NCBI GenBank assembly: GCA_965178125.1 | Contig: OZ237745.1 | Coordinates: 124,001-188,000 of the forward strand | DNA from: Bilabrum cf. latius | Taxonomy: Eukaryota | Reading direction: 5' to 3' | Length of the DNA: 64,000 nucleotides | In this document: one piece after another, positions 1 to 64,000 of the stretch | How the letters are laid out: the number at the start of each line of letters is the position of its first letter | Numbering within the stretch: the first letter of the stretch is position 1 | Notes under the pieces: model-generated | The model's input: only the letters and a program-made list of their open reading frames with translations | What the model was told of the DNA's origin: nothing | The model's database searches: none | Program-made: the position numbers and the translations under genes

Positions 1-930
1 TGGTCCCCGATGATCCTCCTGATCGTGTCGTGCGTCTTCTTGATCTCCGCCTGGTTCTTGGAGTTGATGCCCTCGGCCTCCCGCGACTGCCTCCGGGCGT
101 CCTCGAGCTCCTTCTCCCTCTGGATCAGCTGGGTCTTCACCTTCTCCAGCTCGTCCCGCAGCCGCTCCGTCCGCTTCGACTCCCTCTGCTCTTCGTCCTC
201 CTTGGACCTCACCTGCGCCTGAAGCTCGGCCACCCGGTCCTTGAGCTCCCTGCCCTTGGACTTGCGCTGCTCAAGGCGCTGCAGCAGCTCGTCCGCGCGC
301 TTACGCTCGTACTCTGCCTGCGCGGAAGCCTCTTCGAACTGCCGCGTGGCCTGGTCGCGCGCCGCAATCACGTCCTCCAGCGTCGTGTCTTCCCCTAGGA
401 GGCCAGTGTACCGGTCGACGAGCATCTTGAGGCTGTCGATTTCTGTCTGGAGCTTCTGCGTCACCGCAGAGGCGGCCTCTTCCTTCTGGTTGGCGCCTTC
501 AATCATCGCATGAGCCTTTTCTACCTGCTTGCGCAGCTCCTAGATGGTTGCATCGTCGTCTTCGCTAAGCTTCATCGCGGAAGCTACCTGTGCAGCGTTT
601 CGCTTCATCTCTGAGCTCATTTCTTTCACTTTCTTCACCAAGCGTCTCTCGTTTTCATGTGACTGCGCCAACCATAGTATTGAAGCACAACACGACCAGC
701 ATGTTCAAGGCATGCGTTTGACGATGTGCAACCATCGACTTTCTTGTACACAACAATCTCACCTTTTTCAGTGCTTCGTGCAATTTCACGTACTCTGAAC
801 GGAAGCTTTCAAGTGTTTTATCACCAACCATACTTTCCAAGACCTCCTAGAAGTCCTTTTCTAGAGCCTCGAAGGCCTCGGCATCCTCATCAAAATCCCC
901 GTCCATGGCATGAGCGTCTTTGCTCTCCAT
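1..930 (-). CDS. CFAP58: Cilia- and flagella-associated protein 58 (CCDC147), 5' part; gene runs off the window start
   Basis: ATG at 930 (alternative 906). Exon 1 reads ...EAFEALEKDF*EVLESMVGDKTLESFRSEYVKLHEALKK, then a GT-AG intron at 663-762, then SHENERRLVKKVKEM...ASAMKLSEDDDATI*ELRKQVEKA. This matches the CFAP58 N-terminal pattern (ERDFQ.VL..L.GDKSLE.FR.EY..LH...KKS..NE.RL). In-frame TAG at 847-849 and 540-542. Confidence 0.88.
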
Positions 931-1139
931 GCCGCCTAGTGCTGCCATTCGCACCGCTCAGGTGGTGATAATAATACGTTCCTATGCTACCGGTCAGCAA
1001 GAAGTACCGGTTCTTTCCGAGAAACTTGCGCTTGATCCAAAAGTCGAAAGGTCCGTTGGTGGTGTTTGTTGCGTGTGGTTTGCTGATTCGGAGCCATCCG
1101 CCGAAGCGAGCGCGGCTAGTCTCCCCCAATATCGCAAAG

Positions 1140-4100
1140 ATGCGAACTACTATCGCCACAAGCATTATACCGAGCATAATAATTATTTATTTTCTTTTGG
1201 ATCACGGCAAATCCCATGTCAATGTGGTGGATTAGGTGCTGAATCAGGGTGAACATCCACAGCTCAGAATCTCAGAGGTATCGTCGGGCCAAAGCCAAGC
1301 TCCGTCTTGGTTTGAGATTCTGAATTTCGTTCCAGGGGTGAATATAGCATTAGATTCCTGCAGCTTCGCAATTTCCCACTCTAGTTCTGGTGTCGCCGCT
1401 CGATTCGACATCCTGCAAGCGGCAACCCCCCTTCGACCAGGTACCGCGGCTGTGGTGCATGCAGGCACAGCAAGAGGGTTCATAGGCGCGCAAATAGGAT
1501 CTGGTTGGGTGCATGAGTCAATGTCATCCCTACACGTATCACAGCAAGTCGTTGACTTTACGCAGTACGAGCGAGCAGACGGCGGCCCTTCCACGCAAGA
1601 CACGGCTGTACCAGCGTTCGACTTGCGACCAATTGATGGCTCGGACTCCGTGGGTATCCAAATAAGCTGCCAAAGTACCCTAATAGGCAGAGAACTAAAG
1701 CCAATCGCGGCAAGCGTGGTGTTGGCCCCGTCGGACTGGCAGGCTTCCAACACCACTGGTCCATCGCCGCCGATGGAAGTGCGTTCTCTTGACACTGCAG
1801 GAATATCACTCGGCTACGAACTTGACTCTCCTTATGGCACTGATGTGCGGGATTTTGGTACCATGCCATCCGTTGCACAATCCACGGTCGGTGTGCGCGG
1901 GGCAAGGCGCTCTGCCGCTGTCGCTGCACTTGTACCTAGTGACGCACGTGCAAGCTTGCCTGGCGGAAGCAACGCAGCAGATCCGAGCGGTTCTATTGGA
2001 TCGCCGGGCATCGGCATCGTAAGCGCACTGAATGGAGCCTCAGTGAATTCTAATTTTCGGGTCTGGGGCTAGCACGACGATGCGGCCCTCGCCGGTGGAG
2101 TGGTGGGCGGGCACCTGCTCCTGTCACGGAGTGGGCGAGAGGACTTTGACGGCTACAACTCAAATGCGCCAGGACTGGAGGCGAATTCAACCGGTGGAAT
2201 CCTGCGCTGGGACGGCTTACTAGAGGAGGCCTTCCTGGTAGAGCCGCCCCGCGCCGCCGGAAACGCTTCTATGACACGCGCTTGGCGAGTCCATGAAAGC
2301 GCCTAGACTGCCGCGTGGATCGCAACAGACCCTGCAAGTAGTGCCACCGCGTCCAACGCAAGCCAAGCTATTAGACTTCAACCCGCTCCCGGCAGCATGG
2401 ACCCCTCCTCCCCTGAACCCTTGATTCTGGGGGAGGTCCTCGGGCAGGTCGCTATCAGCGCGTGGACGCCTGAGACGGGCCGGGAGCTCTTCTCCATCGA
2501 CACGAGGGAGTATGACCTTTCAGATGGGGATGTCTCCGACGGTGCGCCTGTAGAACCAGGCCCTGGGCGTCAGGGGCTGCAGCTCGTCGGTGATTTGTGG
2601 CCAGGGAGAGAGGGCAGCGCGCCTCTGGACATGGTGGTGGCCTGGAGCGGACTGGGGTACGATGCAGCCAGGCGGTGGAGGCGAACTAAAGATGGATTTT
2701 TGGTCGCGGGACAGGTGCAGCAGGAGCGCGAGGTGTCCGCTGATGCGAGGCGCCACGTAGCGTTCCTGACAGCGCTGCAGCCGGTGCATCGGGCTGCACC
2801 CACACCGTGTGGGGCGGCCTTAAACGCTAGCACTGCATCCAACGGCACATAGCAAGCAATTCTGTGCCAGAGCAATGCTCAGTATGAGCGCGAGATATTC
2901 GTCTGGGACCCCTCCCATCCAGATCCCCTGGCTCGAGCACCGGTGGCCCTGCGATCATTGGACGGGTCCTTTGTCACACCTAGGGCGCCCAACGCAACAA
3001 GCCGGTATCCCACGCACCCGACTGGTCTCCGAGTAGTCGCTCGATTTAGACCACCCCCGCGAGAGGCCTCATCGGGGCACGCGTCGCGAGTGTGGCAGGG
3101 CGAGGAGGCCAGGGATGACCTGGTCTTGTACTCGGCTGGAACATCGACGCATGGGAGGGAGCTGTTTGCCTTTGATCCGGCAGCAGGTGCTAGCTGCGTT
3201 GTGGTGGACCTTTTGGCGGGGCCTGGATCGTCCCATGCATAGCAGCCCACGGCGCTGGACCCCTTCGGGCGACGGATCGTGCTGACGGCTCTGGTCAACC
3301 CAGCTGACGAGCAGGAGAGCATCGTGCTGCTGGAGTTTTCCCAAAGGCCTGGATGCTCGTCGCAGCCGCCTGACGGCTCCACGGACATGGCCGTGCCTGG
3401 ACCCAGCATGCTGCAGCGGGCAGGTGCCTGGGCTGTCGTGCCTGCAGCAAGCGACCGCAGCTCGGTGGGACTGGCTGCACCGGGTGGATTCACGGTAGCC
3501 TTTGCCCAGACGCTGCTCTTCGTGGATGCGGACCATTCGCACGGCGAGGAGCTGTGGAGAGCCCCCCTATCTGTCCTCACCGTGCAGGCCCTCCGGTCAA
3601 GCGGCGCTGGGCCCGCCGGAAGGGTCACTGACCTGGAGCCGGGGCCCGCGTCCTCGCACCCTGCGCAGTTCGCGATCGCAGAGCCAGACGTGGCAGTGTT
3701 TACGGCTGCCACGAGCTCCCGTGGGCGAGAGCTCTGGGTCATGGTGGGCGGAGAATCTCCTCGGGTTCTCTTCGAGGCGGTCCCTGGGCCGGGGTCCAGC
3801 GAGGTATCGATCATTTCTGCGTGGAGAGGGCACCTCATGCTGAGCGCGTGGGACGGGGAGAGCAGGGGGTTGTTCGCAATCCCGAGGGGCTAGGGCCAGC
3901 GGTGGATCGGCAGCCCTGTGCAAGCCCAGCGATTCAGCAGCGCGAGGACGGATGCATCGCACGAGCGTGCCATGCTGCCAAGGTGCTCACACGGCACGAA
4001 GCCCCTCCCTGGTCCGTATGGCCCGCGAGATGCTAGCTTGGGCCAGTCCGCTCGACACGGCGATCGAATCGTGTCGTTCGGCCAGGTCACGTGCGGTGAC

Positions 4101-7100
4101 CTGCTGCTTCCGTCGGGCGACGAGGTGGAGGAATCCATGTCGCAAGGGAGGCTGCTCGAGTTTGGGGCCGCAGTGGCCTGCATGAGACAGCAGCCAGCAG
4201 GCATAGACTGGGCCACTTCATCGATGGCAGGCGAAGAACGGGACGCTCTAGTGCGGTAGCGAATCGCCCTGGACGCGGAGCCTACTCTCGCGGTGGGTGT
4301 CCCAGGAGCGGGCAGTCTGGGCGAGGGCGAAGCCCAAGTGTGGGTGTCACAGCGTGGCTCGGGCGCAGGACGAGCCCGACACATACCGGAATCGAGCTAT
4401 CGGCGCGTTGCTAGACTGGTAGATTCTGGGGTAGGCCCAGGAGGCGGCCTGGGACGGGTCTTGGCGGCATCCAGGATACCGCTGCCATTCAGCGCACGTG
4501 CTTCAACTGCATCATTCAACCCAGCAGGGACCTCAAGTTTTGGACGAGTGCAGGGCATTGCCGCGGCGTGGCGCTCCGGACTAGTTGCTGCGGCTGCATT
4601 GGGTCCACTGCCAACTGGGGTTTCGAACGGAACATCCGCTAATGTGTCTAGCAGCTCCGGCACCGGCGCTAGCAGCAACACCACTGCTGCAGGGCAAGGC
4701 GGCGCACTGCCCTGGCATGCGGGCACTGTTGCCGTCTTTCTGCAAAGTCGAGACTCGTAGTGGATGTTCCGCCAGAGGCTGCGCCCACCTGTGGCGGTAA
4801 GGCAGGAGCTCGAAGCCAGGCACTTCGCGAGACTCCTTCATCCGGACGAGAAGTTCGGAGCAGCCCTCGCCGCCGACGGAGACCGAGGCAGGGTGGTTGT
4901 GGGGTGCCCCGGCGCGAGCTCAGGCGACGGTCGCGTGTTTGTTTTCGACTAGCCTGGGGGGCACACCTTTGTCCTATCAGCCACACTTGAACCCACCGGC
5001 CTGCTGCGGGAGGGAAGCAGCAACGGAGGGCACCCAGTCCTGTTCGGGCAGTCCGTTGCATTGTCGTTTGCGGTACCCGGCTAGCACTGGGCGGTGCCAG
5101 CAGGAAGTGGCGCTCCAGTCGCGCAGTCCCTGGATTCGTGGAGCCCAGAGGCAGGTCCACGAGAGATGGAGAGGAGGCAGAGGGCCGGTCGGGTGCTTGC
5201 GATCGGTGCCCCGGGGGCGCTCGGCAGCAAAGGGGCAGCCGTCGTGCAGGTCGAGGCCATTGCAGCGCGTGGTACGTGGTCGCAAATCACGCCAAGCACG
5301 TTGTACTCAGACCCCGATGGCACTCCCGGTGACTGGCTAGGTGCATCAGTCGACGTGCTTGGATCGATTCTCGCGGCAGGGGCACCTGGGCACAGGCAAA
5401 TCGAGTCCACGAGTTTGAATGCGTCCAGCAGTTAGGTAACTGACTCTAGGAGAACCGGAGCAGCGCTGGTATTTACCCGGGGCGATCCTGGCGGTAGCGG
5501 CGCCATTGGAGCAGGGAGGCCGCATCGGCTGCAGCACGGGGAGTCGCTGCACGGTGCGATGGTAGGAGCTAGTGTGTCACTGGTGGCTGCCCATGTGGAT
5601 CCTAGAGGAGCGCGCTGGGAACTATACGCAACTTCAAGCGATCGGCACTATGAAGTCATCGTGGGTGGAGGTGGAAGTCATGCTGGAGCGCTGTTTGGCC
5701 CTGCGCGGCGTCTGCTCAACGGCACCCTGACGAGCACATCGGTGCGTTCCAGCGACGGGGGTGGCTTGCGCGTTTACACATGCATGGAACAAAGATCTGC
5801 GCAGAAATGGGGCGCTTCAGGCGCGTGCAGCTTTCTGAGGCAGATACGGCCGGCCGACACCGGTGCAGGGACGCAGATGGACCAGGCTGGCGGGCAACCC
5901 CACGAAGCAGCCGTGCCGTCCACGGCTTCTGCAGGCTCTGCGTTCGGGACCCCCCTGCACCGAATCGTCACCGCGCACGGACAATCCATTTCATCCGGGG
6001 CTGTTGCGGTGCACCGGTGCCCCACAGCCCCGTGTGAGCCAGGCGCCTTCGAGTCGGTGGGCTGCACTGTGTTTCGAGACAGGGTGTGCTCCCCCTGTTC
6101 TAGGGGGCATTGCCCGAGAGGGACGTTTCAGGAGGCGGGATGTACCGTATTTCGAGACAGGCAGTGCCGCGCCTGCAACGAGACTTGTCCAATCGGCAGC
6201 TATCTATACAGGCGATGCGGACCAGTTTCTGCAGCTGTGTGCCTGCCTTGCAACGGGCCACTCCAGTGCCCGCCAGCCAACTTCACCGCACTTGATGCCT
6301 TTCCATCGCCCACTGGTCGCGACTCAAGGAGGCCGTGGGCCGGGAAGAGAGACGCCTCTGGTAGCTAGGAGGAGGCGTGCGACCGGAACGGGTTGTGCAA
6401 CCGACGGTTTCCGTCCATCTCGACTGGCCAGACCCGCCTGGGCCACGGGTCGTACCCACGGCCGGTGCACTCCATTGTGCTGCCCGACGGGAGCGCTCTT
6501 CCGGAGGGCAGGGGTTTAAGCGGCCAGCGCTCGATGCCCGCCGATTTGGATGCAGAGCAGAAAGCAGGTACGGAGCCGATAGGACGCACAGCATTCCCCC
6601 GGGTGCAGGCTCTGGTGGCTCTGCACAACGAGACGGGTGGCAGCCACTGGACACACAGCTGGGAGGGTGCCATAGCTGCCGGGATGGATCCGTGCACGCC
6701 GGCAGGATCCACCGCAACGTCGCGCTGGGAAGGTGTCAGCTGCATGGAGGAGAAGGGAGCTGAGAAACCCACCGTGACTGGCCTGCTCCTGGGGTCCAGA
6801 GGCCTCGTGGGCAGGGTGAGTTGGGCGAGGCTGCTGCGGCACATGGATGGGTTGGAAGCGATGGACGTGTCACGTAATAACCTGTTCGGGTCCGCCCCAA
6901 GCCTGGATGACCTTGCCCCTGTCGGTGCGACGCTAAGGCGGCTCGACCTGTCGCACACTGCAATGGCTGGGCGGCTGCCCGTGTACGAGGACAGCGAGGC
7001 TCAGCATGGGGCTCTCCTGTGGGACGTGCTGCCTCGATTAGAGTTCCTTAGCCTGTGCGGCATGGACCTCTTGGAGGCTCCAAGAGGGGGGACAGTCGAG

Positions 7101-7172
7101 GTGGGTCGTCTGCCGAGCAGGGTGCAGCTTGCTGTGGAGAAGGGTGACTTGCGGATCGACTGCGTGCGATGA
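1140..7172 (+). CDS. 2010-aa secreted/surface mosaic protein: ELWxxDGT-like repeats, FG-GAP-like repeats, TNFR-like Cys-rich repeats, C-terminal LRR
   Basis: One uninterrupted frame from ATG 1140 (hydrophobic leader MRTTIATSIIPSIIIIYFLL) to TGA 7170-7172 with 12 in-frame TAG (1233, 2070, 2304, 2850, 3240, 3891, 4257, 4758, 4950, 5082, 5433, 6366) and no TAA/TGA. Motifs: GRELF/GEELWR/GRELWV with PGPxSS; FGAAVA, FGAALA..VVVGCPG, LGASVDV..LAAGAPG; CxPGxFxxxGCTVFRDRxC x2; ALVALHNETGG..W..WEGVSC..DVSRNNLFG. Confidence 0.8.
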
Positions 7173-7397
7173 GTAGGATATTCACCACAGGATTAAAGCA
7201 AAAGCAAAACTTCTGTAGAATTAGGAACCAAAGTCACGAAGCACCGTCGCGATTGGAAGCAATGGCTCTCACGATTCCAAGCTCGCAGCGAACGTTCTAG
7301 ACGCCCATCTAACGAGTTCTGGAAGCGAAGTCGTGGAAGCCTGACGTCGACCGGGTATAACTTCACTTTTCACAATTCAAAATAAGAACAAAGAGAC

Positions 7398-8470
7398 ATG
7401 GCCGCCGCATCAGCATCTAAGAAAGTAATTGCAGTGTTTGGAGCAACTGGATCCCAGGGGGGCAACGTGATCAGGGGCCTGCTGGCGACCCGAGCTGGCT
7501 GGAGCATCCGCGCGCTCACCCGCAACCCCGAGTCGCCAAAGGCCCTCGCCCTCAAGGAGCTGGGATGCGAAGTCGTCAAAGCAGAAGCAAGTGACAGAGA
7601 CTCTCTATTTGCTGCGCTTAAGGGTACGTATGGCGTGTTCGCCAACACACAATTCTGGGAGAAGCTGGACGGCAACCTTGAGCTGGAGCAGGGGAAGAAC
7701 ATCGCGGAGGCTTGCGCCGATGCGGGCGTGCAACATGTAGTGTTCTCAAGTCTTGAGGATACCCGAGAACTCAACAAGGTAAGATTGACTGACTGCGTGC
7801 GCCACTGGCTGTCGAGATGGATCGCACCGGTGACGCGAACCATAGCTGCCGTTCTTTGATGTCCATTTGATTCGTGCAGGAGGGGAAGCTTGCCACTGAA
7901 CCGCTGGAGCCACTTCAAGACAAAGATGGTAACAAGTGGATTATCCCGCACTTCGATGCAAAGGGGGCCATCCAGAAAATCATGGAGGAGAAGAAGCTTC
8001 CGGCGACTTTTGTGTACTACTCGATGTACCTCGACAACTTCCTGACATCAATGAAGCCCCAGAAGCAAGATGACGGTTCTCGTGTCATTGCTCTTCCTAT
8101 GGGGGACAAACCGACAGGGCTTGTTGGCGTGGAGGATGCCGGCCCGGCCGTCGCGTCCATCTTCGGCGACCGTGACGAGTGGATCGGCAAGAGCGTGGGT
8201 CTAGCCAACGAGAACGTGAGCATGGACAAGGTCGCGGAGGCCTTCAGTGAGGCCACGGGGGAGAAATTTGTGTACGCGCCCGTGCCCATGGAGGCGTTTG
8301 CCAGCTTTGGGTTTCCCGGCGCCGAGGAGTTCGCCCGCATGTTTGGAGCTCTGTACTGCGCCGACCAGAAGTACTGCGTGAGGGACCCGGAGGCCACGAG
8401 GAAGCTCAACCCGGCCCTGAGGACGATCAAGGAGTGGGCAGCTGCTCACAAGGACGAGCTGCTGGCGTGA
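7398..8470 (+). CDS. NmrA-like (NMRAL1/HSCARG family) NAD(P)-binding protein
   Basis: VIAVFGATGSQGG Rossmann motif, IRALTRNPES, GVFANTQFWE, HVVFSSLED, IPHFDAKG. GT-AG intron at 7779-7879 joins the two ORFs in frame. TGA stop; no in-frame TAG. Confidence 0.9.
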
Positions 8471-8512
8471 ACCCCGGGCCTGACCAGGGTGGGCGGCTTG
8501 GCCTGGCTTGGC

Positions 8513-8611
8513 GGCAGGTTGCACGCATGGTGCCATGAAGGATACTGTCAGGTTGCACGCATGGTGCCATGAAGGATACTGGCAGGTTGCATGGATGACG
8601 CCAAGGATACT
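8513..8611. repeat. 34-nt tandem repeat (2 near-perfect copies plus 1 degenerate) between convergent gene ends
   Basis: g(g/t)caggttgcacgcatggtgccatgaaggatact at 8513 and 8547; degenerate third copy at 8581. Confidence 0.85.
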
Positions 8612-8812
8612 GTCGCTGGATGGTGGCGCGCGAGTTGATACAGAAAGTACTAGTACGATGTGACCATATTCTTGTCTAAACGCACCCATTACTGCATCAT
8701 GACCCGCCACTGTTCATAGCAGGCCAGTCTGCGATCGGGCCATCGCCTCTGTGGGAGGCAAGGCAAGCTAGCTCGAGCCACTGGAGTAGGAATAGATCCA
8801 TGTGCCCGCTGC

Positions 8813-11758
8813 TCACAGCTCATCGTGCTCCTCCCCCTCCTCTTCCTCTTCCTCCTCTTCGATCTCCTCCTCCTCTTCCTCCTCCTCCTCCTCGTCAGGC
8901 ACCTCGATCTCGGGCTCGAGGTCCAGCGAGTCCAGCTGCATGCCGGAGCGCATGAGCCTGTAGGCGCGCTGGGCAAACTTGCGGGGGTCATCCATGGAGA
9001 AGCCAGAGTTGAGCAGCGCCGAGTCGAAGAGCATGGCGGCGTAGTCCTTGGTGTCCTCGGACTCGTCTCCCTCCTCGACCTTGGCCAGCAGCTTGCTCAC
9101 GATGGGGTGCCTCGGGTTGATCTCCATCGTCTTCTTGGAGATGAGGAACTTGGCGCGGTCCGGGTCCGCGAATGCCTGGGAGCGCATGATCCGCTCCATG
9201 TTGGCGCTGTAGCCGTACTGCCCGGTCACAAGGACGGCGGGGGTCTCTGCCAGGCGGTTGGAGATGGTCACCTTCTCGATCTTGTCGCCCAGCACGTCTT
9301 TGAGCCAGTCCGCGAGCGGCTGGAACCTGGAGCGGTAGGCGTCTGCCCTCCTCTGCTCGATGTCGTCCTCGTCCCCGAAGCGCAGGCCCTCCTTGGAGAC
9401 GGACTGCAGCCTGAATCCGTCGTACTCGGCCAGGTTCTGCACGGCGTACTCGTCCATGGGGTCCGTCATGTACAGCACCTCGATGCCCTTGGCCTTGAAG
9501 CGCTCCAAGAAGGGGGAGTCCTTGATGGCGTCCAGGGACTCGCCCGCCAGGTAGTAGATGTTCGACTGGCTCTCCTTCATGTCGGCCACGTAGTCGTCCA
9601 GCGAGCGCAGGTCATCCTCGCCGTCGCTCTTGGTGGTGCGGTACCGCAGCAGCTTGCTGAGCTTGGAGCGGTTGGAGGCGTCCTCCACAATGCCCAGCTT
9701 GAGGTTCTTGCCGAAGACCTTGTAGAACTCCATGAACCGGTCGATCTTCTTGGCCTTGTCGGCGTCCTTCTCGTCCTCGTCCTCGGCGTCCTCGGACTCC
9801 TCCTCCTCGGGCTTGTCCTCCTCTTCCTCGTTCTCGCGCTCCTCTCTGAGCTTCTTGCTCTCCTTGGCCAGGCGCCGCAGCAGCTCCAGCACCTTCCGGG
9901 TCAGCTTCTTGCCGATCACGCGCAGCAGCTTGTGCTGCTGCAGGGTCTCGCGGGACACGTTCAGGGGCAGATCGTCAGAGTCCACCACGCCGCGCACAAA
10001 GTTCAGGTACCGGGGCAGGAACGAGTCGAACTCGTCGCTGATGAGCACCTTGCGCACGTACAGGCGCACGCCCTTCTGCTTCCCGTAGTAGTCCTCGTAG
10101 AGGTCGTAGGGGGCGCGCTTGGGCAGGTACAGGAGCGCCTTGAAGTCGATCTCGCCCTCGGCCGCGAAGTGGGACCAACCCAGCGGGTCCTCGTAGTCGC
10201 TCGAGACTGCCTTGTAGAAGGACTTGTACTCGTCCTCCGTGACGTCCTCCTTGTTCCTCGTCCAGATGGCTTGCTGGTCGTTCATCTGCACCCACTCCTC
10301 CACGGTGCGGGTCTCCTTCTTGGTCTTGGGCTTCTCCTCCTCCTCGTCTTCGGCCTCTACCTCCTCGTCGTCCTCCTCCCCCTCCTTCGTCTCCTCGGCA
10401 TCGGCCTCGCTCTCCTCGTCCTCGATGGGCACGTCCACGGTCTCGGACCTCGTCTTCTTGAGGAAGATGGGGAACTGGATGAACTCCGAGTAGCGCTTCA
10501 CCAGCTCCTCGAGCCGGTTGGCAGTCGAGTACTCGGCGGCGTCCTCCTTGAGGAACAGAGTGATCTCGGTGCCCCTGCCCAGGGTGTTCCCGCGGGGGTC
10601 CTCCGCCACGCTGAAGGTGCCATCAGCCATGGACTCCCACACCACCTGGTCGTCCTCGTTGTTCTTCGTGGCCACGCGCACGCGGTCCGCAACCAGGTAC
10701 ACGGAGTAGAAACCGACACCGAACTGGCCGATCTGGTTCACGTCTGCTCCCTGGGCCATTGCCTCGAGGAACTGGGCCGTGCCCGACCGGGCCACGGTGC
10801 CCAGGTTCTGGATGACGTCCTGCTTGGTCATGCCGACACCGCGGTCCCTGATGGTCAGCGTCTTTGCCTCGTTGTCGAAGGAGATGCGGATTTCGAGCTC
10901 CTGGTCCTCGCCCTCGCCCAGCGCGTCCGCGTCTGCCAGGGAGAGGAAGCGGATCTTGTCGAGGGCATCCGATGCGTTCGAGATGATCTCGCGGAGGAAG
11001 ATCTCCTTCTTGGTGTACAGAGAGTTGATGATGATGTCCATGAGGCGGGACACCTCGGCCTGGAACTCGTACGTCTCGAGGCTCTCCTCCAGGGCCTCCT
11101 CGTCCTCGCTCGAGAAGCCCGGGGCGGCTGCCGCCTCGACCTCCTCCTCGACTTCCTCAAACTCCTCGCCATCGCCGCTGCGAGGTAGCAAGTTGGTATC
11201 ATGGAAAAAATTGGAGGTAGCCGGCGTATTGGCAATTGCTTTTGACGCACAACGCGTTGGAGGGGGGCCACTTGTCTAGTTGGCTTTGACGTGGAACGGA
11301 GCAGATTCCACCCGGCCGAATCCGACAAGGATCCAGGGTGGTGTAGTCAAATAACAAGCATTACGGGACAAAACATACAACATTTACTACGACTGTGCCA
11401 CAATACAACAGTGTGGAAGCCCGATAAAGCTGCTATCCAACACGACGGTTGCCAGCTGGAAGCGGCACCTGTTGGGTTGGCGATTGCATCTCTCACCCGT
11501 CATCTGCAGCAATCTCCTCAACGGAATCATCTTCAGGCGTATCCTGAGCAAGCGCTCCGCTGGACATGATAGCCGCTGCGACAAAATAAGAGGAGCACCA
11601 CCAGGGTTCGTCGGCGCCACGTGGATCCACACCTCTTGATAAGGACACACGGGCTACTGGGTTCATCTTTGCAGAAACTTACTCGGCGCGACTACGAGAT
11701 ACAACCCAAGGGCTGCCAAGAGGGCCATGCCCACTAGTTTACGGCCTCGGACCGCCAT
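8813..11758 (-). CDS. HSP90B1: Endoplasmin / GRP94 (ER HSP90)
   Basis: YEFQAEVSRLMDIIINSLY, IFLREIISNASDALDKIR, IGQFGVGFYS and a C-terminal HDEL. Signal peptide MAVRGRKLVGMALLAALGLYLVV lies on exon 1 (11758-11683). Introns at 11576-11682 and 11178-11496. TGA stop; no in-frame TAG. Confidence 0.96.
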
Positions 11759-12251
11759 GTCTTAAACAATCGAAGTGCTGTGTCGACGTGGGCCAATCAC
11801 TTGTAACGTGTGGTTCACCATTTAACATGATTTTTTGGTGAAACTGGAAACGCCATGATCCATCGACTGTCACGACTGCTCGCGCCTCATAGCATAATGT
11901 AGCTGATATTCAATTTTTGATCCATACAACAACCTAAGTTATAGTTGGCCGGTACGCTTTGGTGCAGGCCAAAGGGATTGCAGCCCAGGTGCAACTGCAC
12001 GTATGCAACAGCATCTGTCGGGTTCGCACGGGCGAGGCCTGCTTCAAATCGGTAATATTCTACATGCATTCGATACGTCGTGGATCGAGTCTGCAAATCG
12101 GGAGATTGGCCCGTCAGAGTCCTCGGTGATGTAAGAGTATGCGTTTTCAGTCTTAATTCTGCACGGAATAAACCTAAGAATTATAAACGCAAAAGAAAAT
12201 CCTATCGTTTATTCAAATCGCAGCTTGGGCGGCCGCCCGTGCGCTGCTACA

Positions 12252-14705
12252 ATGGCATCACGGCTACAGGTTGCGTCTTTGGAAGTCCGCAGGTCTGCTT
12301 CAATGGACGCAGCTGCCGCTTCCGAAACAGGCACAAGTTCTAGCAGTGACTGCGAGGATGACGCTTTGGTAAATCCAGGGCGCTATTGGGTCCAACGGCG
12401 CGTGAAGCTCATTCGGGATGTGGCGACACGATTCAAAGGCCGAGCGACCAGCTCAGCAGAGAATCAGAAGGGCGGCTCCCGCCGGAAAGGCCCCGGTCGC
12501 AACCCACACCCAGCCAGGGAACAGATTAACACCGGCATGATGACGGCCTTGCAGGCTGCCATTCCGTCGCAGCAGGACGATCTCCTCGCCGCGTCCGAGC
12601 GGCTGCCCGGCGTGGCCCGGGCGTGTGAGCGGCTGCTCATGGCAGAGAGGGCCAGCGGGCGACCAACGCTGGGCTGGGCCCCCGGGGTGGAGGACGGGCC
12701 GGGGATCGGGAGGGGGCTGGGCTCCAGGGGCATTCGCGCTGCAGTGGAGGCGCAGAGGGTCGCGGTGGAAGCGGCAGGTGCTGCAGTGCGGGAGAACAGG
12801 GCGATCGGGCAGAGGGTCGTCGGGGCTGCTCTGGGGGAGGGATCCGCGTGGGACCAGCGGTGCGCAGACGCAGTGCTTGCTTTGCTGCGGGGTGCAGATA
12901 GTCGTTGTGGTAGCGGTCTGGCAAGTAGTCACGGCGATAGTGAGGATGATGATGGTGGCGCCTCTGCCGGGGAGGACGGGCTTGGCGCTTCGTCCCGAGG
13001 CAGCAGACCGGGCGGTGGTAGAAGTGCCCGGCGAGCGCGGCAGGTAGGGTATGCCGTGCCAGAGCATGCGCAAGCCGTCCGAGGAAGTGGCACCGTTAGT
13101 AGAGCAGCGCGCGGGAATGTACGGCAAAGGCGCTTTCGTCAAGATGCTTCGGCCTCGGCAGCAGTCGATGCGCACCGCGCGACAACACCGAGCGCACAGA
13201 CAGCAGCAGCACCTCCTCGCAGCAGTAGCAGCAGCAGCAGCAGCCAGGTTGCACACCCCAGCGCTGGTCGCGCGCAGGGAAGCACCCAATAGTCATCGAC
13301 CGCTGCAACCATCGCTCCCATCCCGCAGCTGCCCCCGCCCGCCCGCTCCCTGCCAGGCCCCCTAGTGGCGGCCAGCGGCGGCGAAGTGATTGTCGAGCTA
13401 GAGGCGTGGGTGCCTGGGGGGAAACGCGGCACTGGGAGGCAGCGGATCGTGGCCTTGGGGAGCAGCTCCATCGGGGCTATTCTGGGTGCATTGCATTGCA
13501 GCACCCTCAGCAAGCAGGCTGTGCTCTCTGCGTGCCTGCGGGGGGACGGGGCTGCAGCTTTGGGACTCGGTGGGTCGATGCTTGGGGAAGGGAGCATGGC
13601 GGGATGCAGCGCATCGTTCTGGGGTGCTCGCAGCACACTTGAGAGCATGAAGGTGGGCGGCGAGGAGAGCAGTGGCCCAAGGGCAATCGGCGATGCACGG
13701 CTCGGCGAGCTCAGCTAGGCCCTGCAGAAGGGCGTGCAGTGGGCCCTGGGCGCTGAGGGCACCAAGCAGCTGGTCGATGGCGATGGTGATGGCAATGGCG
13801 ATGGCGATGGCGATGGCGGGGGCGGGGGCAGGGGCGCGTGCACCGCTGCCAGCGACTGGGTGATGGTTGTGGAAGGCGTCTGCTTCGGTGAGTCGAGACG
13901 GTCTGCACGAGCCGCGTCAAGCTCCGGCCCGCAGGTGGTTGACCTTTGGCCACCCGGACATGGGACCAACGATGGAGATCCCGCAGCGGATAAAAACGAA
14001 CAGGGGGGCCAAGAGGCCTCTCCTCGAGGTGGCAGTGAAGAGGTCTCCAGCCCGCATCGAGGGTCGAACGGCGGGCCAGGTCTGGCGAGCCAGGCCGCGG
14101 TCGGGCACCAGGACGAGGTCTTGGCGTTCCATGAGGCCGGGTGGAGCTGCCCAGTGCCCCAGGGAGCAGGGGGCCTGATCCGATCCCAGAAAGGCACGCG
14201 CACCGCGCTACGGGAGCTGTCTGTGGTGCCGGGCAAGGCCTACGTGGCAGAGCACGCCGGGGGCAGCTGTGTGCACTGCATTGCAGTTGTGGACGTGCGG
14301 GCCGTGTCCTCGTGTGATCCCCAGTGGCAGTGCGAGTACCCTTTCGTGAGGGCCCGGTGGAGGGACCACAACCCGCCCTCGCGATCCAGGGAGGCCCTCT
14401 CCGCCCGCCCTCAGGGGATGGCGAACCACGGGGGGAAGTGTTCCTTGGGCGGATCGTGCCCGCGGCCTGCGTGCCTGGCTGTCGTGAGCGAGTGGGGCAA
14501 GGAGGCCAGGCTGTGCTGCGCGCGCTGCTGGCTGCAGGGCAGGAGCTCCCCGCGAAAGGGGGATGAATCTTTGGATGGGGCCAGCTCCGGGGCGGCGGAG
14601 TCGCCAGAGGAGTTGTCATTGTGTGACGAGTGGGGGAAGGGTTCCATGGTGCTGCCGCTGTCGGCAGGTCTTCTGCAAGGTTCGGACGCGCGATTGCACT
14701 GCTGA
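12252..14705 (+). CDS. SNAPC3: snRNA-activating protein complex subunit 3 (SNAP50)-like
   Basis: Single frame across TAG 13290 and 13716 to a TGA. C-terminal motifs MVVEGVCF, LRELSVVPGKAYVAEHAGGSCVHCIAVVDVR, YPF and C..C..PA...LCCARCW resemble the SNAP50 zinc-finger domain. The rest is divergent and low-complexity. Confidence 0.65.
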
Positions 14706-15284
14706 TCGTCTGAATGCAAGATAAATACAACGTTCGATGCAAGTAGAAGAACGTAAACAGCCAAGCCTCTCCGATTCTCTGGCTAACAAGCATCAGAGGG
14801 GACGGATACCGGGCTCAGCTGCCGTATCGCCGAGTCCATTTTGTAGATTGCCGCTCATGCCAGTGGATGGCATTGCTTGATCTCGTGCGACCGTTAGCCA
14901 CGCATTGTCCGGACCCTCTTCTGCCAATGGTGCTGTGACGCTCTCTCTGCAAGATTGTAGGTCCCAGGCGGACACTAGAGGCGCTCACGAAGCCCCCATG
15001 GCTGTGGCTGTCTGGGTGCAACATACTGGCAAACAGCATGTACTGTATCTTCGCTGCCAGTGTCGTGCATCGAGAGCCATCGCCGGCTAGCTCCGACAGG
15101 CACTCAGCACAGCTCCTGGAGCAGCTCGGAAGCCCAAATACTGAATCAGCCAGCAAACCCTACGACGCTTATGAGGCAACAGCAATGTGGACTAATAGCG
15201 AGCTGCCAATCTACGACGGGCACTAATTCGCAATCAAATTGCCGGGCTTGATTTGAGCTATGTTCATGGCCAGACCACCTACAA

Positions 15285-15860
15285 TTAGGTTGATACTCTT
15301 GCCTTCTTTTCGTCTGGATCTAGCGGTGATGAACCATTCTTGCTGCCAGCACCCGTGCCGCTGCCGCTATCCTATTCAGAGCTGGCGCTCTCCTCCCGTT
15401 CTCGCTTCATTCCCAAGGCCTGTATCGACTGCTACCCAGGCTTGGCAATCGAATTACTTGCTGGTGAAGTTGGTCCTACATGCTTCGCACCCTCGGTGTG
15501 CAGAGGCCCCACGAGCTGAGATTCTGCCGCTCGCTGGCTAGCCGCCTTGGATGAGTGCACTGGAGAAGTGCTGCTACTGGTGGAAAATATTCTTTTGCTA
15601 ATTGATACTGAGCCAGTACTGCCTAATTTGGCTGATTTTGTCGAAATAATACCGCGAATCGCACTTGAATAGCCTTCCAAAGTCGAGACGGGTGTGGCCC
15701 CTCCAACTGATGCCAGTAGCGACGATTCGAAGCGGAATATCCGCTGCTCAACGCGATGCAGCTCCGTCAAAATGTCTGAACTTATCTAGATCCTGTCGTT
15801 CTCGCTGCACATGGCCAGGTTTGCAAATATTGAAATGCCGCAGGCGCGGTGAGGCATCAT
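15285..15860 (-). CDS. Eaf6/MEAF6-like histone acetyltransferase complex subunit
   Basis: ELHRVEQRIFRFESSLL...LEGYSS...KRIFSTSSSTSP resembles the Eaf6 core. Reads through TAG 15786, 15432 and 15372 and ends ...DEKKARVST-TAA (15285-15287). Start position uncertain. Confidence 0.6.
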
Positions 15861-15925
15861 AAGGCAAGCCGCTGAATAGATCGGATCCGCTGAGTCTCGC
15901 CAGTAAACCACTCTCCCGAGATAAT

Positions 15926-17114
15926 ATGGCAGAAAAACACACCGAGGAGACGATACGGTCGCTGGTCCACATGATTAAGGATGGTGATGCTGCCGGTCTC
16001 GCCGCTGCACTCGAGGATCCCAGCACGCAAGCGTTGCTGTTCAAGCGAGAGCCTGATCGAAAGGTTGTCACGTTCGACTACCGGACCATTTTTCGTGGAC
16101 ATTCTCCAATTAATCTTGCTTGCAAGTTCACGTAGCCTGAGTGTCTACGGCTCATGCTGGAGTGCCCGGGACTCCCGCAAGATGGGGAGGACCGCAGCAG
16201 GGTAAGGTAGAGCCCGTTCTTAACCCGAAAGCAGCTCACCACTGCCCCTTTTGAATCCATGCTCAAAGTATCTACAATGTGCAATTTCCATCTCGTAGGA
16301 GCTGTATGACAGCCTCGGATCGGCCTGTTTCTTGCGCCAGGACCGGTGCTAGCCGATTTTGAGAACGGTGCACCCTCACTTGACGACCGCAGACTGTGCT
16401 GTAATTTTGGCCACAGCCGTAGATAATTTGGAGCTAGGCGTACTGATGACAACCCTCGAGCGCGCAGCTTCTATTCGTGAGTCTGTATTGCACGTGCCGG
16501 CGAAGGCTCTTGACGTTGATGATGGCAAAGGCGAGCACGACGACAAGCGCGTCAGCCTCCTGGAGAGGCTCACGTCCCTGAGACCAACCGCTGTTGTAAG
16601 TATCGGTAGAGGAAGAACCAAGAAGACAGCTGAAGGGATCCAAGCAAAACGAACGATGAAGGCTCTAAAGAGGGCGGGGCAAGCCTGCGCGACATGCGAT
16701 GGAGGCGCGGGGCTGCTGCACGGGCTGCTGGCTTCCAGCGAGCGAGTGCAAGAGGTACTATCAGGGTTGGATAAAAGTTGGATGCTGCCAGGAACAGGAA
16801 AAAGGGTGGATCTGGTCCGATGGAGGAGGGCAGTGGAGGCCAAGAGGGACGCTGGGATGGTGTTCCAGGCGGCCAGGGAGGGCCGTCCGTTGGAGCTGGC
16901 CAGGAGGCTGAGGCTGGGTGCATTGGCGGGAGGGTTGGAAGAGACCGGTGAGGTTGGTGACACGAGGAAGAAGCCTGTGGAGGCAGCCAGGCTCGGTGGG
17001 CATGACGAGTGCGTGGGGCTGCTGGAGGAGGCCGCTGAGGCGGAGCGCGTGCGTGCTGGCAGGAGGTAGCGCTGGTTTGCGTACTTGGACAAACATGCAG
17101 ATGAAGGCCTTTGA
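15926..17114 (+). CDS. Ankyrin-like repeat protein carrying the shared C-terminal module
   Basis: GHSPINLACKFT*PECLRLMLE ankyrin-like motif. Intron at 16202-16298; TAG at 16133, 16350 and 17067; TGA at 17112-17114. C-terminus VFQAAREGRPLELARRLRLG...PVEAARLGGHDECVGLL. Confidence 0.7.
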
Positions 17115-17276
17115 AGAAGCAGACAACAACGAGTAGCATTAAGGCTAATCAGATCACGACGGACAACCCACGGGAAAGAAAGCCAACTGCCAGTGGGCGG
17201 GGGCAGCCACTGGCAGCGATTTGATCTCCTTCTCTAGCACATCGGGGAACCTGTCAGATTCCACTTTCTCGTCAGA

Positions 17277-18559
17277 ATGCTGTCCATCTCGGATAAGCAG
17301 TTCGCTCAGATCAAAGCTGATATTATACAAAAGCTGGTGGAGGGTGATCGTAGCCCCAAAGGGTCTGTAGATGCCCCAGTGCGAGGATTGGTTCGAGCCA
17401 TCAATTGTCACCCCAATCTTGTGACGTTGTCCAGTTGCTCTGGGCGAATCAGCCTGTATGCTACCGCCCTTGGGCCAGAAGTTCCATCATTAAAGGGCTC
17501 CGGGGGTTGGTTGCTCGCTGCCCACAGAGAGGTCGCAGCCAAGGAGTGTTTCGAGCTCGTTCAATCGGTTGTTGGCACGGCTGACGTGGTGCTCTTCAAG
17601 CATGAAACGATGATCCTGCACATTCTGTGTAAGACTGTCGAGGAGGCTCGGCGCATGCACGCTGTTTCGATCGACTCATCATTCAGGGAGAGTGGCATCG
17701 TGCTGGGGAGGCGAGGCCCCGTTGTGCAGGTGCGAACAACGTCCAGCTTGATGGAAGTCCCGCTAATTATCCGTGGCACCCCCGTGCTCGAGTGCCTGCG
17801 CCGCTCGGAGCAGCGCGGTGCAAGCGCAGCAACTATGGTCCCCGAAGCGTTCGAGCTGCTCGTGCAGGACGCGAACGCTCGGTTCCGACGCAACCGCGAG
17901 CGCACGGCGCGGTTCTTTGACGCGTTCGTCACAGCGTTCGGGCACGCGTGCGGCGCCCATGCCTTGCCCAGGACCCCCGACGACGACAGCACCGGGGGCG
18001 TCTCGGGCCGCGCAACGACAGGTGCAGTCGGGGAAAGAGTCGCAGACGCGCGCCGAGGCGGAGACGTGACGGGCGCCAAGCGCAGGGGCTGGGAGCTTGG
18101 AGGAACGATGGAAAAAGAAGCAGAAGGAGAACTTGAAAGAGGAGGAGGACCGGGCGAAGTAGTGCCATCCACGCAGCCAATTTCTGGCGCTGCCGGGGGA
18201 GTGGGGACACCTTCCCGAGCACAAGGTACCGGCGCGAGTGCCGTGCGCCAGCTGCGGAACCGGTATCGGCGGCCCCTCTCCATGGGCTGGCGCCCGCTAC
18301 CGCTGGCAGGACCCGACGGCAGACGGCCCCGCGAGCCACCCGCCCCCACCGCCTCGATCGCCCCATCGGCTGGCAGGCGCGACAGGTCAGTGGCCCTGGG
18401 CCTCTCTGACAAGAGCCCGGGGCACGTGCCCTCACTCCCCGTTGCATCCAGGAACAGAGACAAGGGACTCGGCGTGCTGCGGTGGGGGGCCGGCGGATGC
18501 AAGCTGCACCTGCCTCTACTGCGTGCGAGCACTTCTTCTTCTGCTGCTGCTGCTGCTGG

Positions 18560-18594
<35 letters not shown>

Positions 18595-21500
18595 CTTCTG
18601 GGGGCACTGCGTTGCCTGCCTGTGAAGATGCTCTCGTGATGGCGTGCGGGTTCGGTAACGGACCGAGCACGGAGAGCGCCTCCAGCTCCAAGTCTGCTGG
18701 GCATGCGCAGGCGCAGCAGCGGCTGGGGGATGTGGTGGTGCTGCTGCCGCGGCTGGGAGCAGTGCTGCCGTCATCGTCATCGCAGCGGGGAGGACACGAG
18801 GGACGAGGACCCGCCGGGTCAGGTGGATCGCCTGGTAGTGGTAGTGGTAGTGGTAGTGGTAGTGGTAGTGCTGCGCCCTTGGCACGACAGGGGTGCTCTC
18901 TGGTGCCCTGGGGATAGGTGCATGGCACTGCACTGCTATTCGGAGGGAGGGCTGGCCCGGACAAACCTATGGCCGACGCTTGGATGCTATCAGTTGCAAT
19001 GGAGGAGGAGGTTGGTATCACGCTCTCACATCGCCCTCGGCATGCTTGGACTCGGGTCACGCTTGAAGGTGCAGGAGACGGCAAGCTTCCCGCCCCACGA
19101 TGGGCCTCCTCGCTGTGTGCCGTCCCTGTGACGAGTGCGATACTACGAGCGGCCGGCCTGGATCTCCCTGAAAAGCAGCGTGGTGCCGATGGGTCGCAGG
19201 CTGAGGCAGGTCGCGGCGCGGCTGCCTGGGTGCTGTTCGGGGGGAGGGACCGAGAGAGGGCCATGCGGGACACATGGGTGCTCGTCTGCTCCGGTACAGC
19301 AGGCAAAGGCGCTCGAGATGCGCCGCTTCCGGATGTCACCGTGCGAGCCGTGTGCATCAGCGATGGAAAGTCTCCGTGCGACAGCGCAAGGGAGGGCCCG
19401 GATGCGAGGTACGGCCACGCGTCGTGTAGTGTCGGCGCTGTTGCAGGGCCCGCGTCAGGGCAGCAGGATTCGGTGCCTAGTCAGGCCGTGGTCCTCATCC
19501 AAGGCGGACACGGCCCTCCGGTGTCCGGGCCAATCGGCCGGGACGCTAGATCTAGTCCTGGTGCGTCCCCGGTTGCATCGCACGGCAGCGGCAGGATGCT
19601 CGGAGACATGTGGATGTTCGACCCTTGTTCCCTGGAGTGGTCCCCGTTGTTCCCCGAGAGAGCCAAGACCCCCGTCAGAATCGCTGCGGCCGAGGGCAGG
19701 GAGCTGGCTCCTCTCGCCGCGTGCATCTCGCACTCCATGGCCTGGGTGCCACCGGGGCCGACCACGGCCCCGAAGGGGAAGGGGAAAGGAAAAGGTGCGG
19801 CAGGCGGCAGCAAGAGACAGGCAGTCAGCCAAGTGGTAGACTTGGGGCACGTGGTCATCACTGGGGGTGTGTTCAGAGATCCGGAACAGGCTGGCACGCG
19901 GGTGCTGCAGCTGGGGAGGGGCGAGGAAGGCGAGGTTTTGGCCGTGGCGGCACCCCTCAAGTCTTCGGACAACTTTGGCAGCGGAGCGGGCGGCGGTCTG
20001 TTGGTGAGGGGGTGCGCCGCGAGTTTCCCAGCCGTGCTCGTGAATGGACTTGCGGGATCTGGTGCAGCGGCAGCCAAAGGTGGCATGCTTGCTTCTGCTA
20101 TCGTCTCCGCGGGAGGGGGTGCGCAGTGCTTTGGGTTTGGTCAGCGGATGCAGAGTCCTAGATGTCTGAGGCTGGACCAGCTGCGCATTGCGCGAGGCAG
20201 CGGCAGCAGTAGCGGGGACTCACCCGGGGAACCTGGTCCTGCGGTACGGTGGATCGGACAGCCTGGCAGCAGCAGTGCTGCAAGCATGGATGGAAATGCA
20301 AGCTAGCGAAGCACTTTAACCGGCGTTCAAGGCCCGCTACTTGTTGGTGCACACGTCGCATTGGTGCCTGTGTGGGCCGGGGGCTACCTCAGGAGTGCCA
20401 TTGAGCTCATCTCGACAAGGGACGGCGGTCACGATTCTGCGGGCGGAGCTGCGAGCAAGGCACCCAAGGTCGTGCTCTTGCCCTCGGAGCAGATGCAAGC
20501 GGACCCAGAGACACCGTTTGTGGTGCGTCATGCGCGTGGGAAAGGGCGGGACGTGAGCGTGGTGCAGCCCTCTGGGAATGCCACCGTGGTCTCGCAGGCT
20601 GAGGAGGCAGGTGCACGGGAGAGTGGTGGCGCCCTTGACGATACCTTGGGTACAGATGGCTCGAGTATCACGTAGAGCTGGATGGCAGCATCACTACCAT
20701 TGGGTGGTGCGCTGGGTGGGGGTAGCACAGGCACTGGTACTAGTACTTTTCAGGCACTGGGAGATGGCGTGCGGTAGGCACAGTTGGAGGCAATCGAGCA
20801 CTAGCTCAGAAAGGCAACAAGGGCGCATGCGGCCCGAGCTGCGAAGCGGGCAAGCGGCGACATCTCTTCAGAGGCCTTGCCGGCGGCGCGCTCCTTCCGG
20901 CCCGTCCCTCTGGTTGTGGGCACAGTGACATCCCATGCTCCGGTTGCTGCATCTGCCGGTCGATCCAGCGATGGACCTTCCAGCGGTGCCGGTGGTGCCA
21001 ATGATTTGAGTGCCCAGTCACGCACCGGGACTGAAAGCAGTCATCTCTAGACAGCAGCGGCAGGTGCAGGTGCAGGCGCTGGTGCAATCACCACGATTGC
21101 ATCCCAGCCCAGGCCCAAGAGAGTGCAGGGTCGACCCATCGACCGGCTGCGGGCAGGGCTCGGCGAATTTCTGGTCGCCGCTGGCGTCCCTGCGGGCAGC
21201 GAGATGCACACTGCACTCATGACAGATGCACCCGCTAAGGTGGAGATGCTTGCAGGTGTTGCGATCGTTCCCTCGGGCAGCATGCGCAGCACCCTGTGGC
21301 TCGAGCTGGAGCAAGACGGCTCCTCCGCTGCCACCAAGGACGGTGCTAGGGACGGTGCTGGCTCCGCTGCGGCAGGGGCCGATGACACCGCCAGCACCAG
21401 CCGGGGCAGTCCGGCAGGCAGCCGCGCCTGGGCTGCTGTGGCTCGCTCGCTCGGTGTGACGAGAGTGCTGCGGAAAGCGGAGATAGACTCGGGCCCCACC

Positions 21501-22187
21501 CGCTCCTCGAGGGCTCGGCTGGTGGCAGACCTGGCCAAAGAGGGCCCGTGGGTGGAGGTCAGGGAACACGGGGCCAGGTATGCACTGGACGTGGAGCGGG
21601 TGATGTTCTCCAGGGGTAACGTCAACGAGAGGGCGAGGGCTGGTGGATTTGCCGCGAGCGGCGAGACGGTGGTGGACATGTTCGCCGGGATTGGTTATTT
21701 CACCATCCCGCTGGCCATGAAGGGAGGCCCCTCCAGGGTGGTAGCCTGCGACTGGAACCCCGACGCCGTGGAATGCCTGCGGAGGAATGTGGCCCTCAAC
21801 AAGGTGGGCGGGATCGTGGAGGTGCGGGAGGGCGACAACAGGGAGCAGCTCAAGGACATGAGGGGCAGGGCGGACCGGGTCCTCCTCGGGCTGATCCCCT
21901 CGTCTGAGAGGGGCTGGCCCACCGCTGTGGGGCTGCTCAAGGATCGAGGGGGGCTCCTGCACGTGCACGGTAATGCGAGCGAGAGCGACCTGCCGCCCGT
22001 GTCTCGGGCCTGGGAGGAAGCAGTGGTGTCCTCGATCGACGCGATGGCCCGGGAGCAGGGGCGGCCATGGGCCGGGCAGGTGCAGGCGGTACATCTGAGC
22101 AAGGTGAAAACGTACGCGCCGCGAGTGATACATTGCGTGCTGGACGTGCAGTGCGGAGGAGAGCGTGAAAGGGGTGCATCTGACTGA
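17277..22187 (+). CDS. tRNA wybutosine-synthesizing fusion protein TYW3-kelch-TYW2 (TYW2/3/4 type), 1636 aa
   Basis: N-terminal TYW3 motifs DRSPKGSVD, TLSSCSGRI, FRESG. Central kelch motifs LLFGGR, WVLFGGR, ARYGHA, LGDMWMFD. C-terminal Met-10+/TYW2 motifs VMFSRGNVNER, VVDMFAGIGYFTIP, ADRVLLGLIPSS, VKTYAP. One frame across TAG 18915, 20304, 20673, 20775, 20802 and 21048; TGA stop. Confidence 0.9.
18541..18869 (+). repeat. Coding microsatellites: (GCT)n poly-Ala and (GGTAGT)n Gly-Ser
   Basis: GCT run at ~18541-18597 and GGTAGT x6 at ~18833-18869 inside the TYW gene. Confidence 0.85.
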
Positions 22188-22413
22188 CGAAAGTATGGCT
22201 GGCAAGTTGATCTGACTACTTCCGCACCGGCCAGACGTGGCTGGATCATGTGGTGAGGGTGCACCACACTGTGGCATCACCAATTGGTTCCGATTCTTGA
22301 ATCAAAAATCTTGATTCAACCCCACACAGGGCCTTTCTGTTGATACGGACAATTGTTTGGAGTACATTTGAATCGCTGCACTTGCGCCTGCTTGCGCCAT
22401 CATTTGCGCCCGA

Positions 22414-24801
22414 ATGTCAGCTAAAGACCCTGCTTCAGGGCCACGCTTGCTGTAGCTAGGTGCGCTGCCCTCTGGTGCCGTTCTAGATCAAGCCGCTGAG
22501 CCGCCGCCCGCTCAATCTAAAGACACATAGCTTGGCTCACGTGATATCTTCCAAGAATCCGAGGTGTCACCTGCACGTGGCTTCCACGGAAACGTTGAAT
22601 CGGCTGGTGGACCCAGTGTATCGGAAGCTGACTGCGGGACTGCTACAGAAACAGGAGAACCTCAAACTGCGACATTTCCTGATTGGAATGACCTACGTAA
22701 GCTTTTCGTTGCCCTGAAAACCCCTGGTGCAACCAATTTTCGGCGCGTTCTCGACGAAACCCGAGCCGTCTGTGGCCGACTTGGAGCAGAAAGACCAGAG
22801 GAGCTGATGGTGATGATGAAGCACTTACTAGACGGCACGGAGTGTGTTTTACTGGAATTATTGCCCGAAGAATTGCAAGCGTTGCTGCGGGAGACTTCCG
22901 AGAGGATCGGCACGTCTCTGTTCGCCGTCAAGGATCGGGAATCGATGGTGCTACGCTTGCTTGACACATCTGGAAAGCAAGAAATTGCTCTGTGTGGCAT
23001 CTCACAAGGGGGCTACTACCACAAGGAGCTGGCCGCATCCCTGCTCATACGGCCGATCCTTGAACGTGTGCTCGCCCTAATTGGCTCGAGCAACAATTCA
23101 ACGGCCGCGTGGGCGGCTGTGTGCATCGCCAACTTGTCCCGAGCTCTAGATTTTGACGACAGGTGCAACATCGTCCTAGACATGGGCTTTGTTCCCGCAC
23201 TTGTTGCTCTTCTCGAAGGCCGCTCGCACCGCTGCACCGTGTGGGCGTTGGTGGCCGCCGGCGCCGTGTGCCGCATGGAGGGGCAGGGGCCCAGAGCGAT
23301 CGTCAGCGCTGGGGCTGTGCCCAAGCTGGTGCGTCTTCTCGAGTCGGATCGTCCAGGGGAGGCACGCAACGCAGCCGTAACCCTAGCACAGCTCGCTGAA
23401 GTATCCAAGGAGTACAAATCCATGATCGTGCAAGCCGGCGCTATGCCTTTGCTGGTGCGCCTTCTGCCAAGAAGCGAAGAGAATCTTGCTCGTAACGTGA
23501 CCGCCACCATCCTGAGACTGTGCGTTGGTGATATTGGTGCCAAGCGTCTATTGCTCGCAGCAGGCGGGATCCCGTGGATCGCGTAGATGCTCTCTTCCAC
23601 GAAGAGACTGGGGGCCTTCGAGGCTGCGCAGATCTGCTCGACCATTGCAAACGGGTTCACAGAAGGGAAGCAGGCGATCATCGATGCAGGGGCAATCCCT
23701 CCGTTGGTGCAATTGCTGGCATCTAGCGAAGAGAACCTTGCATACTTTGCCGCAACAACCTTGGGCAGACTCGCGTGGCAGCACCCCGGGGGCTAGATGG
23801 AGGTGCTCACGACACCTGGCGCGCTGGCAGGACTCGTGAAGCTCGTGGAATCCGCCCCTAAGAATGAAGCAAACAAGGCTTGCCTCGCGCTCTAGAACTT
23901 GACCTTCAATTTACCGCTTGGTCGGGCAGCCGTTGCCGACACTGGAGGCATTCACGCCGTCTTGCATCGGTTGGGCACAGAGGGCGATCCGACAATAGAC
24001 TAGCGGACTGCCCTTCAGACCCTGACGCACATGCTCATTCAGTGCAAAGCCGCACGGGAAGCAGCACAGGATGCTAACGGTATGCCAGTGCTCGTGCGAT
24101 TGCTTCTGCCGGACAACAACAGGATCGGAGAACTAGCAGCGTCAGTCATAGGCCACGCCGTGCACATGCACGAGCCGTGTCAGCTGCAGGCCGTCGCGGC
24201 CGGTGCAGTCCTTGCCCTCGTGCGCCTGCTGGGTTCCTCCGATCGCCTCGAAGGGAAAATGGCTGCCACGTGCCTGGGCTAGATCGCATGTGACTGCTAG
24301 CCCGGCATTAAGGCGCTGCTGGAAGCAGGGGCGATCGGTCGGCTGGTGCCAATGCTGGCAAGCCTGCCGGATGGATGCGCATGCAGCGCTGCGGTGGCCC
24401 TGGGTCACGTGGCACACGAGAATCCTGCCGGCCGAGAGGCGGTGCTGGAGGCTGGGGCCGTGCCTGGCCTGGTGCGGATGATGCAGGAGGGGGATGGGGA
24501 GGATCGGAGGTGGGCAGCATTTGCGGTTGCCGAAATTGCCTTGAGGTTCGAGCGAGGGCAGGAAGCTCTGCACGCAACAGGTGCGGTGCCGGCAGTCTTG
24601 GTTCTGTTGTCAACTCCATGGCGCGAGCGCGTTCCCCTCGCAGAGTCAATGCACTGCCTAGCGATTCTGCTGGCTGGTTCTGATGTAGAGCGACTGCTTG
24701 GGGATGCTGGCGTCGCTGCGGTGCGGGAGGTGGCAGTAATGGGCGGTGCACCCGGTGCTGGAAAGATTGCAAACCAGATCCTGCGTCGTCTGGACAAATG
24801 A
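22414..24801 (+). CDS. Armadillo-repeat protein, 795 aa
   Basis: About 11 ARM repeats (AGAVPKLVRLL, AGAIPPLVQLL, AGAVPGLVRMM). One frame from ATG 22414 to TGA with 8 TAG (22453, 22528, 23584, 23794, 23893, 24001, 24280, 24298). Confidence 0.85.
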
Positions 24802-26148
24802 GAAAGTCATCTGGTTGCTTGTATAGGTTGTATATCGACGGCTGGATGTGTAGGGTTGCTGGCGTTTGCTTCGAATGGAGGTGCCACCGGCACCGATGCA
24901 GTTGCAATGCGTATGTGCAGGCAAGTATATACGAGGTGCAGGCAATGCGCGGGTGCAAGCAAATGCGGATGTGCAAGCAGTTGGAAGTTGGGTATTGATG
25001 ATTGCTCGAAGCAGTCTGGCCTGCCTTGCCTAGACAGCAGGGCACAGCCGCTCCGAGGTGCGGGATGGCTCGCAATGCGGACCATCACGCAACCGACCGA
25101 CCGAAGCCGGCCAGCTACGATGAGCGCGACATGCACTCTGAACTATGGACTGCCCTATGCAGCCCAAGTTCGAGTGCCGCCTTGCTCACCCACAGAGGAA
25201 GAGCCAGGAAGGCAGGCACTCAGCCCACCCCCCCTCTCTCCCCCATATTGCATGCCGCCCACACTCGATGCGCAGTAGAACACAGCTACAACGAGTGACA
25301 CTCAGCCCGGCAACCTGCCCCCACCGGACAACGGAACCTGGACTGGCACGATCCAACGGTGCTCATGCAGCAGCTGTGACCCGCACCCGCCAGTAGCACC
25401 ATACCAGCTTGCTGTCGCACTTCTCAGCCTAGCCCCCTTTGTGCTTGGGAAGCACGAGCGTCTCACCAACGCAGCACCAATTGCCCTGCACCACTCTCTC
25501 GCTCTAGCACGACAATGACATCGCCACGATCCGGCAGCAGCCCCGCACGGGCACGCCGGCCCGCCATCGTCCAGCACCGAGCCAGCGGCACGAGAGTCCG
25601 CTGGCGCAGAAACGCCGGAGTCACGAGAGGCGGGGCGCATGCTGGAGCGAGCGACGCCAAAGCAACACGCGAGGAGAAAGCCGTGGACAAGGCAAGAGGC
25701 AGGCGAGACACAAAGGGGAAGGGCAGCGCAACAAGCAGACAGGCAAGCACTACGGGGATGCAAGGCGAACACCTACCACATGCACCGCGACGGCATGACT
25801 AACCAGACCGTGGCTAGCTCCTCTCCACCTGCAGCGACAAGCTTGACTCGGTCAGATCAAGAGGGAGACCAGGTGAAGCTCCACGGCACACAGCGACAGG
25901 CACGCAAGCGCGCAACTGCCACGGTGCGCCGGCTCCTTCCACCAGGCCTGTTCTCCATCAGCTGACCCCGCCTCACTCGCCACCAGCAGGGAACCTGTGC
26001 ACTCGGGCAACAGCAGCAACTCGGCATCCCTTTTCTCATCCTCCCGAAGGACCATCACCATAAACAACATGGAACAACATGGGCAATGGACAGCTCGGCA
26101 GGCGGATGCACTGAAGTGCACTTCACTGCGGCGAAGCGAGCTCCGGAT

Positions 26149-27975
26149 TCACCTCAGAGCGCGCGCGCGCAGACCGCCCGCACCTGCCCTGGCCTTGCCA
26201 GCTCGCGAGGAGCCGACCATGCCCTTGCCGCTGCCCTTGCCAGCGGGCGCCCCAAACACGTTCCAGAACCGCAGCGTCTCATCAGCGCCGGCCGAGCACA
26301 CCGTGGCCCCGTCAGGGCTGGTGGCCAGGTGCAGCACGCGGGCAGTGTGCCCTGTGAGCTCCTTGACGCGCGCCAGGCTGGGGTACTTCCAGACAGTCAG
26401 CTGGTTCTGGCTGTACCCATGGGACGAAAGCAGCTCCTTCTCGTGGGGATTCCACGCCAGGGCGCACACCTGGGACCCGGTGTCCACCGAATCCAGCTGC
26501 GCTCCCGACTCTGCGTTCCAAAACTTGATGCACCTGTCCGCCGTGCCGCCTCCCGAGGCGAGGGTGTGCCTCTCCCAAGGGCACCACGCGAGTGCCTTGA
26601 CCGCGGCGCGGTGGCTGGCAATCTTGTGCGTAGGTGCCACGGGGCCAGAGGCGGGGGCGGCGCATGCCACACCAGCGGCACCAGCGGTGGCCGCGGACGA
26701 GGCAGCGTCCCAGATGCACAGCAGGTTGTCGTTGCCGCCAGAGGCCAGGAAACGTCCGTCCGGTGACCACCGCAGGCCGCAGACCTCCTGAGAGTGTCCT
26801 GCCAGCGTGGCCACGGCATGCTGCCTGACCCTGACGTCGTGGTGCACGATGGTGGCGTCCCTCGATCCAGTTGTCAGCACGTGCTTGTTCCAGTCCATGC
26901 TGCCCACGCGGTCCTGGTGCCCGTCCATCGTGCGCACGAGCTTGCTCTGGGTGACGTCCCACAGCTGGGTGCGGGCCTGATCCGTTCCCACGGCCAGATA
27001 GCCTCCACCCTCCTTGACCCACTTGACCGAGGTGACGCTGTCTCCGCTGCCCAGTGTGGTGAGCTCGTCGATGCCTCCCGTGGATGCGTTCCACAGGTAC
27101 ACCGTCGGGCCCAGCGCAACGGCCAGCAGGTCAGCGGCGCTCCAGTCCAGCAGGTTGAGGTAGTAGTCGTTGGCCAGGTCGGGGGCGTCCAGGATCCGCT
27201 CGGGGGCGGAGGGGATGTGGCGAGCGCTGCCGGCGGAGGCAGAGGCGCGCCCAGAGGACGCGCCCGCCCTCGCCCGGCTGCCGCCGTTGCTAGAGTACAG
27301 GACAGAGTGGCCGCCATGGAAGCCCTCAGGGGCCTCGGGCTTCTTGCCCGCGAAGGCAAGCACCCGGTGCCCGGTCAAGGACTCCCCGGCGTCTCCTCCC
27401 GCGCTGGAAGCCGCGGTGGCGCTGCCGTCCAGAAGGCTGGACGACAGCGCTGCCTCGAACTTCCTGCCGGCCTCGCCGCTCGCGGTGCTACCAGTGCTGG
27501 AAGCAAGGGCGGCGTGCGAAGCGTCGATCTTCAGGCTGGCGCGCTGCGGGATGAACCGATCGGCACCACCCTGCGAGACGAACGAAACAGTTGGTTGCCA
27601 CAAAAGCGCAGTGAATGAAAAGCAGCTAGGGAGTCTATAATTCAAGCTTAGCAATAGCACACACTAATTCTGCCTTGCAATATACCCTATAGAACGCAGG
27701 ATCGCGTGCGAGAGGTCTCAGCTGAGTTTCGCGCGCGAACTATAACAGAGCCATAAATGCCACTATATCGGAAGATCCGGTACCTACATGGCCTCCATAT
27801 AGATCAAACTAACCTTAGGAGTCTTGCTTGACGCCGAACTACGCTTTGAAGGGGTCTTGGACGAATCCGAGGGACCCTCATTGGCCACAGCGGCCGCCTG
27901 CAAGGCCTTGCGCTTCCACCGGGGAAGCAGGGCCGAGTCAAGCGGCTTTTCGCAGCACTTCAGCGCATTCTCCAT
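26149..27975 (-). CDS. CDC20: APC/C activator CDC20/Fizzy
   Basis: C-box DRFIPQR, PERILDAPDLANDYYLNLLDWS, WD40 repeats (HSQEVCGLRWS, LASGGNDN, AVKALAWCPW, ADETLRFW) and an LR tail. Exon 1 is 27975-27814 (PRWKRK); intron 27571-27813. TGA stop; no TAG. Confidence 0.93.
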
Positions 27976-28219
27976 CTATACACGATCTTTTTGCGTGAAC
28001 ATCTTTTGCTTTTTCGCTTCAATAGCTTTGGGGTACTCGTAAGAGTGAGGTGCCCGATTCGCGCGCCAAATGCAAAAACCGGAACAACAATATGATCCGG
28101 GTCATCGGTTTCGATCCAGTGGAACTGTGCTGCTACAGCGATATCTTCAGCGATATCTTCAGCGAAACACCATCCACTTGGCACACCTGGTACTACGGGC
28201 TGCTAGCACCTTCCACGTT

Positions 28220-28723
28220 TCAAAGTGTGGCGTTGCTGGAGGCACACAGCGCTCTACATCCGGCCCACACCGACAGCAACAGCCCGATCCCGCAGCCTAC
28301 CAGCGGAGCCCCCACAATCTGCAGCCGCAACTGCCACCACAGCCGGCCATCCATGGCTAGCTCCAGCGGACTACGCGCCGATAAATCGCACATCGAGCCG
28401 GGAGTAGCCTGCGCTGTGCACCATCCACCCAGGCACACGGCAGCCACGAGGCTCAGGTCCTCCACCAGCCGCACCAAAACGGCGTGATTCTGTACCATGC
28501 TCAACCAGAAGGCATCGTGTTTCCATTGTTTAGAGTGGCCTGCCTCCTCACCGTTCCGTCTCCTGCCCGCACGCACAACGGCTGCCAGTCCCATCCACTC
28601 CCATGCCATGAGGGCGAGCAGGTGCTGGCATATCAGGCTAGATGGGGAAACAGCTGAATTTAGCAAGTTTTCCCTACCGTACACGACCGAAATTGTCCCG
28701 CCACCGCCGCTGGCATTGGCAAT

Positions 28724-28754
<31 letters not shown>

Positions 28755-31700
28755 GCCGTGTTGCTTCGAGCCTCGGCGCTCCCATCTGCTTTCTCACTTT
28801 CAGGCTGGTCCCGACCAGTAGCACTCTCCTTGTCACTATCATCACAGCTTAACGACCGATCCAGCTCGCCGCCCATCATACTCGCCGCTCTCATGTCCGC
28901 AAAATTGCTGGTTGCATCCCCGCCTTCTGTCTGCTCATTCTCCTACCGCTACAGTCGATCCTTGCTGCCATAGGGGTGACGACCATTGCTAGCCCTCAGC
29001 TCTGGGCTGCGAGGAGGCAGGTACCTGCGCATGCGGCCTGCCGCGGGCGCGACAGATGGCCGCAACCTTCTCTTGCACACCCCGTGATGCACACACAACA
29101 ACGTCCCCTTGATACACAGGCCAGCCACTAGGCCCCCTAACAAGATCAAGCCGCATACCGAGAGCCGCGCTGCAGCCATCGACGCAGCCAGCACTGCCAA
29201 CGAAACGAATCGCCACGACAACAGAACCCACAGGATTTCACGGTTCCCAACAATCGCGGTTGTATCCTCTGCAGGACGGATCGGCGCGCCACTCGAATCG
29301 GAGCTCGAGGCGGCAAAGACACTCTGCACGTTGACCATGCTACCAGAGTCGTATATATTGCGCTCATCATCCATGCTTGCACAGGCGCCTGGTGCAACGG
29401 GTTCGGCCCGTGATGTTTCAAGTGCATCGACCCAAGCCCCTGCGGGTTGGCCATGACCGCCGCTGCGCTGCCCGTCGTGTAAAGGTGGCATGTGTCTAGT
29501 GATACTTGCAGATGGATCCTCCTCGGAGTTGAACTGGCTCTGCAAGCCCACCTAGGAGGTCACGACCCCATCGGAACTGCGGCTGACTCGTTCGGTGGCC
29601 GTAGATAATATCCCCAACTCCTATGGTTGCATGATCTCGCGCGCCTCAGTGACTGCCAGGCCCACTGCATCCACACCGACAAATGCATCTGCCCCCGACC
29701 TATCTTCTGTCCCATGCACTGGCTGAATGCCTTCATCTGATACATCATGATACGGTGCAGATGGTGCCATTAAAGTTGGCATCAGCCGCATAGTCAGGCT
29801 CGGATCGGGTGCAGACATGCGAAGTAGCTTGACTCCGTCACTTCCCTCAACACCAAGCAGTCGACTGCACCGCGCCCACGGCACCCCACACCACGACATC
29901 AAAGCCAACACCCACACCATACCACTCGCCACGCAGTAAGCCCACAGCCACACGCCCGCATGGACCGACGAGCCATGACACTGCCACACCGATGCCGCCC
30001 GCCCGCCCCGCAGGCATGGCAGCTCCACATTGGCCCGGACGCTCCCTGCATCCACCACGGGCAGCCACACGCCGCCCTCAGACTCCCCCCGTAACACATG
30101 CACGAGTCGCTGTGCCACGCTGCCGGCGCTCCTGCCGCGCTACATGCTCTCCGCCGTCTGCAGGACCGGATGGATCACCACCTGCACATCGATCTCCACC
30201 GGCAGCACCTTCGAGCATGCCAGCGGCTCAATACGACGCACAGGTGACGAGTCCGGGGATAACGGATCGCGCCTGCTGCAGTTGCGATCCATCGGCTGTA
30301 GCGCGCGGTGCTGCAACACACGCACCTCAATCATGCGATCGCTCGACACGCCGCCTGACACACGGATGCCGGTACTGTTCGTGCTGCTGTTGTCCTCGCT
30401 CCATTCAGCCATCACGTCTCTAATGTCCATGGTCAGCTCGATCTCCAGGATGGACAGCTGCGTGGACTCAGGATCGGGGTACGACAGGCCATAGCCCAGA
30501 CGGTCCGGCCCGATCATCTGCGCCCGCGGCCACATGTTCTGATCAAATGCCAGCGTGAATGACACGAAGGCGTGTGAGGCGGGCTCTCGCTGGGCCCAGC
30601 GCGACTGGAATGTGTCGGGCACCAGCAACGCGCCCTTGTCGGGCTCGCATGACAAGACATGCTCAGCTGCACTGGGCTAGATCTACTCGCACCCCAACGG
30701 CGCGAATGCTATGCTGCCACGCGCTGACCGGGCGCTGCACGCTGACCCAAGCGCGGGCTGGCCGGTCCAGTACGAGTTCCACACCCTCGAGATCGATGCG
30801 TCCAGACGCCAGCCGTTCCACTAATGCGAGCTTGCTTCATGCTCTGCATCCACAGCAATGCGACTGCCCTCGTCGCACACGGCCCGGCATACGGGCCTGT
30901 ACCTGTACGCACCCACAGGCGAAGTGTCCCCGCACTCCCACCGGCCACCCAACACGCGAGGCAGTGAGGACTCGGGGTCCGGAGGCACGATCCTGTCGAG
31001 CCGAGCACCGCGGTACCGGGCAAATGGACCCTGCAGTGGCGACACCGTGGTGGGCACGTACCACGATGGATTCGAGTCCTGAGACTCGTTGCGCTGGCTG
31101 TCCTAAAGCGGCAGATGACTCGGCCCATCATTCAATGCCTTGCCCTCCGCATGCCAGAGCCCGTCCGTGGGGCTCTAGTCGCGCCTGAACTCCCCGCCCA
31201 CCGTCACGGCCCTCTCCATGGACGCCGCGGGATAGTCAAAGTGCATCAGATCTGCGTTGAACTCTGTCGTGTTGACATAGTACTGCACCGCACAGGCCAG
31301 GCGGGCCTCTCTTCGCCAGGGCGGCAGTGAGAGCTGCTTTCGCGACCAGGCTTGCGTCGCGTCGGTCACACCCGATGCAGACCAATGCGACTGATTGCCA
31401 CTACTGGTGTTGCTAGCAGTGGGGGCGCATGATTGCGAAGAGACACAGGACAGGTCGTCCAGCAGCACGAGCACCTTTGCTCCAGACGCCTCGCAGTACA
31501 GCCCCGGCGCGAACAACACTGAGGATGCGCGCTCTGGTGTCTCCACCGGCACCGAGTCCACGATCACCTGCGTCACATGCACGTGATTCAGCCTCCAGGG
31601 GTACTCGTGACTCGGCAGCCCGTGATTGACCAGGTCCTCCCCATCCACAGGCAGAATGGCCACAGTGCCGGGAGGGTACGTCACCGTGACGACCTGGTGC

Positions 31701-32912
31701 CACCGATTGTACATGCCCGCCCCGTGCTCCGGTATGCCTGACGCAGGAGCCCCCTACCACTCGATCACCTCAGACAGAGAAGCAGCGGTGATGCTGTCAA
31801 TGTAGCTCTCGTCCAGCAGGAAGCTCGTGTGGTTGGCCAGCTCGGTGCCCACGGGTGGAGCCCCGCTGCAGTTGGGCTCGTGGCCCGGTGGTGCACGAAT
31901 ATCACCTTTGATCTATCCACTGTAGCTCAGGTCCGGCCACAGTGTGGCCTGCCTGCATGTGTCGTTGGGCGCGATGGGCTGGTCCATCGGAGTGCACGCC
32001 TCGGAGTAGATCTCCCGGCGGCATGTGACGTGGTGCATGATGTACCGGGCGTGTCGCATGGCATATGCCTACTGGTAAGACATCTGCACTCCCGTGGACA
32101 ATGGATAGTACGCCCACTGCCATCCCGGATCTGCCATGAAGAGCTACGGAGCCCAGTTGGGGACGGTTTTGGTGCTCGTCGCCGGAGGCCAGAATACGGT
32201 CGTGTTCACCCACTGCCAGTATCCCGATGTGACCAGGCCGCCCGATACAAACTCGTATGGATTGTTCACGTCAGGAAACTAGTAGAACCACTGCTCCTCC
32301 GTCCACGGTTCAACGCTTCTGGTTGGCGGGTACAATGCCGATTCTGGCGGAACATCTTTGCCCGCTCGCCGAAGCGCGATTGCAGGGCCGGCCTGCGCAG
32401 TGGCTGCAGCTGGTATGTATCCTGATGCAGCAGCTTGCAAGCTTGGCATCCCACCTACTGAAGGATGCTCACCGGACGACGCTAGTGGGCTGACCTCGCC
32501 AAATGGTCCGTAGGTCCAGTTCCATCTGTGCATGCCGACCTACCCCTTCCACGGCTGCTGCACTATGCCACAGCCGCTTCCAACAGCCCTCGCCATTGCA
32601 TCGCTTGGTCGAATCACTCTCACTGACCGCTTTCGACCGACAGATTCTCCGATGCCGAGATCCGAGGCTGGCGGTGCAGACTGCCAGGAGGAATCTGCGA
32701 TAAAGATATCGATATCAGTACAACTTATAGTGGCTAAAATTAGATTGATTTGCATTTGCAGCATGCAACTCACTGCAGTTGGATGGAAAGCTGGCCATTC
32801 CTGTGTTCAACGAAACATCTGCTGCGCTGATCTGCCTGTATAAGTCTTTTTTCGCAGCTTCGACCATCCAAACAGCAATGCATAGTATCAGATGAATACT
32901 TAACGACCACAT
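28220..32912 (-). CDS. Uncharacterised ~1550-aa protein with signal peptide, large Trp/Cys-rich ectodomain and several C-terminal hydrophobic segments
   Basis: ATG 32912 (MWSLSIHLILCIAVWMVEA) and a 40-nt GT-AG intron at 32734-32773. A single frame then continues through 16 TAG and no TAA to TGA 28220-28222, linking nine track ORFs. Confidence 0.75.
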
Positions 32913-33271
32913 TGGGAACGACTTTTGGTTTGCTGGATGCGAATCAACCTGGATTGTTTTGGTCGCGTCACTAATCATGATCGGATGAGTGAGAGGAGGA
33001 ATATGAGACTCGCCGGCGGAGTCTCGGGCCGGCGAGTCGCGGCGAGTCACCTCATCGCAACACAGCGTCTTGAAGGCATTGACGGTTCTTGCTCGACTGC
33101 CTGGGCTTACTGCATGCGCTCCTTCTCTGCCGACTCCTTGAAATCATGTTGGTCAAGTTGGAAACTGGCTAGCATAAAGCCAGGTGGCGTGCCGCTGCCA
33201 CATCCTCATTTTCATGCAGGGTGGATGGTTTTGCTTGGGGTCCACAAGGCCCTCCAGCCAGCCAATATGAT

Positions 33272-33342
33272 AGCAACAGCCCGATCCCGCAGCCTACCAG
33301 CGGAGCCCCCACAATCTGCAGCCGCAGCTGCCACCACAGCCG
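33272..33342. repeat. 71-bp direct repeat of 28275-28345
   Basis: agcaacagcccgatcccgcagcctaccagcggagcccccacaatctgcagccgca(a/g)ctgccaccacagccg occurs at both sites with one mismatch. Confidence 0.9.
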
Positions 33343-33932
33343 ACCTGTAGGACCCCTTAGTTATGAAATGAACATATTTGGGTATAGTAGCGCACTCACG
33401 GCTTCATACTCGCACGGTGACGAGCTATCTTGGCACCATGACCGCTGAGCAAGCGCTATGTGCGAAACAGTCAGAACACATCTCAACTCCACACCAATGC
33501 CCGCAGCCACTGCACAAGACTCGGACGCCTGCTAGCACACAGCTACAATGCCCGACTCACAATCTCCTGGTCTTCCAACAGCTGCACTTGCTGTCGTACT
33601 ATTCCACCAGCTGCATAGTACATAGGCAGCCTGCCAGTGGGGGCTAGTTCTGCTGCATGCCCAAGCGGAGCCTGCCTATCCATCGCACCTTCAGCCGGTG
33701 AGTATTTAGAGCGTCGCACCCAGTGCAATGATGTGGTGGTCGCACTGCCCCCACACTTGGATACTTAAGCTTAATGTTGACCACGAAAATGATCGCTGCT
33801 GCTGGCTGGCCGCGCTCGCGATGGTCTCCCCGACATCGGTCGGTGGGTGGCGCTAGTAGTATTCCATACAAATATGCACTAGCTACAACAAGAACGAACA
33901 TGTACCACGCAATGACATACAGAGAAACACCA

Positions 33933-35396
33933 TTATGATCCAGCTCCTCCACCAGCTCCGCCGATCCGTTCTTCCAGCGGGCCCACTGCAGGCGCCTGCA
34001 CCACGCCGTCCTCCGTGCCAGCAGCCCCACCAGCTCCAGCTGCATCCCCTCCAGATGCCGCCGCGCCTCCGCTGGCCGCTCCGGAACCTGCCCCACCCGA
34101 GCTCGCACTCGCCGCCGCGGCCTCGCCGGTTCTCATGTTCTACATAGCCTTGCCCGATTGGGTGCGCACCCTCTCCACCTTGCTCCGCATGAGCGCCTCC
34201 AGGACTCGCATGCCCCCGCCCTCCCTGATCACCGCCTGGTTGGCGGGGTGCACGCTCAGGTTTCTCAGCGCCCTGGCGCACTGTGCCTGCAGCTCGGTGG
34301 CGTCCAGCGAGGCTGAGGCGAGGATGGGCGGGATGCCGCCTGCTTCCCCGATGGAGGCCTCGTTCTCATCTGCGGGCCAAAGAGAGAGGTACATGACCGC
34401 AAAAAGATGTAGGCTCGCATGCTGATGGAAAGAGCTGCAACGAAGACAAAAGATTCGCCTTCCTCTCTCGATTTGCAACGAGGATACAGAATAAAATGTC
34501 GCGACACACCGGAGGGCCCGATCCCTCAAGCCCCGCGCGGGATGGACGAGCAGCAGCGAGGAAATACCACCAGCTGCCCGCCCATGTCCCCGCACGAGCG
34601 CACCGCATGTCAATCTAGCGCCGAAAGGTGGCCCGGCCTCGTCTTCGAATGATGTGACGGGCCAGGTGGATATAGGCAGCGCAGCATATACAAGCAAGCA
34701 ACACAACACGGCAGCAAACCGACTCGATCGTCTCACCGTTGACAGCTAAGTTTGCAAGCGCAGCTACCGCCTCAATGCGCACCGGCACTGAAGCTTTCGA
34801 AGCCAACAATATGAGAGGCGGCAGGGCGCCCCGCTCGGCGATCAGTCGCTTGTTGTCCGCATGAACAGCCAAATTGGCGAGAGCTTTGGCAGCCTAGCGC
34901 TATGTGCTGACCTACTCGCAGCCTAACAAGTCAACAAGCATGTCGACACCCCCTTCTCGCACCATTGTGACCTGGTTGTCTCCTGACACGGACAGGTTCG
35001 CCAGTGCATGGGCCGCTAGCCTCTTTACCTCCGGGTCTTCCGACTTGGTCAGGGGAAGGAGCAGCTTGAGTCCACCCAATCGCACAATCTAACCCTATCT
35101 TCGCGGCTTGACGGCCTCGTTTGCGAGCCGCTCAGCGACTTCACGCTGAATCTCTGGCTCGGCGCCGTCCGCATACGTTATTAGTCGAGCTAGGTGCAGC
35201 TCCAGCTCCTCAATGAATCCCTCATCTGCGTCAAGACGTAGACATCAATACTGAAATTCTTAAGCGATGAACCATACGGGATCGAACGAAGGAACGAGAT
35301 AAATCGAATCTCCATGCAGAGCTCACCTTCGTCGGGTCGATCAACCACAGTTGTGCTGGAGGGTCCCTTGCTCGCACTACTCCCCTAATTACCCAT
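33933..35396 (-). CDS. N-myristoylated VAC8-like armadillo-repeat protein
   Basis: MGN*GSS myristoylation start; introns at 35226-35326 and 34370-34736. Reads QREVAERLANEAVKPRR*G*IVRLGGLKLLLPL, RLAAHALANLSV, T*R*AAKALANLAV, ELQAQCARALRNLSV. Seven TAG (35385, 35095, 35089, 34912, 34900, 34894, 34140); ends in TAA at 33933-33935. Confidence 0.88.
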
Positions 35397-35617
35397 ATTA
35401 TACTAGTCTTAAATGCGGGGAAAGGCTTGCGCCTGTCCCTCGCTTTGCGAGTACACAAGGGAGCGATCTAGAATGTCTGCTGCCGTTTGCGGAGACCGCT
35501 ATGTATTTCTTAAAGTGTTCGTTACATTTGAGTAACGCGCAATTACAAAATAAGATTATCCCTTTGGTTCGCCGAAGGTGCGCACTAGATTTCGACCAGT
35601 AAATAGAAAGCTGCAGC

Positions 35618-37767
<2,150 letters not shown>

Positions 37768-38149
37768 GCGAGCGAGCGAGCGAGCGCCCGTTACGGTCGG
37801 CGAAGACGGTGCTCTGCGCGCGTCATTTGCCACTCAAACGTGCGCCCTGAAGGGCGGCACGGGCTTGCAGCGCGTAGGCGGCTATTCCCTCGGTGACGCT
37901 CCTTGGCTGTACCTTGTCTGGCGCTGAGATCGTCCCGTGGGGACCGCCTGCTCTTCCTCTTGCTTTTTAGCTTGCTTGCTTGATGCCAGCCCAAGATGGA
38001 AACTTGTTAACACGCATCGTTAGTTTGCTTGGCTCCAAATGCTTGGCACCAATTCATTTAGGCCTAGCCTCCATGCTTGGTGGTTCGGAGCGAGAAATGT
38101 AGTATCTTTGCTTGCTTGTTCTCAGTGTCCCGCGAAGTTTGGTGGTAGC

Positions 38150-39944
38150 ATGAGTACAGCCAGCACTAGCACATTCCCAAAGCTTGCTATTCTGGGCGGG
38201 ACACAGGGATGTGCGGATGAAGTTGCCACAGGTAAGGCATGGCTGTTCGTTGCCGAGCTGATGATTCGTAGATCGACATAATCGCTGCAAGTCCGATTGT
38301 CGATCGGCAAACTCTCTCGCAGCCTTGCTCGAACTAGATGCTCTCGAAGCTAGGAAATCGGCCCCCTGGCCAGAGACCACCTGGGGCTCGATTGGTGCTG
38401 CCGAAGACAAATCGACGACATGGGCGCTGTCGACTAAGTACTTTGACGCGACGGTGAGATGAAGTACGACCGAATCATGGACCAATGGTAGAAGGTGTTG
38501 ATGCATTGCTGCTCTGTGCGTTCTGCTTACTTTGCTGCAGGTCAGTGTTGAAGTTCCAGCGAAGAACGGAGTGAAAGATCATGGACTGCTTACCGCTAAC
38601 TGCAAGGGAGCATAGGCGCTAGTATTGTGCGTAGATGCTAGATCTCACACAAAGCAGTCCATGTCTGCATACCTGGCAGGCGTTGGAGCCGCACTAGATG
38701 CCTGCGAGGCCGCTCAGGATGCCGATGCGAACTTCTTGGTACTTGCGCATGCAGGTGAGGCCGGAAGTGGCCTGTGGGCCGCATTTCGATAGTCTTCTGG
38801 GTTAACCTCTGCATCAGCTTCGGAGTAGAAGTCTGATGGCAAGGCAGAGACGGCGGCGTCTGGGGCTGGGAGTGCGGGAGACGGTGCTGCCGGGGCGACC
38901 GGTGGAGCAGGTGCTTCGAATCGGTGGCTAGTGCTCGCCTCGGAGGACATCCCCGAGCCCGCATCAGCCTTAGAATCAAGTGAATCGTACGATGATCTCC
39001 GGTCTGCGTGCATCGATTTCACCATGGACCGCGGGTGGGAGCTCATCGACGCCGATTGCGACCTGGCGGCTGCCACGCGCCAATCGCGGGAGAAGGACGG
39101 CATCGCTAGGCTGAGAGAGGCGCTGCAGGTAGTCATGTGGAGAGGGATGGAGAGGAAGAGTGGGGGGCGGGGAGGGGGCAGAATGGGCATGGGAATCGGC
39201 GGGATGGGGCTTGCCAGTGGTGGCATGGGTGGTATGCTGGGGATGCTAGGCGGTCGTGCAACGAGCGAATCTGACGCAGATGAGAGCGGTAAAGCCTCGC
39301 TTGGGAGCACTGGCTCGCCCTCCACAGCGGCTGCATCGGCATCGGCCGCGACAGCGTCTGCCACAGCCTCTGAGACGTTGGCACGGGGGTAGGGTGAGGA
39401 TGAAGCGGAGGCTGCAGGCAAGCGCAATGGGTCAGGTGCTGGCAGTGATTCCGACTCGAAGGCAATCGAGGACGGCGCACCGCCCGCCCCGGACGCGAGC
39501 GAAGTGGCAGGCTGGGAGCTGGGCGGGGAGGAGGCATACCTTCAGGCACTGGCGAGGGGTGACCCCACCGTGGGGGGTGACCCCGAGGGGACGGGGGAGG
39601 GGGCTAGAGCCGGATCCGGCGAGAGTGCGAGTGGAGCGGGACAGGGGACAACGTCACCGGCTGGGGGTGCTGGCGAGGAGATCGGCATGGAGCAGATGCT
39701 GCATATGATGGAGCAGATGCGCGCGGTGAGGCAGCGGGTGCTCGCCACTGGAGAGAGGACGGAGGCTGACCGGGCGCAGGCCGAGAAGCTTGTCATGCAA
39801 CTGGCGGCCACGCTAGGGCTGGGTGGCGAGGAGGAAGAAGAAGAATAGGCTGGGGATGGTGATGGTGCGGGTGCTGGGAAAGGGGATGCTGGAGGTGCGG
39901 CTGGCAGTGACCAGGGCAGGGCAGGGGAAGCAGACGGACGATGA
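38150..39944 (+). CDS. AAGAB: Alpha/gamma-adaptin-binding protein p34-like
   Basis: Introns at 38232-38322 and 38454-38540. Motifs WALSTKYFDAT, GA*ALVLCVD, RGWELID, DGIARLREALQVVMW, MEQMLHMMEQMRAVR...DRAQAEKLVMQLA. TAG at 38613, 38790, 38826, 39390 and 39846; TGA at 39942-39944. Confidence 0.75.
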
Positions 39945-40226
39945 TGGCTAAGTCACCTGGCCCGTGTTGATGCGGACTTGATCAATTGGTGTGAAGGTTT
40001 TGGGAATCGCAATCCTGCCAGGACCTTGTCCCTTGTGCAACGCTACTGTGGATCAATCGAGATTTTCCCAGCACCGCACGAATGCGCGGCGCCGAAGTGG
40101 AATGCTGCCCCAACGGCTGCTGCACTGATTCGTCCTGCTGTGGGCGTCCTGTGTCACTCGCGACAGATCCTATTCTCCTGCTGAGAAACTTTACTATACC
40201 GAAAGGGGTGCAGATATCCTACAAGC

Positions 40227-43200
40227 ATGTCGATGAAGCTGCGGCATATGAAGACCTTGCTGCCGCCGACGGACGGAATGTGCAAGGTCACCGCAATCTG
40301 CTTTTCTCCGAACAACAGGCGGCTCGCCGTCATCACCGTAGAACGAATAGTATATCTGTTTGACGAAAATGGAGAGAGAAAGGACAAATTCTCAACAAAG
40401 CCCAGGGAGAAGGTGAGTTTCGAGCGGTTCCGTAACCAACGGCATGGAGACATTTCGCCTTCGCCTTGTCTCCCGTGCTGCAGCGTACGCGGTTGCCCTG
40501 TGTGGTTTTAATTGCATACGATATAGGGCCGCGTTTCTACTACTAGAATCCTGGCATGCGCAGGGAGGCCCCAAGACGTACATGGTCACGGGAATGGCTT
40601 TCAGCCCGGATTCCACAAAGCTGGCGGTAGCCCAGACAGACAACATCGTATTTGTGTATCGGTTAGGTTTGGAATGGGGCGACAAAAAGACCGTGGCCAA
40701 CCGCTTCTAGACGGAAAGCCCGGTCACGACCGTGTGCTGGCCGTCTGGACGGCCGAACGACGTGGTCTTCGGACAGGCCAACGGAGCCGTTCTGGCGGGA
40801 CACTCCAAGGCGGGTTCCCGAGCAGCTCCTTGCACAGCACTCTATGATGGAGGCTCGTTTACCGTGTCATCCTGCGCCTCCCCGGACGGGCTCGGCTTCC
40901 TGTCGGGTCATTCTGACGGCAGCATCTATCGCTTCCACTTCGGGGACGGCACCGCCGGCCCCGTGCACCAGCGGTTCGCGGTGCACAGCGCTGCCCCACA
41001 GGCCCTGTCTTGGGGACAGAGCGTGCTTGCGGCAGGGAACGACGGCAGGGGTGAGTGAATGAGACGATAGGAGACGAGACGGCCACGCACAAAGCCCGCA
41101 TGTCGAACCACGCAGGTCGCTGGTGCCCCTCCCTTCACCCCTCACCGCCTCCTCCTCCCCGGTGCAACGCGGCAGCTCTTGTTGCTTCTCTACGCCCCCT
41201 TTTCGTTGCGTTTGGATTGACCTTGTTGTACGCAGTGACTTTCTACTCCGACGACGGCGCCGCCGAGCGGACGTTCGACTATTCGGACCAGGCCGACCGT
41301 GTCAAGGGCTTCCAATGCGCAAGCTGCAGCCCGGGGGGCGACTCGATGGTCGTGGGTAATTTCGACTGCTTCTTCGTGTACGCGCTGTCCCCGAGGTCCA
41401 GCGAGTGGGAGGAGGCCGAGCGCAAGGACGTCAGCAACCTCTACACTGTCTCTGCACTGGCCTGGAAGCCGGACGGGTCCAGGGTGGCCCTGGGTGCCCT
41501 CTGCGGTGTGGCCGACCTGCTGGACGCGTGCGTCAAACGGGTGCGTTACAAGGGCAAGTTCGAGTTCACGTACGTCTCGCCCTCTCAGGTGATCGTCAAG
41601 AGGCTGTCGAATGGTGCCAGGATCGTGCTGAGGAGCTCGTACGATTGCGAGGTCACCAGGATCAACATATACAGGGACCGATTCCTCGTCGCTCACACGC
41701 CTGAGACGCTGCTGCTGGGTGACCTCGAGTCCTGCAAGCTCTCCGAGGTGGCCTGGCGCAGCTCTGGCAAGGAGCGCTTCAACTTTGACCACCAGAGCGT
41801 GGCACTGGTCTTCTCCAGCGGTGAGATCGCCGTGGTGGAGTACGGTAGGAACGAGACTTTGGGCGGCTGCCGCACGGAGCACATGAACTCCCACCTACTC
41901 TCCGTGCGGATCAATGAGCGGCCTCCCTCCGCCGACGAGATCGAGAGGATGGGCGGCGCGGGGGCCGTGGCGCCCACAGGGTTGGCGCCGGCGGCGTCTG
42001 GCGCGGGCGCCGACGTGCCCGGCGAGGGCGATGCGGGTGGCTTCACCAACAAGAAGCTGGCGTACCTGATGGACGCGCAGACGGCCCGCGTGGTCGATCT
42101 GGCCACTGGGGAGACCACCGCGCAGCTGCAGCACGACACCCGGATCGACTGGCTCGAGCTCAACGGGAGGTGCAACCTCCTGCTGTTCCGGGACACGAGG
42201 CGGAGGCTGTACCTGTACAACATCTACAAGGCCGAGCGGCACGCGCTGCTCACGAGGTGCAGCTACGTGCAGTGGGTGCCGGACTCGGACGTGGTGGTGG
42301 CGCAGAGCGGAAGCACGCTGTGCATGTGGTACAACATCTACGCCCCTGACAAGGTCACGACCTACGAGATCAAGGGCGACGTGGAGGAGATCGAGAGGGT
42401 GGAGGGACGCACCGAGGTGGTGGTGGACGAGGGCATCAACACGGCCGCCTACACGCTCAACGAGGGCCTCATCGCCTTCGGGACGGCGCTGGACGACCGT
42501 GACTATCCGCGCGCGATCGACATCCTTGAGGGTCTCGAGCTCACTCCAGAGACGGAGGGCATGTGGAAGCAGCTGGGCGATACGGCGCTCAAGACGTCTG
42601 GCGATCTGGCGGTGGCGCACAGGTGCGCGGCGGCGGTCGGCGACGTTGCCCGCGCCAGGTTTCTGAGCAAGACGCTCAAGCTGGCGAAGCTCGCCGAGCG
42701 CAAGCTGGGTGGGGACGGGCGCGATTTCTGGATGGTGCGCGCCCGCATGGCCCAGCTGCGGGGCGACCTGCGCGACGCCGAGGGCATCATGGTGGACGTG
42801 GGCAAGCTGACCGAGGTGATCGTCATGTACCAGACGTTCCACATGTGGGGCGACGCCGTGGACATCGCGGAGAGCCGGCAGATGGAGGAGGCCGCGGCCA
42901 TGCAGCAGCAGTATTTCGAGTACCTGCAGCACTCGGGGCAGGAGGACAAGGCGGCCGCCAAGCTGGAGAAGGACCACGACCAGAAGGGGGCGGTGGCCCT
43001 CTACCTCAAGGGCGGGTACCCCGGGAAGGCCCTCAACATCATCACGAGCAACCCAAGGGCCTTCACCAAGGAACAGATCGAAGAGGTCGCCGCCGCGCTC
43101 GCCGCCGCGGAGATGCCGCAGAAGGCGGGCCAGCTGTTCGAGACGCTTGGCGACAACAAGCGGGCCATGGATGCCTATGTGCGCGGCAACGCCTACAGGT

Positions 43201-46037
43201 CGGCCGTGGACCTCGCCCGCCGCGTGTTCCCCGGAGACGTGGTCCCCCTGGAGAAGGCATGGGGCGACTGGCTCGTGTCCCGGCGGCAGGTGGAGGCCGC
43301 CATCCCTCACTACATCGAGGCCAGGGCACACACCCAGGCCATCGAGGCGGCGCTGCAGGCCAGACAGTACACCAAGGCCTCCCAGCTGATCCGTGACTCG
43401 CTCACCGACCCGGACGAGGCGGGCCCGTACCTGCTGCAGCTCGCCAGGCACTTCGCTTCGACCTCGCGATTTGACGAGGCGGCGCGGTGCTACGCGGACG
43501 CGGGCAGCCCCGAGGAGGGCGTGCAGATGTACGCCACCGCCAGCCGCTGGCCCGAGGCCCATCGGCTGGCGCAGACGTGCATGTCGGAGGAGGACATGCA
43601 GCGGTTCTTCCTTGCCACGTCTCGGCAGCTCAAGGCGCAGGGGTCGTATAAGCAGGCCGAGAAGGTTCTGCTCGAGGTGGGGCTGGTGGACGAGGCCATC
43701 GGCATGTACAAGCAGGCCAAGCAGTACGATGCCATGGTGAGGCTGGTGGCGCAGTACAGGAGGAACCACCTGCAGAGCACGCACGAGCTCCTGGCCAAGC
43801 AGCTCGAGGCGGAGGGCGACTTCCGGGCGGCCGAGAGGCACTACGTGGAGGGCGGCAAGTGGGACGACGCCGTGCGCATGTACCGCAAGGCCGACGACTG
43901 GGCGGAGGCTCGGCGCGTGGCACGGACGCACGGAGGGCCCGACGCCGCGGACCAGGTGGCCTTCGCGCAGGCCGTCGCGATCGGTGGGGAGGAGGGGGAG
44001 AGGCTTCTGAGGTCCCGGGGCCTGATGCGGCAGGCGGTGGACTACCTGTGCAGGCAGAAGAACTTCGACCGGGCGCTTGAGGTGGCCCGCAAGCACAGCC
44101 CTGAGCAGGAGCCCGCGGTGCTGAGCAAGCGCGGGTACTGGCACGAGGACCACGGGCGGTACCAGGAGGCGGAAGAGGACTTTGTGGCCGCCGAGAAGCC
44201 TAGGGAGGCGATCGAGATGTGGTTGCACGCCAAGAAATGGACCAGCGCCCTGCGGCTGGCGGAGGACTACGACCCTGCCAGCGTGCCGCGGGTGCTGCTG
44301 GGTCATGGCCAGGAGGTGGCATCGCAGGGAGACTACGAGCAGGCCGAGAGGCTGTTCCTTGATGCCAAGAAACCCGAGGAGGCAATCGACATGTACATCA
44401 ACGCGAGGGACTACCCCGAGGCGCTGCGCGTGTGCAAGGCCAACCTCCCCTCCAAGGTAGCCGAGGTCAATGCCAGGATCCAGGAGCACGTTGGGGGCGG
44501 CGGAGCCGGGGCCGGGGCAGGCATGGGGGGCGGGCCGGTGGAGGCAGCCCGCGGCGGCGCAGGGGACCGCAGCCGGGGCGGGGAGCAGTCCCAGCAGCAG
44601 GTGCAGGAGATGATCCGCGGCAGGAACCCGATCGAGGTGGCTAGAGGGCTCGAGGACGGCGGGCAAGCCAACATGGCCATCGACGCCTACCTCGCCGCCG
44701 GCAGGTCTGCCGTCTCGTCAGAGAGTGAGCTGGTGGATGCATGGCTGCGGGCCGTGCAGATCGCGCAGCAGCGCGTGAGCTATCGCTACAGCGAGGTCGC
44801 CAGCGCGGTGGGCAACCGCCTGGCTGAGATGGGCGACCACGAGCGAGCCGGCGACCTTCTCGCCGAGGTGTCTCAGTTCAAGAGCGCGATCGACTGCTAT
44901 GTCCGGGCCAAGGCCTGGGACAAGGCCAAGGCGCTTACCTCTGGCCCCGCCAAGCAGTTTGCCGACTACGTGCAGGCTGCTCACACGCGGGCCATCGTGA
45001 AGCGGGGCGGGGCCAGCGGGCAGGAGGTCTCGGCCGCGATCGCCGGGGACGGCGGCAGGGCGGGGGCGGAGCAGGCACTGGAGGAGCTCTCCGCCGCTGG
45101 GCGGTGGGAAGAGGTGCTTGAGCTGGCGGCCAAGACCGGAGAGTCGCAGGTGAACAGGCACGGCGCCCGTTACCTCCGCATGGTAGTAAGCAAGGAGGAC
45201 CCTCTGGAGGCGGGCAGGGCGGCCGTCCTCATGTCCAGGTTTGGGGCCCCCGCCGTTGCCAGCGAGAGCGATTCGTACGAGAGGCTGCTGCGGCTGGTGC
45301 TGGGCGGGACCAAGGCGTCGCACCCCGGGGACGACGCTGTGGTGGCGCTGCGGGAGGTGCTGTACGGCGTGGTGGCCAGGCTCAGGAAACCGTCCAAGGC
45401 GGCGGGCGCGGGGGAGGCACCCGAGCCCAGGGACATGGCGCGGCTGGACCGGCTGCTCCTGTGCTCCCACTATGCCTCGATGCGGGTGGCCGTGATGAAG
45501 CAGAACCTACCCGATGTGGGTCTGCAGCTGAGCATTGCACTGCTGCGCTACTGCGACCTTGTTCCCCCGGACAGGGCCTACTTGGAGGCCTCGATGGCGG
45601 CCAAGGAGAGGGGCAAGCTGAGCCTGGCCTTCGTTCTGTCCAACCGACTGCTGGACGTGGTGGAGGCGGTGGAGGACCAGGACGTGTCCACGGTGGACAA
45701 CGACGACTTCGAGGACACTGATTTGCCTCCTCCGTCCACGTTCAGGCTGCCGAGGAGGCCGTGGCTGACCAAGGCCGAGATCGACGATGTGAGGAACTGG
45801 GTGCTGCAGAAATCCATGGATGACGCCATCGACACCAAGCTGCAGCCGGGGGACATTCCGAGCCAGGAGCAGGCGGGGTGGCAGAAGTGCGTGGCGTCGG
45901 GGTTCCCAGTGGCCGCCAAGGACATGGTGCGGTGCTCGGCGTGCGAGAGCCAGGCCATCCGGTCGGCCTGGAACGCGGTGGTCGGGGCGAGGAAGGCGTG
46001 CCCGTGGTGCGGGGCGGCGCAGACGCCGTACTACTGA
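40227..46037 (+). CDS. IFT172: Intraflagellar transport protein 172
   Basis: MKLRHMKTL..., [69 protein letters not shown], then TPR-like repeats and a C-terminal Cys motif. Introns at 40413-40563 and 41051-41235. One in-frame TAG at 40708-40710; TGA stop. Confidence 0.96.
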
Positions 46038-46335
46038 TGGAGTTGCACTTTCTTTGATTCCAGTCGTTGTTCGTCATTAGTTCGAACGAATTTACTGCAC
46101 TGCTCAATTAAATATCACCAAATATTGTCCTCGTTCCAGATGTGGTTTCGTGATGAGCGAGCGCTTTTGAGTTGAGTCCATGAAAATATCAGACCCACCA
46201 AATATTGCTGCGCACGATCAAATCGACGATTAACAAGCTAGTGCCTAGTGCGAAGTGACAGTCAATACCCCTACTCCATCAGTGCCTAGCTGTACTTTTG
46301 TTTTCCTCTGGCGCGCTGAAGGCTTTTTTCCCCGC

Positions 46336-49149
46336 ATGCTGTCGTTCTCGGGCTTTGCCGCTAGTTGCAACCTAGAAGTCATTGTGACATGGCCGTCCAG
46401 TTATGTTTCATCAAACATTTTAGGAGGGTGCAGCAAGCAGCCCATTCGAACTTTGATGCGGGCAGATAGGCGCATTCGCTCGATAGCGCTCAGTCAACTT
46501 CACGGCATTCCAGAGCAGTGCGTGGACGATTTAGAAGCGTCAATGCGCGACGACAGGATGCCGAAGCGCATTGAAATGCAAGTTGAAACAACATCTTATC
46601 TCTCGAAGCACGTTGCAAGATTCAGCAAGTTTGTTGAACGGTGCGGCAACGGTGCAACAGATCTGAGGCTCTCGTTCACCCGGAACGAGAGAACCAGCAA
46701 TAAAACTATCGGAACAGAGCTGGCCAGAAGCATTCATACGATCTTGCGGGGCATGCCGCAGTTGCGAGACCTCAGACTGCGTTTCTCCAAGTGCGGATTC
46801 TCAAGCGAGGCCTCGTCGGTGATTGCGGGAGCGCTTTAGGTATCCCGTGGGTTACAAGAATTTGAGCTGGCTGGTATGGTAGATGCTACCGATGCTACAG
46901 AGCGGCTCGTCTCAGGACTGACCGGGTTGCCGAGCCTGCGGCGGGCTACGGTCTACCAACCCTATTCGCCCCACACTGGGGCCGCTGGCGCCCTGTCGGG
47001 GCTTGTGCGCAGCTCGCCGTCGTTGTGCAGACTGAAAATTTCAATGCCCACCAAAGCAGAATCAGATAACTAGCGGGATTTTTTCGACGCGATCGGCAAG
47101 AGCACGACCCTTACTGAGCTGAGCCTTGGGGCCATGCTCGAGTCTGAAACGTGCGCCGGCCTGGGCGCAGCACTCGCTGCATCTGGCAGCCTGAAGAAGG
47201 TCACGCTGGACATGGGACTCTATGGAGTCGACGATGGAGGTGTCACTGCCGCAGATTTCGCCGATCACCTCGCTTCGGGCATCGCAGGTAGCTCTGGGTT
47301 GGAGACCCTGTGGCTGACTACCCCATTGGGCGGGACCGGTGAAAGCTTCGAACGCGTGCTGGCGGAACATGCAGGGCTCAAGCACGTTGCCATCAGGCCG
47401 TACGGTGACAAAGAGGATAAAGTGATAAGCAGAATGCTGCGAGGACTGGCCGAGAACCCGCACGCTTAGTTACGCAGCCTAGTGCTCCGAGAATGCATGC
47501 CGCAGACGGCCGAGAGCAGCGAGCAGATTGAGGCTTCTTCGTTGCGCGGCATTCTGAGCCAACAATCTCGCTTGGAGAGGCTGCGTGTGATCGAAACGTG
47601 GTTCAAGAGGCCAGGCCATAGCCAGGGCATGGTCCGGTCCATCGAGACCGGTCTTGCGCAGAGCGCATCGCTCAGGTGCCTGACCCTAAGCTGCTGTCCC
47701 ATTGGGGCAACTGATTCTACATTGATCCTGCGCACTTGTTTGTCGCATGCCAAGATCGAATTCTTGGCGATGGCCTTTACCGATATGACCCCGGAATGCG
47801 CGAGCCCGCTGTGCGAGCTCATTGCCGAGTCAACCTCGCTGCACTACCTGGACGTAAGCAACAATCAGCTCGACCTCGGTAGATCGCTAGGCGTAGCACT
47901 AGCGAGCCCCAATGCGGCCCTGGAGACGCTCATACTCACAAAGGCCGGCATGACGGCAGCCGGCACGGCAGGGATTGCTGAGGCGCTGCTTGTGAACGAC
48001 ACACTCACTGAGCTGGACATCTCCGACAACGAGCTCAACGCCAAGGGCGGGATGGACGCCATCGGCAAAGCACTGGAGGTCAACTGCTCCCTTCAAATAC
48101 TGCGAGCGGTTCCGCCCAGCGATGAGCCGCCGTTGAGCAGCGCATGTATACGTAGCATCTCACGCAGCAGATCATTGTGCAGGCTGCAGACCTGTGCTGA
48201 CACCGGGTCCGAGGCTGTGAGCTCTTTGGTCGGCAGCTGCCGCACCTTGCAAGAGCTGTTCATGGTGCACCACCGGATCCTGCCCGCCCCAACACCTGCT
48301 GAATTCGAGAGCTTTGACACGCTGGCCGAGCTGATCGCTGGCGAAGCCCCTGGGCTGCGATCGCTGCGCCTGCGACCCGAACGGGTGCGTGTCATCGACG
48401 AGGCACTGAGCCTGAACCGCGCCCCTGTGGCCATGGGGTGGATGCGGGAGCCGACTGCATTCTAGACGGACCCGCGTGGTGCTTCCACAGCGGCATGCAT
48501 CCTCCGCATGCTGCCAGTGCTGCACGACTGCGGCATGCCTGTGTCTGCGTCAAGCCAGTTTGCGGAAGCCATGCTTGGGTCTCGGCTGGAAGCTGGAGAT
48601 GCAGGCGGGTGCGTCGTGGTGCTGCAGGCGCTGCTGGAAGGTGAGCAAGCGGTCAAGACTGTGCCTGCCATTCACGTGCACGGCTAGCCTCCCCCTAAGT
48701 CGCACTGGGCGGAAGAGTCGCGGTGGGCGAGCGATGCCCACAGGAAGCCGCAGTATCCCGCTGGCGGTGTCTAGCACTGGATGGGTGTGCACGACCTGGC
48801 CCGCAAGCTGGCTAGGGACAAGAGGGGGCGGGACGGGTGGCGCGGGGCCGTGCTGCGTTGTGATGCGCTAGTGGAGCTGGAGGCGAAGAGGAGACGGGGC
48901 CGCATGGCTGTGTGGCGGCGGGCGATGGAGGCGAAGAGGGACGCTGGTAAGGTGTTCCAGGCGGCAAGAGATGGTCGTCCGTTGGAGCTGGGGAAGCGGC
49001 TGAGGCTTGGAGTGCTGGCTGGGGGCCTGGATGCGAAGGGGTAGGTGGATGATGGGGCAGGTGGCACGCGGTTGGTGAGTCCGTTGGAGGCGGCGCGGCT
49101 GGGTGGGCATGAGGAGTGCGTGAAGCTGCTTACTGAGCATCCCGGATGA
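46336..49149 (+). CDS. Ribonuclease-inhibitor-like LRR protein with C-terminal ankyrin-like module
   Basis: LHYLDVSNNQL, LAEAL-type IAEALLVNDTLTELDISDNEL, ALEVNCSLQIL. One frame across TAG 46837, 47071, 47467, 48463, 48685, 48772 and 49042 to TGA 49147-49149. Start uncertain (46336 or 46456). Confidence 0.78.
48758..49134. repeat. 377-bp duplication, copy 1 (copy 2 at 51929-52305)
   Basis: Near-identical sequence at an offset of 3171 with about 5 substitutions by eye. The two track ORFs 48781..49044 and 51952..52215 translate identically. Confidence 0.93.
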
Positions 49150-49276
49150 CAAACTGATTTGATGGCGTCACTGCGTGGTTCGCTTGTTGGCTAGCAATAC
49201 GAAAGAATGATAACTCGACTAGTCTAGGCAGGCGTCATCTGCAACTGTGTAAAGCACAACATTACCCGTCATAACG

Positions 49277-51286
49277 TTACCTTCGCCGGCCAGTCGGTCG
49301 CTTGGAGCCCCGCTTCATCTGTTCTTGCCACCGTGCATCAGCGGCAGACGGCTGCGCGGGCGCAGATACCCCCGCCCCGAGGCCTCCTCCCACCTCTGCA
49401 CCTGGTCCGCCCATGCCGCCGCCAGACCTGCCAAGCACCGACTGCCCGCGCCGGGCCAGACCAGATCGCTTCTTCTTGCCCAAACCATGGGGTTCCCCAG
49501 ACTCCCCACCCTCCCTCACATGCGACCGACTGCCCTTGTCAGCTGCCGCGGCACGGCCGGTCCCGAGTCTTGCACCTCTCGTTGCCGAGCCCCGTCCCAA
49601 GCCCGCGCCCGCACCCGAGCCCGCACCCGAGCCCGCACCCGAACCAAGCCTGCCCGCCTGCACATCTGCAAAGGACACCGGCCCCAGCCCGCTCGCCCCC
49701 CGCTGCTCGTTGAGCGCCTCCAGCAGGGCCAGCCGCTCCTCGCACTCGGAGCGGACCGTCTCTCGAAGAGAATCGATCTCTTCCTCCCTCTCGCGCACCT
49801 GCGCCCGAAGCTATTCCGCCTCGCGGGCCGCCGCAGCAGCAGCCTGGGTCTTCCTCTGAGAGGTACTCGATTCGTCTCGCTCCCCTCTCTCCAGCCTCTG
49901 CTCCGACAGCTGCCGCTGGGCGTCTCGCAGCTCCCTGCGGGCCTGCTCCAGCTGCTCCTCTGCCTCCCTCTTCTCCTGGCGCTCCTCCGCAGATGACTCG
50001 GCCAACCGGGCATTCGACCGCTCTAGCTCCTGCACCCGCACTTTGGCTGACGACAGCTAAGCCTGCAAGTCTGCGTGGGTGCCTGCCGCCGCGCTGCGCA
50101 CCGCCTCGAGCTCTTCACGTGCCTGGGCAGCTGCTCGCATGGCCGGCTCGGTCTCGCCTCGAAGACGCTCCAGCGCACCATTTGCCTAGCCCAGCTACCG
50201 TTCGAGCACCTGCTTCTCGGAAACCGCCCGGGTGGCGATCGCTCTGGCCTCGTCGCGCTCGCCAAGCAGCTGCTCCGCGCTCGCCCTCGCCTCCTCTAGG
50301 GCCGCCACGTCCTCTCGCCGCCGGGCCTCCGCCGCCCGCAGCCGGGACGCCGCCTCTGCCAGCTCCGATCGTGAGGCATCCAGCTCTGCCTGCCGGCTCT
50401 GGGCTCGCTCCTTCTCCTCGTGCTCGCCGGCCCGTGCCTGTGCCAGCTCCTCCTTGTGATTCTTCGCCGCCCTCTCTAGCCCGCGCACGTGCTCGAGGGT
50501 CTCGTGCAGCCTAGACTCTGCGGCGCTCGCCCGCTGCTGCAGCTCCTGCGCCGCCGCACCGCTCGCCCGGGCAGCCCTGCCCACCTCGGCTTCCAGGTCG
50601 ACCACGCGGCGCTCCGCCGCTGTGGCGCGCCGCTCTGCCGATGCAAGGGATGCGGTTGCGTGTTCGACCGATTCGCGGGCCGCCTTAAGTTGCTGCCTGT
50701 GGGTTTGATTCTCGGCCTCTGCTTGCTGAGCGGCTCTTGCCGCGATGGGGCGGATTAGCGACTCCATCTCGCGCCTTGCCTGTTCTATGGCACCTAATGC
50801 GGATTCTCGTGCGTGTTGCAAATCGCTTCGGGTGGCCCGAATCGCTGGGTGCACGTGGCTTATTGCAATAGCTTCTAAGCGAGGCCGGACCGCAGCTAAC
50901 CTTGCTTTCTCGTGTTCTAAAGCATCCGATAGCTTCTGAACGTCCAGACTCGACTTTTTGAGCTAGCGCTACAACTCATCCTCCGCCTATTTGGCATCAG
51001 CCAGGTTGTCCTATGCCTCTAGAAGCTTTGCACGCATCTCGTCTGCCGATGCCAACTCGGACGCCGCTAGCTTCGCTTCAGCCCGGTCGAGTCTGTCTTG
51101 CAATGAACGCATTTCAGAATAAACCAAAAACGACACGCCGCAGTATTGGCAAGCAGTGTCCTCAGCGTCGGCGTATTTTAGATCATCGGGAAGGCTAGCT
51201 GCCGTCGGGCCGTTTCGCAGCGATTCTGCCGTGACCGTCTCATCTTCGTCGCTATCTTCCCGGAATCGCATAGACCCTGACGCCAT
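49277..51286 (-). CDS. LEKR1: LEKR1-like coiled-coil protein, 669 aa
   Basis: N-terminal LPDDLKYADAEDTACQYCGVSFLVYSEM and C-terminal EEIDSLRETVRSECEERLALLEAL match LEKR1 motifs. One frame across 8 TAG (51011, 50987, 50969, 50963, 50195, 50186, 50057, 49811); ends in TAA at 49277-49279. Confidence 0.75.
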
Positions 51287-51582
51287 GGATACGCCGCGCC
51301 AGAAACTAGTTTTGAGCTGGATGCGATGGTCTTGATGAGTACTTTGTCATTAACAGCTTGTTCCAATAGCGATCCATCGTCCTTTTCGAGGTAACGCGCA
51401 CTATCTGGTTTCCGGATCCGATCCGGCGAAGGTCCAGTCTGGAAGCACTTTTGCCAGATCAGCGATCCCTTTGAGAAGGTTGAGCATTTGCCTACAATTC
51501 ACGGTGGCGTTGTAAGGCGAGGCAACTCCCGCAATGCACCTGATGCCGACCGCCAACGCCCCCAATACAATGCCTCTATGCA

Positions 51583-52329
51583 GAAACCCAATAGGAACTG
51601 GGCCGTCAATGGGTACAAGCTGTGGAGGGAGCGCTCAACCCGGATCGCACGACCATCGTGAGACATTGGATCGAGGATGCTACTACTAGCTTGCGCGAGC
51701 CCGTTGCAGCCTCACGCGCGGCGTGTGCCATTCGCATGCTGCAGGGGTTTCACAGATCACTGCTGAACGTATCTAGCATCAGTACATGCGCAAGTGCAGT
51801 CTTGATGGCTCTGGTGGTGGCAGGAGATGCAGGCAGATGCATCGTGGTGCTGCAGGCGCTGCTGGAGTGGGAACAAATTGCACCGCCTGCACTGGGCACT
51901 CCTGCCCGACCGCCGAGTCGCTAGTGGTCCGCTGGCGGTGCCTAGCACTGGATGGGTGTGCACGACCTGGCCCGCAAGCTGGCTAGGGACAAGAGGGGGC
52001 GGGACGGGTGGCGCGGGGCCGTGCTGCGGTGTGATGCGCTGGTGGAGCTGGAGGCGAAGAGGAGACGGGGCCGCATGGCTGTGTGGCGGCGGGCGATGGA
52101 GGCGAAGAGGGACGCTGGTAAGGTGTTCCAGGCGGCAAGAGATGGTCGTCCGTTGGAGCTGGGAAAGCGGCTGAGGCTTGGAGTGCTGGCTGGGGGCCTG
52201 GATGCGAAGGGGTAGGTGGATGATGGGGCAGGTGGCACGCGGTTGGTGAGTCCGTTGGAGGCGGCGCGGCTGGGCGGGCATGAGGAGTGCGTGAAGCTGC
52301 TTACTCAGTACGCCAAGAGTCACCGCTAA
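51583..52329 (+). CDS. Short paralog or fragment of the C-terminal third of the LRR-ankyrin gene; 5' end unresolved
   Basis: AACAIRML and AGDAGRCIVVLQALLE parallel AACILRML and AGDAGGCVVVLQALLE in the 46336-49149 gene. TAG at 51922, 51943 and 52213; TAA at 52327-52329. No clear in-frame ATG at the 5' end (possible acceptor tatgcag near 51582). Confidence 0.5.
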
Positions 52330-52700
52330 GGGCAGCAATACGTCTATTTTCATTCGGCTGGTTGGGGGTAACGTGCACAGAGCACTGTGCTCTGTGTGTT
52401 GCATGCGTATCCGAAGGCTGAAGGTTGCAAGACAACAGATATTGCAGGGCCCCATATGGGTATGAGCAAGAGATCAAGGTGTGTAACTGTGTCTGTGGCC
52501 AAGCACCGATGCGGATAGGTGCTGCAACTTCATCAAGTCGCAACGAGCCGTAGCACTGCGAGACGGTGGTCGCAAAGATTTGCTACTGCAACTGCCGCAT
52601 GGATCTGCTGCCAAACTAGTCTATAGAGCTTGTCAGAAACTCAGGTTCGTAAGTTTGACTGATTTAGATAGAAAGGTAATAATTGGGTGGTCTGGTCTGC

Positions 52701-54705
52701 ATGGCGTCAATGAGGCATGCAAGGGCATGCAGCAGCGAGCGTGCGAAAGTAAGGCAACGATAGCCGCCCATGTTTGCGTGCATGACCTTTGCTGAAACCC
52801 GGCATGCGTTCAATATCTCCAATTGTATTGCAGAGGGTGCAACAACTCCTGAGTGGAGCAGCATCGCCCAGGGCATCACGGCAAAAATCTGTAAGCGATT
52901 TGAATGCCCAGTCACCGGCCCATCAGCGATCAGTCCCAAAGCTCGGGAACAAACGGCGGCGCGGCAATGAAGAACAGCCACGCTATGGCAATGGGCAAAC
53001 TGGACTCTAGTAGGAAGAGCTCCCGATGCCGGCGCTGTCACCATCCGCGGGTCGCGATCCAACAAACGACTCAGTGCAGGGTGCCAGCTATAAACACCCG
53101 CCTGACCGCACAGATGCGCAGGCACCGAAGCGGCGACGCACTTCCAGCGGCAAGATCACCAGTGGTAACCGCGTACCATCTCAGGAGAACGAGCCTCGAG
53201 ACCACGGGCCTGGAGCGGGTAAGGCCTCGGCGGTTGGCAAGAGATCGGGGCGACCGACTGGGATTGCATCGGGTGCCCCATCCGGCATTGTGATCGATCT
53301 GGCATCTTCCTCCTCATCCTCACCTCCATCATCATCATCATCATCATCATCGTCCTCAGAGTCGGGCTGGAGCTCCGGCAGTGACGTGGGAGAAGCAGCG
53401 TGCGAAGACAGCAGCGACGAGGACTACGAAGAAGAGGAGCACAGGAAGAAGCAGAAGAAATCGAATGCCCGGAAGAGGAGCACGCTCGCGGATACCCGCA
53501 AGGCCAAGGCCAAGGGAAGAGCAGGCCCGAGTCGTGGACGGGCCACCGGCATGAAGCGGGGTGTTGCAGCAGCAGCCAACAAATCGCGCAGGGGTGCAGG
53601 CTCTAGACCTCGCGACTCGCAGTGGCATCGCATGCCGAAGGGACGCGACAGCGATGGAGACGGGAATGAGGACGAGGATGAGGACGAGGATGAGGACGAG
53701 GACGAGGATGAGGACGAGGACGAGGACGAGGACAGCTCGAGCGAGTCCGATGCGTCATACCTGCAATCTTCCGGTGCATCTCGTGGGGGCAGAGGAAGCG
53801 CCGTTCAAGTCGAGCAAGACGAAGACGAGAGCGATGAAGACGGTGATGATGACGATGAGGAAATGGATAGTGACTAGTGCATGGAGCAGGTGCAGGAGTG
53901 GCTGCAGGGCATGGCTGTGCACGCCCCCAAGAGCAAAGTGAAGCCGGCCAAGCCCATCCCACGGGCAACCCAAAGCAACGGTCAGCCCTAGCCGAAAACG
54001 AAGAAGAATAAAAGCCAGAATAAGGGGCGGAAGAAGGCGCAAGGCAGAGGACACGCACAGCCCCCGCTCCCGTTCTACAGGGAAAGGTACCTGGACCTGG
54101 ACCCCACCCTAATGGAGCTGCTGGACGACGTGTACTACGAGCTTTGCCTCGAATTCATGGGGGATGGAGAGGGGCGCGGGGGGGAGAGGGAGGAGGAGAG
54201 CCTGGCCCGGGCCTACTTCGAGACGGTGCAGGAGGTCAAGAGCGGCCTGCAGCAGGGGCCCGAGAGACGGAGGAGGGCGGTGAAGGGCAGGACCATCGAC
54301 GGCGAGGCCCTGGATCTGGCGGGGTGGTGCGGCTCTTAGACGGGTTACATGCGGAAGGAGGCCGTGCAGGGGTGGTACAGGCTGTACTGCGAATGGTATG
54401 CCGTGGTCAGGAGGGTCCAGCACGGCTACACTCTCAAGCCCAAGGCGAGCCAGCCGAGGTACTCGAGGTTTCCAGGCATCGCGTCCGTAGCCCGGGGTGC
54501 CCCCTCCGAGGCGCTCCGGGGCGCTCTTGAGGGCATGTACGACATGCGCGCGCGCGAGGGTGCCTTCCGCAAGCCAGGCTCGTGGGGGCAGCAGTGGGTC
54601 AGGCATAGGTTCGGCCTCACGCAGTCTGCTCGTGCAAATGCGAGGCGGCTGGTGCCCACGATACAGCGCATCGGCGGGATGACAATGGTGTCGTATGACT
54701 TTTGA
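52701..54705 (+). CDS. Uncharacterised low-complexity, probably nuclear protein (Ser, Asp/Glu and Lys/Arg tracts) with a small globular C-terminus
   Basis: ATG 52701 and intron 52749-52833. Frame continues through TAG 53008, 53875, 53989 and 54337 to TGA. Poly-(ED) hexamer repeat at ~53667-53733. Confidence 0.65.
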
Positions 54706-54875
54706 TTGTTGGTCTGTCGTTGGCGACCCTGCTTCGGGCCCGAGCGCGGTCGCCCCACCGGTTACAACCGGTGTTGCTCCAACGGAACCATTTTTTATAA
54801 GCAGAGATCTGGGGTACCTACGCTCCAAATCAGCGAATAAAAAGAAAAATCAAGTGCTTTAATTTGTTTGTAGAT

Positions 54876-55475
54876 ATGGCCGCAGCTGCTGCGCGGGTCG
54901 CAGCCGACATTCATGTTGTAGCAGTGATGCCATCCGCAGCAGACTCCACGCCAAGCGATCTCGTCCCCGTGGTGCGAGCCATGGAGGAGGCAAGGTTTTT
55001 CCAAGAAAAAGGCAAGGCCGATGAGCTGTTTGAGGTGAATGCGTTTGCGGACAAGGAGCTTGGCGGTGCGGAAGTTGTAGAATTGATTGGCAAGGGGGTG
55101 CAGGTCTCTTTCAAGTGCCGCTGCTCCCTGCCGTACCTGGTCATGCATGCTCGAGACATTGGGAAGTTTTGTGAAATTGGAATAGAGGTGGTTGATACGA
55201 CTGGCAGGGTCCGCACGCTCACAGCTACAACGAAATCGTCCCTGGTTCGTATCAAGGGCGGTGATACGGCCCAGCTGCCGATGGTATTGGAAGCAGGGAA
55301 ATGGAATCTCGTGATTTTGGATCTGGATGATCTCACAAGGCGGGCCTTTGGCGTAGAATACCAGTGCTGCCGCAAGGTCGTTGCGAAGAGCGACATGCGG
55401 CTCGCGAAGATCTTCTTCCAGGACCTCATGTACGAGGATCGGCAGCTGCCCGAATTCCTGCGGGTCATCAAGTGA
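54876..55475 (+). CDS. CFAP20/BUG22 (DUF667) family protein, divergent paralog
   Basis: LPYLVMH, IEVVDTTGRVR, LPMVLEAGKWNLVILDLDDLTRRAFGVEY, RLAKIFFQDLMYEDRQLPEFLR; TGA stop. Confidence 0.85.
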   Translation: MAAAAARVAADIHVVAVMPSAADSTPSDLVPVVRAMEEARFFQEKGKADELFEVNAFADKELGGAEVVELIGKGVQVSFKCRCSLPYLVMHARDIGKFCEIGIEVVDTTGRVRTLTATTKSSLVRIKGGDTAQLPMVLEAGKWNLVILDLDDLTRRAFGVEYQCCRKVVAKSDMRLAKIFFQDLMYEDRQLPEFLRVIK

Positions 55476-56319
55476 CGCGATCAAGCTGGCAAGCAGCACT
55501 AGTCAGCCTAGAGGAAGAGCAGCAAGTGTGCAGCCGCGCAAGAGATCTACCTTGCAGCAGTTGCACGCGAAGCGCAGGCTGCTGCCAGCCGGGGCCCCCA
55601 AGGTCTGGCGCGCCTGAGGCTGTCCGGTCTCACGTTTCAGAAGCACATAATTCGGTATGCCGCGCGACTGATATGCTACTGGTCAGATGTTGCCCGCGCG
55701 GCACTGTGCCGCCCTGCCCTGCACTGCATCGCACTGCATCGTACTTTACGTGACGTGCCAGTGGGTAGAGGTCTATCCACCCGCAAGAGGCAGCAGCATG
55801 GGCTTGGCCCGGGCAAGGCTGGCTGGAAGGAAAAGACTGCAGCACGGGAACAGGTGCTGCCTGCCGCGTATCTGAGCCTATCTAGGGGTATAGCACCTGC
55901 CGTGCCACTTCCAGTTGCTGTGCTACCGTGCTCTCATTATCACATGCTCCCAGACACATGGAGATGTGGAGCTCGGCTTTGGCCTCCCGATGCGAGGTAT
56001 ACAAGACTTTGTTCGCGCGTACTTTGGGCCATGCCTGGCCATCGAATAGTGCTCGTTCCTTTAAACCTGCACTCGACAACTGTGCGATGGCGTGCAGTGA
56101 TCAGCTACCAACGATTAGGACTGGTGTGGCGCACGTTGCAATAATAGGAACAAGTACAGTCAGATGTGATCAGCTCAATCTCCAAGCATGAAGCAGCCCG
56201 TTTCTGCTGCGGTGCACCAGCAAGTGCACCATGTCCACTTTGGACACCTCACTCGCTGTGGCAGCTGCGTTGAGCTGCACTAGTCCCGTGTCCGCGGCAG
56301 TGCAAGCACTGCCGACAGT

Positions 56320-59300
56320 TCAGATCTCGTGTATCTCCGGCTTACTCACAGCCCCCTACGCGCCTGGCTGCGACGGGTACACCAGCCTGTTCAAGTCACG
56401 GCGCCTGTCGCCGCCCCCTTGGTCGTGGTCTTCATCGTCGTTGCGCCTGAGGTGGTCCTCGTGGCCAGCACCACCCTCTTCGCCGGATGTCTTGGACTTG
56501 GACTGTCTCTTCTTTGCCTTGCTAGATTTTTTGGCCTTCTTTGACTTGTTGGCCTTCTTAAGCTGCTTGGATGAGCTTCCCTTGGACTGGCTGGTGGAGC
56601 TGCCTTGCTGGCTTGCCCTCCCAAGTGCCCGCTGTGCGTCTCGCCTCGTGGCGTGGTACTCCAGCTCATCTTCGTCATGTTGCTCCGAGTCAATGCCGGC
56701 TGCGTACAACGCCCCTTTCTCAGTCCGCCTTCTGGTCCTGCGCGCTGGTTCACCGGCGCCACCACCATCCGGGCCACCACCATCCGGGCCACCACCATCC
56801 GGGCCACCACCATCCGGGCCACCACCATCCGGGCCACCACCATCCGGGCCACCACCATCCGGGCCACCACCATCCGGGCCACCGCCGCTGGTTGATCCAC
56901 CACTGCCAAGAGCCGCAGTGCCACCTTGTCCCTGCAACGACCTCGAGTCACCATGGCTAGGGATAGCAACGGGGCCGCGCAAGCTGGCCATAAGCTGGGA
57001 AAAGTCCCCCACTGGCAGCAGATTAATCATCCAGGGCATCTGGCCTGGGTTCTGGTGGAAGCGCCCGACTTCGTTGCGGCCTACGAGCTGCCATCTAGTC
57101 CTACCCGACCGGGCAACGACTGATCCTCGCATCCAGCCCCTGAACATCTCCAGCGGCATCAGGAGAGGCGGTTCCCGCAGGATAGGCGACGGGACGACAA
57201 CACCGACGGGGTATCTCGTTGCTCCTACTTGCCTGAACACTGCTAGACACGCATCGGCTGCTATTGAAGCTTTGTGCAGGGGTCGTGTGCTGACGACAAG
57301 CCCTGCGTCAACTACCTGCAGTATATCGACTTGAGGGTGAACACTCCCCCCTGCGACAGGTGCGCCCATGCTGCCACTTGCGACAGGTGCGCCCATGCTG
57401 CCACCCGCGACAGGTGCGCCCATGCTGCCACCCGCGACAGGTGCACTCGTCCCACCAGTGCCCACAGATGTTCCACCAGTGCCTACAGATGTTCCACGAG
57501 CACCCCCATCTATGGCCAATTCACCAGCTCCTGGCGGCGCAGAGGCTTGCCCTTCCGCACGAGACGCGGTCGGGCTTCTGCTTGAACTGGCCAGCTGTGT
57601 CTCGGCGCTTGAATCAGATTGCCGTTGCGCACCAGCAACGGACTGTTCGTGCATCATGGATTTCCCTTGCTGCACCATTCGAACCCATGCAGGACCAACA
57701 AACTCGTTGCAGACAGCACATCCGGCCAAATTCAGGGGCAGCGGCGGTGAGTGGCACACCTCCCAGCCGTCTGCTAAAATAACCGAGAGCGTTCTCACGA
57801 TGAAACTCTGACTCTCCATTTCTGCCACGCTGACCTGTCTGGATGCAACCGGACTGGAATTGGGCTGGTCCGAGATGCCAAGACACCCAGCTGCGGCCAA
57901 TCCCCACACGTAACCGAGGGGCTCTGCCCAGCACTCGCCAGCAGTCGTGACACGAACTCCGTGCTCACTAGCAGTCTCCTCCCGCCAACCCGACCCCGAC
58001 TCCGCCATTGAATTGGGAGACTCGCGCCCATCGAACGGATTGGTCACTCCGTGCTCACTAGCAGTCTCCTCCCGCCAACCCGACCCCGACTCCGCCATTG
58101 AATCGGGAGACTCGCGCCCATCGAACGGATCGGTCACTCCGTGCTCACTAGCAGTCTCCTCCCGCCAACCCGACTCCGCCATTGAATCGGGAGACTCGCG
58201 CCCATCGAATGGATTGGTAAGACCAGATGCAATCGATGCGTCATCGAGCGGATCCATCCCGCCGCGTGCATCTGTGTGGCCAGACCCAGACCATTCCCCC
58301 CATTCCCCGGCATTCATGGTTGCCCTCAGGAGACGCTCCGCCTCGTCAGCGGCGGCCTGCGCCCGAATGGCGTCAGCCTCTCGTTCGATGGCTTCCTCTT
58401 GCTCCTCGATCCAAGTCGCATTCATGATTGAGACTCCAGTGGCTCCCTCTCCGGGTGCATGCAAAGACGGGGTCGAAGGGCCGCTGGAGGGTGGCCCCGA
58501 GCTCGAGCTGGAGGCTGGCCCCGAGCTCGAGCTGGAGCTGGAGGGTGGCGGGGGCCAGTAGGTGCCTGCGGGCGACGAGCCGGTGGGGGCCACGCCCATG
58601 CTGCTGCCCGCCATAGCCGATCCGTGGTCAATTCCCTATTCGTACTCGTCCTCGTCCTCGTCTTCATCGCCGTCCGATATTGCGGAGGCCCCGCCCGCCC
58701 CTGCAACCTCACCGGACGCTCCCCCGCTGGCCTAGCCCACAGCATCCACGCCCGCGGGTGCCACAACCGACTCGACCAGCCGGACAGCCCTGTCGATCGG
58801 TCCAAGCGGCCACCTGCCGGGCAGCATATGGGCCATGAGTCTCCTCAGGATCCCAGCGCTGACAGGCACCAGGTCCTGGCGTATCGCCTCGAGGCTCCAG
58901 GCAGCCGCACCGATGACGTCCAGCACGGCCAGTCCCTCTGGCGTGATGCCGGCGATGCCGCGGGCCTCCTTGGCGACTGCAGCCAATGTGTTGCCTGTTG
59001 GGTTGCCTGCGGGGCGCATGGAACATAAAAAGAAGAGCGGGGACCACAACGATCGGGGATGCGCCGCACCGAGGGAGATCTCTCAATCCACAACGACTCC
59101 AGGCGGTCAATGGCCTCCATGGCTTCGGCGCGCTTTCCTCACCGTTCATTTCAAGAGCGTCTGGCGCGACGTTTGCGACATGCAGAAGCGCTTCCGCTGC
59201 TTGGTCCTGCTCTTGCTCGGTGAAAGCCAGTACGAAGTCCCTCGCCACATCGGCCTAGCTGGCGCTCCTGCGCAGCGTGGCCCTGCCCTCCATCTCCATC

Positions 59301-59524
59301 TTGCCGGTTTCAGTTTGTCTGACACACAGCCTCACTATCTCCACGTACTTGTATTCGCCCAGCTCGATGCCGCCATCGATCAGCTTGACGTCCCCGGCTG
59401 CGAACGCGAGCGGGTCCTGCTTTGACCTGAGATTCCGGCGATTCCGGCGCACCCTGGCATCTCTGGAGCAGCACAGAGATGTGAACAATACTATTGCAAG
59501 CACAAAGCGCGCGATAACTCCCAT
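56320..59524 (-). CDS. Uncharacterised secreted repeat-rich protein (~1020 aa)
   Basis: ATG 59524 with a signal-like MGVIARFVLAIVLFTSLCCS; probable intron at 59007-59142. TAG at 59255, 58732, 58636 and 56356; TGA at 56320-56322. A further 3' intron at a gtgagt near 56349 cannot be excluded. Confidence 0.6.
56761..56880. repeat. 15-nt perfect tandem repeat x8 encoding (GPDGG)8 on the minus strand
   Basis: accaccatccgggcc repeated eight times. Confidence 0.95.
57352..57445. repeat. 24-nt tandem repeat x~3.5 encoding APVAGGSM-type units
   Basis: gcgacaggtgcgcccatgctgccac(cc/tt) units; the translation shows APVAGGSMG repeats, so the exact period should be confirmed. Confidence 0.7.
57956..58217. 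repeat. 90-nt tandem repeat x~3 encoding VTNPFDGRESPDSMAESGSGWREETASEHG
   Basis: Units start at 57956, 58046 and 58136; the third lacks 6 nt. Confidence 0.92.
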
Positions 59525-60130
59525 GGCAGCAGTATATGTCCAGAGAATTGCGAATTTGATTGTCGTTTTTGGCAGCAACCGCACCTCCCGAAAGCGGTCG
59601 CAATTACTGGATGAGCCGATATGGAGTGTTTGGGACCAAATCACCCCCCCAAAGCAATCATCGTACGTGATGCGACATATTTAAGGGCGGCGGGGTCGCG
59701 CGCTTGCTCTGCACAACGAGGGATCCGCGCAGTTGCAGTTGGGAGGATCGTATGCTCTCCCAGCCTGTACTACTTCTTCAAGTACAAACCTATCTGGAAA
59801 TGGTACTTTTTTGCAATTGTTCAATATTCAATCATGACTAATTCATGAAATCTAGACGGTCGTGGCTTGAACAACGCCACGCAAGAAGTATGCTAGCACT
59901 GAAAGCTACTCATTTTGCCAGCAGCTCTATCGATCACGCCCGATTGGATGCATGCTAGCATGTCACACGACCGTTTCGACATTGAACAGCTAGTACAAGA
60001 ACGGAGTTTCCATTTGCCCTGAGCACAAGTCATCAGTGAATCACGCGCATGGGGTATGGGGTGGCGATTGGGCATCGTTAGTGTATCAGGGCGGTAGCTC
60101 CAATAAGATACGGAACATTTCATGCGGACA

Positions 60131-62201
60131 TCATGTAGATCCCTGGCTGGAGCTCTGCCGCATGGCGGCCGCCGCCAGGGGTGAAAGAGGTCCCCGTCGC
60201 AGCGCCGCCATCCCGCCGTGACCGGCCCCCGCCCCTTGTCCCTCCCCTTCACCGGCACCACCTCCATCCCCATCCCCGCCCGCCCCTCCAAGGCCCACCT
60301 CCGCGAGCAAAACATCTGCCATGCGTGCCACCAGCCGCAGGGGCAGCCCCATGATGGCGTCCTCTGAGCCAGCCGTGCCTCGCAGGAAAGGCCTCAGGTC
60401 TGGGTGCTCCACCACGATGGCACCGCTCGATTTTAGCACGCTGGGTGTGCTGCTGGATGACGATGACGATGACGAAGCACTGCCACTTCCGCTAGAGGAA
60501 GCAGATGACGAAGAAGTAGCAGCTGCTTTGGGAGCAGGCAGCGCCACTCCACTTCCACTACCGCTGGTGCCACCGCTGCCACCGCTGGTGCCCGCCCCAC
60601 CGCGCGGAGACAGGCGCCTGCCCCCCGCCGCAGCCCTCTCAATCGTGTCCTCGGGAATGGGCGCATATCTCACCGAGCACACGTCCAGCCCAAGCACCCT
60701 CTTCCCTGTGAGCGAGTGCACGAGGCACAGCCCGCTCACAGTGCGCGCCACCGCGCCAGAGTACCCCCGGATGAATGCACGCGCCTCCGACTCATCTGCC
60801 GGTTTCTCATGGACCTCCAGAGCGGAACCAGCGGCACCGCGCACTAACTCCGAAGCGTCGGGCAGGCTCTTCTCCCAGCCCTTCCTGTCGAAGCAGGCCT
60901 CGCTTGTGGGGGCACTCTTGAGCGCGTCCGGGTCCACAGCCACAGCCACAGCCGCGCCGGCCGCCGCCTCGTCACCGGCAAGACCGGTACCCGCTTCATT
61001 TGTCCCGTGCCCCTCCCCATCCGGCAGCGCGGGCAGGGCCAGGGGCCACCGCGCCGGCTCGCCCAGGCTGCTCATCCAGCACCAGGACAGGAGGCCCTGG
61101 GGCCCACCGCTGGGGACGGGGCCGCTGCCGGTTGCAACCGCGAGTTCGGCCCCGCCGGCCCCACCGTCTGCCGCGGTGGCAGGGGGAAAGCTGTGACTGC
61201 GGCCGACAGCTGCGGAACCGGCCGCGGCGCCCAATCCGCTCTGCTTGCTGCCCGTGTCCGCGCCAGTGACACCCGGCGGGGCGCTCGATGTCCGGCCCAG
61301 CGATTCAGAATCAGAACTACCAGCGGCAGCGGGGGCTCCCGACGACCCCAACCTGGGGGCAGTAGCCGGCGGGGCACCGCTACCGACAGAGGGGGGCTTG
61401 GGCTTCGAGGCACCTGTCCCCGAGCCCGAGCCGGAGCCCGAGCCGGAGGAGTCCGCGGGGGGGAGGGACCCTTTCTCGGCCCCGTCCTTGATTCCGGGAG
61501 GAGCGAGCACCACCTGGTCTGCCGTAAGGATGAAAACGCCCTTCTCTCTATGCTCCGGCCGTGCGAGCATTTGGCGGAGGGCAGGGACGGCGAGTAGTGC
61601 GTCGGCCTTTGCCATCGCGACGGAGGCGACAAGGCCGAGGACCGCCTTAGCCTCCTCCTGGGGCGAATCGCCCCATGAGCCGCGGAGCGACGCAGCTTTC
61701 TCATCAATGTCTGGCGATATTGCAAGGGCTACTTCGGCGCCAGCGCGCTCGGCAACAGCCCTGCGGTGTGCGGAGGATGAGCCCAGCACGAAAGGTACCG
61801 GTAAGCTCAGCGTGTGCGTGACTGGACCACTGATATGAACCCCCCTGCGATAAAATAATGTAACTATGACTTATCAGGCTCATTGCTTGTGGCAAAATTA
61901 CCAGCATTCTCAGGGTAGCAAGACGTATGCAGCACACTCACTCCATGGGATGCCTTTTCTTTTGCAAAGCGGAGCTAATGGGAGACAGTGTGTCTGATGG
62001 AGACCGAACAAGCCCTCGGCCGCCCGGTCCCCCCCCAAGTCGCTCTCTGAGGTCCAACCGAAGCGGCTTCGGCGGACTGCTGTGGTCGCTCGAGCGGTGT
62101 CTGCCGGCCAGAGATGAAGACTGGCGCAGCTTAGGGGCGGCACCAGACTCTGATGATGTAGATTGGCTAGAACCACTTGCTAATCTGCTTGGAACACTCA
62201 T
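60131..62201 (-). CDS. Maf family nucleoside triphosphate pyrophosphatase with large low-complexity insertions
   Basis: VLGSSSAHRR, SPDIDEKA, AMAKADA, ILTADQVV, HEKP..ESEARAFIRGYSG, SSGAIVVEHP, AIMGLP. Upstream exon 62201-61942; intron 61845-61941. TGA stop; no TAG. Confidence 0.85.
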
Positions 62202-62461
62202 GGTAGCAGTATTTCTGGACGATTGCTTGGCGAAGACATTTAGTAACGTGTAAAAATAGAGAATATCATACTTCGTCCATTGGTGCAACTACGCCTACGA
62301 ACGAATTTCCTGCTTTCGCTACGGTGGAAGTGTCGATTTAAGACTTATAAATCAGCAAAATCTTTGGTTCTGCTACGGTATCCAGTTCTCTGTACGACTG
62401 ATAACCACTTTTCGCTCAATCGTCGAATCGAACAGGTGCCTAGGCCGCCGTATACGCGACT

Positions 62462-64000
62462 ATGCTTCGAAAACGTGATATTATCGGAAGCTCCAAACGA
62501 GGTTTATCACTATCCAAAAGCAGTGGGGGGTCGGGTATCCTGCGCAAGAGGGGACCATCAAGACTGGTCGCTGCAAAGAGCCACGGCGTGGCCTCAAACG
62601 CCCCGCTTGTTCGTGCTAGAGTAAAGCCCGCCCGCCAAGCTTCAAGCGTAGAGTCATCAACAACCAGTGCCAGCGTGGGGAGCGCCGTTCGTGAAACAGC
62701 AGACGGACGTGGGCGTCATGGTCGGGGTTTTGGCTCTCGCAAACGGCAAAGAACTCCTGCAGCCAGCGCGGTCGAGCCTGACGAAGTACAAGCCCTGGTT
62801 GATTCGCTATAGTCATCTATATCTGGGGCCTCCCTGCAACGAGAGGCTTCTTCTGTCGCGGTGAGGCCAAACGAGCCATCGACGGATGGGTTGCAGTTGC
62901 GCTGCCATCATTGCGCCCAGTATCAGCTCGACTGTCTCTGACTCAACCCCGATTAAATCCAATGCCACCGCAGTTATAGCTCATTCAAAGGCTACCAAGC
63001 GCCGCTAAGTCTGCGTCCGGCCTGTCATCCGCCAATCCGTCGGAGCAGGACTCGCGGCACGTGGCGACTGCAGCGGCTCAGGCTCTCGCACTCATGCGGC
63101 GCAGCTTGCTAGGGCCGGTGAGGCGCGCTGCCGCCTCTTTTCACGCGCTGCAGGCCGCTTCGCACGAAGCACAGAAGCTCAAGTCGGCTTGGGACGCGGC
63201 TAAATCAGCCGCCGAGGCCAGCCACGGTCACGGTGGTGGAGCAGATTCTGGCGCTGCTGCCGCGGACCAGTCGGGAGGACGCACCGCAGCACTCGGCAGT
63301 ACCGGAGTTGATTCATCCGATGCAGCGCTCATACAGAAGAAGATCGCAGCAGATCCCACAGTCAGTGCGGCCCGCGCCCGCGCAATCGAGGCTCGCCGAA
63401 GGGCGAGGAGGCACCACGGCATGCTGCAGCAGGCGCTGGCCGCGCGCCGGTCGGCAGCCTTCGCCGTCGAACCAGTCGTGGAAGCCATCCTTCGAGCGGC
63501 TGCCTGGCTGCTTCCCGCGGCACTGAGGGCTGGGCACGACTGCATGGACCAGACCGCAGCTGCTGCAGGTCAGAGTGCGGTTAGAGCGAGCTGGCTGCAG
63601 ATCGCGCTGTCGCTGCTGCTGGCGTGCTACCACCTGGCCATCAGCTGCGCCCCGCTAGTTTGCCTGCAGAAGCGCCGGGGCCTCCGTGTGTTGGCAGGGC
63701 TGCTGCCTCTGATTGGTCCTGCTGTAGGGGCCCTCGAGGAGCGGCGCTGCAGCGTGACCCGGACAGTTGGTGCGGCAGTGCGGGGCGGTGGCAAGAGACG
63801 AAGGGTAGAAGATGCACCCACTGGTGCCGCCGATGATTCGAGGCTAGCCAGCACCTAGACCAGCAGCACCAGTAGCACCGGCAGCGGTGGTAAGGCAGCT
63901 GCGATAGACTGCACGGAGCAAGACTCCCCGGAAGCCTACTCCCGCAGTGCCGCAAGGCTGCTCGCACCTGCTGCAGCCTCGCTCTCTCGTGCAATGGGCG
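62462..64000 (+). CDS. Uncharacterised Ala-rich helical protein, 5' part; runs off the window end
   Basis: ATG 62462 and probable intron 62861-62973. TAG at 62810, 62977 and 63856; frame open to 64000. Confidence 0.55.

Follow-up and report, generated by a model that had tools for sequence, protein, structure and literature searches.

The nuclear genome from which this DNA derives very probably uses a code of the NCBI table 15 type, in which UAG stands for glutamine and UAA and UGA are stop codons. The window, i.e. the whole analysed stretch of 64,000 nucleotides, is most likely nuclear DNA of an intron-poor flagellate with 61% GC, a stramenopile near the bicosoecids. Ribosomes of this organism would read UAG as glutamine and end translation at UAA or UGA, and translation with NCBI table 15 renders the TAGs of the window as Q. 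An earlier note, made from the sequence alone, had claimed about 90 in-frame TAG codons in about 17 genes and no in-frame TAA or TGA; the recount gives 94 in 17 genes. In addition to the ARO-like armadillo gene, which is described further below, the following genes and open reading frames (ORFs) carry in-frame TAG codons.

3..704, minus strand: CFAP58 fragment truncated by the edge of the window, matching CFAP58 chains in the PDB with E values of 5e-20 to 6e-19; 1 TAG
975..7172, plus strand: ORF spanning 2065 codons and weakly matching FG-GAP, TNFR-Cys and LRR; 12 TAGs, TGA end
12135..14705, plus strand: ORF weakly matching SNAPC3; 2 TAGs, TGA end
15285-15974: ORF with 3 TAGs
16224-17114: ORF with 3 TAGs
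17277..22187, plus strand: TYW3-Kelch-TYW2 fusion (ORF 17115-22187), Pfam TYW3 8e-45 and TRM5-TYW2 9e-39; TGA end
22411..24801, plus strand: armadillo-repeat protein (ORF from 22372), Pfam Arm 1e-36; 8 TAGs, TGA end
28220..32806, minus strand: ORF of 1528 codons without a Pfam family; 16 TAGs, TGA end
38130..39944, plus strand: p34 adaptin-binding-like gene, Pfam Adaptin_binding, introns 38229-38319 and 38453-38539; TGA end
40135..46037, plus strand: IFT172, introns 40411-40561 and 41050-41234; TGA end
46234..49149, plus strand: leucine-rich-repeat protein; 8 TAGs, TGA end
49277..51346, minus strand: coiled-coil protein; 8 TAGs, TAA end
51544..52329, plus strand: paralogue of the C-terminal module of 46234-49149; 4 TAGs, TAA end
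52786..54705, plus strand: ORF of 639 codons without a Pfam family; 5 TAGs, TGA end
56320..59082, minus strand: internally repetitive ORF of 920 codons; 3 TAGs, TGA end
62803-63999: ORF with 2 TAGs

Across 15 gene segments (14,178 codons), 78 TAG codons but no TAA or TGA were found in frame, a zero that is partly built in as both of these codons delimited the ORFs. It is still non-trivial because in six genes the frame stays open over all Pfam domains and only then reaches a TGA. In the two other reading frames (+1 and +2) of these segments, TAG occurred 98 and 93 times, TAA 41 and 40 times, and TGA 194 and 243 times. TGA is 1.6 times as frequent as TAG in the window, yet only TAG breaks the reading frames. 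The wider tally of 94 includes smaller ORFs and adds the rest of the ARO-like gene (+2), exon 2 of IFT172 (+1), the CFAP58 fragment (+1) and the ORFs at 15285-15974 (+3), 16224-17114 (+3), 51544-52329 (+4) and 62803-63999 (+2), with the proviso that some TAGs near ORF starts may belong to 5' UTRs (e.g. codon 41 in ORF 17115-22187 and codon 5 in ORF 46234-49149). The ORFs singled out in the earlier note close when TAG is taken as sense (975-7172, plus strand, 12 TAGs; 28220-32806, minus strand, 16; 22372-24801, plus strand, 8; 49277-51346, minus strand, 8), and the conserved genes it listed as affected, IFT172, CFAP58 and the TYW fusion, hold one, one and six TAGs, respectively. Open frames of 800-2065 codons are unexpected at a combined TAA and TGA density of 0.0147 per position. 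The length of ORFs was nevertheless dropped as evidence, as 82 ORFs of at least 300 amino acids arise with TGA as sense versus 44 with TAG as sense. ORF length by itself proves nothing, so that homology and RNA have to carry the case.

Four further genes contain no in-frame TAG.

8813..11176, minus strand: GRP94 (ER-type HSP90), Pfam HSP90 E 1e-199, GC3 0.94; HDEL followed by TGA
26149..27558, minus strand: CDC20, GC3 0.84; TGA end
35700..38014, plus strand: spliced 4-hydroxyphenylpyruvate dioxygenase with introns 36011-36173 and 37007-37456, perhaps also 35796-35943, GC3 0.93; TGA end
60131..61870, minus strand: Maf-like protein; TGA end

UGA ends genes in this window: the HDEL motif of GRP94 is directly followed by TGA, and in six of six genes with a C-terminal Pfam domain the first in-frame stop of any kind past the last domain is TGA. 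TAA closes three ORFs and is followed within 5 to 55 codons by more TAA or TGA codons in sequence that looks non-coding. Support for TAA as a terminator comes from composition and from the lack of in-frame TAA, and no homology-confirmed C-terminus ends at this codon. If TAA were used like TAG, about 20 in-frame occurrences would be expected from the CAA:CAG ratio of 102:387, but none was seen, which argues against a code of the table 6 type with UAR as glutamine. The initial claim that UAA and UGA remain stops is supported. TAG itself behaves as a weakly preferred glutamine codon. It accounts for 78 of 567 glutamine-type codons, about one in seven, and for half of them in some genes, and the base that follows it (G 29, C 26, A 14, T 9) is distributed as after CAG (97, 88, 48, 41). 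The three genes with a GC3 of 0.84-0.94 contain no TAG and avoid CAA too (Spearman -0.62, P 0.014, 15 segments).

The assignment of an amino acid to UAG depends on one gene, which is expressed, spliced and similar to ARO.

33884..35463, minus strand: ARO-like armadillo gene with RNA exons 35463-35327, 35225-34737 and 34369-33884
35097-35095, 35091-35089, 34902-34900 and 34896-34894, minus strand: four TAG codons of this gene on conserved glutamine columns of a 46-ortholog alignment

Its coding sequence of 331 codons contains seven TAGs, ends at a TAA stop at 33935-33933 and is represented in spliced contigs of runs X6 and X7 with no other letters. At the four columns, glutamine is found in 44, 44, 38 and 46 of the 46 orthologs. 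Only eight of 268 columns carry at least 80% glutamine, and four of the six alignable TAGs fall on them (hypergeometric P = 4.9e-6), while no TAG coincides with a position at which a different residue is conserved. These eight glutamine columns are encoded in the window by CAG three times, by CAA once and by TAG four times. The other two aligned TAGs lie on variable columns (H/N/S/Q and K/R), and the aligned TAG sites outside the four glutamine columns, including those of other genes, are variable and without a glutamine signal. Based on this alignment, the earlier reading of UAG as glutamine is supported, and these codons would be translated as such.

Homology that continues across TAG codons is seen in other genes as well, in line with the claim that UAG is a sense codon. 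In the armadillo protein at 22411-24801, six of the eight TAGs lie within the repeat region and the PDB alignment runs across them. Exon 2 of IFT172 aligns with Chlamydomonas IFT172 (PDB 8bd7_S) at E 3e-40 and contains the single TAG of this gene (40708-40710), which faces P in this one chain; the last exon of 1,601 codons has none. The TAG of CFAP58 falls on a variable column (G, A, A, D), the six TAGs of the TYW fusion that follow the first Met are all outside the domains aligning to PDB chains, and a PDB search with the p34 protein returned no matches. The ORF at 28220-32806 is a real gene; it shares 41% identity over 528 amino acids with the protein P0382, across five TAG positions, and a search of shorter proteins gave only two distant homologues (39-41%), with N, Y or gaps at the TAG columns. 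The last approximately 570 bases of 46234-49149 are 91% identical to 51733-52308, and in the paralogue at 51544-52329 two of four TAGs are at positions that match TAGs of the longer gene.

Contigs with the appearance of spliced mRNA retain the TAG codons. Three runs from two studies (X5, X6 and X7) are RNA-like, showing GT..AG (or CT..AC) joints that are missing from the DNA run X1, and eight splice joints are common to all three. That these runs are RNA is a guess, and X5 also includes a contig of 4.8 kb that is unspliced and resembles DNA. In the spliced contigs, 11 TAGs are kept with no other letters (ARO-like seven, p34 three, IFT172 one), and TAG is also unaltered where a contig is spliced on both its sides. 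The p34 gene has five TAGs (38613, 38790, 38826, 39390, 39846), of which the first three are covered by spliced contigs of three runs; the same holds for exon 2 of IFT172, again with no other letters. The persistence of TAG in RNA, proposed as a check in the earlier note, is seen here in assembled contigs rather than raw reads, and an assembly drops rare variants and shows no protein. The DNA run matches the window with no other letters over 22300-28304 and 33297-42200. Unmatched contig ends were also sought in the window, and none could be placed except for one match of 15 bases.

The probable mechanism would be a tRNA-Gln with the anticodon CUA, which is one base from the normal CUG and would decode UAG. 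As its C34 should be unable to pair with the last A of UAA, UAA would stay a stop codon. The release factor eRF1 would at the same time have largely lost its grip on UAG and kept UAA and UGA. Within the 64-kb window, ARAGORN found no tRNA genes, and the eRF1 gene is absent from it. A tRNA-Gln(CUA) of Tetrahymena reads UAG and not UAA, as cited in PMC5304391. Alternatively, UAG could be read as glutamine without a dedicated tRNA, by first-position mispairing of tRNA-Gln(CUG) combined with an eRF1 that is blind to UAG. tRNA-Gln is indeed a known near-cognate reader of UAG in standard-code organisms, according to the abstract of PMC13192750, but up to 16 UAGs per gene, and seven in the 331 codons of the ARO-like gene, call for efficient decoding, and PMC5304391 predicts a tRNA(CUA) for codes of this kind. 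Near-cognate decoding is unlikely for these reasons, and a tRNA-Gln(CUA) is the preferred candidate.

A dual meaning of UAG, as glutamine inside genes and as a stop in some contexts, e.g. close to the 3' end, is a less probable possibility still. Codes with ambiguous stop and sense codons are known from Condylostoma, karyorelict ciliates and Blastocrithidia. In the ARO-like gene, the final TAG (34142-34140) would fit such a role, as it lies 7-13 residues short of the orthologue ends and is followed by 68 low-complexity residues that lead to the TAA. However, two residues of the last armadillo helix, the conserved Asn and a hydrophobic one, come directly after this TAG and in frame. Moreover, all genes of the window can do without TAG as a terminator, and TGA is the first stop after the C-terminal domain in all six genes that have such a domain. 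A code in which UAG is glutamine throughout is therefore preferred.

That UAG encodes a residue other than glutamine is very improbable, although Tyr, Glu, Lys or Leu would have parallels among the variant nuclear codes. Single TAGs do face Tyr in both of the distant homologues of ORF 28220-32806, Lys in a close relative and Glu in a paralogue, and each of these amino acids is one base from TAG. These disagreeing sites are single, variable columns, however, whereas the four TAGs of the ARO-like gene sit on columns with glutamine in 38-46 of 46 orthologs and none is found where another residue is conserved. That the TAGs are untranslated, be it through pseudogenes, missed introns, editing to CAG or assembly errors, is hardly credible: although most of them are located where the proteins are poorly conserved or of low complexity and the well-conserved genes of highest GC3 have none (GRP94, CDC20, the last exon of IFT172), frames are broken by TAG and never by the commoner TGA or by TAA, the codons are unchanged in spliced contigs and in the DNA run, and four of them replace a near-invariant glutamine in an expressed and spliced gene, so that the earlier dismissal of pseudogene decay is upheld.

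The stramenopile-type host proposed at the outset fits the best named matches, namely Cafeteria roenbergensis for GRP94 (63% identity, fourth among the 120 matches listed out of 8000) and oomycetes for the ARO-like protein (60-61%). In a FastTree phylogeny of GRP94 with 47 rows, a single protein, the window grouped with the Cafeteria roenbergensis clade with a support of 93 and on a long branch. Halocafeteria seosinensis can be set aside as the source, given the 47% GC of its genome (10.64898/2026.07.28.741278). A closer relative is represented by protein records with 98% identity in GRP94 and 82% in the armadillo protein. The latter similarity comes from a search of representative proteins in which nearly all of the 150 listed matches were non-orthologous armadillo proteins (23-39%) and only two fragments of this relative were useful. 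One of them, the ORF P0317 (68 amino acids, on a 1188-nt contig), begins just after TAG 462 of the window protein and ends just before TAG 531, and the other, P0235, ends just before a window CAG; the ends of these fragments are inferred stops. Since the ORF fragments of the relative break at the same places, the code change is probably older than the split between the two organisms. Scans of metagenome contigs brought no further relatives, with 52 pattern matches for the armadillo protein, none of them a relative, and three loci for GRP94 at 41-54%, none of them close.

Ciliates are known for frequent code changes and for their special nuclear genomes, and the rhizarian exLh is a member of the SAR assemblage. 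Nuclear codes that split UAG from UAA have been described in only a handful of lineages, according to PMC5304391 and PMC11687900. UAG alone is reassigned to glutamine in Iotanema spirale, Protocruzia tuzeti and two phyllopharyngean ciliate lineages according to PMC11687900, which agrees with the precedents (Iotanema spirale and a few ciliates, table 15) named in the earlier note. In the fornicate Iotanema spirale, UAG is glutamine and UAA a stop, with a predicted tRNA-Gln(CUA) and an altered eRF1 (T32G), according to PMC5304391. The codon change, the retained stops, the predicted mechanism and the nature of the host as a non-ciliate flagellate are thus shared with the present case, but Iotanema belongs to the Metamonada and its code was derived from a transcriptome, in contrast to a likely stramenopile and genomic DNA with introns and 61% GC here. 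Protocruzia tuzeti and the phyllopharyngeans likewise combine UAG as glutamine with UAA and UGA as stops (PMC11687900). Codes with UAR as glutamine, listed there for many ciliates, Hexamita, Streblomastix, ulvophycean green algae and Amoeboaphelidium (PMC11687900), have in common with this one that glutamine captures a stop codon, probably by an anticodon mutation in a tRNA-Gln. There, UAA and UAG are reassigned jointly, whereas in the window TAA never occurs in frame and ends three genes. UAG alone is also reassigned, with UAA as a stop, in exLh, which is uncultured (UAG = Leu), and in Scotinosphaera (UAG = Ser), according to PMC5304391 and PMC11687900; the amino acid differs from that indicated by the glutamine columns found here. 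No stramenopile appears among the UAG-only cases listed in PMC11687900, and full-text literature searches found no UAG reassignment in stramenopiles, in agreement with the suggestion of a code undescribed in this group.

The taxonomic distance to the other lineages points to an independent origin of the change. On balance, and with some reserve, we favour the reading that this is the first nuclear code change in a stramenopile, an independent case of UAG as glutamine with UAA as a stop, in a bicosoecid relative with a GC-rich genome (61%) and shared by at least two species. Under the same reading, the change would be old enough for TAG to have risen to its present share of glutamine codons, about a seventh overall. 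If true, the change would have arisen in a GC-rich genome, in which models based on AT pressure or on the disappearance of stop codons would not expect it, and it would test the idea that reassignment requires AT pressure. Each further lineage that splits UAG from UAA also tests why both codons are usually coupled.

There are practical consequences as well. Gene callers and databases that assume the standard code chop such proteins, as illustrated by the 68- and 193-amino-acid fragments of the relative in public collections, and annotation, phylogenomic matrices and decontamination screens that include this organism go wrong without table 15. As a free-living stramenopile flagellate whose genome is compact and rich in GC, it would allow a comparison outside the ciliates of the tRNA-Gln(CUA) and eRF1 solutions by which UAG is turned into a glutamine codon.

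Once TAG is read as a sense codon, the open reading frame (ORF) pieces described in the earlier note join into single frames with the same TAG numbers (12, 16, 8 and 8). Across 15 gene segments comprising 14,178 codons, 78 in-frame TAG but neither TAA nor TGA were found, compared with 98 and 93 TAG, 41 and 40 TAA, and 194 and 243 TGA in the two off-frames of the same DNA. In frame, TAG thus reaches roughly four fifths of the frequency seen off-frame, whereas TAA and TGA are absent. When smaller ORFs and exons are counted, the total is 94 TAG in 17 genes, in line with the original tally. The 64 kb window has 61% GC and carries closely packed eukaryotic genes on both strands, with few, short introns (87-450 bases, GT..AG ends). 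Gene names were assigned by Pfam or PDB matches:

8813-11176, minus strand: ER-type HSP90 (GRP94) with a C-terminal HDEL
17277-22187: TYW3-Kelch-TYW2 fusion, joined in a single ORF of 1,636 codons
22411-24801, plus strand, and elsewhere: armadillo-repeat proteins
38130-39944, plus strand: p34 adaptin-binding homologue
40135-46037, plus strand: IFT172
Elsewhere in the window: CFAP58, CDC20, 4-hydroxyphenylpyruvate dioxygenase, an LRR protein, a Maf-like protein, an NmrA-like fragment and a CFA20-domain fragment

The TYW3, Kelch-region and TYW2 parts are enzymes of wybutosine synthesis, and plants have a similar TYW fusion. The GRP94 frame (8813-11383) shows no obvious signal peptide at its N-terminal start; its first exon probably lies upstream, past an intron.

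Open-frame length by itself is no evidence for recoding. Choosing TGA instead of TAG as the sense codon yields more long ORFs, since TGA is the most frequent stop triplet in DNA this rich in GC. Long open frames antisense to the high-GC3 genes GRP94 (8703-11354, plus strand) and IFT172 (41142-44717, minus strand) are spurious, and one of them contains 20 TAG, so chance, too, can produce open frames rich in TAG.

Removal or editing of TAG in transcripts was assessed by comparing four public runs with 22300-42200 of the window. The DNA run is identical to the window over 22300-28304 and 33297-42200 and has no intron-like joints. Contigs of three runs from two further studies jump introns with GT..AG (or CT..AC) ends, and eight joints are common to all three, which indicates that these runs contain spliced RNA, although one of them additionally carries an unspliced 4.8-kb contig. 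Contigs spliced at both sides cover all three exons of the ARO-like armadillo gene (33884-35463, minus strand, 331 codons; 7 TAG), the beginning of the final p34 exon (3 TAG) and IFT172 exon 2 (1 TAG, 40708-40710), all without a single other letter. For the bulk of the transcripts, this rules out editing to CAG and splicing-out at the 11 sites, although contigs can miss rare variants. Within 30992-32066 of the ORF at 28220-32806 (minus strand, 1,528 codons, 16 TAG), several contigs, both from the DNA run and from one RNA-like run, show 16 differences from the window, which points to a second allele or paralogue. A short GC-rich repeat in the Gly-Val run of this ORF (28723-28756) reaches a depth of ~6,900 in the DNA run against ~40-50 on its flanks, with many loose ends, and is probably a genome-wide microsatellite.

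TGA and TAA behave as stops, as had been proposed. The first stop of any kind past a near-C-terminal Pfam domain is TGA in 6/6 genes; in GRP94, TGA directly follows HDEL, and a relative's 98%-identical GRP94 also ends in HDEL. Three ORFs end at TAA, with more TAA or TGA 5 to 55 codons beyond each, and translation past these TAA is Cys-, Trp- and His-rich, unlike the coding parts. With TAA used as TAG is, the CAA:CAG ratio would predict about 20 in frame; none was observed.

The meaning of TAG was addressed with ARO-like exon 2 (X at TAG) as query, which retrieved orthologues of ~290 aa with 48-63% identity. In an alignment of 46 orthologues (268 columns), six of the gene's seven TAG are aligned, residue 4 being unaligned. 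Gln is found at residues 67 and 69 in 44/46 orthologues each, at 132 in 38/46 and at 134 in 46/46; residues 128 (H 18, N 7, S 5, Q 5) and 263 (K 15, R 13, Q 3) fall in variable columns, and none of the six falls on a column conserved for another residue. Only 8 of the 268 columns are at least 80% Gln, and four of the six aligned TAG match them (hypergeometric P 4.9e-6); these eight are encoded by three CAG, one CAA and four TAG. Elsewhere, TAG sits in a variable column in CFAP58 (G/A/A/D), opposite P in Chlamydomonas IFT172, opposite N and Y in two homologues (40% identity) of the ORF at 28220-32806, opposite K in a close relative and opposite E in a paralogue, while one TAG of the 809-residue armadillo protein is Q in designed consensus armadillo repeats and K in another design. 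These sites neither strengthen nor overturn the Gln assignment, which consequently rests on one gene: the proposed UAG = Gln is borne out in the ARO-like gene, the sites elsewhere being variable.

In its usage, TAG resembles an ordinary codon that is weakly preferred. The 3'-adjacent base is distributed as it is after CAG, and TAG accounts for 78 of the 567 codons of Gln type (CAG 387, CAA 102). It is absent from three segments with GC3 of 0.84-0.94 (GRP94, CDC20 and the last IFT172 exon), where CAA is almost absent too, and common in genes with GC3 of 0.62-0.70 (Spearman -0.62, P 0.014, 15 segments). GC3 splits the genes in two, with four well-conserved genes at 0.84-0.94 and almost no CAA (8813-11176, 26149-27558, 35700-38014, 41235-46037) and all others at 0.62-0.70, and TAG use tracks this split. 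A C-terminal module occurs in three genes (48505-49137, 51733-52308, 16821-17023); two copies, with 91% identity across 571 bases, have two TAG codons in common, and in the third (77% identity) one of these two positions is occupied by GAG (Glu).

A relative probably shares the in-frame TAG feature. Among 1.84 billion representative proteins, all scanned with the armadillo protein as query, were two short ones with 82-83% identity. P0317 (68 aa, from a 1188-nt contig) begins one residue after window TAG 462, ends one before window TAG 531 and has K at the place of a third; P0235 (193 aa) ends directly before a window CAG. Such ends are as expected if a gene caller applied the standard code to a gene interrupted in frame by TAG, part of the TAGs seemingly common to the window and others swapped with CAG.

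An anticodon CUA tRNA decodes UAG and not UAA, and in the Gln case is one base from tRNA-Gln(CUG) (PMC5304391); UAA is skipped because C34 cannot pair with A. No tRNA gene was found within the 64-kb window. A predicted tRNA-Gln(CUA), with a one-base change from tRNA-Gln(CUG), would decode UAG and leave UAA unread. In addition, eRF1 would have to give up UAG recognition, as a change in the GTS motif suggests for Iotanema (PMC5304391).

Among named GRP94 matches the best is Cafeteria roenbergensis (63%, rank 4 of the 120 matches listed), and in a FastTree of 47 sequences the window and its 98% relative form a long branch beside the Cafeteria-containing clade (support 93, under the starred threshold). 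The ARO-like protein has its best named matches in oomycetes. The best reading of these single proteins is a stramenopile near bicosoecids, which agrees with the host type first suggested. The same DNA or spliced RNA (17115-24801, 22300-42200) is present in runs from four studies, which carry four organism labels between them, the spliced contigs showing no differences from the window; either the labels denote one organism, or the flagellate went unnoticed in others' cultures or samples.

The code of the window is NCBI table 15. As such it is already known, being described in PMC11687900 for Iotanema spirale, Protocruzia tuzeti and two phyllopharyngean ciliate lineages. Full-text literature searches returned no nuclear stop-codon reassignment in stramenopiles, and a 2024 stramenopile review mentions the genetic code only in one reference, on mitochondria. 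Bilabrum cf. latius would thus be a newly found lineage with a known code, probably reflecting an independent origin of UAG = Gln in a GC-rich genome.

Follow-up and report, generated by a model that had tools for sequence, protein, structure and literature searches.

A three-exon gene for an armadillo (ARM) repeat protein lies on the minus strand at 33933-35396 of the window, which is the whole 64-kb stretch of DNA analysed. Script translation of the spliced model gives a 996-nt CDS of 331 codons and a TAA stop (33935-33933). The start codon at 35396 (35396-35394) is the first ATG of the transcript contig. The 5′ UTR has no ATG, and a TAA stands in frame 5 codons before the start; no in-frame TGA is present between the terminal TAA and the contig ends (33884..33932). 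Seven in-frame TAG codons interrupt the coding sequence (Table 1), and no in-frame TAA or TGA precedes the terminal TAA. Read with the standard code, the ORF would end after MGN. The product of exon 1 is MGNqGSSASKGPSSTTVVDRPDE (q = TAG, codon 4). NCBI table 15 carries translation of the gene uninterrupted to its TAA; in exon 3 it gives Q at TAG and a stop at TAA.

Table 1. Parts of the ARM gene and its in-frame TAG codons, with positions in the window
Feature	Position	Strand	Remarks
5′ UTR	35397..35463	-	Extent is the reach of the transcript contigs (35463 in both X6 record 14 and X7 record 21)
Exon 1 CDS	35327..35396	-	23 codons + 1 nt; end confirmed by joint 35225/35327
Intron 1	35226..35326	-	101 nt, GT..AG; joint in X5, X6 and X7, absent from DNA run X1
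Exon 2	34737..35225	-	489 nt; ARM repeats; five TAG codons
Intron 2	34370..34736	-	367 nt, GT..AG; joint in X5, X6 and X7, absent from X1
Exon 3 CDS	33933..34369	-	More ARM repeats, Ala/Gly-rich tail, TAA stop
3′ UTR	33884..33932	-	About 49 nt past TAA; contig ends 33884 and 33886 in two studies
TAG codon 4	35387-35385	-	Exon 1
TAG codon 67	35097-35095	-	Exon 2
TAG codon 69	35091-35089	-	Exon 2
TAG codon 128	34914-34912	-	Exon 2
TAG codon 132	34902-34900	-	Exon 2
TAG codon 134	34896-34894	-	Exon 2
TAG codon 263 (seventh)	34142-34140	-	Exon 3

Spliced contigs from three runs, belonging to two studies, join exactly the predicted exons; that the runs are RNA is only a guess, with X5 marked as 'probably DNA'. 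The original prediction had named another exon structure in RNA as evidence that would count against it; these contigs show no such structure. X6 record 14 has 1118 nt and X7 record 21 has 1112 nt; both map to 35463-35327, 35225-34737 and 34369-33884/6, matching the window throughout without gaps or other letters. Since the contigs list no differences over 33884-35463, with T, not C, at all seven TAG sites, the TAGs are present unedited in the spliced RNA; contigs drop rare variants, and the absence of differences is compatible with low-level editing.

Six TAGs had been predicted in the 5′ half of the gene. All six are present, the stretch 34894-35396 running from the last of them to the ATG; codon 263 had been left uncounted. 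The predicted strings MGNqGSS, KPRRqGqIV and EqVSTqRqAAKALANL all occur in the spliced translation. The 5′ half has 6 TAG and 2 CAR, the 3′ half 1 TAG and 5 CAR, a clustering of TAG that does not reach significance (Fisher P = 0.10). GC3 is 0.52 in exon 1 and 0.64 in exon 2, and higher, 0.73, in exon 3.

The ARM protein and its relatives

The product is an armadillo (ARM) repeat protein (Pfam PF00514). Matches to Pfam Arm are confined to exons 2 (E 2.8e-24, 3 stretches) and 3 (E 1.1e-06). The AlphaFold2 model of exon 2 is all helical (pLDDT 94.9, pTM 0.90), and its top Foldseek matches are ARM proteins at probability 1.00.

Myristoylated proteins carry the N-terminal pattern G-{EDRKHPFYW}-x(2)-[STAGCN]-{P}. 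The start MGNQGSS (G2, N3, S6, S7) fits this motif, and the MGxxxS start is consistent with a putative N-myristoylation. A myristoylation start had been part of the original prediction; the motif fits, it begins at the first AUG, and MG opens 11 of 27 orthologues, but residue 4, which TAG encodes, is uninformative on the code.

Among natural proteins of solved structure, yeast Vac8 (PDB 5xjg, 6kbn, 7ycj) is the best match in sequence (E 2.3e-32) and also in fold (TM-score on query 0.84-0.85). It is a myristoylated ARM-repeat vacuolar adaptor, sharing the ARM solenoid and Gly2 with the protein described here. Features of Vac8 are Gly2 for myristoylation and nearby cysteines for palmitoylation; Gly2 is present in this protein, and the 23 residues of exon 1 contain no Cys. 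Vac8 chains are 506-563 residues long, versus 331 here, and the TM-score on target is only 0.29-0.30; the 331-residue protein does not have a Vac8-like size or repeat number. Designed consensus ARM proteins outscore Vac8, so the likeness to Vac8 is generic to ARM repeats. The earlier label 'VAC8-like' expresses resemblance to the closest natural solved relative, not orthology. Judged by its fold and N-terminus, the protein is most likely a membrane-tethered ARM scaffold like Vac8.

Other relatives form a family of short (138-496 aa) ARM proteins of metagenomes and protists, 44-68% identical over exon 2 and collinear with this protein from about residue 30. Members include P0140 (Pelagophyceae sp. 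CCMP2097 hypothetical protein), P0050 and P0071. None is annotated, their entries reading 'hypothetical protein' or lacking a name. They share with this protein the motifs RQxQIV and VQRQAAKALANL; as far as predicted proteins show, the relatives have these glutamines in standard codons.

Residue at the TAG codons

The ARM protein was aligned with 27 short orthologue-like proteins (44-68% identical), chosen from 150 listed; one of the 27, from a pelagophyte, is a named orthologue. Four TAG codons align with glutamines that are conserved in these proteins. Q occupies 21/27 sequences at codon 67 (R in the other 6/27), 19/27 at codon 69, 19/27 at codon 132 and 27/27 at codon 134. The columns of codons 4, 128 and 263 are variable among the 27 and uninformative on the residue; Gln at these three codons follows only because one codon meaning holds throughout. 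Four of the seven TAGs thus fall in the 9 Gln-majority columns among 267 scorable (hypergeometric P = 2e-5). Of the 9 columns, this gene has CAR-Gln in four, TAG in another four and Lys in the remaining one. The orthologue consensus contains RQxQIVExGGL and VQRQAAKALANLGVN. A separate MAFFT run gives the consensus RQxQIV and VQRQAAKALANL, with Q110 (codon 134) invariant. The original prediction had expected RQVQIV in an alignment with oomycete and ochrophyte VAC8-like homologues, and the consensus of the 27 agrees with it, Gln being in the majority at codons 67, 69, 132 and 134. The invariant TAG-encoded column at codon 134 is the cleanest single evidence on residue identity in the window.

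The same prediction preferred Gln over Leu, Glu and Tyr, and the BLOSUM62 sums over all 7 sites bear this out: Q 422, E 145, R 104, K 102, Y -237, L -310. It also drew on repeats within the protein. The comparison repeats EIQREVAERLAN and ELQAQCARALRNL do carry CAG, as claimed; this internal argument is weaker than that from orthologues, the paralogous repeats having Q/K/R/Q and E/L/E/Q at two helix positions.

Elsewhere in the window, the TAG column of IFT172 is variable, with a plurality of Q (20/97), then P (18), I (14), L (12) and A (12). A conserved Gln column adjoins it, and the ungapped alignment does not place the TAG in the conserved column. For the second ARM protein (22372-24798, 8 TAGs) the database searched gives 6 weak matches (E <= 1e-10), none of them an orthologue. 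The predicted residue identity rests on four columns of one gene family and on generally polar contexts elsewhere.

It is improbable that UAG is a sense codon for a residue other than Gln (Glu, Lys, Arg, or Leu, Tyr, Ser). Such a meaning would be compatible with the variable columns of 3 of the 7 ARM-gene sites and of the IFT172 site, with Arg in 6 of 27 orthologues at codon 67 and with the many coiled-coil contexts of TAG in which Glu or Lys is tolerable; codes with UAG as Leu, Ser or Glu are among those given for other organisms in PMC11687900. Against it are the column of codon 134, Gln throughout, the columns of codons 67, 69 and 132 with 70-78% Gln, and a BLOSUM sum for Gln about three times that of the next residue, Leu and Tyr being strongly negative. 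CAG or CAA for Gln stands at 4 of the other 5 Gln-majority columns.

Use of TAG, TAA and TGA in the window

In-frame TAG without in-frame TAA or TGA is found throughout the window. Twelve other long ORFs of 399-2065 codons (11,625 in total) contain 76 in-frame TAG, 0 internal TAA and 0 internal TGA, versus 94, 40 and 184 expected from off-frame densities. The chance of runs this long without TAA or TGA is 7e-14 to 3e-3 per ORF. In an ORF of 1690 codons, 6 TAGs lie between TYW3 (residues 67-271) and TRM5/TYW2 (residues 1482-1623); the ORF at 28223-32806 has 16 in-frame TAG. Transcript-supported exons of the IFT172 and adaptin-binding p34 genes also hold in-frame TAG, their contigs showing 0 other letters. 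Altogether 13 of about 17 recognisable ORFs in the 64 kb carry in-frame TAG. The N-terminal exons of the NmrA-like and CDC20 genes are without TAG. The TAGs of the HSP90 and CDC20 ORFs are outside the proteins, in non-coding sequence that these ORFs include upstream.

TGA follows 14 of 16 listed ORFs and TAA follows 1, not all ORF ends being true gene ends (36157-37038, for example, ends in an intron). The ARM gene and the ORF at 49280-51346 both end in TAA. A role for TAA as another Gln codon was rejected: with TGA as the only stop the real ORFs gain no length, and TAA is seen only at their extreme edges. Totals of ORF length under alternative codes are not decisive alone, because TGA as sense also lengthens ORFs in GC-rich DNA.

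In-frame TAG density is 0.0065 per codon, versus 0.0081 per position off-frame; TAG is therefore not strongly selected against. Its use differs between genes. The four genes of highest GC3 have 0 TAG among 126 Gln-type codons, versus 76/474 in the other ORFs (P = 5e-9). This avoidance would fit inefficient decoding, and ambiguous stop/sense codes are known in ciliates. A dual sense/stop UAG, or leaky readthrough by near-cognate tRNA-Gln(CUG) with no dedicated suppressor tRNA, is nevertheless about as improbable as a residue other than Gln. With 7 read-throughs in the ARM gene and 16 in the ORF at 28223-32806, almost no product would be made unless decoding were efficient; in-frame TAG density is near that off-frame; and TAG closes none of the examined C-termini that are defined by homology (ER HSP90, with its terminal HDEL, IFT172, NmrA-like, HPPD).

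Very improbable, and the least likely of the alternatives, is a decaying pseudogene with C-to-T change of CAG to TAG (RIP or deamination), or editing of TAG to CAG in the mRNA: such decay would likewise make TAGs read naturally as Gln, and GC3 of exons 1-2 is below that of exon 3, but the ARM gene is free of frameshifts and of in-frame TAA and TGA. Its two introns are removed precisely in three runs, and every one of the seven sites is T, not C, in the spliced contigs. The gene also keeps the consensus residues of ARM repeats (Pfam E 2.8e-24; model pLDDT 94.9), and 12 other long ORFs across the window likewise use in-frame TAG.

Genetic code and lineage

UAG is very probably an ordinary glutamine codon of the nuclear code, with UAA and UGA still stops, and the seven TAGs of the ARM gene would accordingly be read as Gln. 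In-frame use of TAG without TAA or TGA, together with the Gln columns, therefore matches the pattern of NCBI table 15. By analogy with other UAG-to-Gln lineages, UAG would be decoded by a tRNA-Gln with a CUA anticodon, and eRF1 would no longer recognise UAG efficiently. The window contains 0 tRNA genes by ARAGORN, no Rfam family at gathering score and no eRF1 gene.

In the IFT172 tree the organism is placed within stramenopiles, sister to Cafeteria roenbergensis and one unnamed sequence (SH-aLRT 100). The best named match of ER-HSP90 is likewise Cafeteria, at 63%. GC content is 56-64% per 4-kb window.

UAG alone is reassigned to Gln in the fornicate Iotanema spirale, the ciliate Protocruzia tuzeti and two phyllopharyngean ciliate lineages, among the cases named in PMC11687900. 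The code described here is like these in having TAG as Gln and TAA and TGA as stops. It differs from them by its lineage, a stramenopile near Cafeteria, and by its GC-rich genome. Both UAR codons (TAA and TAG) are given as Gln for ulvophycean green algae, Hexamita, Streblomastix, aphelids and many ciliates (PMC11687900). The code described here likewise assigns Gln to a UAR stop codon, presumably via a mutated tRNA-Gln anticodon, but TAA is not sense (0 internal, versus about 40 expected) and ends two genes. Uncoupling of UAG from UAA is rare; PMC11687900 lists one fornicate, a few ciliate lineages, one rhizarian and one green algal genus. No nuclear reassignment of UAG or another stop codon in a stramenopile or bicosoecid was found in the literature searched, in which subscription journals were thinly covered; passages in PMC10120064 and PMC13768787 proved to be unrelated.

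It is tentatively proposed, at somewhat less than even confidence, that this is the first nuclear stop-codon reassignment in Stramenopiles: an independent change of UAG alone to Gln in a GC-rich relative of the bicosoecid Cafeteria, with UAA and UGA as stops and with TAG making up about 1/6 of Gln codons in ordinary genes and absent from those of strongest bias. A stramenopile case in a genome of 60% GC would be a new independent origin. If the proposal is true, a free-living, culturable-type flagellate lineage joins the very few cases in which UAG and UAA are uncoupled. Gene prediction under the standard code will cut short or overlook most of the organism's ordinary genes, and annotation, proteome and phylogenomic use of its genome require TAG to be read as Gln. 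Absent from genes of high GC3 and forming about 16% of Gln-type codons elsewhere, TAG may be a newly captured codon that is settling into the genome.

The ARM gene and its transcript

The window consists of nuclear DNA of a eukaryote, rich in GC (56–64% per 4 kb) and with short GT..AG introns. The armadillo (ARM) repeat gene has three exons on the minus strand; its spliced coding sequence is 996 nt long (331 codons and a stop). TAG is in frame at seven codons, and a scan found no other in-frame stop ahead of the terminal TAA. Six were described in the original prediction and are confirmed at 34894–35396, an interval bounded exactly by the sixth TAG and the ATG; one more, in exon 3, was outside that finding. 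These six do lie in the 5′ half, but the apparent clustering is not significant (P = 0.10). Under the standard code the product of this mRNA would be MGN, followed by a stop.

Contigs from four public sequencing runs were placed on window positions 26001–46000. X6 record 14 (1118 nt) and X7 record 21 (1112 nt) match 35463–35327, 35225–34737 and 34369–33884/33886, without a gap or a letter that differs from the window. Both exon joints are also seen in run X5 and are missing in the DNA run X1, which carries the whole stretch unspliced. No contig differences from the window are listed in 33884–35463; the spliced form, with T at all seven TAGs, is therefore present in three runs from two studies, these runs being RNA by guess only (X5 is flagged "probably DNA") and contigs dropping rare variants. 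No ATG comes before the initiating one in the transcript contig, and an in-frame TAA lies upstream of it. Transcript contigs stop about 49 nt past the terminal TAA, a stretch free of in-frame TGA.

In the HPPD gene, a GT donor directly follows the start codon and the coding sequence picks up again at about 35771. Upstream of about 35605 an X7 contig has letters unlike the window, which suggests a further 5′-UTR intron. X5 and X6 contigs contain a joint with 4 extra letters, low-complexity, GC-rich and Ala/Gly-coding on both sides; its probable source is chimeric assembly rather than a transcript.

Features of the window and orthologue residues at the TAG codons of the ARM gene
Feature	Position	Strand	Remarks
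ARM exon 1	35396–35327	−	starts with ATG at 35396
ARM intron 1	between exons 1 and 2	−	101 nt
ARM exon 2	35225–34737	−
ARM intron 2	between exons 2 and 3	−	367 nt
ARM exon 3	34369–33933	−	TAA at end
ARM TAG	codon 4	−	variable
ARM TAG	codon 67	−	Q 21, R 6
ARM TAG	codon 69	−	Q 19, L 3, R 2, E 1, D 1, M 1
ARM TAG	codon 128	−	variable, Q 3/27
ARM TAG	codon 132	−	Q 19, L 3, five others 1 each
ARM TAG	codon 134	−	Q 27/27
ARM TAG	codon 263	−	variable
High-GC3 example	41055–46034		TAG absent
High-GC3 example, ER-type HSP90	8816–11086	−	TAG absent
High-GC3 example	36157–37038		TAG absent
Moderate-GC3 example	975–7169		TAG used
Moderate-GC3 example	28223–32806		TAG used; 1528-codon ORF
IFT172 exon	40562–41049		in-frame TAG
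p34 gene	38540–39140		in-frame TAG
TYW3–TRM5/TYW2 ORF	17115–22184	+	1690 codons
TAA-terminated ORF	49280–51346
Coiled-coil ORF	3–704	−	cut by window edge
Repeat-bearing ORF	56323–59082	−	920 codons
X1 depth spike	28723–28756
HPPD 5′ end	35605–35771	+	start codon 35618–35620
X5/X6 joint	37715 to 42623	+

Residue encoded by TAG in the ARM protein

A full HMMER search with exon 2 as the query (TAG as Q) yielded 6002 proteins at E ≤ 0.001. Among the best 150 of these, most are giant multi-repeat ARM proteins with many matching repeats (26–41% identity); 123 were left out as paralogous repeat matches. The 27 orthologues retained (138–496 aa, 44–68% identity, collinear with the query from the N-terminal region) were aligned with the spliced protein, X being put at each TAG. 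By BLOSUM62 score summed over all seven of these positions, Q ranks first at 422, ahead of E (145), R (104), K (102) and S (26); Y (−237) and L (−310) are negative. In 267 columns, 14 or more homologues have a residue; Gln is the majority in 9 of these, and there the ARM gene has CAG/CAA-Gln in four, TAG in four and Lys in one (P = 2e-5 for at least four of seven random sites in these nine columns). In a second, separate alignment of 23 of the 27 orthologues (four fragmentary or insert-bearing rows omitted), the consensus reads ...RQxQIVExGGL... and ...VQRQAAKALANLGVN..., recovering the homologue strings expected beforehand, and Q110 of exon 2 (codon 134) is invariant. The argument for Gln from the protein's own repeats holds in a softer form: when the A-L-x-N-L at which the long helix ends is used to align the five repeats, they read EIQRE, EVKRL, STqRq (q, TAG read as Gln), PVRIE and ELQAQ, but Q stands at the two TAG positions in only 2/4 and 1/4 of the other repeats. 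Confidence that TAG means Gln is high, and is drawn mainly from four conserved columns of one gene family.

Pfam Arm matches three stretches of exon 2 (E 2.8e-24) and one more in exon 3. From the orthologue alignment, AlphaFold2 predicts exon 2 with confidence as a solenoid made up of helices throughout (pLDDT 94.9, pTM 0.90); a long helix (residues 105–118) holds codons 132 and 134, and a short one (residues 40–48) holds codons 67 and 69. Among natural relatives of solved structure, yeast Vac8 comes out best (sequence E 2.3e-32; TM-score on the query 0.84–0.85), although designed consensus ARM proteins score higher. The protein is far shorter than Vac8 and has no N-terminal cysteines. The earlier label "VAC8-like" is apt as resemblance only and should not be taken to mean a Vac8 orthologue. 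The start MGNQGSS matches, as originally proposed, the myristoylation pattern, and 11 of the 27 orthologues begin with MG. The protein would most likely be a membrane-tethered ARM scaffold.

Code and codon usage across the window

In-frame TAG is the organism's code, not one odd gene. When only TAA and TGA are taken to terminate, twelve ORFs of 399–2065 codons (11,625 codons in total) appear in the window, with 76 TAG, 293 CAG and 105 CAA in frame; for each ORF, the probability that a random frame would stay free of TAA and TGA over such a length lies between 7e-14 and 3e-3. TAG is about as dense in frame (0.0065 per codon) as off frame (0.0081 per position), whereas TAA and TGA are both 0 in frame against about 40 and 184 expected from off-frame densities. 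TAG also lies in transcript-supported exons of the IFT172 and p34 genes, where the covering contigs differ from the window at no letter. TAG is, with very high confidence, a sense codon in Bilabrum cf. latius.

TAA as a sense codon was rejected: with TGA as the sole stop, real ORFs grow no longer, and TAA occurs only at their outer edges. TAA terminates the ARM gene and one further ORF; TGA follows 14 of 16 listed ORFs, some ends of which may not be gene ends. NCBI table 15 (TAG as Gln) places Q at the TAG and a stop at the TAA of ARM exon 3. From the zero in-frame counts, the ORF-end codons and this translation, the code is therefore best described as one in which TAG means Gln while TAA and TGA terminate.

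In the coding parts of the four highest-GC3 genes (0.81–0.93: IFT172 main exon, ER-type HSP90, CDC20, HPPD), none of the 126 Gln-type codons is TAG; in the twelve ORFs of GC3 0.62–0.70, 76 of 474 are (16%; Fisher P = 5e-9). Like CAA, TAG has the usage of a synonymous codon that is not preferred.

Pfam domains occur in several long ORFs, including those of a second ARM protein, an LRR protein, an adaptin-binding p34 homologue and a Maf-like protein (no TAG). The 1690-codon ORF looks like a fused wybutosine-synthesis gene, with TYW3 at residues 67–271, a TRM5/TYW2 methyltransferase domain at residues 1482–1623 and seven in-frame TAGs, six between the two; it also carries Kelch-type repeats at about residues 587–670. 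The coiled-coil ORF has GC3 0.81 and one in-frame TAG (DDDATIqELRKQ). The 920-codon ORF has no Pfam match, three in-frame TAGs and tandem peptide repeats (GGPDG about 8×; NPFDGRESPDSMAESG-type unit 3×). Inside the 1528-codon ORF, X1 depth spikes at about 879, against about 13 in the surroundings, and loose ends and back-joints are numerous there; this indicates a short repeat breaking short-read assembly.

Placement of the organism and known codes

At its C-terminus the ER-type HSP90 has HDEL, directly before a TGA. Over 80% of its length it shares 98% identity with one unnamed database protein and only 65% with the next best, which therefore points to few sequenced close relatives; the best named match is Cafeteria roenbergensis (63%). 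Cafeteria is also the best named match of IFT172 (48%). A quick maximum-likelihood IFT172 tree (LG+G4) included the window sequence and 31 homologues out of 120 listed: 20 that had a name or source label, and 11 of the 14 best-ranked matches, nine of them unnamed. In this single-gene tree the window sequence is sister to Cafeteria and one unnamed sequence, with SH-aLRT support of 100; its row and that of Cafeteria were both flagged for unusual composition. Oomycetes, ochrophytes and a labyrinthulomycete belong to the starred stramenopile clade in which this group lies. The sole named ARM orthologue is from a pelagophyte.

TAG is present in the mature transcript, is needed for the conserved ORF, aligns with Gln and is used window-wide. 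By analogy with other lineages having this code, UAG would be decoded by a tRNA-Gln(CUA), and eRF1 would have weakened UAG recognition; the 64-kb window contains no tRNA genes. According to PMC11687900, UAG alone is reported as reassigned to Gln in Iotanema spirale, Protocruzia tuzeti and two phyllopharyngean ciliate lineages, to Leu in a rhizarian and to Ser in Scotinosphaera, and UAR to Gln in several other groups; stramenopiles, in which the present organism is placed, are absent among these lineages. No report of nuclear reassignment in stramenopiles or bicosoecids was found in a literature search outside which most subscription journals fell, and one may be in print. Bilabrum cf. latius appears to represent a new lineage with a known code variant, TAG=Gln.

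Follow-up and report, generated by a model that had tools for sequence, protein, structure and literature searches.

The nuclear code of the organism studied here very probably reads UAG as an ordinary glutamine codon and uses UAA and UGA as terminators, corresponding to NCBI translation table 15. The evidence for this code comes from a single 64-kb stretch of DNA (the window) and includes one TAA gene end with independent support. That TAG is sense while TAA is still a stop had been proposed in a preliminary description of this DNA, and this is now borne out by the counts in open reading frames (ORFs) running from TGA to TGA, by the ends of the RNA contigs at the TAA at position 33933, and by the TGA-ended ortholog of an environmental relative, the metagenome contig L001.

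The window has a GC content of 61% and contains few introns, which are short and have GT..AG ends. Spliced RNA contigs covering these introns were present in three runs, and the splice joints were absent from the DNA run. The encoded proteins are of eukaryotic types in long exons and include, according to Pfam, IFT172 (the product of a cilium gene), an HDEL-ended GRP94/HSP90, CDC20, a TYW3-Kelch-TYW2 fusion, HPPD, and armadillo-repeat proteins. All ORF models were made with TAG read as sense throughout. The coding set comprises 18 likely coding segments (14,562 codons), each running from the first Met, or from an RNA-defined exon edge, to the stop.

The VAC8-like gene and its terminator

The VAC8-like gene lies on the reverse strand and consists, according to the RNA joints, of three exons (35463..35327, 35225..34737, and 34369..33884) with a consistent frame that starts at the ATG at 35396. 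The coding part of exon 1 (35327..35396; ATG at 35394-35396), delimited by the spliced translation and the RNA joint 35225|35327, begins with MGNxGS and holds a TAG at 35385-35387. The orthologs begin with MG[NAG].. at the same place, and we take this start to be a myristoylation-like N-terminus as in yeast Vac8. In the start region (35385-35396) the TAG is codon 4, and an in-frame TAA stands four codons 5' of the ATG. Exon 2 (34737..35225), with five in-frame TAG, is covered by RNA contigs and matches Pfam Arm (E = 5e-23) and, among PDB entries, yeast Vac8 (E = 1e-31). The coding part of exon 3 (33936..34369), joined to exon 2 by the GT..AG RNA joint 34369|34737, encodes the last armadillo repeat and an Ala/Gly-rich tail and contains a TAG at 34140-34142. 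The TAA at 33933..33935 is the first stop other than TAG in the spliced frame, and is followed by a 3' UTR of 47-49 nt (33884..33932) that is defined by RNA contig ends in two runs of two studies.

The RNA contigs of these runs (X6 and X7) show no difference from the DNA over the three exons and, consequently, neither UAG nor UAA is edited in the VAC8-like mRNA. This bears directly on the explanation that the organism uses the standard code and that the ORFs with TAG are pseudogenes, contain unrecognised introns, or are restored by RNA editing from UAG to CAG. Apart from the prior rarity of code changes nothing speaks for it, and its probability is close to nil: seven TAG lie inside exons of spliced RNA contigs identical to the DNA, ORFs of 2,065, 1,690, and 1,528 codons contain 12, 7, and 16 TAG, respectively, and no other stop, the TYW3 and TYW2 domains occur in one frame across TAGs, and TAGs occupy invariant glutamine columns (see below). 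For the VAC8-like gene itself the standard code is refuted.

The X6 and X7 contigs end at 33884 and 33886, i.e., 47-49 nt past the TAA, and RNA depth, 16-125 up to there, is 0-0.8 in the bin that follows. These contig ends are no more than a proxy for poly(A) sites, and no poly(A) tail was visible in the part of the results displayed; TGTAA, looked for as a poly(A) signal downstream of the stops, showed no consistent pattern. The 16 codons between the TAA and the contig end contain neither TGA nor TAA, and the next in-frame TGA is 149 codons off. The abrupt change in composition that had been noticed at 33933 was confirmed by measurement, with a GC content of 0.72 over the final 150 nt of coding sequence and a lower one, 0.52, over the 150 nt that follow the TAA.

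A second line of evidence is provided by L001 (positions 1027-2600 of the metagenome contig), in which 140 of the 162 residues of exon 2 are identical to those of the window (88%; ~75% for the DNA). The last exons of L001 and the window have the tail motif EDGVVQAP[AT]VGPL[ED]ERIGG in common, and the conservation reaches to nine codons before the TAA at 33933; the protein of L001 then ends with ...GGGS followed by TGA, and that of the window with ...GAGS followed by TAA. Since the tail is kept in L001 it must be coding, and the TAA of the window stands at the stop of its relative, give or take 13 Gly/Ala-rich residues. The window sequence past the TAA shows no likeness to the L001 tail. Because the contigs end before any TGA and the tail conserved in L001 is followed by TGA, we conclude that the TAA at 33933 is the real terminator of the VAC8-like gene.

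These observations also weigh on the possibility that UGA is the sole efficient terminator and that UAA is avoided or unassigned, i.e., neither a sense codon nor a normal stop. The terminal codons of the 18 modelled gene ends, 14 TGA and 4 TAA, would agree with this, as would the fact that only one of the four TAA ends is independently supported. We nevertheless consider it very unlikely, since the VAC8-like mRNA holds no TGA between its TAA and the contig ends, its 3' UTR is close in length to that of a gene terminated by TGA (the RNA contigs of IFT172 end 27-46 nt past its TGA stop), and the L001 ortholog stops soon past the same conserved tail motif.

UAG at glutamine positions

An exhaustive HMMER search with exon 2 of the VAC8-like gene listed 150 proteins, from which 27 orthologs were retained that are short (138-496 aa), 44-68% identical, and for the most part match the greater part of the exon; almost all of the 123 proteins left out are much longer and show repeat-level identity of 26-41%. 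In the alignment of the 27 orthologs with the spliced window protein (331 codons, seven TAG), four of the TAG columns hold glutamine in the majority of the orthologs, i.e., in 27/27 at aa 134, 19/27 at aa 132, 21/27 at aa 67, and 19/27 at aa 69. The columns of the remaining TAG, at aa 4, 128, and 263, are variable. Serine is absent from the four conserved columns and is the commonest residue (8/27) in only one of the variable ones, so that UAG at conserved serine positions, as in Scotinosphaera, was not found in this alignment.

Four of the five TAG of exon 2 (35095-35097, 35089-35091, 34912-34914, 34900-34902, and 34894-34896) fall in glutamine columns. An independent view of these sites was obtained from a metagenome scan, for which the alignment of exon 2 with 16 orthologs was used as the query and which yielded 67 loci, 66 of them aligning at the TAG sites. 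The five sites are CAA or CAG in 61/62, 55/62, 2/60, 40/60, and 57/60 of the aligned loci, the four in glutamine columns accounting for the values of 61/62, 55/62, 40/60, and 57/60. For the VAC8-like gene in-frame UAG is, therefore, found where homologs have glutamine.

One of these loci is L001. At TAG sites of the window it carries CAA, CAA, CAA, CAG, and TAG, with CAA or CAG at the four glutamine columns, and at two of the variable TAG columns Lys (AAA) and Leu (CTG). Its exon 2 contains three in-frame TAG of its own, one of which falls on Gln84, an invariant position encoded by CAG in the window. In-frame TAG at glutamine positions in L001 indicates that the code is shared beyond the organism of the window. 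No in-frame TAG within an uninterrupted alignment was encountered in the other 65 aligned metagenomic loci.

The ortholog columns, the CAA/CAG codons of the metagenomic loci, and the L001 pairings together uphold the earlier assumption that TAG is read as glutamine, and confirm that TAG in the window stands for glutamine and for neither serine (as in Scotinosphaera) nor leucine. When each of the 20 residues was placed at the TAGs of two armadillo regions, the Pfam Arm scores for K, R, Q, and T were within ~3 bits of each other, so that glutamine was not separated from the other three, and that for leucine was ~20 bits below glutamine. The single TAG of the IFT172 exon pairs with proline in Chlamydomonas (PDB alignment), which is uninformative. 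In an older paralog from the window, GAG stands opposite one TAG, an isolated instance at a variable site, and the TAGs common to the near-identical paralogs reflect their recent duplication.

Codon usage and the other gene ends

The in-frame triplets of the 14,562 likely coding codons include 79 TAG, no TAA, and no TGA. The two shifted sense frames contain 99 and 91 TAG, 37 and 40 TAA, and 196 and 245 TGA, and the three antisense frames 73, 117, and 91 TAG and 35, 22, and 28 TAA. Compared with these five other frames, TAG in the coding frame occurs at the density of an unselected triplet, whereas TAA is excluded in the same way as TGA. This is not an effect of GC3, since CAA codons are frequent among the likely coding codons (100, as against 404 CAG). 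The CAA/CAG counts are 24/50, 9/13, and 9/13 in the TAG-rich genes, and the ratios of CAA to CAG, GAA to GAG, AAA to AAG, and TTA to TTG in the same genes lead to an expectation of 22-33 TAA, of which none was observed. The earlier remark that CAA is common in TAG-rich genes and that the lack of internal TAA goes beyond GC3 is thus substantiated.

As the coding set is partly delimited by TAA itself, which introduces circularity, the count was repeated with TGA as the only delimiter of ORFs. Among the gene ORFs, eight have TGA at both ends (TYW, ARM, CDC20, the 1,528-codon orphan, p34, IFT172, and ORFs of 639 and 920 codons); their 8,248 codons contain 45 TAG and no TAA, while the off-frame density predicts ~18 TAA (P ~1e-8). 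In the other gene frames, when delimited in this way, the only TAA stand at the four 3' ends or at the very 5' margin, ahead of the first Met. Within this one 64-kb window UAA is absent as a sense codon.

These counts speak against the reading in which both UAA and UAG encode glutamine (table 6, as in ciliates and ulvophytes), TAA is rare because of the GC content, and translation continues past the four TAA ends to the next TGA. TAA is indeed the rarest stop triplet in this 61% GC sequence (383 vs. 927 TAG, both strands counted), and two of the TAA ends are followed by a TGA 6 and 13 codons later. However, none of the 22-33 expected TAA occurs in the coding codons although each of the other frames holds 22-40, the eight TGA-to-TGA ORFs have TAG without TAA, the VAC8-like mRNA contigs end ahead of any TGA, and the sequence after the TAA is unlike the L001 tail. 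No in-frame TAA at a glutamine position, as table 6 would have it, was found among the coding codons of the window. We regard this reading as extremely improbable, even more so than that of UGA as the sole efficient terminator.

That UAG also terminates some genes, next to UAA and UGA, is improbable as well, albeit to a lesser degree. The models take TAG as sense, so that any gene end in TAG would have been passed over; however, the 79 TAG in 14,562 codons are close to non-coding density, which shows no sign of selection against TAG. At the 3' end of the VAC8-like gene, the TAG at 34140-34142, 68 codons before the TAA, is located inside the last A[LM]xN[LM] helix motif, a conserved motif, and is followed by the tail conserved in L001. 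The orthologs that reach its position all extend beyond it and, consequently, this TAG is not the end of the protein. A conserved C-terminus directly followed by TAG was not noticed in any of the window models; GRP94 ends with HDEL and then TGA.

TAG is unevenly distributed over the genes. The genes with high GC3 (0.8-0.9), i.e., GRP94, CDC20, HPPD, and IFT172 (8816-11176, 26152-27537, 36175-37005, and 40564-46034), hold 1 TAG in 3,288 codons, and the other segments 78 in 11,274. The same genes also avoid CAA (3 CAA vs. 123 CAG). With TAG and CAA both scarce in this group, TAG behaves as a non-preferred glutamine codon.

The preliminary description had listed four ORFs ending in TAA (15285, 33933, 49277, and 52327) and a TGA at 49147, all of which are correctly placed. 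Only the TAA at 33933 is strong evidence for UAA as a bona fide terminator; the other three are consistent with it and no more. On the reverse strand, the TAA of the NuA4/Eaf6 (MEAF6)-like ORF (15285..15287) is followed by an in-frame TGA six codons later, and that of a coiled-coil ORF of 669 codons with eight in-frame TAG (49277..49279), which is covered by an RNA contig at 49636-51331, by a further TAA after 4 codons and a TGA after 13. With a TGA this near, these two ends by themselves cannot separate a stop from read-through. The labels given earlier to the genes have partial support from Pfam: the NuA4/Eaf6 match, at 24.2 bits, falls short of the cut-off of 25, whereas no family matches the coiled-coil ORF, which had been called LEKR1-like. 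In a metagenome scan with the protein of this ORF, none of the 595 pattern matches proved to be a relative.

The fourth TAA (52327..52329, forward strand) ends a partial duplicate of the C-terminal domain of a leucine-rich-repeat (LRR) gene whose own terminator, on the same strand, is the TGA at 49147..49149. It had been suggested that this pair of paralogs stops at nearly equivalent positions, with TGA in one and TAA in the other. The codons are as described. Near-identity of the two copies extends over ~370 nt and breaks off seven codons before the TAA, which is, therefore, simply the first stop in an unrelated flank; the next in-frame TGA is 110 codons on. The ORF ending at 52327 is a recent partial duplicate and possibly a dead copy. 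The two copies of the domain (48760-49140 and 51940-52320) lie 3 kb apart, and an older, diverged third copy is located at 16224-17111, its ORF ending at 17111. The LRR gene (TGA) and the coiled-coil ORF (TAA) are convergent, with stops 127 nt apart (49147-49279), so that their 3' UTRs must be very short or overlapping.

Decoding, related codes, and lineage

A code in which UAG is glutamine and UAA a stop would call for a tRNA-Gln with anticodon CUA to decode UAG: since a UUA anticodon would read both UAA and UAG, the retention of UAA as a stop implies the CUA form. C34 of this anticodon would be unable to pair with the A of UAA, which would then be left to the release factor, and eRF1 would most likely lack efficient recognition of UAG and keep that of UAA and UGA. 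The same CUA-anticodon logic, on which the preliminary description had also drawn, has already been argued for codes in which only UAG is reassigned (PMC5304391; PMC11687900). The 64-kb window contains no tRNA genes (ARAGORN) and no eRF1 gene. If the reassignment were young and the tRNA(CUA) scarce, this would fit with TAG being nearly absent from high-GC3 genes with high expression.

Nuclear codes that split UAG from UAA are described for a handful of lineages (PMC11687900; PMC5304391; PMC8271138). In Iotanema spirale (Fornicata) UAG is glutamine and UAA and UGA are stops (Panek et al., 2017; PMC5304391). As in the window, UAG alone is reassigned, to glutamine, UAA remains a stop, and a tRNA-Gln(CUA) is deduced, but Iotanema is an unrelated anaerobic metamonad known from its transcriptome, whereas the organism of the window is GC-rich, has few introns, possesses the cilium gene IFT172, and uses TGA as the commoner stop (14 vs. 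4 ends). The ciliates Hartmannula sinica, Trochilia petrani, and Protocruzia tuzeti have the same codon table (table 15), with only UAG as glutamine (McGowan et al., 2024; PMC11687900), and in that paper the CUA anticodon is considered to let UAG evolve apart from UAA. They belong to another lineage, and 93.5-100% of their aligned C-termini are reported to end in UAA (PMC11687900), in contrast to the dominance of TGA in the window.

Scotinosphaera (Ulvophyceae), in which TAG is serine and TAA and TGA are stops (Li et al., 2021; PMC8271138), is likewise an alga with TAG alone as sense and TAA as a stop; it differs in the amino acid, as the TAGs of the window lie in glutamine columns (27/27 at one site). 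UAG is also decoupled from UAA in the rhizarian exLh and the TARA phyllopharyngean MAGs (table 16), where it encodes leucine (PMC5304391; PMC11687900), unlike the glutamine columns of the window. The stop-to-glutamine change itself is shared with table 6 codes, in which UAR is glutamine, reported for many ciliates, Dasycladales/Trentepohliales/Cladophorales, Hexamita, Streblomastix, and Amoeboaphelidium (PMC11687900). There UAA is glutamine, whereas the window has no in-frame TAA and a gene ended by TAA.

Among the named orthologs of the VAC8-like protein, that of Pelagophyceae sp. CCMP2097 is the closest (68% identity), followed by the brown alga Choristocarpus (57%) and Symbiodinium (50%). 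A word-index search with the second armadillo-repeat gene returned 42 proteins with only repeat-level matches of 22-41% (green algae 24-30%), and the GRP94 look-alikes gave no useful signal of lineage. An ochrophyte affinity of the organism is likely, if provisional. The type of code is known, from Iotanema and some ciliates (table 15 in PMC11687900), and the lineage seems to be new. Full-text searches, in a collection largely without subscription journals, returned no account of a code with UAG as glutamine and UAA as stop in stramenopiles, ochrophytes, or non-ulvophyte algae. An independent and unreported origin of the code in a GC-rich, intron-poor, flagellated, ochrophyte-allied alga, shared with at least one relative (L001), is conceivable, with the balance tipping slightly against it.

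Each new code that splits UAG from UAA tests whether a CUA-anticodon tRNA together with a narrowed eRF1 suffices, and a GC-rich alga that terminates with TGA would form a contrast with the ciliates that terminate with UAA. There are also consequences for annotation. If genes were predicted with the standard code, most of the weakly expressed ones in the window would be truncated, since 13 of the 18 coding segments counted contain in-frame TAG. With table 6, genuine TAA stops would be missed; the appropriate choice is table 15.

Some further genes of the window deserve mention. The TYW fusion (17277-22184) is a single exon of 1,636 codons that combines TYW3, Kelch repeats, and a TRM5/TYW2 methyltransferase, connected by long Ala/Gly/Ser-rich linkers, and a word-index homolog search found one relative of near its length. 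In the 1,514-codon ORF at 28223-32764 there are 16 in-frame TAG, and its product has N-terminal domains rich in Trp as well as segments predicted to be membrane-like; this orphan matched no Pfam family and no near-length homolog in the word-index search. An ORF of 899 codons at 56323-59019 encodes tandem peptide repeats, i.e., NPFDGRESPDSMAESG...WREETASEHGV three times, GGPD eight times, and GGSMGAPVA units.
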